From NCBI GenBank assembly GCA_900555785.1, contig USMO01000001.1, positions 1 through 47,033 on the forward strand: 47,033 bases of DNA, given 5' to 3'. Positions 1 through 47,033 of the stretch are shown piece after piece. This stretch comes from an uncultured Eubacteriales bacterium. GTDB taxonomy: Bacteria; Bacillota; Clostridia; Oscillospirales; CAG-272. How positions within the stretch are numbered: the stretch's first letter is position 1; every line of letters starts with the position of its first letter. The notes under the pieces are model-generated. The model saw nothing but the letters and a program-made list of their open reading frames with translations. It was not told the DNA's origin and did no database searches. The position numbers and the translations under genes were made by a program.

Positions 1-72
1 CGGCATCGGAAAATATTCGCCGGGGATGTCGCGGGCGTTGTGGTAATAAAATGTTTTATACTGTTTGCTCAA
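1..72 (-). CDS. partial CDS running off the left edge (first about 24 codons), product unknown
   Basis: The open frame LSKQYKTFYYHNARDIPGEYFPMP... starts at a TTG (72..70), 9 nt after AAGGAGG (rc of 82..88). It continues past position 1 and is too short to identify. Confidence 0.25.
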   Translation of the reverse strand, partial: MSKQYKTFYYHNARDIPGEYFPMP

Positions 73-207
73 TCATTGTTTCCTCCTTTTCAGTAAACTT
101 CTTTGAAGTCTTGAAACTTTCTTTCAAGAAAGTTTCAAGTGGGGTTCGGGGCAAGCCCCGAAAAAAATAAGAGTGCCGATCTCTCGACACTCTTGTGTAC
201 TGTTTTG

Positions 208-3138
208 TTATTTGATCAGCAGATGCGCATGCGGAAAACCGTAAATCCATTCCGTGCGGTAGCCTTCGGGAACGAGTTCGGGTTCGACCCGGATCAAGTC
301 GTAAGGAACGAAGTCCTCGGGCGTTTTCACTTTGGAAAGCAGCCTGCGGTTCTCCTCATACAAAAGGCAGGAGAAGAGAAAATACCGGCAGGACTTGATT
401 CCGTATCGGGAGTCGTCGGGATGGTCAATCTCTGAGAGAAGCATCGCGAGGATGTGATCGTTTACCACATTCTTGGATACCTTTTCAAGGCATTTCAGAT
501 AAATTTCCTGCGCTTCTTTCCAATAGATCGCTTTTTCATCCTCCTCGCACTTGCTCGCCGCAGTTTGCAAAGCGGTGATCTGTGAAAAGGCTTCCGTCGC
601 CACTTTGATGATGTTCTGCTTCTTGTGCGTATCGTTGGCACCGCAATCTCCGTTGTCAAGTGAAAAGAGTTCCGACAGCGGAACCGTTTTCACGCTCTTT
701 GCTTTGCCGCGGTAAGCGTTCACCGCATCATAGACAAACGACATCGGACAGTCGAATCGTGCCTTGTTTTCTCCCGTTCCTCCATCGCTGCCTCCCGTCA
801 TAGAGAGAAAGAATTCCGGCAGATGACCGCCGTTTGCCTCTTTGTATTTTCGGCGGTACTCGCCGAGCTTTCGTAATACCTTGCCCGTGTCCACTGCATA
901 CATTCGTTTTGCCTTGTCGATCTCCATGCCGGAAAGGACTGCGAGCTTGCAGATGTCATGGTACAGCGACAGCGGCTCATAGTCGGTTTTACCCGTAAAC
1001 AGCAAATCCCAGAACAGACAGTTGAGAAACTGCGAGAGGTTGACGATCTCACCGATCTTGTTTTCGGCAATGTCGTAATCGAGTTTTGCCAGTCCCGACG
1101 GCGTACCCGTGTACTCCGCTTTGCCCGCAGGCTCCACCATACATACCGGAACTTTCAACGGTTGATAGCATTGCGCGGAACCACGCACAAGCCACTCTTC
1201 ATCGGTGACAAGCAGTGTGTCCGAATCAAAGTCCGAACCGTTCAGACGATGCAAGAGATTACTGTCGATGGAATTGACGCAGACGATGTTCGGCGTCAGA
1301 TTGAAGTAAGCCGTAATCTCCACATTGCCCATGTTTCGCGCAAGGTACAGATTACCCATCGTGATATGCGGACTGCGTGAACAAAGCACAATCTGATCAA
1401 GCGGAAAAGCAGTCGTGAAGATTTCCTCCGCACCGAAAGTGACCGACTCATCCCCCTCCTGCCACCAACCGATCAACGCATACAGGAATTCGCAGGGGTT
1501 GCCGAACATCGTCATATATCCGCCGCCGACGGGGATTCTGCCGTCCTTCAGCTGATCTTTGAAATGCGACACTGTATCACGGCGGAAGGATTTATAAAAA
1601 TCCGTGTTTTCAAAATACGGCGTGCGGCAGGTCATGTCGAGCACCGTCTCCATACGGTAAGTTTCAAGATCGGGAATCTCTTCCTCCTGCATTTTCGCCA
1701 CCGCTTCCGGCGTGTGAATGTGGTAACGCAGAAAGGCGGAATCCGCCAATATGTTGTCAAGGTAATCAAAGGAATCCGCCAGCACCTTTTCTTCTATGCC
1801 CGCATAGGAAAGTCCGAGCGTGTTGATCAGCTGATAATTGGTGTACGCCTTACTCCCGTTCATCAGCGGCGCGGGCTTGTCCGTCTTGACAACGCCGAAC
1901 GCCGAGTCGTCTTTTCCTTCGTATGCGGCATCGAGCCACTGTTTGAAGCCCTTTTTATAGGAGGTCTTCGGCGGCATGAATTTGAGATATTTCAGACTGC
2001 TCTCGGTGATAACCAGTTTGATGTCTTTTATATCCCGCGCAGTGGTATAGCCCGTAAGCTGACTGACGCTGGCAATGCCGTTGTCCGCAAACCATTCCTG
2101 CAACCTCGTATTGAATGCGCAGGTCTTGAAAAAGCGATTGCGCAACAGCACCATGCCATAGTCGGCATACCCGTTTTCTTCAAACACGCTGATGTCAAGC
2201 ATCGCCTGACCGTCCCATATCTTATTTTTAACCATCACTTTCTTTTCGGCTGCCGTGAGGTCGTGGTCGTCGGTTTCTTCCACACTGACCGCATCTGTTT
2301 CAAAGGTGCTTACGGCGTCCGGCATAATGAGAATTGCCTTTTTCGGCAGCCGTATGGTGCCTTCAATGCTGCTCATCGTCAGGGAAAGGTACGCCTGCCA
2401 CGATGCCTGATCGGTCACATCATCCGCCGACAACCCGCACGCACTCCACTTCATCATGTCTGCATAAAGCGGTTCAGCAATAAACATACATCGCCCATCA
2501 CGGCTTGCACCGGCACTGCGCTTATAGCGCACATAATGCACGCCGTCGATGTCAAATCCCTCGGTATAGAGCTTCTCGCGTATCGCCTTGCAGGTGATGG
2601 CAGAAGGAATCGCCGCTTTGCTTCTGCAGTATGCCTTCGCCTCACTGTCATACACAAAATATTTGCCGAGCAGTTCCACCGGAATCGGATTCTGTACCGC
2701 CGCATATTGCGTGTCTTTGGAATACGGCACCTCAATGGCGATCAACTCGCCATCACGCACGCACACATGGTCGACCATCTCATCGTCCGTTACCGTGCAT
2801 CCGTGCCGCACAAATTTGCGCCCGTACTGCTCAAACTGCTTGATGGCGTATGCAAAGGAGACATTGACCACGGCGCGGCAAAACTGCTTGTCTTCCAGAT
2901 ACGGAAACGGTAGCTCTGTCTTGTGCCGTTTGAAAATTTCTTTCATTTTCAGCGTGTCAAGGCTCTCGTCAAGTACGCCGCGAAAAGCGTCGGGATAGAG
3001 CTTTCCGTTTTTGCGCGTCGTGATTCCGTGTTTCAGAATGTCACTTCCGTCGATCGCAATGATCCGCACCATCTTCGGCTCTTTCTTTGCACCTTTTGTC
3101 ACCGTAGCACCTCCTTTTCCTTGTTCTTTTTTCTGCAT
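208..3138 (-). CDS. YonO / RdRP-like single-chain two-barrel RNA polymerase homologue (976 aa; alternative start at Met23, nt 3072)
   Basis: Long ORF. The motif IVLCSRSPHITMGNLYLARN...LNGSDFDSDTLLV (nt 1219..1380) matches the beta-prime-type barrel signature R-x-P-x-x-H...NADFDGD and the RdRP DxDGD loop. YVRYKRSAGASRDGRCMFIAE (nt 2473..2535) resembles the S-x-x-Q-x-R...F segment of the RdRP family. The antisense 449-aa ORF is R/H/F-rich junk. Confidence 0.6.
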   Translation of the reverse strand: MQKKEQGKGGATVTKGAKKEPKMVRIIAIDGSDILKHGITTRKNGKLYPDAFRGVLDESLDTLKMKEIFKRHKTELPFPYLEDKQFCRAVVNVSFAYAIKQFEQYGRKFVRHGCTVTDDEMVDHVCVRDGELIAIEVPYSKDTQYAAVQNPIPVELLGKYFVYDSEAKAYCRSKAAIPSAITCKAIREKLYTEGFDIDGVHYVRYKRSAGASRDGRCMFIAEPLYADMMKWSACGLSADDVTDQASWQAYLSLTMSSIEGTIRLPKKAILIMPDAVSTFETDAVSVEETDDHDLTAAEKKVMVKNKIWDGQAMLDISVFEENGYADYGMVLLRNRFFKTCAFNTRLQEWFADNGIASVSQLTGYTTARDIKDIKLVITESSLKYLKFMPPKTSYKKGFKQWLDAAYEGKDDSAFGVVKTDKPAPLMNGSKAYTNYQLINTLGLSYAGIEEKVLADSFDYLDNILADSAFLRYHIHTPEAVAKMQEEEIPDLETYRMETVLDMTCRTPYFENTDFYKSFRRDTVSHFKDQLKDGRIPVGGGYMTMFGNPCEFLYALIGWWQEGDESVTFGAEEIFTTAFPLDQIVLCSRSPHITMGNLYLARNMGNVEITAYFNLTPNIVCVNSIDSNLLHRLNGSDFDSDTLLVTDEEWLVRGSAQCYQPLKVPVCMVEPAGKAEYTGTPSGLAKLDYDIAENKIGEIVNLSQFLNCLFWDLLFTGKTDYEPLSLYHDICKLAVLSGMEIDKAKRMYAVDTGKVLRKLGEYRRKYKEANGGHLPEFFLSMTGGSDGGTGENKARFDCPMSFVYDAVNAYRGKAKSVKTVPLSELFSLDNGDCGANDTHKKQNIIKVATEAFSQITALQTAASKCEEDEKAIYWKEAQEIYLKCLEKVSKNVVNDHILAMLLSEIDHPDDSRYGIKSCRYFLFSCLLYEENRRLLSKVKTPEDFVPYDLIRVEPELVPEGYRTEWIYGFPHAHLLIK

Positions 3139-3405
3139 TAACTTTGCAACGTTTTTCGTGAATCATGGTTACACCGCCGTTTCATCGGTTGTTTCCTACC
3201 ATATATCCGAACGGATGGCGTATCACGAAACAGCGCAAAATGCACGCTATATCAGCGTTTTCGGGTATTTTTGCATGAATCGCAAAATAGGCAACTGTAA
3301 ATTTCGGCATCAAAAATGCTCTTATATGCAGACTTTTCACTTTTAAGAAAGGCTCCGCACTGGCTCTGTGCGAAGCCTTGAAAATCATTTTTTCACCGCT
3401 GGGGC

Positions 3406-3424
3406 TTTTTCTTTGCCTACAGCG
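3406..3424. repeat. core repeat copy R1 (TTTTTCTTTGCCTACAGCG)
   Basis: One mismatch to the 16-nt core TTTCTTTGCCTACTGC seen at five other sites. Its left flank TTTTCACCG is shared with R2. Confidence 0.7.
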
Positions 3425-3700
3425 AGGGAGATATTGGGGGATAACCATTTTAAAACCGGATGCAAAACAGGCATGTTATTACTGCTTTTCTCGGTATTAT
3501 CAATAGTTGAAACACTTTAAAAATGCATTATAATTCAGAACATCACGCTCCGTGTGAAATACGGCATACTCAATCATAACGAGGTGGAAAAAATAATTTA
3601 TATTTTCATTATTCACTATTGATTTCATCTAGGAATTGGTCTTTTATGGATCCAAAAAATTATTATTTTTCTTATAAATCCAACTGCAATTCTTTCACTA

Positions 3701-4906
3701 CTATTTTCGACGCTCTGGATACGCATGTTCTTGCACCATGCTTTCCAAATAGCAAGCAACCCTAACTAGCAACTTGATTTCTAAATATGGCATGGTTTTA
3801 ACATCAATATATACCCATTTTCGGGCAAACTCTTTTGAAAAGTCATCCGCTTGAGTCAATCCCCAAGACTCAGCATCATTGTTCTCGGTCAAAGATGTTT
3901 TATCTCCTAGGTAATCGAATATTTTTTCTAACTGGTAGTGTGCCATTTTATGCATTTGAGATGGGCGCCGAGTTATAGTGCTACAAATTTTTTCTACGCT
4001 CTCATAATCTAAATTGTCGACTGACATACACAATTCAGGGATTCTACCCACTATTTCGGCTCTGAATGTCTCAACGGCAGATATGTTGCGCAAGTCCGAC
4101 AAGCTACAACTCATATACTTTATAAAGTCGCGAATAGAGTAACATGTCTCATACCGTGATGTCAATATTTTATCTATCTCAATAAGAATCTCCACTGGTG
4201 ATTGATCTTGATTCACTTTAAACATGCGCCAATTATTTTCTGCATTAGCAACTTGTTCTTCGGCCCACTTTGTAGCTAATTCCAACTGTTCGTATTTAAA
4301 GCATATAAATTGCTTTAGTATATCAAATGGAAATTCTAAATCAATAATCTCTTCTGATTGATTTGAATAAATTCTCGCCCCAACTGCATTTTTTACACCA
4401 GAAAAAACAGATGAAATCCCATTCACAATGACCCATGGAGAGTATTGAACTTCATCTTTGTGCAAAAACTTTGGACGTCCAGTTCCAAATGGATGTGCAA
4501 ATATTAGAGAACGAATGTACTCAAAAAACTTATCATCCGTGGGTGCTTCGGCTTCTGGATTAAATATGCGAGATTTTTCGTAAATGAGTTTGAAATATTC
4601 TCTTTCCGAGTTTTGCTCAGGTATATTCAAAACAGAAAGAAGTTGCTTAACTGCATCGTAAACCATACAAGCAAACATCATAAATACGAGGAAATCTTCT
4701 TCGGAATCGGGTATATCTCCATATTTATTCAACTTTGCAATGCAAGTATCTAATCTATCCATTACAGCGCAACACAAATTGTACTGTGAAAGATATTTAG
4801 GATCATTCTCGAATATCGGAGAAGAGTTTATTGCATTGCGAAAATCGCAACAGTATTTTTTATCGAAATACAAATTATCTTTTTTAAAATCTTTTTTGTG
4901 TTTCAT
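3701..4906 (-). CDS. hypothetical protein, 401 aa, in a visibly AT-rich segment; possible HEPN-like R-x5-H motif
   Basis: Clean ORF with RBS AGGTGGG. Base composition is clearly lower in GC than the neighbouring genes. FEYIRSLIFAHPFG (nt 4493..4513) fits the HEPN Rx4-6H pattern, but I recognise no other family signature. Confidence 0.8.
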   Translation of the reverse strand: MKHKKDFKKDNLYFDKKYCCDFRNAINSSPIFENDPKYLSQYNLCCAVMDRLDTCIAKLNKYGDIPDSEEDFLVFMMFACMVYDAVKQLLSVLNIPEQNSEREYFKLIYEKSRIFNPEAEAPTDDKFFEYIRSLIFAHPFGTGRPKFLHKDEVQYSPWVIVNGISSVFSGVKNAVGARIYSNQSEEIIDLEFPFDILKQFICFKYEQLELATKWAEEQVANAENNWRMFKVNQDQSPVEILIEIDKILTSRYETCYSIRDFIKYMSCSLSDLRNISAVETFRAEIVGRIPELCMSVDNLDYESVEKICSTITRRPSQMHKMAHYQLEKIFDYLGDKTSLTENNDAESWGLTQADDFSKEFARKWVYIDVKTMPYLEIKLLVRVACYLESMVQEHAYPERRK

Positions 4907-4975
4907 TTTTGACCCACCTACTCAATCAAGCATCCTGCAATACAAACCATCAAATCTTATCATTCGAACATTTTG

Positions 4976-5392
4976 CTACTTATCGTTCCTCTGCCTATGA
5001 ATCTCTTTCAGATCCTCGATTGCCACTTCCGGGGCAAGAGTGTGAAAGATGAGCCAATTGCGGTTCATGGTCTCGGCAGGGGCTTGCTTATAGATTTCAC
5101 GGCTGTCCTCGCCAGTGGCGAAATGCCAGAAGCGATAAAGATATCCGCTCCAAAACAGCGTTTCTTTATCATAGACTTTCCCGCCGGGTGTCAGCTTTGC
5201 GGAATCGACCACTTCGGCAAGAAGGTACTCCTCGCCTGCCCATTGCAGGCGGTTATACTTTGAATCCAGCCCTTTGGCGGTTTCGGAGGTCATAAACGCT
5301 TTGATGAAGGTCGCGCTGTCATATCCTTTTGCGCCGGACAGTTCAAAAAGCCTGCCCTGGATATCACACAGTTTGAATTGAATGCCGTCCAT
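4976..5392 (-). CDS. hypothetical 138-aa protein, translationally linked to the upstream HTH-DUF3990-like gene (possibly DUF3791-like)
   Basis: The ORF has an AAGGAGG RBS overlapping the last codons of the upstream gene (stop at 5404, start at 5392). The family call is from memory of DUF3990/DUF3791 gene pairs and is uncertain. Confidence 0.75.
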   Translation of the reverse strand: MDGIQFKLCDIQGRLFELSGAKGYDSATFIKAFMTSETAKGLDSKYNRLQWAGEEYLLAEVVDSAKLTPGGKVYDKETLFWSGYLYRFWHFATGEDSREIYKQAPAETMNRNWLIFHTLAPEVAIEDLKEIHRQRNDK

Positions 5393-5403
5393 GGTTTCCT
5401 CCT

Positions 5404-6267
5404 TTACTTGGCTTCGTCGAGAATTTCGTCAAAAAATTTGCCGTCGCGGCGATAGTTTTTGCAAATATCATTGGCAAGTGAAACGCCCTTCTGGCGGTTC
5501 GCGTCACTCTCGTCCTGTAAAAATCTGCGTTCCAACAAAGAAAGCGGTATCTCTTTTTCAATGCGGACAGCGGCGCACGCCTTTTCGGTGGTGGCAACAT
5601 ATTGCTTTCCGAGCTTGAGCGCGGACAAGCTGTTCACAAGCGCCATGTCTGTAATCACGCCGGTAAAGAAATTGTCGAGGACATAGAACATCCTGTCGTT
5701 TGCGATGCTGCCGATGACAATATCTTTTCCTGCGTCGATCTTACTGTATTTATCATAAAGTGCCGTGCCTTTGATCTGTTCCATTCTGCCGCGATGGTAG
5801 GCAACGAGCATTGCCCAGTCAAGATCGGCTTTGATTTCGATCGTGTCAAGGTTTTTCATATCGACGGAGACAACATAGAATTTGGATTTTTCAAAATCGC
5901 AGATCAGAGTCAGCGGCTGACCCGGGTCGGTACCCATATAAAAGCCCTTACCGAAATCACACATTTCACGACTCTTCGGAGCAATCTCGCCGACAATACC
6001 GGACTTTGAACCGTGGTAAAGCAGTATTCTGTCTCCATCGAGGGAGACTGCATCGGCATCTGCTTTGATTTTTTCAAGAATCATCTGATAAACGGGAACA
6101 CCATGCTCCTTGCAGTATTCATAAAGGGTTGTCTGTGCCAGTTTGGTCGGAATCGCACGACCGTTTTCCCAACGGTTGACGGTTGCAAATGTGACACCGA
6201 TTTTATCCGCAAATTCGGTTTGGCTCAGCCCCAAGTATTCTCTTATGCTTTTAATCAGTTTCCGCAT
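5404..6267 (-). CDS. HTH-XRE domain fused to a DUF3990-like (ADP-ribosyltransferase-clan-like) domain, 287 aa
   Basis: The N-terminus IREYLGLSQTEFADKIGVTFATVNRWENGRAIP is a classic XRE helix-turn-helix. The C-terminus has LYHGS...DFGKGFYMG...VIGSIANDRMF...LGKQYVATTEKA, which resembles the DUF3990 consensus as I recall it. I chose the ATG at 6267 (GGAGG 5 nt upstream) over the longer ORF-track start at 6291. Confidence 0.7.
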   Translation of the reverse strand: MRKLIKSIREYLGLSQTEFADKIGVTFATVNRWENGRAIPTKLAQTTLYEYCKEHGVPVYQMILEKIKADADAVSLDGDRILLYHGSKSGIVGEIAPKSREMCDFGKGFYMGTDPGQPLTLICDFEKSKFYVVSVDMKNLDTIEIKADLDWAMLVAYHRGRMEQIKGTALYDKYSKIDAGKDIVIGSIANDRMFYVLDNFFTGVITDMALVNSLSALKLGKQYVATTEKACAAVRIEKEIPLSLLERRFLQDESDANRQKGVSLANDICKNYRRDGKFFDEILDEAK

Positions 6268-6402
6268 TGATACCTCCGGCCAATATAACAAATTATATTA
6301 AAGTTATTATACCAGATGTCATATCAAATGTCAATGCTACTTGCGGTATTTGTTGCATGATTTTGTCAGATATTTTTCACCGTAGGCGAAAAATGTTCCG
6401 TC

Positions 6403-6420
6403 TTTTTCTTTGCCTACTGC
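6403..6420. repeat. core repeat copy R2 (TTTTTCTTTGCCTACTGC)
   Basis: Exact copy of the 16-nt core. Confidence 0.75.
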
Positions 6421-6498
6421 GGCGTAAAATAAGTTTTTTTGAAGTTCTATCGGAACTATATGCGGAACTATACCGTCGCGTTTTTGGGTATTGTTCCG

Positions 6499-6531
6499 AT
6501 AGAAAAAGGACAGGCGATTTTGCCTGTCCTT
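6499..6531 (-). terminator. orphan rho-independent terminator (minus strand)
   Basis: A 10-bp stem, AAGGACAGGC/GCCTGTCCTT (6506..6515 / 6522..6531), is followed on the minus strand by TTTTTCT. No minus-strand gene lies upstream of it. Confidence 0.45.
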
Positions 6532-6590
6532 TGGGTACAACATCTGATAAAAAGGTATAAATACGAATTTTTGCCGCATGCTATGTCGGC

Positions 6591-6671
6591 ATCGAAAGAT
6601 TCCTGCTTGACCCGATAGCCGTTTCGTGATGTGCCGACGGAATTTGAAAATCCGTTTTCTTTGCCTACTGC
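6591..6671. repeat. repeat copy R3 (modules A+B)
   Basis: GGCATCGAAAGATTCCTGCTTGACCCGATAGCCGTTTCGTGATGTGCCGACGGAAT...GTTTTCTTTGCCTACTGC aligns along its length with 17551..17630. Confidence 0.75.
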
Positions 6672-6763
6672 GCCTCAACCTTTGCGTTGTGAATGAGTTG
6701 ACTTCCAACCGATTTTATGCTATACTGAAGGCAGAAAAAAGCATCTTGAACGGAGGCACGCGA

Positions 6764-7009
6764 ATGACTAAAGATATTGTAAAGTCTGTTGTGGATAAAG
6801 CCGATCCGATCGGGTTGCTTGGGATGTGTTGCCCGGCAGATGAATATGATTCCGAAATCGAGATAATTTTTGCACGCATCCGAAAAGGCATGTCCGCAGA
6901 CGAAATTGCCAAGGTCATTCATGCCGTGTTTCTTGAAATGTTCGGCGAGTCAATTGACACTAAGCTCTGTGACACCATGGCATGCGAAATGCTATCACTT
7001 GATTGCTGA
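6764..7009 (+). CDS. small hypothetical protein, 81 aa
   Basis: ATG at 6764 preceded by GGAGG. The sequence MTKDIVKSVVDKADPIGLLGMCCPADEYDSEIEII... is protein-like. The longer 127-aa ORF-track start has no RBS. Confidence 0.55.
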   Translation: MTKDIVKSVVDKADPIGLLGMCCPADEYDSEIEIIFARIRKGMSADEIAKVIHAVFLEMFGESIDTKLCDTMACEMLSLDC

Positions 7010-7144
7010 CCACATCTTTGACCACTTACGGCTTCGGACTACCCGGATTCAGTGCCGCGAAGAGCACACGAAAGCAGTCAATCCGGACTAAAAAGCCCCG
7101 AAAAGCCCGTAAAATCACGTAAAAAATCAGGTTTTTAGCGTTTG

Positions 7145-7185
7145 GGACTTCGATGCCGTCGGTTCGAATCCGGCCACTCCGACCA
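7145..7185 (+). other. tRNA 3'-end-like fragment 1 (T-arm + acceptor 3' strand + CCA); no 5' half present
   Basis: GTCGG-TTCGAAT-CCGGC (7158..7174) forms a canonical T-arm. It is followed by CACTCCG-A-CCA (7175..7185). The complementary 5' acceptor CGGAGTG is absent upstream. Confidence 0.55.
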
Positions 7186-7449
7186 TATCGAGTGTTCGTA
7201 ACAAAATTCAATTATGAGCACTCGTTCACTTTGCTTCTTATTTTTTGTTTGGTGCTTAAATTCGAAAGCCTTGACACTGCTGAAGTATTTTCTCTCAGTT
7301 TCAGCGCGCTGGAACTCGTAATGTCCTTTATAGAACTTACCGGAGGTATGAATATGGATGCAAATATTGTGGTGGGAATCGGTTGTTATGGGGGAAGACC
7401 TGGCAATAGAGTCATTGCAATCAAACGAAAGCCATACCAAATAAAAATC

Positions 7450-7491
7450 TGAAGATAAACCGAAGTGGGTTCAATCCCCACACCCCCACCA
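7450..7491 (+). other. tRNA 3'-end-like fragment 2 (T-arm + acceptor 3' strand)
   Basis: GTGGG-TTCAATC-CCCAC (7465..7481) is followed by ACCCCCA (7482..7488). No cloverleaf can be built from the preceding about 75 nt. Confidence 0.5.
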
Positions 7492-7509
7492 AATCGCGGA
7501 TTTCCGCGA

Positions 7510-7539
7510 AGCCGCAGAGTGCAGTGCTCTGCGGCTTTT
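7510..7539 (+). terminator. rho-independent terminator just after tRNA-like fragment 2
   Basis: AGCCGCAGAG-tgcagtg-CTCTGCGGCT followed by TTT. This is the arrangement typical of the native 3' flank of a tRNA gene. Confidence 0.6.
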
Positions 7540-7582
7540 GCTTTACAAGGGTTGAAATCAAGATCAAACATTTTATCATTAT

Positions 7583-7622
7583 TTTTTGCCTACTGCAACG
7601 CAATTTTTAAGGTTTGACAGCC
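7583..7622. repeat. repeat copy R4 (core B with one T deletion + module C + degenerate hairpin)
   Basis: TTTTTTGCCTACTGCAACGCAATTTTTAAGGTTTGACAGCC aligns with 9123..9162 and 17614..17653. Confidence 0.7.
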
Positions 7623-7716
7623 ACGAATTATATAAACAGAGTAATAGCTCAAGTCACGGTGCAGTATATTGTTTTTCTTTGAAATTTTGCTAAAGCAAGC
7701 AAAGACAAAAGCTACT

Positions 7717-8907
7717 TCAGTACGTTTGTAATTCCCTGCAAATCACACATTTATCCAATCTTTCAAAAAGCGAATCGAATCTCTTGTCTGCTCTCATGCT
7801 ATCAAACCAGGCATGCCGAAAGGCTTTTTGATAATCGAGCGGCATGATCCAATCCCACCACTCATGACACTGCGTGCTGATTTCCTTGTATTCTTTCCCT
7901 TCTCTCTCATTCCAATTGATTTTGCATTCCAAAGCAAATCCTTTCAACGCGGGAGACAAACAGCCTAGTTTGAATGCATCCTCGGTGACAGACATGATCT
8001 GTTCAATCACGCGCAAGGTGTCTTCAAATGCATCATAAGCTTCATCCATCTTTTCAAGTTTGGCAAAAGAAGCTGTATATCGTATGCCAAGATCTATCCT
8101 TTCCGGACACCACAGATCCACGCCTGTTCCGCCGCTGATCAAATGCTTCCTGTCGGGAAACAGATTGTTTACGGCATTGAGATAATGGAGCTGTGTTTCA
8201 CAAAACCAAATAAAATGATTTGGGTCGTCGCACAAATAGACTTGCCAATCATTCGCCGCACTTATGATACGCGAAAGCTCCATCCATAGAATGTACTGCC
8301 GCACAGGCTCAATTTTGTCAAGTTCCTCACGCATTTTATATCGGGTGAACAGTAATTCAGAACGCGACATGTCCTCACGGCTGGCATAAGCGTCCAAAAA
8401 AGCATCGATGTGTTCATCATCTTCCATGTTTGCCATACACTCAATCACATCATATTGCTCGTTTTTGGGGCACACTCTGCATATTTCCTCTAACAAAAGC
8501 CGCATTTCTTCAAGAACATTTTGGTCTTGAAACAAGCGTGCTTTACAAATTTCGGTGTACATTCCCCAAAAACAATATTGTTGATAATCCTTGAGATTAC
8601 GTCGTATTTCCCGCATGATCTCAACGGTTTTCCGAACATCTTTTGCACGAACAGCAGCTTCAAACGATTCTTGAAGTTCCGAGCAGCGTTTCTTCTTCTC
8701 TTCTTCTGAGACCCCAAGCAACGAATCTACCGACGTTTCAAAAAATGATGCGATCATGGGCAGCATCTCAATATCGGGATAAGTAGCACCTATTTCCCAT
8801 CGAGAAATAGCCTGTGGAGACGTTCCGAACTTTTCAGCCAATTGTTCTTGAGTAAGATTCATTCGTTGTCGGTTTAAACGTATTTTATTCCCCAAATTCA
8901 ATTTCAT
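7717..8907 (-). CDS. XRE-family HTH regulator with a long helical (TPR-like) C-terminal domain, 396 aa
   Basis: The N-terminus LTQEQLAEKFGTSPQAISRWEIGATYPDIEML is an XRE helix-turn-helix. RBS GGAGAT. GC content is lower than in the flanking sugar genes. Confidence 0.8.
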   Translation of the reverse strand: MKLNLGNKIRLNRQRMNLTQEQLAEKFGTSPQAISRWEIGATYPDIEMLPMIASFFETSVDSLLGVSEEEKKKRCSELQESFEAAVRAKDVRKTVEIMREIRRNLKDYQQYCFWGMYTEICKARLFQDQNVLEEMRLLLEEICRVCPKNEQYDVIECMANMEDDEHIDAFLDAYASREDMSRSELLFTRYKMREELDKIEPVRQYILWMELSRIISAANDWQVYLCDDPNHFIWFCETQLHYLNAVNNLFPDRKHLISGGTGVDLWCPERIDLGIRYTASFAKLEKMDEAYDAFEDTLRVIEQIMSVTEDAFKLGCLSPALKGFALECKINWNEREGKEYKEISTQCHEWWDWIMPLDYQKAFRHAWFDSMRADKRFDSLFERLDKCVICRELQTY

Positions 8908-9120
8908 ACCATATCTCCATTCTGTCCGTATTTGCGCAAATCCAATGTTTTACCGGCAATAATAGTATACCATATGTTATAAGCAGAATCAAGCGCACAG
9001 TTTGTGAGATTTTTTCTCAATATGTGAGAGAAGTAAGTTTGGCCTTGGCAAATTTCCATGACGATAGAAAAACGGCTTGTGCCATAGTTACAGCACAATC
9101 CGCTTTCTTTTTTTGGAAGG

Positions 9121-9178
9121 CTTTTTCTTTGCCTATTGCAACGCAATTTTTAAGGGCTGACCGAGATAGTCAGCCCTC
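9121..9178. repeat. repeat copy R5 (core B + module C + hairpin D)
   Basis: 54 of 58 nt are identical to 17612..17669 by hand alignment. The hairpin is GGGCTGAC (9154..9161) / GTCAGCCC (9169..9176). Confidence 0.8.
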
Positions 9179-9286
9179 GTTTTTTGCGTTTGCCTTGATT
9201 TCCGCAATCTCCTTTTTCATCTCCGCAATCAGCACCTTGAGCTTTTCCTCGCGCTCCTCCCGTGTGGTGGCGTACAATGCTGCTTT
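9170..9286 (-). pseudogene. integrase N-terminal (arm-type DNA-binding) domain fragment, 5'-truncated
   Basis: Translates as KAALYATTREEREEKLKVLIAEMKKEIAEIKANAKNEG*. It aligns with the C-terminal 34 aa of the ORF at 17678..18034. It has no start codon, and an in-frame stop lies at 9287..9289. Confidence 0.6.
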
Positions 9287-9290
9287 TTAA

Positions 9291-9421
9291 GTTTATCTTG
9301 CCGTAGCCGCTGTCGATAAGCAACGCCCGTTCGTTTCCGATAAGCAATACATTTTGACAAGACCGAATGCGCCCCATTCCGAAATCCGATAGGTATTTTC
9401 CGCTAACTTTTTCACTGCCAT
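9291..9421 (-). pseudogene. MBL-fold hydrolase-like N-terminal fragment, frameshifted and 3'-truncated
   Basis: An ATG lies 1 nt after the rhamnosidase stop. It reads MAVKKLAENTYRISEWGAFGLVKMY, then one frame over LLIGNERALLIDSGYGKINLK. That resembles the beta-lactamase-fold N-terminal strand pattern. The reading frame ends at the junction with the integrase fragment. Confidence 0.4.
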
Positions 9422-9422
9422 T

Positions 9423-11981
9423 TCAGTCTACCGTAAATTCATATTCGCCTGCCGTGAGCGTTTTTTCGCCGCTCGGCAGGATAACCTTTGCCGTCGTGTT
9501 GGCGGGAATGACGATTTTATATGTCGTTTCACCGTTTCTTCTTTCCCAGTCGCTTTTGACTTTGCCGTAAACACTTTGGTATTCACACTTTGCAAACGTA
9601 AAGTGTCCGCCTGCTTTCGGGGCTATCGTAAATTCATTTTCGCCCGACACTTGAATTCCGCACATTTCGGAAACGACCCATTCCAGAACAGCACCTTTTG
9701 AATAATGGTCGAGCGAAGCGATGCCGCCTTGCGCCTGCGTTCCTTCCCAGCTTTCCCAAATCGTATTGGCGTTCATCTTCGGCATGAAGAGCCAGCCGGG
9801 CATCTGCTCGTTTTCGAGAAGTCTGTACGCATATTCCACGTCGATGTTTTCGAGAACATAAAGAATAAACGGTGTGGACAAAAAACCGGTGCCGAGCCGC
9901 CAATCATAGTGTTCAAGCGCGGTAACCAGGCGCTTTTTTGCAAATGCGGTTTGTTTTTCGTCCAAAAGCCCCATGTAAAGCGGTTGGACGAGTTTTGCCT
10001 GCCTGTCGGTATCGAGCGAAAACTTCGGACATTCTATCAGTTTGCCGTAGCCGATTTTCGCCTTTTCGGCGTATTCCGAAAAGCGCTTTTGATCGTCCTG
10101 CTTGCCCAACACGCCGGCGATTTCTGCCATTGTCTGCAGCATATATACGATATACGCGGTCGTTTCTTCGGGATGCGGGCAGGCAAAATCCTTGAAATCC
10201 GTGATATGCACTTCGGTCGGCTCTGCCCATTCGCCATAGGACTGACCGTAATTGGAAATGTATTTCTTGTATTTGCGGTCGATTCCCGTTCGGACTGCCG
10301 TCGGATACCATTTGCCGAGCGTTTTGATCTTGAAATCGGCATACTTTTTCATTGCGGCGTAGCTGTTTTCCAGTATTTTTTTGTCGCCGTAACGTTTGTA
10401 AATGCGATACGGAATCAGAACGCCCGCATCAGACCAACCTGCCGAGCCGTCCATAAAGTCCATATAAAAGTCGACTCCGCCCTTGGGGGTGATCTGACGG
10501 AATTTTCCGTTTTTGCGCTGTCCGTCAAGCATATCATGAACATACTTTCTCGCAAACGGAGCGAAATTGAAAAGGTATGACGCGGTATTGCAGAAAATCT
10601 GCGCGTCGCCCGTCCAGCCGTGACGTTCTCTCGTCGGGCAGTCGGTGGGCACGTCGGCGTGATTGTTTTTTGCCGACCAGCGCGTCGCTTCCACAAGCTT
10701 GTTGAGCAGCTCGTTGCTGCTGTCGAATGAAAGCGTTTCTTCCATATCGGAGCAGACCGAGACAGCCGTAAAATCTTCCTTTTTCCATTCAACGTCGGTT
10801 TCTATCAAAGCATACTGAAAACCGAAAATCGCAAATTTCGTCTTGTATTCGTTCAGCCCGTCCTTACAGTAGTACTCGATTTGCTGCCGCGGCGAAACCC
10901 TTGTGCGTTTTTTGTTGGCGCACTGAAAATTCTTTTGCGTAAATTTGCCGTTTTCGTCGAACATTTCACCGAAACGGAGCTTGATTTTCTGTCCTTTTTT
11001 CGCGTTTACGGCAAACGAAAGATAACCCGCGATATTCTGCCCGAAATCGAGGACTTTTGCGCCGCCCGGCGTGGTAATCACCTTTTGAACGGAAAATCTT
11101 TCGTGTTCGGTAACTGGAACATTATTGGAAGAAACGGGCGTAACGTCGCATTTGGCTTCCTTTGCAAAGCCGCTGTAGGAAGGCTCGCGCCACGCTTCTA
11201 CTATCTCGCCGTCCTTGTTGTCGGCAAAGCGGATTTCGCCGTCGTTCGACCATGCCCATGTCTGATCTGTGCCGATGACCGCTTTGTTTCCGCTCATATC
11301 CGTGATTTCAAGCTGAGCATATAATTTCGTCTGTGTTCCGTATTGGTTGCGGAGTCCCCATGCGCCGCAGCTTCCGCGATACCAACCATCGGCAAGCTCT
11401 GCCGTAATGACATTTTCGCCGTTTTTGAGCAGTTCGGTAACGTCATAAGTCTGCAACTGAATGCGCTTTGTGTAATCGGTGTGCCCCGGTGCGAGCACGA
11501 AATTGCCGACGCGTTTGCCGTTGATTTTTGCTTCATACAGCCCGCAAGCGGTGATATACAGCCTTGCTTTCGCAACGTTGCGTGCGGCAAAATCTTTTTT
11601 GAAGCAGTCGACAGGATAACGCTTTTTCTTGTTTACGCGGTAGTTGCCGCTGATCCATTTTGCCCTGAAATCGCTTGTCGAAAGGAGCCCCATTTCAAAA
11701 AACGCCGTTTCAGAAGGTTCGCCCTCGCGGTCGGTTTCATCCCAAAGTGTAACGCTCCATTCCACACGCTGACGGCTCGCAAGATGGTTCGGGTAATCCG
11801 CGTGCATACGATCCGAGGAAACCTTTCCGCTGTCCCAGACAATCTGTTTGTCAGTTTTTGCAACAATACGGTACGCGGTCTGCTTGGTGCCGCCCTCGCA
11901 GTTCCAGAAAAGGCGGGGATGCCGGATGTCAATGCCGATCGGATTGACAAGGTATTCGGTTCTGAGGCTTATCGCTTTCAT
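9423..11981 (-). CDS. alpha-L-rhamnosidase, glycoside hydrolase family 78 (852 aa)
   Basis: The N-terminus MKAISLRTEYLVNPIGIDIRHPRLFW and the motif DCPTRERHGWTGDAQIF are typical GH78 signatures. The RBS GGGAG lies inside the end of the upstream gene. Confidence 0.9.
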   Translation of the reverse strand: MKAISLRTEYLVNPIGIDIRHPRLFWNCEGGTKQTAYRIVAKTDKQIVWDSGKVSSDRMHADYPNHLASRQRVEWSVTLWDETDREGEPSETAFFEMGLLSTSDFRAKWISGNYRVNKKKRYPVDCFKKDFAARNVAKARLYITACGLYEAKINGKRVGNFVLAPGHTDYTKRIQLQTYDVTELLKNGENVITAELADGWYRGSCGAWGLRNQYGTQTKLYAQLEITDMSGNKAVIGTDQTWAWSNDGEIRFADNKDGEIVEAWREPSYSGFAKEAKCDVTPVSSNNVPVTEHERFSVQKVITTPGGAKVLDFGQNIAGYLSFAVNAKKGQKIKLRFGEMFDENGKFTQKNFQCANKKRTRVSPRQQIEYYCKDGLNEYKTKFAIFGFQYALIETDVEWKKEDFTAVSVCSDMEETLSFDSSNELLNKLVEATRWSAKNNHADVPTDCPTRERHGWTGDAQIFCNTASYLFNFAPFARKYVHDMLDGQRKNGKFRQITPKGGVDFYMDFMDGSAGWSDAGVLIPYRIYKRYGDKKILENSYAAMKKYADFKIKTLGKWYPTAVRTGIDRKYKKYISNYGQSYGEWAEPTEVHITDFKDFACPHPEETTAYIVYMLQTMAEIAGVLGKQDDQKRFSEYAEKAKIGYGKLIECPKFSLDTDRQAKLVQPLYMGLLDEKQTAFAKKRLVTALEHYDWRLGTGFLSTPFILYVLENIDVEYAYRLLENEQMPGWLFMPKMNANTIWESWEGTQAQGGIASLDHYSKGAVLEWVVSEMCGIQVSGENEFTIAPKAGGHFTFAKCEYQSVYGKVKSDWERRNGETTYKIVIPANTTAKVILPSGEKTLTAGEYEFTVD

Positions 11982-11984
11982 TTC

Positions 11985-13847
11985 TCACACTCCCTTTGCT
12001 TCCAGTTCCGCTTTGACTTTCGCTCTGTACGCTTCACCTGCGGCAAGCTCGCGCTGCCATGCGGCTTCCTCCGCTTCGGCACGTCTTGCTTCCTTTTGCT
12101 CCTTCTTCAACCGATCCTCCGGAGAGAGCGCAGCAAGCCTTTCCTCTTTGCGAGCCTTGGCTTTTTCGGCTTTTGCCTTCTCTTTTTCTTCGGCAAGACG
12201 CTTCTTTTCTGCTGTCTTTGCTGCTTTTTCCGCTGCCGCCTTTTGATAGTCTGCAAGTTCCTTTTCAAAATCCAGCCCTTTCGCTGCGCATTTTTCCTTC
12301 AATGCCGCTTCAAAGGCAAGCTCGTTTTCCCGCAGATAGGTTGCTTCCGCCTCTGCCGCGCGGACTTCCGGCGCAACCCATTCTTCGCCGCGTGCCGCCG
12401 CTTCCGCCCTCTGGTATTCGCGGATTTTTGCCTGCTTGCGCGAGAGTGTTTTTTCAACCGTCAGGAAAATCAACAAAACGGCAAGGACGATGCCGGTGAT
12501 CGTTTCCAGTCCGACAAACGAGAAGGTGATCATATTTTTGACTGCCTGCGACTGCTCTGCAGCAACCGTCACACCGTCCACCAGCTTCGGCGCAATATAT
12601 CCGGCTTTGGAGATCAGCGCATTGAACAGACTGGTCGATACGCCGATCGTCGCCACGGCAAGAATGTTGTAAATGGACATTGCCACGCCGTCTGAGCGCA
12701 CGCCGCTTTTCCATTCGAGATGGTCAAGCCCATCGGCAAAGAGTGCCATGAACACATAAGCGCAGGGCAGCCCGCCGATGTTTTTGATGAACTGTCCGGC
12801 AAGAACAACCGCCATGTTCGTTGGCGCAGCCCAGCAGATGGCACTGCCGAGCGCATAGAGGATAAATCCCGCAAGCGTCACATTCCGCTTGCCGAATTTC
12901 TTTGCCAGCGGCCAGACGGCAAAAATGCCGATGCCCATGGGAATGCCGCCGATGACCGAGATCATCGTCTGCGTCACGCCGTCGTTATATGTGCCGAGGA
13001 CATAATTGCAATAATAGACAAGCCCGATGTTTTTCAGCGACGTGCCGAGGGTATAGATGAAGAAATAGACAAACATGAGAATCATGTATTTGTCGGTCAG
13101 CACGATTTTCAGCTGCGTTAGAAAAGGCAGCTTTTTTTCTTCCGTGCCGGACTGCTCCTCCGTCACGCGCTCCTTTGTAAAGTAATATTCAAGGAGCGTC
13201 AGCGGCAGGGAAAGGATGGAAAGAACGCTCATCACGAGAATCCATTTGGTCTGATCCACGCCGAGCATCGGCATAACCACCATCGGGAAAATCAGTGCCA
13301 CGATGATGCCGCTCATCATAATGGTGGAAATCTGATTGAAAACCGAAAGTCCGCCGCGCTGAATCGTGTTGCGTGTGGAGAGCGGACACATCAGGTTGTG
13401 CGACATATTGTAAATCGTGTATGCCAAAGAATAAAACAGGTTGTAGGACAGCATGACCCAGATGACCTGAACCGTTTCGCCCGCGTTCGGGACGGTGAAA
13501 AGCAGAATTCCCGTCAGCGCAACGAGCGGAGCGGACAGCAGAAGCCACGGACGCGCCTTGCCCTGTTTGGTCTTGGTGCGGTCGATGATATACCCCATCA
13601 GCACATTGGTGACTGCATCGATGATTTTCGACATCAGCGGGAAGACAACGAGAAACGCGCCGCCCCAAACGGTGGTCAGCTTCAGAACATCGGTATAATA
13701 GACGTTCAGATAGGTTGCAAGCACGGCGTTCAGCAGAAGCGCGCCGCAGGGACCGAGCAGGTAGCCGAGCCATTTTTCTTTACCCGTGACATTCTGCGAA
13801 TGGATCCGGCTGTCAAACAGTTTTGCAGATAACATCCCGTTTTTCAT
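11985..13847 (-). CDS. GPH-family (MelB/XynP-like) glycoside:cation symporter with a about 152-aa Lys/Glu/Ala-rich C-terminal tail (620 aa)
   Basis: Multi-TM protein beginning [31 protein letters not shown]. The ATG at 13847 overlaps the GH3 stop (ATGA). The ORF-track extension to 13949 lies inside the GH3 gene and was rejected. Confidence 0.85.
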
Positions 13848-16267
13848 GATTCGTCCGCTCCTTTGATTTTGTAGGATTGACACATCGCGGCGATACCGCG
13901 GATGAGATGCCCGTTTCCGAGCTGTACAAAGCCTTCCGCAATGTTCCACGGCATAGATTTTCCTGCCGAAAGGGAAAGCGTGCGCACACAGTTGGTATCA
14001 AAAATCCGTTGCAGGAAGATGGCGCCCTTGATCCGGTTGTCCCGTTCCGGTCCCGCAGGCAGCTTCTTTGCTTTTTTCAGTTGTCTCTTTGCGACCCCGC
14101 ACACGGCGTTATAAAGAATTCTGCCCATAAACGTTTTCCGGAAATCGCAGAAGCGGCTTTCCATGGTCAGGGGCAATACGGGCGGCTCATCGGGGAGCGG
14201 CGTGCCGAGCAAATCGGCAAACGCCGCATTGTCGACGGGCTTTGCACCTTTCATTTTTTCGTTGACGCTGTCCGGATAAGGCGACGTTGCCGTCACACCC
14301 TCCGCTACCGTCAGCGGTGCGGTCAGACGGATATCCTCGCTCGACGCGCCGACTTCAATCGTATATTCTCCGTTTTCAAGTGTCCATGAATTGGTTTTGA
14401 TATTCCAAAAAGACAGTTCTGACAAAGCACACGAGAGGGTGACAACCGTTTCTTCTCCCGCTTTCAGATAGACTTTCCGGAATGCACGCAGTTCGCTTTC
14501 CGGCTTGAAAACGGCAGAATTTTCATTGTTTTTCACATAAAGCTGGACAACCTCCGCGCCGTCACGGTTGCCCGTGTTGCGAACGGTCAAAGTTGCCGTT
14601 ACAATCCCGTTTTCGCTTGTCACGGCAAGGTTTTGGTATTCAAAATCTGTGTAGGACAGTCCGAATCCAAACGGGAATGCAGGACTGACCTTCGCTGTTT
14701 TCGCATAGCGGTAACCGACAAAGACGCTCTCCTTGTAAAACTCATTTGCTTTTTTGCTGTATTCTTCGCCGTAAAGAACATCGGCATAGTGTTTGTACCA
14801 GGTCTCCGCCAGCTTTCCGGAGGGATTGGCTTCGCCGAAAAGCAGTCTCGCCCCCGCTTCTCCGCCGCACTGCCCCGGCAGATAAAGGTTCAAAATGGTG
14901 TTAACACCGTCTGCAAACGGAAGCTCTACAGGCGATCCACCCGAAAGCACGACGACAATCTTTTTGCCCGTTTTTATCAGAGCATTGACCAGTTTCAGCT
15001 GATCGTCCGGAAGGCGCATATGCGCTCTGTCCCCTCCCTCGCTCTCCGCAAGGTCTGTAAGCCCGAGATAGAGAAGAACGGTATCATATTTTTCCGCGAG
15101 GGCAACCGCTTCCGCAATCGGTTCGCCTTCCGCAGGGTCAACACCCGCGCTGTAACCGCGCGCATACCCGTATTTTATCCCGCGCGCATCGAAAGCGTCC
15201 TTGTGCGAAACAACCTTTGTCGGCGAAATCATCGAACTGCCGGAGCCCTGATAGCGCATTTTTTCAAACAGTTCACCGATGACACAAAGCGGCTTTGTGC
15301 CGTCCAGCGGCAGCGTGCCGTCGTTTTTCATCAGCACCGCGCTGTCCGCCGCAACGCGAGCGGCAAGCTCCGCGTGACCGTCACGGTCAAACGATTCCGT
15401 TTTTGATGCGGTTGCGAACTTCTCGGTCGCCGCAAGGATGCGGGTTACGCAGGCGTTGGCTTCGTCCCCGGAAAGGCTGCCGTCCGAAAGCGCGTCATAG
15501 ACCTTTTTCAGGCTGACCGCCGTATCGCCCGGCATTTCGAGGTCCTCTCCGGCGCGGATTCCGGCAATACGGTCATGCGTGCCGCCCCAGTCGCTCATCA
15601 CGATGCCGTCAAAGCCCCACTCATCGCGGAGAACATCGGTCAGAAGCCATTTGTTTTCGGAAGCAAAGGTGCCGTTGATGCGGTTGTAGGATGACATGAC
15701 CGCGCCGGGCTTTCCTTCCTTTACGGCCGTTTCAAACGGTTTCAGATAAATCTCCCGGATTGCCCGTTCGTCTGCAACGGAGTTGCCGACAAAGCGGAAG
15801 TTTTCCTGATTGTTGAGCGCAAAGTGCTTCAGGCAGGCACTCACGCCCATGGACTGCACGCCGCGCACGAACGCCGCGCCGAACTTTCCCGCAAGGAGCG
15901 AGTCTTCGCTGTAATATTCAAAATTTCTGCCGCAAAGCGGATTGCGCTTGATGTTGACACCCGGTCCGAGAAGCATATGCACCCCGTAATACCGACATTC
16001 CTCACCGATTGCCCGCCCGATTTTTTCGGCATTTTCGGGATTCCAGGAGGACGCCACGCACGCCGCCGTCGGAAATGCGGTTGCAGGTTCGCTTTTGGAA
16101 ACTCCGTTGTCTCCGCCGCCGATCTGCTTGCGCAGTCCGTGCGGTCCGTCCGCCATTGCGAGTCTCGGAATGCTCTGTCGCGGTACTCCGCTGGTGTACA
16201 TAAAATCCGTTCCCTGCAAAAGGGCTGCTCTTTCTCTGTCTGTCAGTCCGGAAGCCTGATTTTTCAT
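13844..16267 (-). CDS. glycoside hydrolase family 3 beta-glucosidase-like enzyme (807 aa)
   Basis: [13 protein letters not shown] near the N-terminus and the nucleophile region GIVMSDWGG are GH3 hallmarks. Confidence 0.9.
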
Positions 16268-16326
16268 AGGTAGACCCCTCCCGATTTTATTCTGCTTCCA
16301 TTATATCACCCGGCGACATTTTTGTA

Positions 16327-16355
16327 TTGCATTATTGTATTGATTGTGGTATAAT
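16327..16355 (+). promoter_or_regulatory. promoter of the AraC gene (TTGCAT-N17-TGgTATAAT), embedded in TTGTATTG repeats
   Basis: Extended -10 TGGTATAAT at 16347..16355 and -35 TTGCAT at 16327..16332. The ATG at 16379 follows GAGGTG. Confidence 0.55.
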
Positions 16356-16378
16356 TGTATTGAATCGAGGTGACGGAG

Positions 16379-17557
16379 ATGAAAAACATCGATCTGGAGT
16401 ATCTGTGTTCTGTGATTGCGGGGCTTTCGGGCATTCCCGTGCGGATTTTTGACGGGGACACTCCTGTTTATTATTCCTTTGTCGGCAGGCTTCCGCGAGA
16501 CCCGATGGTGATCTGCAAAAACGAAATTTTTGCGATCGAGAAGAATATCGGTTACTATATGACCGCGCAGTTTCAGTATTATGGCGTTGTCAGGCGCGGG
16601 AAAACGAGGATCGTAATGGGACCGACAAGACAGGTGACGGTCAGTGATGCGGAGCTGCGCTCGCTTGCGTTTCTTGCCGATGTCCCGACCGATGACACCG
16701 ACGATTTTGTCGCCGGAATGAAAAGCATTGTCCCCATGCCGCTGGAAAGCGTGATGCAGACGCTTTGCGCCGTCAATTACATTCTCAACGGGGAGAAGGT
16801 ATCGCTTGCCGACCTGACGATTTATGACGAATTGCAAACAGACTTTTCCTCTCAGATGGCAGCTGAAAAAACGGATGCTCCGGCAGATCTGCATAACACG
16901 CTGTCGCTTGAACAAACGCTGATGAGCATGATCCGCAAGGGCGATACCGCGGCGCTTTCGGAATGGGCAAAAAATGCGCCTGCGATCAGGGGAGGAGTCA
17001 TCGCCTTTGACCAGCTGCGCCAGATGAAGAATCTGTTTATCGTTTCCGTTACGCTTGCCTCGCGTGCCGCGATCAGAGGAGGAATGGATGCGGATGACGC
17101 GCTGATGCTCTCCGACAGATACATTCAACGTTGCGAGCTGATGAACACCGCGGAGGAGATCACAAATCTGCAATTCCACATGATTTCGGATTATACCGCG
17201 CGTGTGGAGCGCCTGCACATCGGAAACGACCCGTCGCAGCTTGTCAGCGCTGTATCAAACTACATTCAGCACCACCTCTCCGAGCCGATCACAACAGAGC
17301 AGATTGCCGCTTCGCTTTATATCAGCCGCACACATCTGTCCGCCCGTTTTCATAAGGAAACGGGGATAACCCTTTCGGACTATATTCTGAAAGAAAAAAC
17401 GGAGGAGGCAAAACGCCTGCTCCGTTATACCGACAAATCTCTTGCGGCGATTTCCGCCTATCTCGGCTTCTCATCGCAGAGTCATTTTTCAAGAACCTTC
17501 CGCAAATATGCCGGCATCACCCCCGGCGAATACCGCGCAAAGCACGCGGGGCATTGA
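16379..17557 (+). CDS. AraC-family transcriptional regulator (about 392 aa)
   Basis: The C-terminus has IAASLYISRTHLSARFHKETGITLSDYILKEKTEEAKRLL...LGFSSQSHFSRTFRKYAGITPGEYR, a dual HTH_18 signature. It is divergent from the GH3 operon. Confidence 0.9.
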   Translation: MKNIDLEYLCSVIAGLSGIPVRIFDGDTPVYYSFVGRLPRDPMVICKNEIFAIEKNIGYYMTAQFQYYGVVRRGKTRIVMGPTRQVTVSDAELRSLAFLADVPTDDTDDFVAGMKSIVPMPLESVMQTLCAVNYILNGEKVSLADLTIYDELQTDFSSQMAAEKTDAPADLHNTLSLEQTLMSMIRKGDTAALSEWAKNAPAIRGGVIAFDQLRQMKNLFIVSVTLASRAAIRGGMDADDALMLSDRYIQRCELMNTAEEITNLQFHMISDYTARVERLHIGNDPSQLVSAVSNYIQHHLSEPITTEQIAASLYISRTHLSARFHKETGITLSDYILKEKTEEAKRLLRYTDKSLAAISAYLGFSSQSHFSRTFRKYAGITPGEYRAKHAGH

Positions 17558-17669
17558 GAGATTCCTGCTTGACCCTACGGCTGTTTCGTGATGTGCCGAC
17601 GGGAATCCGACCCCGTTTTCTTTGCCTACTGCAATGCAATTTTTAAGGGTTGACCGAGATAGTCAGCCC
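17551..17669. repeat. repeat copy R6, the longest (modules A+B+C+hairpin D); overlaps the last codons of the AraC gene
   Basis: The A part aligns with 6591..6653. The B-C-D part aligns with 9121..9178. The hairpin ACGGG-AATCCGAC-CCCGT has a compensated counterpart in R3, ACGGA...TCCGT. Confidence 0.8.
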
Positions 17670-17677
17670 TCTCTTTC

Positions 17678-18034
17678 TTATGCGTTCTTCACTTGCTTTT
17701 TCATGACTGCGATTTCCGCTTTCATCGCTTTTATCAGCTCTGCCAGTTTTTCCTCGCATTCCTCTCGTGTCTTAGCGTACACGTTCTTGGATATTCGCTT
17801 GCCGTTAACTCTCGGCGTGAACCGCCCTTCATACAGGTGGTCGTTTATCATCGTCACGCAACCCGTGCCGGGTTTGCGTATCTTGCCGCCGATAGGCTTA
17901 TACGGCTCAAATTTCGGCTCTGTCGGCTGATCGGTTGCTTCACTGTCACTTGTCTTGTCCGTTGCGGTCGGCTCGGGAATGGGCGTGTCTGCCCCCGCAA
18001 TCTCGCGGTCAATTCTCGCCGCCGCCTGCTGCAT
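17678..18034 (-). CDS. integrase N-terminal arm-type DNA-binding domain only (118 aa); no catalytic domain
   Basis: ...GTGCVTMINDHLYEGRFTPRVNGKRISKNVYAKTREECEEKLAELIKAMKAEI matches the AP2-like Arm-DNA-binding N-domain of Tn916/phage-type tyrosine integrases. The ORF stops immediately before hairpin D. The in-frame upstream sequence (to 18142) is coding-like but lacks a start codon. Confidence 0.6.
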   Translation of the reverse strand: MQQAAARIDREIAGADTPIPEPTATDKTSDSEATDQPTEPKFEPYKPIGGKIRKPGTGCVTMINDHLYEGRFTPRVNGKRISKNVYAKTREECEEKLAELIKAMKAEIAVMKKQVKNA

Positions 18035-18239
18035 CGTGTCGGTGATATGGCTATCAATATTGAGCGTCCTCTCGCTTGTCGATGGATCGTTTTTTCCACC
18101 GTCTCGGGTGACGGTCGTGGCTCCTTTTTTGTACGGAATGGCTTAACGTTGGATTATTTCAGCGAAATATTCTTTGGTTGGATAACGGATACAATGGTGT
18201 CTCCGGGGGCATGCTATTGGAAAAAGGAGATGAAACAAC

Positions 18240-18548
18240 ATGGTTACAACCGTCACCGATTCCACGTTTAGCGCCGAGGTGCTTGGCGCGCAGGAAGCTG
18301 TTTTGGTCGATTTCTGGGCTGCCTGGTGCGGTCCCTGCCGCTCGCTGGCGCCGATTTTTGAGGCTGCCTCGAATGAGATTGCCGGGGTCAAATTCTGCCG
18401 TCTGAATGTAGACGACTGCCCGGAGACTGCCGGCCAGTTCGGGATTCTGTCCATCCCGACTCTGGTGCTCTTTCGCGCAGGAAAAGCCGTCAAAACCGCC
18501 TCTGGCACACACACCAAGCAGCAGATTCGTCAGTTTCTGACCGAATAA
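18240..18548 (+). CDS. trxA: thioredoxin
   Basis: 102 aa with the WCGPC active site (DFWAAWCGPCRSLAP). RBS AAAGGAG. Confidence 0.95.
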   Translation: MVTTVTDSTFSAEVLGAQEAVLVDFWAAWCGPCRSLAPIFEAASNEIAGVKFCRLNVDDCPETAGQFGILSIPTLVLFRAGKAVKTASGTHTKQQIRQFLTE

Positions 18549-18594
18549 TGCCCCGACTTCCGGGTCCGGAAATCGCTTTGGCTCCGGAAAGGAT

Positions 18595-18646
18595 GGGGAG
18601 AGCAGGTCCCGCCGAAAGACGGTTCTGCTCTCCCCCTCTCTGTTTT
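18595..18646. terminator. terminator hairpin between convergent trxA and gdhA
   Basis: GGGGAGAGCAG (18595..18605) pairs with CTGCTCTCCCC (18625..18635) and is followed by CTCTCTGTTTTT. Confidence 0.6.
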
Positions 18647-20038
<1,392 letters not shown>

Positions 20039-20099
20039 TTATGCACATTTTCGTGCTTTTTCGCATGTATTAAAGCGCATGCGCAACATAACATGAAAT

Positions 20100-20128
20100 A
20101 TTATAGCACAAATCCTGCATTTTGTCAA
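20100..20128 (-). promoter_or_regulatory. gdhA promoter, perfect TTGACA-N17-TATAAT
   Basis: On the minus strand: TTGACA (20128..20123), a 17-nt spacer, then TATAAT (20105..20100), about 100 nt upstream of the gdhA ATG. Confidence 0.7.
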
Positions 20129-20299
20129 GTGGTCCGGTAAAATTTTTGCGCACGGTCCAGCAAAACCCAGTCCCCTGCGGTCGCTTCCCTGATCCGGGAC
20201 TTTTCCGGCAAAGCAGCGTTGCGACCGGGCACATTCTCTTCCTATATAAAACAGGGACCTATTTTTTTTCCGGGAGCAGAAAAGAGCGCCCGGCAATGC

Positions 20300-20328
20300 T
20301 TGACAAGCCGCACGCTTTATGGTATAAT
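20300..20328 (+). promoter_or_regulatory. orphan consensus promoter TTGACA-N17-(TGg)TATAAT with no downstream plus-strand gene
   Basis: TTGACA at 20300..20305, a 17-nt spacer, TATAAT at 20323..20328, with TG at -15/-14. It points into the 3' end of the convergent peptidase gene. Confidence 0.55.
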
Positions 20329-20425
20329 AGACGCAGAACGTCTTGCTGCGCAAGCCTTTGCGCTTCGCGCTTCCCGTATTTCGTGCGGCTGTAGCATTGA
20401 CGCGCGGCGCACCCCCTGTGGCAAG

Positions 20426-21355
20426 TCACCCGTAGAAGCTGCCCATGCGGAACAGCGTTTCGCGCAGGCGCAGATAGACCGGAAAAAACTGCGCAAGGGG
20501 CAGCGGGTTCTCCCCTTTTCCGCATTCCAGCGTCAGAGCCGGGATTCCGCATTGCGTCAGGCACCAATCGGTCAGCCCGCCGTAGGCTGCGGGTCCGGTT
20601 GCATCGCTCAGGCGGTATCCGGTCAGTCTTGCAACCTTGAGCGCGGCTTCGTGCCCGCCCGGGAGCGCTTTGCCGCCGCTGCGGTAATAGATTTCCTCCC
20701 CCTGCGTATGGAACGCCGCTACCAACCGCACGTTCTGCAGAAACCGGATGTACCCGCACAGCGCCCGGACCTCCGGCTCGGATTCCGGCTCCTGCCCTGC
20801 ATAGCGGGTCGGCGCGCCCCCGGTGATTCCGAGTTTCGTCTCGACCGCCCGGTATTCGACAAATCCCGCATCGTAGTTGTGGTTCAGGTCCACGCCGCGC
20901 GCGTTCGCCTGCCAATGCGACAGGTCGCTGCTCCCGCCGTTCATGCCGATGACCCGCTGATAGAGCGGATTTTCGCGCGTGATACCGTGCTGCTGGTACT
21001 CCACGCCGTCCGGATTGAGCATTGGGACAACATGCAGCGTGCAGCGCTCGCAAAAGGTTGGCAGCTGGATGCCGTAGACCGTTCTTCCGGCTTTGCGGTA
21101 TGCGCAAAATTCATCGACAAACCGCAGGAGCCATGCGGACGTCAGCCACTCCATGCCATGGTGCGCACCAACGTACAGCAGTTGCCGCTTGCCGCCACCG
21201 ACCGAAAGCACCGGAATCTCCCGCCCGAGGATTGAGCGCCCCAGCCCCGTCACCCGCAAAAACGGGTACCGCGCGGCGAGCGCTTTCACCGTTTCCATCA
21301 GCGCGGCATGGTCGATCGGTCGTTCCACATTCAGCCAACGGCTTGCATCCGGCAT
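20426..21355 (-). CDS. M14-family zinc carboxypeptidase (gamma-D-glutamyl-meso-DAP peptidase-like), about 309 aa
   Basis: GAHHGMEWLTS (HxxE zinc site), VDLNHNYDAGF and AFHTQGEEIYY are present. I chose the ATG at 21355 (AAGGGAG 8 nt upstream) over the GTG at 21364. Confidence 0.85.
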   Translation of the reverse strand: MPDASRWLNVERPIDHAALMETVKALAARYPFLRVTGLGRSILGREIPVLSVGGGKRQLLYVGAHHGMEWLTSAWLLRFVDEFCAYRKAGRTVYGIQLPTFCERCTLHVVPMLNPDGVEYQQHGITRENPLYQRVIGMNGGSSDLSHWQANARGVDLNHNYDAGFVEYRAVETKLGITGGAPTRYAGQEPESEPEVRALCGYIRFLQNVRLVAAFHTQGEEIYYRSGGKALPGGHEAALKVARLTGYRLSDATGPAAYGGLTDWCLTQCGIPALTLECGKGENPLPLAQFFPVYLRLRETLFRMGSFYG

Positions 21356-21433
21356 TGTCACCACTCCCTTCGGTGCTACAGCTTATGCCGCCGAATTGCA
21401 AAACTTGACCGTTTTTCGAAAAAAGGAGCTCTC

Positions 21434-22108
21434 ATGAACGAAAAAAAAGACACCCCCTACCGTCGGACCGCGCGGCTTTGCGGCATTCTGCTGCTCTCCG
21501 CCGCAATTTTTTATGCCGCCGTCTGCACGCCGATCTACCAATGGTCCAGCGCGAATATTGCAGTGAGTGAAGTATTTACGCTGATTTGGGACGCGGTGCA
21601 AAGTCTGGTCCGGTTCGCGTTTTTCTGGACCGCCGCCGCGTTTGTGCTGGTATCGGTCCGGGATTACGAACGGTCCCGCGCCATTCTGCTGCTTGCCGGA
21701 GGCGCGAACCTCCTGCTTCACGCCGGAAGTCTTGCAGCCGGACTGATTATGATGCGCGACTTTGACAGCATCGGGCTGGATCTGCTCGACCTTGCAGTCT
21801 CCTTTGCACTGGACGTCTGCCAGCTCGCGCTGTTCCGTCTGATTGCGTATCTGATGCTGGAGCGCCCCCGGCGGTCCCCGGAGGCTCCCCTGCCCGCGCG
21901 TGCGCTGATTCTGTGCGCGGCGATTCCCTCTGCACTCCAGATTGTGAGCCGGATTCTGTATGACGTTGCGGTCGGTGCACCGACAGGCAAGACCGACCTG
22001 ATTGTCATGGTCACCTATTATCTGATCGACCTTGCAGGCGTTGCAATCGGGTATCTGGCAATTCTGCTGATTTCCGACCGGCTTCCGGCAAAAAAGGAGC
22101 GCGCATGA
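21434..22108 (+). CDS. integral membrane protein, unknown function (224 aa)
   Basis: ATG at 21434 after AAAGGAG. Several hydrophobic segments. The stop overlaps the next start (ATGA). Confidence 0.75.
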   Translation: MNEKKDTPYRRTARLCGILLLSAAIFYAAVCTPIYQWSSANIAVSEVFTLIWDAVQSLVRFAFFWTAAAFVLVSVRDYERSRAILLLAGGANLLLHAGSLAAGLIMMRDFDSIGLDLLDLAVSFALDVCQLALFRLIAYLMLERPRRSPEAPLPARALILCAAIPSALQIVSRILYDVAVGAPTGKTDLIVMVTYYLIDLAGVAIGYLAILLISDRLPAKKERA

Positions 22109-22758
22109 CATCCACCAAACGAGCAGTTATTTTTGACCTGGACGGCACGCTGATTGACAACCGTGCGTCCTTTGCAAAGGCATACCGCGCCATTTGCAGC
22201 CGCTATCCGGATGTCTTTGACCCGCAGAGTCTGGAAACCGAGGAGCTGATGATTCGGTTTTACCGGTCCTCCTTTGCAAAAGAGGCTTACGATGCATTAG
22301 CCGAATCGCTTGCGCCGCGCGTGCTCCCGCCGCTGGAACCGTTTCACACCGAGTGGGGCATGACCTACGCGGGCAATGCGGTGACGCTGCCCGGCGCTGC
22401 TGAAACACTGACGCGGCTGCAGGAAAAGGGATACCGGCTGGGGCTATTGACCAACGGGGATTCCAAGCGCCAATGGGCGAAAATCCATTCCTCTGGGCTA
22501 TACCCTTACTTTGATGCGGTTGTGGTCTCCGGCGATCAGCCGTTTGAAAAGCCCGACCCGGCAATCTATCGGTTGATCCTCTCGATGCTGCAGGTTTCTG
22601 CCGGGGAAGCGCTGTTTGTCGGGGACACGCTCAAGACCGACATTGAGGGTGCCAAGCGCGCCGGAATTGATTCCCTCTGGTTGACAACGAAGCAGGAAAA
22701 CACCGCCGGGGCAACCTACCTGGCGCCGAGCGTAACCTACTTATTAGAGCTGCTGTAA
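22105..22758 (+). CDS. HAD-superfamily hydrolase (217 aa)
   Basis: Motif I VIFDLDGTLIDN, then LLTNGD, FVGDTLKTDIEGA. Confidence 0.9.
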   Translation: MTSTKRAVIFDLDGTLIDNRASFAKAYRAICSRYPDVFDPQSLETEELMIRFYRSSFAKEAYDALAESLAPRVLPPLEPFHTEWGMTYAGNAVTLPGAAETLTRLQEKGYRLGLLTNGDSKRQWAKIHSSGLYPYFDAVVVSGDQPFEKPDPAIYRLILSMLQVSAGEALFVGDTLKTDIEGAKRAGIDSLWLTTKQENTAGATYLAPSVTYLLELL

Positions 22759-22776
22759 AGCGGCTGGCACATTCGA

Positions 22777-22813
22777 AAGAGCCTATTAGAAATTCCGATA
22801 GGCTCTTTTCCTT
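22777..22813 (+). terminator. rho-independent terminator after the HAD gene
   Basis: AAGAGCCTAT (22777..22786) pairs with ATAGGCTCTT (22798..22807) and is followed by a T run. Confidence 0.7.
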
Positions 22814-22873
22814 TATCTGCTGTCTGCGATGGAACGAGACTAAATTTTGTTCTAATAGTTTTGTCGACGAAAG

Positions 22874-22903
22874 CACAAAAACACCCTCCCCGAAGGGAGG
22901 GTG
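22874..22903 (-). terminator. rho-independent terminator ending the 7-gene ABC operon
   Basis: On the minus strand: CACCCTCCC-TTCG-GGGAGGGTG followed by TTTTTGTG. Confidence 0.75.
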
Positions 22904-22910
22904 AACGGGA

Positions 22911-24104
22911 TTAGTTTGCAAGACCGGACTGCTCGATGCCCTGCACCAGGAATCTTTGGCAAAAGGCGTACAGAATCACAAGCGGGAAGATAATCATCAA
23001 GCCGCAGGTGTTCCGAATCGCAGCGTAGTACAGATCCTGTCCCGCGTAGTCGGTACGCAGGGAGCTCGGAATGGTATTGATCAGCTTGACCAACAAGTTC
23101 GTGTCGGAAGTGACGAAGAACAGGTTGGTATAGAAGTCATCGGTCCATTGCCAGCAGAACGAGAACAGGAAGACCGTAATCAGCATCGGGACGGACAGCG
23201 GCAGAATGATCTGCACGAAGGTCCGGAAGGTTCCGGAACCGTCCATGTAAGCCGATTCCTCCAGTTCGTCCGGAATGCCGCGGAAGAACTGCCGCAGCAG
23301 GAAGATGTACAGGCCGTTCTTGAATGCCAGACCGCCAAGCGACAGCAGGATCATCGGAATGTAGGTGTTAATCAGGTTGATACCGTCGGAGGTCACCTTC
23401 AGCGTCACCTTCCATGCGTCCTTCGGCACACCGCGGATGTACTCGGTATACTTGAACAGCTTAATCTCATCCGGCAGAACGTTGATCTTCTCAAAGAAGG
23501 AGGCAATGCCGGTTCCGAGGTTCTTGATGTTGTGTCCGAAGATCTGGATTCCGCCGCCCTTGAGCAGGCGCACAATGCCCAGCACATCGAAATAACGGAA
23601 GCGCATGAACATAGAGAGTTGCAGGGTCTGGTGCGGGACAATCATCGTCAGGATAACCAGCAAGAAGATGATATTTCTGCCCTTGAACTTGAACTTTGCA
23701 AATCCGTAACCGATCAGCGCGCAGATCAGCGTCTGAATCACGGCGCAGCTGAACGACAGGATGAAGGTGTTGCGGAATGCCGACCAGTAGTTCAACTCGT
23801 CGATGATTGCGCGGTAGATGTCAAGCGTGAAGTTCTTCGGAATCAGACGGACCGTTACGTCCACGAAGTCCTCCGGCGCCATGAAGGAGCCGGCGATCTT
23901 CGTCAGGAACGGGAAGATTACGATATACGAAATACCGATCAGCAGGACCATCCGGAAGATCCAGTAAACCACCTTCGTCAGGAAGTAGAGGTTTAAGAAT
24001 TTTGCTTTGAGCCGTTCCTTCAGGGGCGTCCGTTCAAAATCCACGCGGATTTTGTTTTTGGATTCCCGTTTAATGGTCGGCTTTTTTTCAATTTGAGCGT
24101 CCAT
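22911..24104 (-). CDS. ABC transporter permease (MalG-type) with an inserted extracytoplasmic loop, 397 aa
   Basis: EAA-loop region ELEESAYMDGSGTFRTFVQIILPLSVPMLITV, and six or more TM segments. Confidence 0.85.
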   Translation of the reverse strand: MDAQIEKKPTIKRESKNKIRVDFERTPLKERLKAKFLNLYFLTKVVYWIFRMVLLIGISYIVIFPFLTKIAGSFMAPEDFVDVTVRLIPKNFTLDIYRAIIDELNYWSAFRNTFILSFSCAVIQTLICALIGYGFAKFKFKGRNIIFLLVILTMIVPHQTLQLSMFMRFRYFDVLGIVRLLKGGGIQIFGHNIKNLGTGIASFFEKINVLPDEIKLFKYTEYIRGVPKDAWKVTLKVTSDGINLINTYIPMILLSLGGLAFKNGLYIFLLRQFFRGIPDELEESAYMDGSGTFRTFVQIILPLSVPMLITVFLFSFCWQWTDDFYTNLFFVTSDTNLLVKLINTIPSSLRTDYAGQDLYYAAIRNTCGLMIIFPLVILYAFCQRFLVQGIEQSGLAN

Positions 24105-24117
24105 TCGTTATCCCCCT

Positions 24118-25107
24118 TTACTCAGCCTTCCGCTGGTAGAACACAAACGCCGAAATGATTGCCGCAATGATCGACACGATGACGATGACGATCAGGAAGT
24201 AAATCCACGACATTGCCGAGCTGAGCACCTGACCGTTCGATGCCGAATACTTCTGCGAAATGAAGGTCATCACCACGTTGCTTTCGGTTGTGAAGGAGTC
24301 GATGATCGTATACACGGCGTTGACCAGAATCATCGGCGTAATCATCGGGAAGGTTACCTTCCAGAAGGTTTCCCATGCGGTTGCGCCGTCAATCTTACAG
24401 GATTCGTAGATTGCAGGCGAAATCGACTGAAGCGATGCCAGGAAGATCAGCATCTGCACGCCGGAGCGGTTGACGATTCCGTAGATGTTGTTGATTGCCA
24501 TTGTCACGTAATCCACGATTTCGGTACCGACCTTCATGTTTGCGAACAATCGCTGCAGGTCCATGCTGGAGACCAGTTCGGTCGCCGCGCTGGAACCGGT
24601 ACCGGTATCGATACCGTCCGTGCCTTCCATGTAATCAGACATGATGTCGCTTGCCGCAATCGTTTCCATAATACCGGTTGACAAGATGACCGGGATGAAG
24701 AAGATTGCCCGGAACACGCCCCGTCCAGCCATATTCTGGTTCAGCATCACCGCCATGAACAGCGAGAAGATGATGATTGCGGGAATTTCGAATGCCAGCT
24801 GCTTGAGTCCGGACACCAGCGTTTTCGCAAAGTCCGGATCCTCCGTCAGCGCCTCTTTGTAGTTCTTCCAGCCGACGAACTCGGTGGTATAGGCACCGCC
24901 GCCGGTTCCGGCATTGATTTTGGAAAAGCTGAACACGATGGAGTCCTTGATCATCGGCAGGTAGATCAGCACAAACCCGATCAGGAACGGCAGGATGAAC
25001 AGCCATCCCGAACGTGCCTTGCGCCGGTCAAGAGATGCAATTTTTCTTTTTTTCGGTTCCTTGACCTTTTCGGCGGTCATCGGAGCCTGATTCATATCCG
25101 TTGTCAT
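24118..25107 (-). CDS. ABC transporter permease (MalF-type), 329 aa
   Basis: YESCKIDGATAWETFWKVTFPMITPMILV is an EAA-loop signature. RBS GGGGAGG. Confidence 0.85.
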   Translation of the reverse strand: MTTDMNQAPMTAEKVKEPKKRKIASLDRRKARSGWLFILPFLIGFVLIYLPMIKDSIVFSFSKINAGTGGGAYTTEFVGWKNYKEALTEDPDFAKTLVSGLKQLAFEIPAIIIFSLFMAVMLNQNMAGRGVFRAIFFIPVILSTGIMETIAASDIMSDYMEGTDGIDTGTGSSAATELVSSMDLQRLFANMKVGTEIVDYVTMAINNIYGIVNRSGVQMLIFLASLQSISPAIYESCKIDGATAWETFWKVTFPMITPMILVNAVYTIIDSFTTESNVVMTFISQKYSASNGQVLSSAMSWIYFLIVIVIVSIIAAIISAFVFYQRKAE

Positions 25108-25125
25108 GCTATTGCACCTCCCCTA

Positions 25126-28100
25126 TCAGTTCGCCGAGCGCGGGATCATGACATACCCGCCGGCTTCGATCGTATAGACAACGCCCATGTAGACAACGCG
25201 GACTGCATAGCTGTTGTAGTTGAGCAGGAACGTCTTGTAGGGCGTCTTGCTCGTGCGGTCACCGTAGGTCACGGCAACCACATTGTTGTTGCTGACCTGA
25301 TAACGCTGACTGTCGTCCTTGACGGTCTCCTGCTCGGTATCCTCGGTGGTATCGGGCATTTTGCCTTCCTTCTTGACATCCTCAACGTCCAGAACGATGG
25401 TCAGCTCGCCCTTCACCTCAGCCGAATTTGCCTCTGCAAACATTGCATCGAACTTCACGGCAAACGCGCCGGTTGCTTCGCCCGCCAGGTCTGCAGCATC
25501 CACGCCGGCAGCAGTCTCCAACTCGGTCTTCTTGGCGGTCAGCCAAGCCGACATCTCGTCGAACTGCGCCTTTGCGATCTTGTACTGCTCAGAATCGGTC
25601 CCCTTCTCGTCCGCAATCAGCTGCAGCGCGGCTTCGAGCTTTTCGTAAACTGCCGTTGCCTGCTTGTAAGCGCGCACGATACGGTCATAGTTGTTCCAGG
25701 TTGTAACTGCCAGCGAACGGAATGCGACCAGAGCATCATAGCGTCCCTCAACGATTGCATCCTCGCCGGTCTTCTTCAGGTTGTCCAGCGTGGTCCGCAT
25801 TGCTGCAGCATTGGTTGCCAGCGGCTTTGCATTGTCATCGGCTGCCTGCAGAATATTCTCCAGCGTTTCAATGGCACTGCGGAGTGCAACGCTTGCTTCT
25901 GCGACCGATGCAATCTTGTTGATTGCGTCATCGCGCTCTGCCTTTTCAGCCGCCTCCTTGGCATCCTCGAGCTTCTTTTTCAGAAGCGTTTCCAGCTCGT
26001 CAAGGTCCAGGACACGCTCAGTTGCAAACTTCGCGCCGTCGCTGCCGATGTTGTTGTAGTTCAGGAACTCGTGCCCAACAATGGTTTTGGTCTGGACGTC
26101 AGCCAGCAGCCCGTTGAGCGTATTGTAGTAGTTGATGACATCATCCTTCCAGATGCTGTACTGGATGGAGTAATACTGGCTCAGGACCTCGTCCTCCTTC
26201 AGCTCCTCCGTGTTCCGGTAGGAGAGGATGAAGTACAGACCCGCGCCGTTTTCGATTGCCTTTAGGAGCGCGTAATCGGTGTCGCCTTCCTCATTCAGCG
26301 CAGTGCCTGCGAACTGAATGTATCCGTGCAGGACCGCACCCAGGAACGGAACCGAGCAGGCTGCCTTGACATACCGGCTGGAATCCAGGTCCATGTTAAT
26401 GATGTAGTCCATGTAGCGCCAGGTATACGCGTTACCGCCGTCGGTCATCAGACTGTAGTCCTTGCTCAGGGCAGCCAGTGCCTTTTCGGTAAACTCCTTG
26501 CTGTCCTCGCGGTTATACGGATCATCCTCGTCAAAGTCGGAGTTCAGAGCCGTACCGAGCGATGCAACCGACATGGTGTGAATGTCGTATTTGCCGTACT
26601 TCTTCAGCAGCTTCTCATAGAACTTGCTGTAGCGGGACGGCGAAATTGCCAGCGAATAGAAGCTGACGTACTTCTGCTGCGTTGCGCTGTACTGTCTCTT
26701 GGAGGAGTAGCGGTTATCGATGGTCTTGATTGCGTCCTTCTTGAGGTTCAGTGCGTCAAACAGGGTGTTCTCGGTGCAGTATGCAAAGTCGAAATCCGGG
26801 AACAGACCGATCTGACGGTCATCGTCTGCCGAGTTGATTGCCTTTGCCTGCTCGAGCAGCTTCTTGAAGCCGGATTTGCCTCCGACCTTGCCGACCCAGG
26901 ACAGCGACGACGGGATTTTGGAATACATACCGCCGTTTGCAAAGCCGGTCATTTTGAAGTTGATGTTGTTCACGCCGCTCTCCGACAGCTCATTGTACAT
27001 CGTCATGATGTCCTCAAAGGTGGTGAACGGTGTCATCAGGTCAACCGGGATGGTTGCAACGGTCTGCTGGGTCTTCATACCGCCGAAGACTTCCATGTAA
27101 AGCGGAATGTTCGCCGTTACGTCATCCTCGGTCAGTTCGGTCAGAACGCCTTCGCTGATGAGGTAATCCCGGTAAGCCTCAGCCATGCCGAGCCAGGATG
27201 CATCGTAGTGCTTTCCGGATTCGTTCTTGGCAAGCTGCTCGTCGCGCAGAAGCTGATACTGGATTTTAATGTTGCCGGTATATTTCCGGTTGGAAACGAC
27301 CGTCCAGGTGCTGCTGCTCGTAACCGAGATGGAATCTGCGATGTCGTAGCTGTCCTTCGGCTTCGGGTTGAAGTAGTTACTCATCGTGGCGTAGTCGGAA
27401 AGTGTGCCGGCGAAATAGGTTTCGATTTCGCCAAGCGACTCGCCCGCCTCGATGATGGCAAGATAACCGCGCTTGTAGCTGTCTGCCTGGATGTCACCCA
27501 AGAGTTCGCCGCCGAGCTTTTCGACGCTTGCCTTGATATCATCGATGCTCATGACGGTGTTCGACACCTTTTCGGTATGTTTGATTGCGTTGCCGTCCTC
27601 GTCCTTCACCTGATAGGTGTAGGTGTAGATGACCTCGGTTGCAACCGTACCGTACACGGGGGTCCGGATTGCCTTCTGATAGGTTCCGGAGATCTGGTGG
27701 TATGCATAGTCCACACCGTAGATCTTGCCACGAATGGTGTTGGTCTTGGTCAGGTTGAAATCAAACAGCGAGCCGGAGCCGTCCGGATAGAAGTTGTAGC
27801 CTTCGTTTTTGGTGTTGCCGGCACCCATATACGGCAGAATCGAAATGTTCTCCAGCGTATAGGATGCCATGTTGTACTGCAGACCGTTGACCGGAACGCG
27901 GACCAGCAGTCCGTTTTCGTTCAGCGAATACTCCAGCGCCAGCTTGAATGCCGGGTACTCTTCGTCGGTTGCCTCGTAGTGCGTGGTCTCGTGGTCGGCA
28001 TCCATCTGCTCGAAGGTGTAATCCGGGCAATACTTCTTGATATACTCCTCAATCTGCGTAATCTCGACAGACGATGCGTCGGTGGAGAAGACACGAATCG

Positions 28101-28914
28101 GGATATTCTCGCCGTCCGGGTCTGTGCAGGGGTAGGATTTGATGCAGGCATCCTTCTCAGCCTGGGTCTTCATGGTGGAAGGATCCTTCAGCTGGAAGAA
28201 AGCATCGATTTTGCCGATGTAGAAGTCTGCCTCGGCTTTGCTGCCCAGTTCCCCGCGCTCTGCAGCCTCCTTCAGAGGCGTCATGATCAGGTTCTGGTAG
28301 CTCGTTTCGGGCAACCACCGCGGAACCAGTTTGCGGAACTCCTCACGTCCGATGGTGTATTCCATCCGGACACCGTTCTTGATTTTGGAAATGCTGATCT
28401 GGTTGCGCATTGCTGCGTCCAGGAAGCTGTACAGGTACTTGGTGGTACCGTTTTCCTGATACTGAATGATGACCTGGGACATCAGCAGCTGTTCTTTGGT
28501 ACCTTCGCTGCCGGCTGTGGTGCTTCCACCCGGCTTGAACATGGCAGAGCCCTTGGAGCTTGCCACATCGTAGGGGTTGGAGAACAACACGTTGACGTGA
28601 TCCGTTCCCAGCGTTGCGGTTTCCACCAGCGCAATTTCGCCGCTGGTGGTGGTACCTTCCTTGCCGTCGGTCGTCAAGCCCGGGTGCTGGTAGTCAACAT
28701 ACAGCTGATAGCCGTAGCCCTCCAGCATCAGGGTCATGCTCGCCAGTTTTTCCGCCGGTGTCTTGTAGACATCGGTTTGCATATAGATCTTGGAAATATC
28801 CGATTCACTCAGTTCCCCGGCAGCTCCTGCCGACAGGGTCCCGACAAATGCGACGGAGCCGAGCATCAACACGACAGCTAAGAATGTCGAAACAATCCTT
28901 GATTGAATTTTCAT
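25126..28914 (-). CDS. large secreted protein, 1262 aa, unknown function (central barrel-like region plus a long Ala/Glu/Lys helical region)
   Basis: Signal peptide MKIQSRIVSTFLAVVLMLGSVAFVGTLSAGAA. RBS AGGAGG. I cannot assign a family with confidence. The antisense 851-aa ORF was rejected. Confidence 0.8.
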   Translation of the reverse strand: MKIQSRIVSTFLAVVLMLGSVAFVGTLSAGAAGELSESDISKIYMQTDVYKTPAEKLASMTLMLEGYGYQLYVDYQHPGLTTDGKEGTTTSGEIALVETATLGTDHVNVLFSNPYDVASSKGSAMFKPGGSTTAGSEGTKEQLLMSQVIIQYQENGTTKYLYSFLDAAMRNQISISKIKNGVRMEYTIGREEFRKLVPRWLPETSYQNLIMTPLKEAAERGELGSKAEADFYIGKIDAFFQLKDPSTMKTQAEKDACIKSYPCTDPDGENIPIRVFSTDASSVEITQIEEYIKKYCPDYTFEQMDADHETTHYEATDEEYPAFKLALEYSLNENGLLVRVPVNGLQYNMASYTLENISILPYMGAGNTKNEGYNFYPDGSGSLFDFNLTKTNTIRGKIYGVDYAYHQISGTYQKAIRTPVYGTVATEVIYTYTYQVKDEDGNAIKHTEKVSNTVMSIDDIKASVEKLGGELLGDIQADSYKRGYLAIIEAGESLGEIETYFAGTLSDYATMSNYFNPKPKDSYDIADSISVTSSSTWTVVSNRKYTGNIKIQYQLLRDEQLAKNESGKHYDASWLGMAEAYRDYLISEGVLTELTEDDVTANIPLYMEVFGGMKTQQTVATIPVDLMTPFTTFEDIMTMYNELSESGVNNINFKMTGFANGGMYSKIPSSLSWVGKVGGKSGFKKLLEQAKAINSADDDRQIGLFPDFDFAYCTENTLFDALNLKKDAIKTIDNRYSSKRQYSATQQKYVSFYSLAISPSRYSKFYEKLLKKYGKYDIHTMSVASLGTALNSDFDEDDPYNREDSKEFTEKALAALSKDYSLMTDGGNAYTWRYMDYIINMDLDSSRYVKAACSVPFLGAVLHGYIQFAGTALNEEGDTDYALLKAIENGAGLYFILSYRNTEELKEDEVLSQYYSIQYSIWKDDVINYYNTLNGLLADVQTKTIVGHEFLNYNNIGSDGAKFATERVLDLDELETLLKKKLEDAKEAAEKAERDDAINKIASVAEASVALRSAIETLENILQAADDNAKPLATNAAAMRTTLDNLKKTGEDAIVEGRYDALVAFRSLAVTTWNNYDRIVRAYKQATAVYEKLEAALQLIADEKGTDSEQYKIAKAQFDEMSAWLTAKKTELETAAGVDAADLAGEATGAFAVKFDAMFAEANSAEVKGELTIVLDVEDVKKEGKMPDTTEDTEQETVKDDSQRYQVSNNNVVAVTYGDRTSKTPYKTFLLNYNSYAVRVVYMGVVYTIEAGGYVMIPRSAN

Positions 28915-28936
28915 TTATTTACCTCCTGTCTGTCGT

Positions 28937-31102
28937 TTAGACCCGGTATTGGATCTCGGTGATCAGGTTCGTCACCAGGCTGACGAGCTTGGTCAGCAAC
29001 ATGCTGAACAGCAGCACGATGAAAACGATAACTGCCATTGCAACAATGGTACAGAGAATGATAATGAGGTTCTTAAAGAGCGAATAATCATGCGTCACCA
29101 TCGTGCCGAAGAAGAGCAGGATGCCAACCCAGATGAATGCCAGCGTGCCGATGAAGGTGATGATCGATGCCTCGCTGCTCGCCACCCAGTTCGAAACCAG
29201 CGTCGAGGGGATGATCAGCAGCGGCAGCGGCAGCAGCGAATAGGAAGACGCAATGAAGATGTCCTTGAAGCTGCCTTCACCGTCAAACAGCGTGGTCAGA
29301 CACCAGTTTGCCAGCACGAAGAGAATCAGCGGGACCGCAACCGAAATCAGCTGCGTCAGAATGGTGGTCACGCTTCTGGTCGGGTTGAGCACGTAGCCCT
29401 GACCGACCCCCTGATAAAAGAACGCCAGGACCGCGACTGCGGCGAACACCAGCGATGCACGGACCGATCCGCGGTGCTCATGCTTGAGGTCATAGAAACC
29501 GTCAAACGGGTGGAAGATAACATGGAATCCGTACATCAGCTCCTGACCGAAGGTCTTTCTTGCACGTCCGTCAGTCGACACGCGCTTGTTGACCTTTGCT
29601 GCAAACTGGAACCACTTGATGACACCGACAATGACGGCGACAATCAGAACGATGACCAGCAGGAACCACTTGGACATCCAATCCTTCCGCACTTCCTTGA
29701 AGGCCTCGCTCCAGTTTGCGGTGTCGTATGCGACTTCGTACATCTTCAGCGCTTCTTCGTAGGAGCCGTTCCGGTACATTGCATTACCGATTCCGACATA
29801 CGCTGCGTCGAAGTTGGAGTTTCTCTGCAGAACCGCCTTCCAGCACTCGATGGCATAGTCGTAATCCAGCGAGTTCTGTGCGCCGATTGCTTCAATCAGC
29901 AAATCGCCGTACTTGGTGCGCTCGTAGACCACGATGCAGCCCTCGTTACCTTTATCCAGCGCCAGCAGGGTATCGCCCTGGTAGCAGATGGCTTCGATAC
30001 TCGAAATGCTGCCCAGCATCGAGCCCTTATCACCGAAAGCGAAGAGCAGGTTGCCGTTGAAATCGTAGGTGTAAATCTTCTGGCGCTTCTCATCGATAAT
30101 CGACCAGGTCTTTTCGGGACCGACCGCCACGTCCGTGATGGTCGAAACGCCGCTGTAGGTGTCGGTCTTATCGGTGGAGTAATCAATTTCGCCCGCCGGC
30201 GGCCAGAAGCCGTTGCGGCGCATGATCTCTTCGCCCGAGGGGTTCAGCAGCTTGACCGGCAGGTAGGTACCCGACGAGGATTTGCTGCGGATTGCGCTCT
30301 GGACCGACGATTCCGCAATCGAGGAGGTGGTCACGTAGATGAAGCCGTCCTCGGTGATGGAGATGTTGTTGTACTCGGTGGAAATCAGCTTTGCGCTCAG
30401 TTTCTTCTGCTCATCGGTCTGGAGCTTTCTCCACAGAATGTCCCATGCGCTGATGGTAACTGCCTGTGCGCCGATGAAGCCGACAAACTCGCCGTCGCTG
30501 TCCATCACAATGACACCCTGATAGGTGGTCGAGGAGACAACGTAGATTCTGCCGTACTGGTCGATTGCCATTGCAACCGGCTTGTAGACCGAATCGTCGT
30601 CAAACAGCTGGCTCTGCGGCTGGTCGATGATCTTCTTAAATTCGAAGGTCACGCGATCAAAGACAACCAGACGGTTCTGGTCCGTATCGCAGACCCAGAT
30701 TTCGCCGTGGTCTTCGTCGTTCTTGGGGTTGACCACGAAGACACCCTGCGGATTCTTCAGCGAATCCGGGTTGCCTTTGTCGTTGACGAAATCGGTGATG
30801 ATGTGGTCCATCTCGAAGTAACGGGACAGAACCAGAATGCGGTTGTTGCCCGAATCGGCGATGTAAACCTTTTTCTCGGAGTCGGTGACCATATCGCCGG
30901 GGTTGTTGAACTTTTCGATGCCGAGGTCCGTTGCGCCGACGGTCTTGGCTGCGGAGTAAGCATCCGGAGAGTAGAGTGCCTTGCCGTCAATGGAGTAGGT
31001 GTAGGTCTGATAAGCCGAGGATGCCGATGCTCCGACTGCAAATGCCGGAATCAGCATCACGACCGACAGAACGAGCAATACTACCAATTTGAATTTTTTC
31101 AT
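28937..31102 (-). CDS. NHL-repeat beta-propeller + TPR + C-terminal Yip1-like multi-pass membrane domain protein, 721 aa
   Basis: It has a signal peptide. NHL-like repeats are YIADSGNNRILVLSR, IWVCDTDQNRLVVFD, and GRIYVVSS. A TPR-like segment is AYVGIGNAMYRNGSYEEALKMYEVA. Five or so C-terminal TM helices follow. Confidence 0.75.
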   Translation of the reverse strand: MKKFKLVVLLVLSVVMLIPAFAVGASASSAYQTYTYSIDGKALYSPDAYSAAKTVGATDLGIEKFNNPGDMVTDSEKKVYIADSGNNRILVLSRYFEMDHIITDFVNDKGNPDSLKNPQGVFVVNPKNDEDHGEIWVCDTDQNRLVVFDRVTFEFKKIIDQPQSQLFDDDSVYKPVAMAIDQYGRIYVVSSTTYQGVIVMDSDGEFVGFIGAQAVTISAWDILWRKLQTDEQKKLSAKLISTEYNNISITEDGFIYVTTSSIAESSVQSAIRSKSSSGTYLPVKLLNPSGEEIMRRNGFWPPAGEIDYSTDKTDTYSGVSTITDVAVGPEKTWSIIDEKRQKIYTYDFNGNLLFAFGDKGSMLGSISSIEAICYQGDTLLALDKGNEGCIVVYERTKYGDLLIEAIGAQNSLDYDYAIECWKAVLQRNSNFDAAYVGIGNAMYRNGSYEEALKMYEVAYDTANWSEAFKEVRKDWMSKWFLLVIVLIVAVIVGVIKWFQFAAKVNKRVSTDGRARKTFGQELMYGFHVIFHPFDGFYDLKHEHRGSVRASLVFAAVAVLAFFYQGVGQGYVLNPTRSVTTILTQLISVAVPLILFVLANWCLTTLFDGEGSFKDIFIASSYSLLPLPLLIIPSTLVSNWVASSEASIITFIGTLAFIWVGILLFFGTMVTHDYSLFKNLIIILCTIVAMAVIVFIVLLFSMLLTKLVSLVTNLITEIQYRV

Positions 31103-31112
31103 ATTGCCCTCC

Positions 31113-31985
31113 TTAATCCTTCATACCGCTGGTACCCATCGTCTCGATGATGTTCGACTGCGTAATGACGAACACGAGAATCGGGACCAGCATCATCAGA
31201 ACGGTTGCCGCTGCGGATGCGCCTGCACGCTTGATACCGCCTGCCGTAATCTGACCGATTGCATAGTTGAACGACTTATACTGTTCGGAATAAATGTAGA
31301 TGGACGAGCCCGCATTCCAGAGCGTCTGGAAGCTGTACACAATCAGGGTCAGCCATGCCGGCTTAACCATCGGCATTGCGATGGTCCAGTAGGTCCGGAG
31401 CTCGCTTGCGCCGTCCAGACGGGCACTTTCCAGCACCGCGTCCGAAACGCCGGTATCCATGAACTGCTTCATCAGGTAAAGACCCAGCGTGTAGCCCCAT
31501 GCCGGCACGATGATTGCCCAGTAGGTATCGATCATGTGGAAGAAGCTCATCAGGATGAAGCTGGTGATTGCGGTAACCGTGGAGTGGAACATCAGGGATG
31601 TCTGAATGGTTTTAAAGATTGCTTTGCCGCCCGGGAATTTGATCTTTGCCAGTGCGTATGCGCACATGGAGGCGATGAACAGATGCCCGAAGGTACCCAT
31701 AACCGAGGTGAAAACGGTGTTGAAGATGTACCGGGAGAACGGAACCCAGGAGGTGTTCATCAGGCTGAACAGATCCTTGAAGTTGGTGAAGGTCGGGTTC
31801 ATCACGTAGAAGCGCGGCGGGTACATCCAGAGTTCGTCAAGCGGCTTGAGGGACTGCATGATGACATATGCCATCGGCAGCACCATGAAGAGTCCGAGCA
31901 GGGTCAGGACGATGGTAATTCCGGCATCGCCTCCTGCGGAACGGGACAGGACAACCTTATGTTTTCTGGTTCTCAGCTTTGCCAT
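31113..31985 (-). CDS. ABC transporter permease (MalG-type), 290 aa
   Basis: VLESARLDGASELRTYWTIAMPMVKPAWLT is an EAA loop. The start lies 1 nt after the upstream stop. Confidence 0.9.
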   Translation of the reverse strand: MAKLRTRKHKVVLSRSAGGDAGITIVLTLLGLFMVLPMAYVIMQSLKPLDELWMYPPRFYVMNPTFTNFKDLFSLMNTSWVPFSRYIFNTVFTSVMGTFGHLFIASMCAYALAKIKFPGGKAIFKTIQTSLMFHSTVTAITSFILMSFFHMIDTYWAIIVPAWGYTLGLYLMKQFMDTGVSDAVLESARLDGASELRTYWTIAMPMVKPAWLTLIVYSFQTLWNAGSSIYIYSEQYKSFNYAIGQITAGGIKRAGASAAATVLMMLVPILVFVITQSNIIETMGTSGMKD

Positions 31986-31986
31986 G

Positions 31987-32955
31987 TCACGTACCTACCT
32001 TTGACAGAATTTTCTTGACGATCACGTTTGCACCGATCATGATGATGAACAGGATGACCGCGATTGCCGAAGAGTAACCGATCTCATACCGCTGCGTACC
32101 GTAGTCCTCCAAGTGGTGGATGATGGTGTGCGCGGCGTAGTCGACAGACGGGAAGCCGCAGAGCGCGGTCACGACGCCACCGAAACCGAAGGAACCGGTG
32201 ATCGACATGATTGCACCGAACATCAGCTGCGGGCGCATGCTCGGCAGGGTGATGTACCACAGCTCCTGCCAACGGTTGCGGACACCGTCCACGGCGCCTG
32301 CCTCGTAAAGCGAGCGGTCAACGCCCTGCAGACCTGCGATAAAGGACAGGAATGCGGTACCAAGCGAGGTCCAGAGGGCGACGATGATACAAAGCGGCAT
32401 GACGTAGCTTGCGTCCTGGAAGAAGGCGATCGGTTCACTGATCATGCCCAGTTCCAGAAGGGTTGCGTTGACCCAGCCCTGTGCATCGGAGTCGAACAGG
32501 ACACCCCAGATGAGGTAGACCTGACCGGAAATCGACGGTGCATAGAAAATCAGGGTCACGATTGCGCGGATTCGCGGCGACAGCTCATTGATAAACCACG
32601 CAACCAGATAGGACATCAGGTAGGAGGTCGGACCGACGATAACCGCAAAGATGAAGGTGTTCTTGCAGGCGATCAGGAAAATATCGTCTGCGAAGAACAG
32701 GTTGATGTAGTTGTCAAACCAGACCCAGTTCGGCGCCTGGAGCATGTTGAAGTCGGTAAAGCTGAAAAAGATGGACAGGATAACCGGCGCGACCGTGAAC
32801 AGCGTGAAAATGATAACGTAGGGGGCAATCATGACATACGCGACCCAGTTGCGCTTCATTTCCTTCCAGATCCACTGGCGGTAGGTCAGGTCTTTTCTCG
32901 AAACCGCTTGGTATGCGGCTTTGTCAGTCCCTGCCTGTGCAGTTTTATTTGACAT
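31987..32955 (-). CDS. ABC transporter permease (MalF-type), 322 aa
   Basis: LYEAGAVDGVRNRWQELWYITLPSMRPQLMF is an EAA loop. RBS AGGAGA. Confidence 0.9.
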   Translation of the reverse strand: MSNKTAQAGTDKAAYQAVSRKDLTYRQWIWKEMKRNWVAYVMIAPYVIIFTLFTVAPVILSIFFSFTDFNMLQAPNWVWFDNYINLFFADDIFLIACKNTFIFAVIVGPTSYLMSYLVAWFINELSPRIRAIVTLIFYAPSISGQVYLIWGVLFDSDAQGWVNATLLELGMISEPIAFFQDASYVMPLCIIVALWTSLGTAFLSFIAGLQGVDRSLYEAGAVDGVRNRWQELWYITLPSMRPQLMFGAIMSITGSFGFGGVVTALCGFPSVDYAAHTIIHHLEDYGTQRYEIGYSSAIAVILFIIMIGANVIVKKILSKVGT

Positions 32956-32993
32956 TTTGCATTCTCCTTATTCAGATTTTAAGCGAAAACGAA

Positions 32994-35900
32994 TCAGTAG
33001 GAAGCCAGTGCGTCTGCAATGTCACTCAGGCATTCGGAAATGAAGTAGATCAGCTGCTGTTCGTTCAGAGAATTGATGCTGTAGCCGCCGTTCTTGCTTT
33101 CTGCGGTCTGCTTGCTGACGTTGACGTAGTAGACCGGAACCGTGACGGTCTTTCCGTCCGCTTTGGTCAGGGTCTTGGTCTCGGTAATGCCGTAGCTCTC
33201 CAGGATGTTTGCGAAGGAGGTTGATGCGTCGCGGAGCTGATCGATCTTGTTGTTTGCAATCGCGAATTTCGCCGCCAGAGCAGCTGCGTTCACCGCGTCG
33301 TATTTTGCGTTTCCTTCCTTAATAAATTCGGAAGTCAGACGGGTCATTGCCTCCATTGCCTGATCGGCGCGCTTCTTTGCCAGCGTCTGACCGATTTCCA
33401 GGGTCTCCAGTTTGAACTCCTCGCGCTTTCTGGTGATTTCCTTGTTGATGGTCTTAATGTAGCTGAGCAGCTCGGAGCTCGGGTCCGCGTCGTTGTTGTA
33501 AGCAGAGAGGAATGCGAAGTTGGTGTAACGGTCGATGATGTAGTAGCCGGGGTAGTTCGGGATGGAAGCCAGGTTGTTGAACTGGCGGCTGATCTCGGTG
33601 AACTCATCGTTGGTCCAGGGCATGCTCTCCAGAGCCTTCTTGTTTGCAGTGGAGTGTTTTGCGGAATCACCCAGAATTGCGACCATCTCGTTTGCGTACT
33701 CGGTCTGGCAGGGTGCATCGGTGTACCAGCGCAGGAAGGTCCATGCATTGGTGTAGTCGTGATTGTCCTTCTTCACCATCACCGCAGCGGTAACGGTCGA
33801 AACGGCACAGTTGTTGAAGGTCTCGTTGCCTTCCGAATCAGCCACGTAGTAGCCGGGCAGCGGAACGAATGTCCAGCAGCCGTCCAGCTCGGTTGCGAAG
33901 ACCTTGAGGTGGTTGTACAGGGACGTATAGTCGGAAATGATGATCGGCATTTCGCCGGTACGGAACCGGTTTGCTGCGTTATATTTATAAGGGAAGGAAT
34001 ACTGCGTGAACATGTTGCACATCGTCTCGAACGCCTTCAGACCCAGAACCGAATCCAGGTTGATGCGCATGCCGTCATCGGCAAACAGCGAACCGCCGAG
34101 CTGATAGAGGTGCATTTTGTAGTCGGTGGTAACACCGATTTCCATGTTGTTGGATTCCAGCTTGGACTGGGCGACGTAGAGGTCTTCCCAAGTCTTCGGA
34201 ATCTCGATCTCGAGGTTGAGCAGGATGTCGGTACGGATGAACATCATCGGGAACTGCTGGTTTTCCGGCAGACCGTAGGTGTGCATATCGCCGTCCGCGT
34301 CTGCGATGGAAAGCACCGTCATAGCAGCGTCGTTGAAATTCTGGACCACATCGTCAAAGCCTTCCAGCTCCTCAACGTTCATCAGTGCGCCACGAATTGC
34401 GTAGTTGATAACGTCGGTCTGTCCCAAGCCGAGGTAAACATCCGGTCCGATGCCTGCCAGAATCGAAGGCAGCAGCGTACCGCCCGAAATCAGCTTCAGG
34501 TCAACCGAGATCTGACTGTCCGGCGTGAAGTCGTTGGTGCAGAGGTTCCGGATGACCTGCGACTGGTCACGGCCGTAAGCCAGCCAGACGTTGACCGATT
34601 TCTTCTCGGCACCCGCTTCGGTTTCCATTGCCCCCATGCTGTTGTAGTCACGGAAGAAACTCATCACAAAGCTGGAAACTTCGTGAGCGATCGACTGGAA
34701 GAAGTTTGCCTTTGCCTTCGGTGCCTTTGCGGACGCGCCCTGGATCTGGAAGAAGTCAACCTGCAGCGGCTGCGTCTTGGAGTCGGTCAGGAAAGTACCC
34801 AGCGAACCGACATAGGATTTGAAGTTATCGAGGTTCTTTGCGATGGCATCCTCATCGCGTCCCATCTTCTCCAGCAGGGATTTCAGCTTATCGCAGATAC
34901 CAGTGTAGGAAGAGGAAACGCCGACCGTGTCTTCCTTGAGGAACTTGGAAACCTCGCCCAGCGCCTCAGCCTGCACCAGCATATCCAGCATGGTATTCGG
35001 GAGCAGACGGGTGAAGCTGTAGTCGCGGTAATTGTCAGGAGACGAACCGGTCAGCTTAATGATGCTGAGGTAGTCATCGTTGAGGGAGTTCAGGATGTTT
35101 TCGATCTGGCGGACCAGCGCGCTCATGGAGCCCAGCGCCACCTCGAAGTGCAGCGTGTAGGTCACGCCCTTTTCAAAGTACAGCCGGTAGGTCTCGTCCT
35201 TGTTGCCTCCCTTGGAAAGTCCCTTGACCTGCCATGCGTTGTCATAGTCAAAGCGAAGCTGCGTTGCTTCTTCGAACGGAACGCCGTTGTAGTAGCCGGC
35301 GGTGTTGCCGAATGCAGCCCGGTAAGCCTCTTCGCTGTCGTAGCCGTCGGTGTAAATCTTCAGCGTGCGGCAGACGTACATACCGTCAAGGTAGCTCTGC
35401 TTGAAACGGGTGAAGATTTCATACATGCCTGCGGAGTTAACCTGGAACTTGTAGTGGATCCACTGACCGGCAGTCTCCCACTTTTCGGTACCGATGGTGT
35501 TGAGCATCGTCCGGCCGGTGTCAACCGGAGAGGTCAGCGCATCGGAGCGGTCCTCAACCGGGTAGACCACGTTGGTGGAGGTGTTGACGGTGTTCTCACC
35601 TTCAATGCGGACCACGTCGGTTCCCTCTACCAGCGACACACCGCTGGCACGAAGCGCTTCCATATATTCTTCATAGGTCTGATTGGTCTTGGCAGGAGTC
35701 AGCGTCAGGGCACCGATGGCAACCGGTTCGTTTACGCCGGTCAGCGTCAGGGTCAGATGCTGTCCGTCCTCACCCGCCTCAATCGCAAATGCAAGCGGCG
35801 CGGAGTAGTAGCCGTCGCTGTCGTGAATGGTGTAATCCATCCACTTCGGCGTCTGTGCTGCAGTCGGGCGCAACTCGTTGTTCTTGGCATCGGTCACGAA

Positions 35901-36695
35901 GAAACGCAGTTCATATTTATCAATAAATGCGTTGATGGTGCTGGTCACAACTTCCGGGCGCTCGACGTACAGGATGCCGGCCTCGTCATCGATGTATGCA
36001 ACCAAGCCGACCTCTTCAGCCTCGCTCTTGACCCGCGCCAGATCTTCCTGCGCGTTCTTCTTCGACGGCTGATATGTGGCAGTCAGGACATCCTTCGCGT
36101 CGGATTTGAAGGAGGACCAGTTTTTCGGCAGAGTCAGCGACCGTGCTTCGCTGAACGGGACCGAGCCGTTGAGGTAAAATTCCCGCTCCGGCGATGCATT
36201 CTTATTGCTGATGGGATAGTAGGTCACAACAATGTTGTACAGCGCACGCTCGGTGATGCCGGACGCAGTCAAATCGATTGACCAGGTTGCGGAGCCGCTG
36301 CCGGGCGTGTAAACACCGGTCTTTCCCTCGTAGGTCTCGAGGTGAACCAGATCCTTCAGCTCGTAGCCTTCGGGCAGTGCGCTCTGGTCATTGCAAACCG
36401 TTCCGTCTGCCGTTGTCAGCGACCAGGAACCGTTTGTAATGGTAACCGTGTCACCCTTTGTGTTTGTAAAGGTCAGATTTGCGGTTGCGTCAACCGTCAC
36501 AGTCTTCTCACCGCTTGTCAGATCGGCACAGACCCGCGACTGATACTCCTCGTAGGAGAGAAGATCCCGCGAACTGATGTAATCGCCGATCGTTTTGTCG
36601 GTCATATCGGCGCTCACGACAAGCGCGGAACCGCTCACAAGAAGCAGAACTGCCAATGCAAAGCTGATCAGTCTTGTGACTTTCTTTTTTCCCAT
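32994..36695 (-). CDS. giant extracellular solute-binding protein: two CBM-like beta-sandwich modules + ABC SBP fold + helical tail (about 1233 aa)
   Basis: The signal peptide MGKKKVTRLISFALAVLLLVSGSALVVSA starts at 36695, after AGGAGGA. CBM-like segments are WSIDLTASGITERALYNIVVTYYP and WIHYKFQVNSAGMYEIFTRF. The SBP-like core is VNVWLAYGRDQSQVIRNLCTNDFTPDSQISVDLKLISGGTLLPSILAGIGPDVYLGL. Confidence 0.8.
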   Translation of the reverse strand: MGKKKVTRLISFALAVLLLVSGSALVVSADMTDKTIGDYISSRDLLSYEEYQSRVCADLTSGEKTVTVDATANLTFTNTKGDTVTITNGSWSLTTADGTVCNDQSALPEGYELKDLVHLETYEGKTGVYTPGSGSATWSIDLTASGITERALYNIVVTYYPISNKNASPEREFYLNGSVPFSEARSLTLPKNWSSFKSDAKDVLTATYQPSKKNAQEDLARVKSEAEEVGLVAYIDDEAGILYVERPEVVTSTINAFIDKYELRFFVTDAKNNELRPTAAQTPKWMDYTIHDSDGYYSAPLAFAIEAGEDGQHLTLTLTGVNEPVAIGALTLTPAKTNQTYEEYMEALRASGVSLVEGTDVVRIEGENTVNTSTNVVYPVEDRSDALTSPVDTGRTMLNTIGTEKWETAGQWIHYKFQVNSAGMYEIFTRFKQSYLDGMYVCRTLKIYTDGYDSEEAYRAAFGNTAGYYNGVPFEEATQLRFDYDNAWQVKGLSKGGNKDETYRLYFEKGVTYTLHFEVALGSMSALVRQIENILNSLNDDYLSIIKLTGSSPDNYRDYSFTRLLPNTMLDMLVQAEALGEVSKFLKEDTVGVSSSYTGICDKLKSLLEKMGRDEDAIAKNLDNFKSYVGSLGTFLTDSKTQPLQVDFFQIQGASAKAPKAKANFFQSIAHEVSSFVMSFFRDYNSMGAMETEAGAEKKSVNVWLAYGRDQSQVIRNLCTNDFTPDSQISVDLKLISGGTLLPSILAGIGPDVYLGLGQTDVINYAIRGALMNVEELEGFDDVVQNFNDAAMTVLSIADADGDMHTYGLPENQQFPMMFIRTDILLNLEIEIPKTWEDLYVAQSKLESNNMEIGVTTDYKMHLYQLGGSLFADDGMRINLDSVLGLKAFETMCNMFTQYSFPYKYNAANRFRTGEMPIIISDYTSLYNHLKVFATELDGCWTFVPLPGYYVADSEGNETFNNCAVSTVTAAVMVKKDNHDYTNAWTFLRWYTDAPCQTEYANEMVAILGDSAKHSTANKKALESMPWTNDEFTEISRQFNNLASIPNYPGYYIIDRYTNFAFLSAYNNDADPSSELLSYIKTINKEITRKREEFKLETLEIGQTLAKKRADQAMEAMTRLTSEFIKEGNAKYDAVNAAALAAKFAIANNKIDQLRDASTSFANILESYGITETKTLTKADGKTVTVPVYYVNVSKQTAESKNGGYSINSLNEQQLIYFISECLSDIADALASY

Positions 36696-36817
36696 TTGTG
36701 TTTCCTCCTGAAAATTCTTCCGGCATCTGCCGCCCCGCCGCTGCCACACGGCACGGGCTCAGCCACTACGCCCGGGAAATGAGAAACAGGCGCAGCGATA
36801 CCTTTTTTAACTTCTAT

Positions 36818-36846
36818 ATCATATCACAAAAAAATCGCATTGTCAA
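36818..36846 (-). promoter_or_regulatory. promoter of the 7-gene ABC operon (TTGACA-N17-TGaTATGAT)
   Basis: On the minus strand: TTGACA (36846..36841), a 17-nt spacer, TATGAT (36823..36818), with an extended -10 TG. The leader to the ATG at 36695 is about 115 nt. Confidence 0.65.
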
Positions 36847-37061
36847 GCAGAAAAAGTAGACAGCCGTCACCGGAAAATCAAAATCCGGTTCCGTTAATTC
36901 ACAATCGGTCAAAATTCCAGCCGATCAAAATTTACATTTTCGTTTGTGACTTTTTCCGCACCATTTCGTGAAATGCGGATAGTAAATATAATTTACAGGC
37001 TTTTCGCCTATTTTCACCCCATTTCATGCCGTTTTTGGCTATTATTTTTCTGTAAAACAGC

Positions 37062-37091
37062 TTGACAAATTTGTCGTTTTACAAATAGTAA
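37062..37091 (+). promoter_or_regulatory. possible plus-strand promoter overlapping a 12-bp palindrome GACAAATTTGTC
   Basis: TTGACA at 37062..37067 and a weak -10 TAGTAA at about 37086..37091. A perfect palindrome spans 37064..37075. No protein gene lies downstream. Confidence 0.3.
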
Positions 37092-37378
37092 ATTTTATTT
37101 ACTCGTTCTTTCCAGACTTTTCAATCCGGCGTCATGCAAAACAACGAACAGATGTTGGTAATCTTGCACAATTTTGACCCAACATTTTCTACATCCTCGC
37201 AGATTGCACAAAAAGGGATGATTTTCCCTGTGCCTATCCATGTTTTCCTGAATTTAGGAATGATGTGGGGCGAACTTTGATTCGACAGGGTGCGACAGGA
37301 CGGAGAGCGGGCGGCGATGGGGGCGCGGAGAGAGGCTGCGCGGAGGGGGCGCGGAGGCAGGTTGTTGCGTGATTCATA

Positions 37379-37409
37379 TTTTTTATCCGTCTTGGATAGT
37401 GATTGACTG
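37379..37409. repeat. 31-nt direct repeat, copy 1 (TTTTTTATCCGTCTTGGATAGTGATTGACTG)
   Basis: 30 of 31 nt are identical to 46957..46987. Confidence 0.85.
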
Positions 37410-37470
37410 CTCATTCAAACCAAGAGAAGGTAGCCAACCGACAGCGAATTTTTGCCCGAAGGGCAAAAAC

Positions 37471-37512
37471 AGCGGCTCCACCCACCTATGGGGTGCGATA
37501 GCCGCTTTTTTT
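37471..37512 (+). terminator. strong rho-independent terminator in a non-coding region (plus strand)
   Basis: AGCGGCT (37471..37477) pairs with AGCCGCT (37500..37506). There is an inner CACCC/GGGTG pairing, followed by T7. Confidence 0.65.
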
Positions 37513-37593
37513 ATAAAATTCAAATCGCCCCGGGCAGCTCCCCCTCCGGATTCGCCAAACGTCCCAAATTCCGAACCGCCCGAATCATCCAAA

Positions 37594-37702
37594 AACTTTC
37601 CTCAGCCGGGGCTTTTCCTCCCCAAAGTGCGACGCACTCTGTAAATTCCAGCTCCCACATAAATTCTAACGCACTGTAAAAAAGCCCCGGCTGAGGAAAG
37701 TT
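37594..37702. repeat. 23-bp perfect inverted repeat separated by 63 nt
   Basis: AACTTTCCTCAGCCGGGGCTTTT (37594..37616) is the exact reverse complement of 37680..37702. On the minus strand the hairpin is followed by TTTTT. Confidence 0.85.
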
Positions 37703-37830
37703 CGGGGAGGATGAGGGAGGTTTGGAGGGAGAAGGCGTCGCGAAGCGACGGTAGCGGCTTGCCGCGTTGACCCCTACCCGAAAGGGGGTCCCTTCTCCCT
37801 CCAAGACCTTTTCTTTCCCTTCACCCCTCC

Positions 37831-38922
37831 TCAAAACGCACCCTGCGTAAACGCGCGTTTGAGCTCGGCACCGAGGGCAGAGGCGAAAAGGGCGAACCCG
37901 TGGTCGTTGGGATGCGTGCCGTCAACCGTGCAGCCGTCCTCGTCGGGACCGCGGAAAACGGATGCGCCGTCAATGTAGTAAACGTTCCGGTCGCCGGTCT
38001 CGCGGGCATAACGGTACGTGTCAAAAATCACATCCCGGCGGGCAATGCTCTCCTCGTAAGCACTGTCAAAATCAAAGCGCGATACCATGATGTAGGGAAT
38101 CTCCGGATGCGCGGCGCGAATCGCACGGTAGAGCTTGCAGTGCGTCTCCTGCAGGTGCGCGGGATTCGGCGCGTTGTGGTCGTAGTCGGATACAAAAACA
38201 CTCATCGGGAGAGACGCAAGATAGTCAATCATCGTGTCTTCCGCCCTGCCGCAGCCGGAGAAGCCAAGATTGACGTAATCCAGATTGGTCCGGCGAGCCA
38301 GAATGTTCTGATAGCAGTTGCCCGGACGGGAAGCGCAACCACCCTGCGTGATGGAGCTGCCGTAGTAAACAATCGGATCCATGTCCCGATACCGTAGCCC
38401 GGCACCCAGCTGCGCCGTTTCCCGAACACCGATCAGAAGCGTGTCAACCCCGGCGTAAAGCGGGAAGTTGACGGTGATGTGCCGCAGCATCCGAGAGGGG
38501 AACCGAATGACCGACTCATAGCCGTCCTTGATGTCAAAGGGCGGCGTGAAGGTGCGCCAGTAGCGGGAGGTCCCGGTCAGGGGATCGTCTACATATAGGT
38601 CAAACCCCGCAGAACCGGTCAGCGGCATGTGCGACATTTTGCTGACACGGTGCATCGTAACGTGAATGGCAACCAGGTCCGAATCGGTTGAAAAGCGGAC
38701 CCGACCGCCGGCAGTGCAGTGCGCCAAACCTGCCACACCGGGGCTGACCGTTTGCGCTACGGCATCGGGCATCCGCCGGAAGGGGACCTGGTTCTTGTAG
38801 TCGTAAAGCCCGTAGACCGTAAACGGATCTTCCCGGACGTCACGCCAGACCAGGTCGGTCTCCTTGATTGTGCGGGGAACGCAAAAATTTGCGTCAATCT
38901 CTTCCAAAGATAACTGTTTCAT
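37831..38922 (-). CDS. SGNH/GDSL-family hydrolase (esterase), 363 aa, catalytic residues intact
   Basis: Block I VYYGSSITQGG, block III-like SDYDHNAPN and block V DGTHPNDHGF. RBS GGAGGA. Confidence 0.85.
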   Translation of the reverse strand: MKQLSLEEIDANFCVPRTIKETDLVWRDVREDPFTVYGLYDYKNQVPFRRMPDAVAQTVSPGVAGLAHCTAGGRVRFSTDSDLVAIHVTMHRVSKMSHMPLTGSAGFDLYVDDPLTGTSRYWRTFTPPFDIKDGYESVIRFPSRMLRHITVNFPLYAGVDTLLIGVRETAQLGAGLRYRDMDPIVYYGSSITQGGCASRPGNCYQNILARRTNLDYVNLGFSGCGRAEDTMIDYLASLPMSVFVSDYDHNAPNPAHLQETHCKLYRAIRAAHPEIPYIMVSRFDFDSAYEESIARRDVIFDTYRYARETGDRNVYYIDGASVFRGPDEDGCTVDGTHPNDHGFALFASALGAELKRAFTQGAF

Positions 38923-38947
38923 CGTAAATCCTCCATTCGGATGTTTG

Positions 38948-39934
38948 TCATTGGTCAGACGGCTGCTCGGGCTGCTCGGCGGTCAGAACACTGAAGCCGT
39001 CGTTGGGGAGCAGCGGAATCTGGCGGTTTTCTTTTATGTAGGTGCGAGGGGAAACGCCGGTGTATTTCTTGAACAGCTTGCTGAACAGCGTGTAGTCGCT
39101 GTAGCCGGTCAGCGCGGCTGCCTGCCGGACGGTGTAGTTTTCAAAGGTCAGCTTGTTTGCCGCACATTCCATGCGCTTGCGAATCATCAGCTCGCGGAGC
39201 GAATACTTGCAGAAGCGTGCAAAAATCTCGCGCAGATAGGAAGGGGAAATGTGCAGATGATTGGCAACGTCCTTCGGGGTAATGCCGTCAAGCAGAAAGT
39301 TCTGGATGAAGCTCAGCGCGTTGCGGTAGTAGAGATAGGAGTCGATTTTGCTGTTCTCAAACTCGGTTTGCGTGTTCTCGTATTGGTGCAGGGCAAGCAG
39401 ACGGTGGAGCAGCCCCAGCAGGTAAAGTTCGGTGTCGTGGCGGGGGTGCGTGCGGTAGAGCGCATCGTAAAATTCGGGAATGATGGCATCCTGAAAGCGG
39501 AAGGGGTGAATGTGCGGAATCGAGAAGAACCCAACGCGGCGCAAAAGCTCCTCCTTGCCGGGACCGGAAATGCTGATGTAGTAGAACTCCGGCGGATCGT
39601 TTTCGTCGGCACGGATGGTGTGGGAATCGTAGGGGTGGGTAAAGAAAAACTGCCCGCCCACAACCGGCTCGCCGTTGAAATAGGTCTTGCCGGACAACAC
39701 ATAATGAATGATGAAGCGATCGACAAAACGCGGACCGTACGCCTTGCCCGGGTAGCTTTTCTCGTGCCCGAGCGCGGCAACATAATAGGAGGGAGCATCG
39801 TCCAGCTCCGAGGTGTAATAGCGGTGCGTGTAGAACACGCTTTTTTCATTTTCGAGAGAAAGCGGGACCGTGGAGCGGATGGAATACTCCTGGTTCCCCT
39901 CCGGATAGGTTGCGGAATAACGGTAGAATGCCAT
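38948..39934 (-). CDS. AraC-family transcriptional regulator (328 aa)
   Basis: The C-terminus has VANHLHISPSYLREIFARFCKYSLRELMIRKRMECAANKL...GYSDYTLFSKLFKKYTGVSPRTY. I chose the ATG at 39934 after AAAGGAG over the longer ORF-track start. Confidence 0.9.
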   Translation of the reverse strand: MAFYRYSATYPEGNQEYSIRSTVPLSLENEKSVFYTHRYYTSELDDAPSYYVAALGHEKSYPGKAYGPRFVDRFIIHYVLSGKTYFNGEPVVGGQFFFTHPYDSHTIRADENDPPEFYYISISGPGKEELLRRVGFFSIPHIHPFRFQDAIIPEFYDALYRTHPRHDTELYLLGLLHRLLALHQYENTQTEFENSKIDSYLYYRNALSFIQNFLLDGITPKDVANHLHISPSYLREIFARFCKYSLRELMIRKRMECAANKLTFENYTVRQAAALTGYSDYTLFSKLFKKYTGVSPRTYIKENRQIPLLPNDGFSVLTAEQPEQPSDQ

Positions 39935-40001
39935 GTCTGCTCCTTTCTGCGGCTGCCCGGACTGAACGCGAACCCGACGTATTTGCGCCTGCATCCTGCT
40001 T

Positions 40002-40030
40002 ATTATAGCACATCCGTTTGCGGCTGTCAA
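40002..40030 (-). promoter_or_regulatory. perfect TTGACA-N17-TATAAT promoter for the AraC-SGNH operon
   Basis: On the minus strand: TTGACA (40030..40025), a 17-nt spacer, TATAAT (40007..40002). Confidence 0.7.
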
Positions 40031-40200
40031 GCGGGTTTTGAAAAAAGAACATATTTCAAGTGCTGCAAGAAACGGCGAATATATCAGATTCTGTGTTTGA
40101 TAGTTCACTTTTTACCAATTTTAACTTGTTAAATTTGTAAAAAATGCCCAAAATTTAAAAGAGACCGTCGAAAACACCATATATAACAGCGAAAACACGC

Positions 40201-40229
40201 TTGCTTTTCGCAAAATCGGATGCTATAAT
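40201..40229 (+). promoter_or_regulatory. promoter of the four-gene plus-strand cluster (TTGCTT-N17-TGcTATAAT)
   Basis: -35 at 40201..40206 and an extended -10 with TATAAT at 40224..40229, about 50 nt upstream of the ATG at 40279. Confidence 0.6.
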
Positions 40230-40278
40230 TCTTGTGTAGGAGCGAACAGACCAAGAATGCTCCGCGGAGGTGTTCAAG

Positions 40279-42111
40279 ATGAAAAAGTCCTGGAAAGGAC
40301 GCATGTGGGGGTGGCTGGCTTGGCTGCTTCTGCTTGCAACGGTGCTGAGTGGGGTTGCCTGTAAAACCGACGGAAATTCCACCGACACCGACCGGGCTAC
40401 AGAGGAACAGACAGAGAGCGAGGAACCGGACAACGACACGCGCATGAAGCTGGTGAATGCCGGCGAGGCTGCGGTGACGGTGGTTTATCCGGAAAACATT
40501 ACCCGTGCGATGAAGCAGATGGTGACCAACCTGATCGATGCGATTGAGAAGGAAACCGGCGTGCGGCTGAAGAGCAAGTCGGACTCGCTGCGGGTTGGCG
40601 CAACGCACAATTCGGACACGCCGGAGCTGCTGATCGGCGAGACCAACTACGACGAGACCGGAGCGGTCCTCGAGCAGATGGCGGCCAAGCAGTTCGCCAT
40701 TTGCCGGCAGGGCGCAAAGGCGGTGATTGCGGCGCGCAGCGACAGCGATGTGCAGGCGGCGCTGCAGTATTACATCACCAACCTGATTTCGCAGAATGTG
40801 GTTGAGAAGAACGGCAAGAAGACGCTGTACTTCGGCGAGTACACGCCGGACAGCGGCAAGGATGACAATCCGATCCGGATCAACGGCGAATCGATTACCG
40901 GATTCTTTATCATCTACGAAAAGGGCAACAGCGGCTACCAGGTCATTGCGGAGCAGCTGCAGAGCCTGATTCAGGATGAAACGGGCGTGCGGCTGCCGGT
41001 CTGCCCGGACGCAACGACCGAGGAAACCGCCGGAGAATTTTTGGTAGGCCCCACCAACCGGGCGCTTTCCAAAACGCTTTATGAGACTGAAAAACCGAAG
41101 CTGCTGACCTACGAGCTGGTTGTGGAAGGCAACAAGGTGCAGATTTTGTGCGGAGGGACCTACTCTGCAAGGGAGTGTGTAAACAGTATGGAATTTTCGT
41201 TTATGAACGGCGAGAAGAAGGAGTACACAGACGGCAAATACTTCAGCTCCGATCTGGCGCCGATTGCCCAGGCGCGGGCTGAGGGAACCGACCTGCGGAT
41301 TATGACTTCCAACGTTCTGGCATCCCGCTGGGGCGAGGACTACCACGGCAACCCGACGCTGGCGGCAACCATTCCGCCGGCAGACCAGCGCGCCGAAATC
41401 TATGCGGCGGTGCTGGCAAACTATCAGCCGGATGTGGTGGGCATTCAGGAAACCGACTACAAATGGGGCGTTTACCTGCCGCAGTATCTGGAAACGCTGA
41501 AGACGGTTTACGGCATTGAGTATACCTGGGTGTACCCGGACATCAACGGTGTGCCCAACCTGACCGGCATCCTTTACCGCTCCGATAAGCTGGATCTGGT
41601 AAAGTCGGACTTCTTTGATTTCTCCTTCTGGGATCCGAATTATCCGTATCACCTGCGGTCGATCGCGTGGGGACTCTTCCGCGAGAAGAGCGCAAGCGCG
41701 CGGGAGTTCGTGCTGGCGAACACGCACTGGTCCGGTCCGGAGAACCCCGAAATGGCGGCTGCCTGCATTTCGGAGGAGACTGAGCTGGTGAACAAACTGA
41801 AGAAGGAATACAATGTGCCGGTCTTCTGCACGGGTGACTTCAACCACAAGCAGGATTCCGAAGGCGTTGCAAAGTTCCTGGAGGCGACCGGCATGCGCGA
41901 GTCGATGCGCGTGGCAAAGGAGAACGGGACGCTGGTGAACTACATCGGCGGCTGCGCAAACGTCGGTCAGCCGCGGCAGAGCGAGACCTACATTGACCAC
42001 ATCTTCGGTTACGGCAACTTCTCTGTCCTGCGTTACGAAACAATTCTGGGGAACCGCGTGGTCTGGCTGTCTGACCATTCGCCTCAGATTGCGGATATTA
42101 AATTCAATTAA
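40279..42111 (+). CDS. lipoprotein with a duplicated N-terminal alpha/beta module and a C-terminal endonuclease/exonuclease/phosphatase (EEP) domain
   Basis: Signal and Cys: LLLLATVLSGVAC. EEP motifs: LRIMTSNVLA, DVVGIQETDYKW, LANTHWSGP, FCTGDFNH, IDHIFG and SDHSP. The ATG at 40279 lies 8 nt after GGAGG. Confidence 0.8.
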   Translation: MKKSWKGRMWGWLAWLLLLATVLSGVACKTDGNSTDTDRATEEQTESEEPDNDTRMKLVNAGEAAVTVVYPENITRAMKQMVTNLIDAIEKETGVRLKSKSDSLRVGATHNSDTPELLIGETNYDETGAVLEQMAAKQFAICRQGAKAVIAARSDSDVQAALQYYITNLISQNVVEKNGKKTLYFGEYTPDSGKDDNPIRINGESITGFFIIYEKGNSGYQVIAEQLQSLIQDETGVRLPVCPDATTEETAGEFLVGPTNRALSKTLYETEKPKLLTYELVVEGNKVQILCGGTYSARECVNSMEFSFMNGEKKEYTDGKYFSSDLAPIAQARAEGTDLRIMTSNVLASRWGEDYHGNPTLAATIPPADQRAEIYAAVLANYQPDVVGIQETDYKWGVYLPQYLETLKTVYGIEYTWVYPDINGVPNLTGILYRSDKLDLVKSDFFDFSFWDPNYPYHLRSIAWGLFREKSASAREFVLANTHWSGPENPEMAAACISEETELVNKLKKEYNVPVFCTGDFNHKQDSEGVAKFLEATGMRESMRVAKENGTLVNYIGGCANVGQPRQSETYIDHIFGYGNFSVLRYETILGNRVVWLSDHSPQIADIKFN

Positions 42112-42126
42112 GGAGGAAAAAATTCG

Positions 42127-43623
42127 ATGACCCGTTTTTGCAAACATTGGCTGCCGATCCTGCTGGTGCTCCTGATGCTCGCCGGTGCGCTCAGCGCCTG
42201 CAAGTCGCAGGGAAACAGTGGCACGACGACAACCAACCGCAACAACACGACCCCGGAACCGTCTTCGGATAACGGAGATGACGGGGAAGACACCGATGTG
42301 AACGGCTATCTCAACGATTCTCTGCCCAAGACCTACAACTTTGATTCGGACTTTGTGATTTACAGCTGGGAGGATCAGAAGACCTGGGAATGGACGACTG
42401 ATACCGACAAGAACCCCAACGACCGCGTTGCGTCCGCGCTGTTCAAGCGGCAGGCGCACGTGGAGGACCGGTTTGGTGTTACAATCAAGCTGATTTATCA
42501 GCCCGGCAGCTGGTCAGCGAGAAACCAGTTCATCAAGACTCTGGCAAACAGCGTCAACACCAACCAGCATGAATATGACCTGGTTGGCCAGTACACTCCG
42601 GCAGCCGGTATCGGCGCAACGCAGGGACTTTACGCGAACCTCAACGAGGTGGAGAACCTGAACCTGGAGAAGCCCTGGTGGCCGAGCTCGATCTCCCGGA
42701 CCTGCACGGTCGGCGATAAGCTCCTCTTCGTCACCGGTGACATCACCCCGACGCTGATCCGCAACATTCAGTGCATGTTCGTCAACCTGGATATGTATGA
42801 CGCACTGAGCCTGTCGGATTACACCGACGGCAGAAGCATTTACGACGTGGTCCGCGAAGGCGACTGGACGCTGGAAATGCTGAAGACCCTTGCCATCGGC
42901 AGAGTCGGCAACACAGAGAACACCTACGGCATGACGATTGCAAGCGGCGTTTCGGCTGACCCGTTCTTCTATGGCGGCGGCTTTACGCTGGTGGAAAACA
43001 CCGATGGTGTTCTGACCCTCTCCGATTCGCTTAAGAGCGAGGCGCTCTACGGCTATTTCGATGAGGTCAAGAAGATGTTCATCGGCGCTTACAGTGATAT
43101 TGCGATGGAAGGTGAAGATCCGTTTACCGAGCGCAGAGCAATCTTTGAGGCAGCAACCTTTACTTCCGCGCAGACCTTTACGGAAAAGGGACTCCGGTTC
43201 TCGGTTTTGCCGCAGCCGAAGCTGAACAAGGACCAGCTGAACTACGCAACCTGCGCAAGCTTCTGGGTGACCATGTACAGCGTTCCGGTTGACGCAGACA
43301 GCACGTTCATGTCCGGCATGATTCTGGAGGCGCTCGGTTCCGAGGCATACAGAACGGTGACCGATGAGCTCTACTACGAAGTGTTCCAGAAGCGTTACAA
43401 CGCATCGGACAACGTTGACAGCGCCGCAATGTATGACTATCTGTCCGGCTCGGTTGTGTTTGACGCTGCAAGATTCTTTACCGACTACCTGGGCATGTAC
43501 GCGGCATTCCGCGGCGGCGTAAACGATTCTTCTGACCCGAACGGCTCCTGGTCCACCATCTACAGCGGAAACAAGGATGCCTGGAACCTGAAGATCAATT
43601 CCCTCTACAGTAAAGTACAGTAA
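42127..43623 (+). CDS. lipoprotein, ABC solute-binding-protein-like (498 aa), with no adjacent permease genes
   Basis: Lipobox LAGALSAC. Size and composition are typical of family-1 sugar SBPs. RBS AAGGAGG. Confidence 0.65.
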   Translation: MTRFCKHWLPILLVLLMLAGALSACKSQGNSGTTTTNRNNTTPEPSSDNGDDGEDTDVNGYLNDSLPKTYNFDSDFVIYSWEDQKTWEWTTDTDKNPNDRVASALFKRQAHVEDRFGVTIKLIYQPGSWSARNQFIKTLANSVNTNQHEYDLVGQYTPAAGIGATQGLYANLNEVENLNLEKPWWPSSISRTCTVGDKLLFVTGDITPTLIRNIQCMFVNLDMYDALSLSDYTDGRSIYDVVREGDWTLEMLKTLAIGRVGNTENTYGMTIASGVSADPFFYGGGFTLVENTDGVLTLSDSLKSEALYGYFDEVKKMFIGAYSDIAMEGEDPFTERRAIFEAATFTSAQTFTEKGLRFSVLPQPKLNKDQLNYATCASFWVTMYSVPVDADSTFMSGMILEALGSEAYRTVTDELYYEVFQKRYNASDNVDSAAMYDYLSGSVVFDAARFFTDYLGMYAAFRGGVNDSSDPNGSWSTIYSGNKDAWNLKINSLYSKVQ

Positions 43624-43664
43624 AGTCAGCTGATTTTTCGAAACTAAAACGAAGGAGATTTCTT

Positions 43665-45569
43665 ATGAAACGGAAACTGTTTGCTCTTATCCTGACCCTT
43701 ACAATGATCTTTTCCGCGTTCTCCATGTTTACCTTTGCGGAGGAATCCGCATCCACCCCGACCGCAACTCCGGGCACAACAGTGGTTGCAAAACTTGACG
43801 GCACCGATATGACCCTGGAAGCTCTGCAGACGGCAATGTCGACAAACGGCTTTGACGGCTATGTTGGCAAGACCCTGACGCTGACCGCAGATATTGTGGT
43901 TGCGGAGTTTGCCCCCAAAGCAGTCTTCAAGGGCACGCTTGACGGTGCGGGACACACCATCTCCGGTCTGACCTCTCCGCTGTTCAGCCTCCTTCAGGGC
44001 GCAACCGTGAAGTCGCTGACGCTGGAAGGTGACCTTACGCGGAACATCACCTCGACCACCTATCTCGGCCTGATTGCGGCTTCTGCACAGGGCGGTTCCG
44101 TTATGGAGTCGATCACCACGAAGGGCTCCATCAAGGTTGAAGGCAGCGGCATGACCTTTATCGGCGGTCTGGTTGGAACTGTTGCCACTGTGACTGCCCG
44201 GAAGTGCGTCAACTACGTCAATCTGGAAAACCACACGACGCAGACCTACGGCTATTGCGGCGGTATCTTCGGCAGAGCCTGCGGTGTCAACGGGGAGTCC
44301 GGCGATCTGACTCTGGAGCAGTGCATGAACTACGGCAATATGATTTCCGATAAGCAGCCCGGCGCGCACTCGAAGTGCGGCGGTATGGTCGGTACCTGCG
44401 AAAACGGCGGAAAGATTACCACGATGACCAATTGCATCAACTACGGTACGCTGACCGCAAAGAGCCAGCTCGGCGGTATGACTGCTGACCTGCGCAGCAC
44501 CGGTATCTTTACCAGCTGCTACAACTTCGGTAATATGGTCGGCATTGCAAATGATAAGGCTGTCAAGCCGATGATCGGCGGTCTGGTCGGTCAGATTTAC
44601 AACAACCCCTACACCTCGTTTGTCAACTGCGTCAACACCGGTGACGTTACGGCTCCGAACCCTGCAGAAGATGCGCTTTCTCACGTTGGCGGTTTCGTCG
44701 GCATGGTGTGCCGCACAATCGAACTCCGGGGCTGTGTGAACACCGGTACCATCACCGGTAAGAGCAACGTCGGCGGTCTGATCGGTACCTACCGTCTGAA
44801 CGCTGCTACGACCAGAGACAACGGTCTGTTCAATTCGATTAACCTCGGTCGCGTGTACTCCCTGCAGGCAACCAGACCGGTTGAGAAGGTCGGCGGTCTG
44901 ATCGGCGCTTACGGCAACAAGCCGAAGGATGTCGTTCTGCAGATCGTGGGCAGCTACTCGATCGTGACTGCCGAGGAGAAGGCGATCGGCTACACCGATG
45001 AGCCCAGCTATCAGTTCCCGTCCTCGAACTTCAAGGCTGTCCTGACCTATGACGGTGTGGAAGAGACCGTTGAACAGGGTGAAACGGCTGGCAATTCGTA
45101 TTTTGAAACGCTGGTTGGAAAACTCCACCCGCTGACCGTTATCACGGCTGATCAAGCAACGGAGAAAATGCCGGTCCTGACGCTGGGCGTTCAGCAGACC
45201 AAGGTTGCGGACGGCAAGTTTGACCTGCGCTTTGTTGCCGGTGTCGATTCGCTGAAGTATTCCAAGGTTGGATTTGAACTCGTCCGCATCGAAGCGGGCA
45301 AGGGCAACTCCGCGCTTGTTAAGCAGGCTGACAACGTGGTCTATACCTCGCTCAACGGCTACAACGAAAACGGCGAAAAGCAGGTTTACACGGCTGCCGA
45401 CCTCGGCGTTGCATACCTTGCTGCAACAACGGTTACCAACATTCCGGCAACCGGAACCGTCACCTTCCTGGTGCGCCCGTATGCGGTGTCTCCGAACGGT
45501 GAGGTCATCTACTCCGGCATGCCCATGATTCTGACCTACGTAAACGGCGTTCTGCAGACTTCCAACTGA
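43665..45569 (+). CDS. secreted GLUG-motif repeat protein (634 aa)
   Basis: It has a signal peptide. GG(L/F/M)(V/I/T)G motifs recur (GGLVG, GGIFG, GGMVG, GGLVG, GGFVG, GGLIG x2), spaced about 25-35 aa apart. The C-terminus is beta-rich. Confidence 0.7.
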   Translation: MKRKLFALILTLTMIFSAFSMFTFAEESASTPTATPGTTVVAKLDGTDMTLEALQTAMSTNGFDGYVGKTLTLTADIVVAEFAPKAVFKGTLDGAGHTISGLTSPLFSLLQGATVKSLTLEGDLTRNITSTTYLGLIAASAQGGSVMESITTKGSIKVEGSGMTFIGGLVGTVATVTARKCVNYVNLENHTTQTYGYCGGIFGRACGVNGESGDLTLEQCMNYGNMISDKQPGAHSKCGGMVGTCENGGKITTMTNCINYGTLTAKSQLGGMTADLRSTGIFTSCYNFGNMVGIANDKAVKPMIGGLVGQIYNNPYTSFVNCVNTGDVTAPNPAEDALSHVGGFVGMVCRTIELRGCVNTGTITGKSNVGGLIGTYRLNAATTRDNGLFNSINLGRVYSLQATRPVEKVGGLIGAYGNKPKDVVLQIVGSYSIVTAEEKAIGYTDEPSYQFPSSNFKAVLTYDGVEETVEQGETAGNSYFETLVGKLHPLTVITADQATEKMPVLTLGVQQTKVADGKFDLRFVAGVDSLKYSKVGFELVRIEAGKGNSALVKQADNVVYTSLNGYNENGEKQVYTAADLGVAYLAATTVTNIPATGTVTFLVRPYAVSPNGEVIYSGMPMILTYVNGVLQTSN

Positions 45570-45592
45570 TCGGGAAAGAGAGGATACAGAGG

Positions 45593-46846
45593 ATGAAACA
45601 CAATAAAATCATTGCCTTCCTGATGGCGGGCGCGCTTCTGACCGGTCTTGTCAGCTGCAAGACCTCCGATTCCAACGAAGAAAATACCACCGAGCCCAAT
45701 ACCAAGATTACCACCGCTGCTCCCACCGAGGAGGACACCACCCCCGTTAAACCGGAGAACCCCCTCAAGGAATTTGAGCATACCGTTTCGTTCGCCAAGG
45801 GCAACCACAAGGGCGTTCGCCTGTTGGGGCTTAGAGAAGCAACCGATGACGGATTCCTGTGCGTTGACTGGTCCTGCGCCGGCGTGGAATTTACCTACGA
45901 CAGCAAGGGCGGCGACCTGACCTTCCGCGTTTCGACCAACGAAAACTGCGCATTCCGCGTTTTCGTGGACGGCGCCCCGAAGAACAACTCCGACGGCAGT
46001 CCCTACTTCATGAACAACGGCACCCGGAATATGGTCATTCCGGATATGCCCACCGGTATGCACACCGTCCGGGTCATTAAGACCTCCGATGCTGTGACCA
46101 CCACCGCGCTCTTCTTCAGCATGACCTACTACGGCGACCTGCAGGAAGAGCACGAGAACCTGAACGACCGCGACCTTTACATCGAATTTGTCGGTGACGC
46201 AATCAGCGCAGGCTTCGGCACCGTCAGCGGCACGGTCGATCATGACGGCTCGCTCGCATTCCCGTATCTGGTTGCAAACAAGCTCGATGCCGACTATTCG
46301 GTCACCGCGCTGAACGGTCTGGGCGTTGTGCTCGGCACCAACAATGCGGAAAAGGTCTACGGGCTGGCAAGCATCCAGCGCGACGGCTCGATGGACTACG
46401 GCTTCCAGAGACCGGCTGACATCGTGGTCATCAACCTCGGCTCCGTTGACTTTGCAGGCAAGGACGAGAAAGGTCTGACCGGCGAGGCGTTCCAGGAGGC
46501 GTATATCAACCTGATCCGCGCCATCTACCGCAAGAACGGCGAAAAGTGCAAGATCTACTGCCTGTACAACACCGTTAACGACAACTTTGAGAATGAGATT
46601 CTCAAGGCTTGCGAACTGCTCGGCGGCGAGGATGCCGGCCTGTTCACCCTGAAGACCGACCGCGCGGCTGGCGCTCTCCCGACTGCGGAAGAGCAGAACA
46701 CGATTGCGGAAAAGCTGACCGCTCTCCTGAACGAGACCAAGAACCGCGAGATCACCAAGAAGATCGGTCTGCCCGACGGCTACCTGGATAACCAGGGCAC
46801 CGGCGACGGTTCCAACATCGATTACAACGACCCGAAGTGGAACTAA
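45593..46846 (+). CDS. lipoprotein with CE2-like architecture (beta-sandwich + SGNH fold) whose catalytic positions are substituted: predicted pseudo-esterase
   Basis: Lipobox LTGLVSC. Block I reads FVGDAISAG (Ala203 at 46199..46201 where Ser is expected). Block III reads VINLGSVDF (Val where Asn is expected). Block V reads GALPTAEEQ (Leu362 at 46676..46678 where His is expected). Confidence 0.7.
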   Translation: MKHNKIIAFLMAGALLTGLVSCKTSDSNEENTTEPNTKITTAAPTEEDTTPVKPENPLKEFEHTVSFAKGNHKGVRLLGLREATDDGFLCVDWSCAGVEFTYDSKGGDLTFRVSTNENCAFRVFVDGAPKNNSDGSPYFMNNGTRNMVIPDMPTGMHTVRVIKTSDAVTTTALFFSMTYYGDLQEEHENLNDRDLYIEFVGDAISAGFGTVSGTVDHDGSLAFPYLVANKLDADYSVTALNGLGVVLGTNNAEKVYGLASIQRDGSMDYGFQRPADIVVINLGSVDFAGKDEKGLTGEAFQEAYINLIRAIYRKNGEKCKIYCLYNTVNDNFENEILKACELLGGEDAGLFTLKTDRAAGALPTAEEQNTIAEKLTALLNETKNREITKKIGLPDGYLDNQGTGDGSNIDYNDPKWN

Positions 46847-46892
46847 GAGACCGGATGGCTCTCAGGAACCGATATCGCTAATCAAGATTGCA

Positions 46893-46924
46893 CCCCCGCT
46901 GCTCCTTGCAGCGGGGGATTTTTG
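46893..46924 (+). terminator. rho-independent terminator after the four-gene cluster
   Basis: CCCCCGCTGC-TCCTT-GCAGCGGGGG followed by ATTTTT. Confidence 0.8.
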
Positions 46925-46956
46925 TGGGGTGGGGACGGGTTATGTGGGGCATATGC

Positions 46957-46987
46957 TTTTTTGTCCGTCTTGGATAGTGATTGACTG
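46957..46987. repeat. 31-nt direct repeat, copy 2 (TTTTTTGTCCGTCTTGGATAGTGATTGACTG)
   Basis: 30 of 31 nt are identical to 37379..37409. Confidence 0.85.
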
Positions 46988-47033
46988 GCTTGCCTCTGCC
47001 GTTCGGAGATCCCGCCTGCTGGCGCCCCTCCGG

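Follow-up and report, generated by a model that had tools for sequence, protein, structure and literature searches.

Six direct repeats in a 15-kb region of an Oscillospirales contig are probably att sites of one IME family stacked by tandem accretion

The window that we analysed is a stretch of 47,033 nt of DNA from an uncultured Oscillospirales bacterium. A pattern search of the window with the 16-mer TTTCTTTGCCTACTGC gave six matches within 3408–17632, all on the plus strand, in line with the single orientation that the initial annotation had described, where 0.04 would be expected by chance; none of 100 shuffles gave six. The copies (R1 to R6) start at 3408 (one mismatch), 6405 (none), 6656 (none), 7581 (two), 9124 (one), and 17617 (none). 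The first three positions agree with those given initially and the other three had been placed 1–4 nt away, at 7585, 9125, and 17616. The statement that each copy has at most one change is right for five copies but not for R4, the core of which reads ATTTTTTGCCTACTGC. We also made an att profile from approximately 60 related sites and ran it on the whole 47 kb. This recovered exactly these six copies (E of 2e-10 to 1e-6), with the next-best match in the window at E = 1.4 and no further copy found by profile search in the remaining 29 kb, which is ordinary chromosome. The core is thus not dispersed in the way that had been thought to argue against a role in recombination. The 16-mer is the best-conserved, left part of an att site of about 30–40 nt that continues with nnnGCAAATTTTGAGGG.

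The left end of the window (1..3442, minus strand) is the distal 3.4 kb of the backbone of an integrative mobilizable element (IME), and includes a 976-aa ORF at 208–3138 and the arm next to R1. It is 93–94% identical to loci L024, L025, and L068, where its counterpart is the far end of an element of about 9.1 kb that carries HTH_36, a MobL/MobP3 relaxase, and two tyrosine recombinases. At L118–L127 the same backbone runs on into the relaxase and the recombinases Int1 and Int2. The IME of which 1–3442 forms the far end is probably intact, with the rest lost at the contig start. No intact gene for a recombinase, as noted initially, or for a relaxase is present in the window. For the recombinase this is probably an effect of assembly: the window spans an entire contig, the first base of which already lies within the element. 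R1 (3408..3442, plus strand; pattern and profile matches) consists of the att copy TTTCTTTGCCTACAGC and a constant right part, GAGGGAGATATTGGGGGAT, and is the distal junction between the IME backbone and variable cargo. The core plus about 22–25 nt follows the IME arm in 19 of 19 metagenome junctions and also at L024, L025, L068, and L118–L127, and at least seven unrelated contexts come after this R1-type site.

Between R1 and R2 lies an AT-rich cassette (3443..6404, minus strand) with three genes, encoding a protein of 401 aa (3701–4906), a protein of 138 aa (4976–5392), and a protein with the Pfam domains HTH_3 and DUF3990 (5404–6291). Its GC content of 0.35–0.39 (at 3–5 kb) compares with 0.49–0.58 in the rhamnosidase cluster described below, which bears out the contrast in composition noted previously between intervals. 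PADLOC candidate families for this cassette are PDC-M42A/M13 and PDC-M42B, making it a candidate for defence cargo. It adjoins the IME in all ten of the ten contigs carrying the 401-aa protein; at L099 the same slot holds a 7.9-kb cassette with PDC-S53 and a type II RM system. R2 (6405..6420, plus strand; pattern and profile matches) has one right flank and three left flanks (one in the window and L118, another in L015, and a third in L099), the change from one to another falling at the core's left edge. The sequence TTTTCACCG occurs beside both R1 and R2 as claimed, but its distance from the core differs (12 versus 25 nt) and we found no support for it as meaningful.

The segment from R2 to R3 (6421..6655, plus strand) is a remnant in which a feature scan marked tandem CGGAAC-type 12-mers at 6451–6474, a hairpin at 6508–6529, and, at 6588–6655, the left module of about 65 nt that is common to R3 and R6. 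The same interval is 1.6 kb long in L118, with an AAA_14/DUF4143 gene, and 2.7 kb long in L122–L125, with an extra Abi_C gene. R3 (6656..6671, plus strand; pattern and profile matches) has one right flank and two left flanks (L118 and L122). The segment from R3 to R4 (6672..7580, plus strand) holds a sigma70-like promoter (6698–6726), a DUF1871 ORF (6764–7009), a second tRNA-like 3' end (7465–7491), and a terminator-like hairpin (7510–7539). The tRNA fragments reported here are real: 7140–7185 matches the 3' half of a gene for tRNA-Pro(UGG) at every base, and this half is kept at the same place in L118, L121, L122, and L124.

R4 (7581..7618, plus strand) is the att copy with two mismatches followed by AACGCAATTTTTAAGGTTTGAC, a stub of 22 nt from the recombinase-side arm. 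In L068 the sequence ahead of this right flank is different, being the region downstream of tRNA-Pro. The XRE cassette (7597..9123, minus strand) contains a 396-aa HTH_3 (XRE-type) gene at 7717–8907, and its right end (about 9044–9123) resembles native sequence downstream of tRNA-Pro; L124 is without this cassette, R4, and R5. R5 (9124..9177, plus strand) and R6 (17617..17670, plus strand) each have the att copy and the recombinase-side arm with a hairpin, at 9153–9177 and 17646–17670, respectively. Although AACGCAATTTTTAAGGTTTGAC is common to R4, R5, and R6 as described initially, the hairpin assigned to all three is lacking from R4.

To the right of both R5 and R6 we found a 3' remnant of an Int2-type tyrosine recombinase gene, neither of which is in the initial annotation. 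The first (9170..9280, minus strand) retains the last 36 or so codons and the stop; its translation, LYATTREEREEKLKVLIAEMKKEIAEIKANAKNEG*, matches the C-termini of recombinases P0051 and P0033, and its DNA is 83–95% identical to the int 3' ends of L019–L029. The second (17678..18079, minus strand) retains the end of the catalytic domain and a C-terminal extension of about 120 aa, with Asp where the catalytic Tyr is expected. It is 82% identical to residues 349–473 of the 482-aa Int2 of L123 (E of 3e-71), and its homologues carry PF00589. Between them, the R5–R6 unit carries cargo at 9281..17549 (minus strand), with genes for a rhamnosidase (9423–11981), an MFS_2 transporter (11985–13949), and a GH3 protein (13844–16267) on the minus strand and an AraC regulator (16370–17557) on the plus strand. 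The left module of R6 (17550..17616, plus strand) overlaps the AraC stop codon. The module shared by R3 and R6 is real, with 89% identity between 6588–6640 and 17550–17602 (about 85 nt at 85% by BLAST), and is also found ahead of R3-type sites in L016, L099, and L118. The inverted 13-mer from it at 3222–3234 grows to 18 nt with two mismatches; this pattern occurs three times where 1.4 matches are expected, and three or more arise in 15 of 100 shuffles, so it stays marginal as first called. R6 is kept in all related strains covering the site, and the chromosomal thioredoxin gene follows its remnant at 18240.

Complete IMEs of this family are about 9–10 kb long and encode two paralogous tyrosine recombinases (two PF00589 genes, 39% identical), a MobP3/MobL relaxase (MobL, 8.9e-25; MobP3, 277 bits with the cut-off at 150), small HTH proteins, and a protein of about 970 aa; conjugation pore genes were absent from the IME. 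The small HTH proteins include an HTH_17 excisionase-like protein, seen in L118–L127, and Int2 has a C-terminal extension, its C-terminus repeating the arm-binding-like motif. We compared 241 genomic stretches that code for relatives of the recombinase, with 75 loci usable for counting the distance to att. The usual position of att is about 50 nt beyond the stop codon of Int2: in 56 of the 75 loci a profile match lies 17–149 nt (median about 49) past the end of the int match, and in these 56 every match has one orientation relative to int. Direct att copies flank whole elements at L024 (1703 and 10829), L025, L028, L042, and L068. The first tRNA gene beyond int is tRNA-Pro in 54 of 80 loci; it is convergent with int in every case, and in 24 of those 54 att is 25–190 nt from its 3' end. 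The family has its home site immediately downstream of tRNA-Pro(UGG). Int1 and Int2 would act on the att site, the two half-sites of which are unlike, perhaps as a hetero-complex; the crossover would fall inside the 16-mer, and any of the six sites may still be active.

Cassette-level variation of the kind that the initial reading called for does exist between strains. Strains and species differ by whole segments or cassettes with breaks at the att site, and the swapped segments carry defence systems. The flank downstream of tRNA-Pro is joined to at least four different right flanks and the 65-nt module to two. Each break coincides either with the left end of the 16-mer or with the right end of the approximately 30-nt site, and the two sides have no other homology. 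Window positions 161–6584 are 95% identical across contigs with different neighbourhoods, and homologous recombination between such conserved neighbours could be the source of some swaps.

These data make it very likely that the six repeats are att sites of one IME family of gut Clostridia (Oscillospirales-type MAGs), stacked by tandem accretion. Repeated site-specific recombination at one att-like site, as proposed initially, is supported by the link between the site and a recombinase gene and by the whole elements lying between direct copies. A single IME would have integrated by site-specific recombination and more elements would have entered the att sites flanking residents, so that units stack head to tail. 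Later deletions would have taken the recombinase and transfer genes out of older units; what would remain are CIME-like segments that lack a recombinase, are bounded by att, and retain their cargo. The array would then be several IMEs, most of them decayed and many with anti-phage defence genes, adjacent to one another on the downstream side of a tRNA-Pro gene. In this explanation R1–R2 and R2–R3 are defence-type cargo segments, R4–R5 is an XRE-regulator segment, R5–R6 is a decayed unit with 36 Int2 codons left and a rhamnoside-utilisation cluster as cargo, and a 400-nt Int2 stub lies between R6 and the chromosome. Recombinase remnants are limited to R5–R6 and the R6 stub, and we assume that the other segments also descend from full elements. 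Segments could be reassorted between strains by recombination at the sites, through resident or incoming Int1/Int2 in trans, or between homologous arrays. Some observations count against this explanation. The window lacks an intact recombinase or relaxase gene, and the metagenome search described below gave no circle or element-to-element junction. In addition, the R1-type site is never reassorted, with the same 22–25 nt after the core before divergence in 33 of 33 copies, a constancy not expected if crossover simply took place inside the 16-mer.

The initial annotation had left open whether the array arose by tandem accretion or is integron-like. Accretion fits the remnants at R5 and R6, R1 as an IME junction, and the swaps at the site. 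As an alternative, the IME recombinases could capture and shuffle free, recombinase-less, mostly defence cassettes at IME-borne att sites, with the R1-type site as a fixed docking site and the array built cassette by cassette rather than from decayed elements. Same-orientation sites do separate unrelated cassettes, there are at least seven different defence cargos after the constant R1-type site, the window, L099, and L015 have different cassettes in the R1–R2 slot, and most segments have no recombinase remnant. However, the remnants at R5 and R6 are what accretion followed by decay predicts, and the recombinases fall far short of the integron-integrase cut-offs (54 bits where 265 are needed, and 39 where 435 are) and are thus not integron integrases. 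AttC-like hairpins are not enriched at the sites, cassettes are multi-gene and on both strands, some with their own promoter-like sites, and neither cassette circles nor the second copy of the 25-nt R1 right part expected downstream after insertion was seen. A strict integron is not supported by these scores, hairpins, and multi-gene cassettes, and we consider the capture of free cassettes unlikely.

Less likely again is that the sites are inactive fossil att scars in a hotspot where segments are swapped by homologous recombination through the IME backbone, conserved inter-site stretches, or the chromosome after DNA transfer. Long conserved blocks such as 161–6584 beside variable segments, the invariance of the R1-type site in 33 copies, and degenerate sites (two mismatches in R4, three in the R2-type copy of L099) would fit this. 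So would a search of the metagenome collection for an excised-circle or element-to-element junction (element arm, core, and recombinase-side arm), which gave 0 matches where the same element arm had 19 integrated junctions. Breaks exactly at site edges, between sides that otherwise lack common homology, and one short site with dozens of unrelated flanks in more than 50 species-level genomes argue against it. A terminator, REP-like element, or regulator-binding site recurring between genes was suggested by the T-run that opens the core and by the hairpin ahead of the core at R5 and R6, because of which a scan calls terminator-like sites there. Pre-core hairpins are no commoner than at random positions (51/101 versus 61/101), no Rfam family match was found at the site, six copies lie within 15 kb and zero in the other 29 kb, and the site is tightly linked to the recombinase gene 3' end in other genomes. 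Such a generic repeat is effectively refuted.

The structure is of a known kind and the IME family appears not to have been described yet. Integration, decay, and accretion leading to cis-mobilizable remnants is a published model, and tandem accretion of ICEs and IMEs with CIMEs, such as the ICESt1/ICESt3-CIME arrays of Streptococcus thermophilus, has been reviewed (PMC5704250). As in those arrays, directly repeated att sites lie between successively integrated units, older units lack integrase and transfer genes with att sites and cargo kept, and hybrid sites have arms from different units. By contrast, the site here is intergenic and downstream of tRNA-Pro, where those arrays use a protein-coding gene's 3' end. 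The elements here are also small IMEs, each with a recombinase pair and a MobP3/MobL relaxase, and up to six sites occur in 15 kb. The available part of PMC12084326 describes ICE/IME tandems in Faecalibacterium, from the same broad host group (Oscillospiraceae-type gut Firmicutes), with up to four elements, remnants included, tRNA-linked sites, and adaptive or defence cargo. The IMEs in that part have relaxases of groups MOBQ2, MOBV1, MOBP7, and MOBP1 rather than MobP3/MobL with a recombinase pair, and it holds no description of a family with this combination. Two tandem tyrosine recombinase genes rather than one are also found in the "Tyr duo" IMEs MTnPi1-3 of Prevotella intermedia, a different phylum; compared by description in the available part of PMC5704250, that pair is distantly related and the paralogues here are 39% identical.

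Integron cassette arrays similarly have same-orientation sites that split unrelated, often defence-related cassettes beside a tyrosine recombinase platform, but here there is no IntI-type integrase, there are no attC-like folded sites, and the cassettes are multi-gene, some with promoter-like sites, with integrase remnants in some units. The best matches of the recombinases among solved structures are Tn916/Tn1549-type integrases (6emy; E of about 1e-11). In both, SAM-like and catalytic domains come after an N-terminal arm-binding-type motif; they differ in that two recombinases are present here, Int2 with a second arm-binding-like motif at its C-terminus. Tn916 prefers AT-rich targets with low specificity, whereas the IME here is specific for a defined site of about 30 nt.

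Six copies of the 16-mer core TTTCTTTGCCTACTGC are present in the window, all of them on the + strand, with starts at 3408 (R1), 6405 (R2), 6656 (R3), 7581 (R4), 9124 (R5) and 17617 (R6). R2, R3 and R6 match it exactly, R1 and R5 each have one mismatch and R4 has two; by chance, 0.04 copies would be expected. The initial annotation had the number and strand of the cores right, but its coordinates were off by up to 4 nt and it allowed R4 only one change. A profile search with about 60 related sites (the att profile) returned the same six sites only from the 47 kb (E 2e-10 to 1e-6; next best E = 1.4), and the remaining 29 kb lack any further copy. Right of the core, R4, R5 and R6 share AAYGCAATTTTTAAGG as had been described, but the hairpin GGGYTGACCGAGATAGTCAGCCC that was said to follow in all three is present in R5 and R6 only. 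The left module of about 65 nt common to R3 and R6, the differences in base composition between the intervals and the lack of an intact recombinase gene in the window were all confirmed. For TTTTCACCG, reported as common to R1 and R2, the offsets from the core differ and we found no support for a meaning. An inverted 13-mer at 3222-3234, taken from the left module, extends to 18 nt with 2 mismatches, yet is not significant.

Across loci, conservation spans TTTCTTTGCCTACTGC nnn GCAAATTTTGAGGG, and the 16-mer is therefore the left part of a longer site (about 30-40 nt) with two unlike halves. A short inverted match (TTTGC / GCAAA) within the site was noted by eye. Core positions 1 and 4 covary with the left flank, and position 14 covaries with the right flank, being T by the recombinase arm and A by GAGGGAG. 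Because of this covariation, any crossover would be expected to fall inside the 16-mer. No known RNA element accounts for the site: Rfam searched at gathering thresholds gave no match in the whole window. Enrichment of 8-mers in 250-nt flanks, used to look for arm-type sites, yielded just words derived from tRNA-Pro, words of the native flank downstream of tRNA-Pro and the hairpin on the side of the recombinase gene (int).

A 118-codon ORF lies right of R6 on the minus strand (17678-18034; open back to 18142). Its homologues number more than 1,300, and in the longer ones a Phage_integrase domain precedes the part that matches. The ORF aligns with residues 349-473 of a full-length 482-aa relative, the Int2 recombinase of locus L123 (82% identity, E 3e-71), and has NIDSH in place of the catalytic motif NIYSH. 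Right of R5, the minus strand has a similar remnant, the C-terminal 36 residues of such a protein, with stop codons before them. Thus both sites lie about 45 nt past the stop of a truncated tyrosine recombinase gene reading towards the core. Searches of the other four intervals revealed no Int2 3' remnant. On its far side from R6, the stub of about 400 nt adjoins thioredoxin and ordinary chromosome. A C-terminal domain of about 60 aa in Int2 repeats the protein's own N-terminal arm-binding-like motif, GxGxV..YEGR..K.I.A.T.EECEEKL (window 17678-17860; L123 13934-15382). The two copies are 44% identical (E 1e-7), and such a motif at both ends of one tyrosine recombinase is unusual. The R6 remnant ORF retains exactly this C-terminal domain, and an alignment of seven homologues shows the Met in front of it to be invariant; by a rough estimate, an open frame of its length is not improbable by chance.

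Relatives of the recombinase were sought by scanning one genome per species. This found 241 stretches, 80 of which were fetched, and nearly all of these 80 loci are MAGs labelled Clostridia, Eubacteriales or Oscillospiraceae. Among the 75 loci with enough downstream DNA, 56 have an att-profile match 17-149 nt (median about 49) past the end of the int match, and the orientation relative to int is identical for every match in these loci. A second att copy in the same orientation lies 9-10 kb upstream in several loci (L024, L025, L028, L042 and L068). Between the att copies of L024 are a 976-aa protein and two small ORFs without family matches, an HTH_36 protein (Pfam), a relaxase (MobL PF18555, 8.9e-25; NCBIfam MobP3, 277 bits against a cut-off of 150) and two adjacent tyrosine recombinases (PF00589), Int1 and Int2; the same pair is present in L118-L127. 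Int1 and Int2 are paralogues (39% identical), and their closest solved relatives are Tn1549-type integrases and Xer proteins. Other copies of the element have extra genes for an HTH_17 protein and a RelE/HTH pair. No conjugation pore or type IV secretion families were detected among the element's genes in L024 and L118-L127. The related loci show three of the features by which an integrative mobilizable element (IME) is defined (PMC5704250), namely its own recombinases, a relaxase without VirB4 or coupling protein, and direct att repeats. Judged by gene content, two recombinases and a relaxase without a pore are the anatomy of an IME. The 976-aa protein has no exact protein match on record; a 1022-aa protein of L015 is not homologous to it and is a type I restriction subunit.

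Positions 1-3442 of the window are the far, non-recombinase end of this element, including the 976-aa gene (93-94% identical to L024, L025 and L068), and R1 is its distal junction. Apart from this end, the IME content of the window consists of the two recombinase 3' remnants. Because the same backbone runs on into relaxase, Int1 and Int2 in ten other contigs, and the window is a whole contig, the missing recombinase is most simply explained by an assembly break inside a repeated element. By definition, an IME also excises and is mobilised by a helper conjugative element, and an indirect test of this was negative: in metagenome contigs, the pattern of element arm, core and int-side arm (an attP-type excised or tandem junction) had 0 matches, and integrated junctions with the same element arm were found 19 times. 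Apart from a single 490-nt match with 71% identity, plasmid and phage collections contained no relative of the element. Many recombinase matches in L019-L098 lie only a few kb from the end of a contig, and among the database homologues there are many 130-150-aa fragments on very short contigs, as expected for a multi-copy element that breaks up metagenome assemblies. A few of these loci are binned to Alistipes, Akkermansia or Sphaerochaetaceae, probably by mis-binning.

The first tRNA gene beyond int is tRNA-Pro in 54 of the 80 loci (anticodon UGG in 50), at a distance of 0.1-6.3 kb and in every case convergent with int; in five loci it is tRNA-Val. An att site is 25-190 nt from the tRNA 3' end in 24 of these 54, and in 10 loci two or three sites separate int from the tRNA. 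These data place the family's home just downstream of tRNA-Pro(UGG), where small arrays are common.

Within the window, the segment R1-R2 holds three AT-rich genes, two of which match the candidate defence families PDC-M42A/B. R2-R3 is a 235-nt remnant; in other genomes, an AAA_14/DUF4143 gene with or without Abi_C occupies this interval. At 6451-6502 in this segment are two tandem 12-mers, CGGAACTATATG and CGGAACTATACC, with an inverted copy, GTATTGTTCCGATAG; four tandem copies occur in L015 and L118, and in L016 the 12-mers are just upstream of an AAA-ATPase gene. They may serve as operator or as accessory binding site. R3-R4 contains a DUF1871 ORF and, at 7140-7185, a 46-nt 3' half of tRNA-Pro(UGG) that starts in the anticodon loop, is identical to the tRNA gene of L068 and is conserved in the corresponding position in L118, L121, L122 and L124. 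Another 3' end of tRNA type (T-arm and CCA) follows 280 nt on, at 7465-7491. Both pieces look like att scars of a different type of integrase that would target the tRNA gene itself. R4-R5 holds an XRE-type gene, and R5-R6 holds the 36-codon Int2 remnant followed by rhamnosidase, MFS, GH3 and AraC genes. On the minus strand at 16301-17218, a 305-aa ORF without a family match overlaps the AraC gene (16370-17557, +) and is probably a spurious antisense ORF. None of the five segments between neighbouring cores contains a recombinase or relaxase domain, as in cis-mobilizable elements (CIMEs). Descent by deletion from an ICE or IME, as for a CIME, is shown for R5-R6 and for the stub right of R6 through their Int2 3' remnants.

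Cassette-level variation between strains had been proposed as a test of recombination at the cores, together with combinatorial flanks; both were found, and the breaks fall at the sites. In contigs 96-100% identical to the window, R6 and the stub are conserved and the DNA further left differs. R2 in the related contig L015 has the same right flank and an unrelated left flank, with the break at the core's first base, and there Fic and a type I restriction subunit replace the three-gene cassette. The R1-R2 slot of L099 holds PDC-S53 and a type II restriction-modification (RM) system. R3 has two different left flanks (L118, L122), and the R4 slot has a different left flank in L016. In L124, R4 and R5 are absent and the break is exactly between ...TTTTTAA and the hairpin, which is the right edge of the site of about 30 nt. 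At least four different right flanks follow the core where it adjoins the native flank downstream of tRNA-Pro. In one strain (L001), the rhamnosidase is 832 aa vs 852 aa and has no C-terminal domain match (window 9423-9644; L001 18477-18618). Synteny in L001 breaks at window position 9624, beside a 22-nt direct repeat (9428-9449, 9623-9644); past the break are HAD hydrolase and AraC genes instead, and R1-R5 are absent.

The R1-type boundary behaves as a hotspot for defence cargo. In 33 of 33 copies, GAGGGAGATATTGGGGGAT(GAAA) comes directly after the core and the sequences then diverge into at least seven contexts, and every examined context is defence cargo: Hachiman and type I RM (L113), type I RM (L114), a type IIG-like enzyme (L101), PDC-S31 and an Eco57I-like enzyme (L102), PDC-S53 and type II RM (L099) and, in the window, the PDC-M42-like genes. 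The IME backbone always ends in an R1-type core and the same 22-25 nt (window 3424-3442; L099-L117). This does not fit simply with a crossover inside the 16-mer. R1 may be a frozen internal scar, with a mobile unit that reaches further right. Alternatively, the constant sequence may be carried by a preferred target, or R1 may be a dedicated docking site.

Several other explanations for the array were considered. It does not qualify as an integron by integrase type, attC folding or the make-up of its cassettes. Int2 scores 54 bits against a cut-off of 265 for integron integrases (TIGR02249) and 39 against 435 (NF011946), and Int1 scores lower. Integron attC sites fold, whereas hairpins adjoin the core at 51 of 101 sites here vs 61 of 101 random controls, and the half-sites are unlike. 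Integron cassettes are mostly promoterless single ORFs in one orientation that depend on a common promoter. By contrast, the cassettes here have 1-4 genes on both strands and their own strong sigma70-like sites, for instance at 6334-6306 (12/12 matches) and 6698-6726. Use of the host XerC/XerD at a single chromosomal dif site is opposed by the six sites in 15 kb and by the family's own recombinases: against XerC/XerD cut-offs of about 330, these reach 65-67 bits. A dispersed REP or terminator repeat is opposed by the empty 29 kb and by the linkage to int in 56 of 75 loci (this contig and the fetched loci). R5 and R6 look terminator-like, but over 101 distinct left flanks, hairpins ending at the core are not above those at random positions.

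The best-supported account of the array is a three-step scheme of integration, decay and accretion for IMEs, as set out in two papers (PMC5704250; PMC12084326). An IME would insert site-specifically downstream of tRNA-Pro, residents would decay to att-bounded remnants and newcomers would use a flanking att site for their own insertion. The segments would later be reassorted by recombination between sites or arrays. The site is associated with the recombinase, with its remnants and with the breakpoints; Int1 and Int2 probably act on it, perhaps as a hetero-complex on the two half-sites, and the elements may be mobile today. The initial annotation had proposed repeated recombination at an att-like site, with tandem accretion as one of two options, which agrees with this scheme and makes coherent biology. 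The array works like tandems of ICEs or IMEs with CIMEs, with IME features on the related loci and CIME-like remnants as well. The principle of tandem accretion is already established. In the literature we found neither the core sequence in a relevant context nor a description of this IME family. It is conceivable, though we consider it improbable, that the array is more than a graveyard of decayed elements and acts as a working integron-like exchange platform. Int1 and Int2 would then recombine the sites of about 30-40 nt in trans, defence cassettes lacking a recombinase would be captured, reordered and exported with the IME, the R1-type site (core and constant 25 nt) would be the docking point, and the duplicated C-terminal arm-binding-like domain of Int2 would help to tell site types apart.

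This analysis assigns a defined recombination site, and a region for insertion downstream of tRNA-Pro(UGG), to a widespread family of small mobilizable elements. Its recombinase is encoded in at least 241 stretches of genomes from uncultured gut Clostridia, and in these bacteria the att-bounded, strain-variable cargo includes restriction-modification, Hachiman, Fic, several candidate defence systems and a rhamnoside-utilisation cluster. The site can be used to delimit such islands in fragmented metagenome assemblies, accounts for contig breaks at the locus and is a simple in vitro substrate for a two-recombinase system.

A 31-nt repeat, TTTTTTRTCCGTCTTGGATAGTGATTGACTG, is present at 37379-37409 and 46957-46987 (97% identity). 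Because the second copy is 47 nt from the right end of the contig, it may belong to a further repeated element at which the assembly broke. Close to the first copy, at 37570-37726, is an inverted repeat whose arms are 47 nt long.
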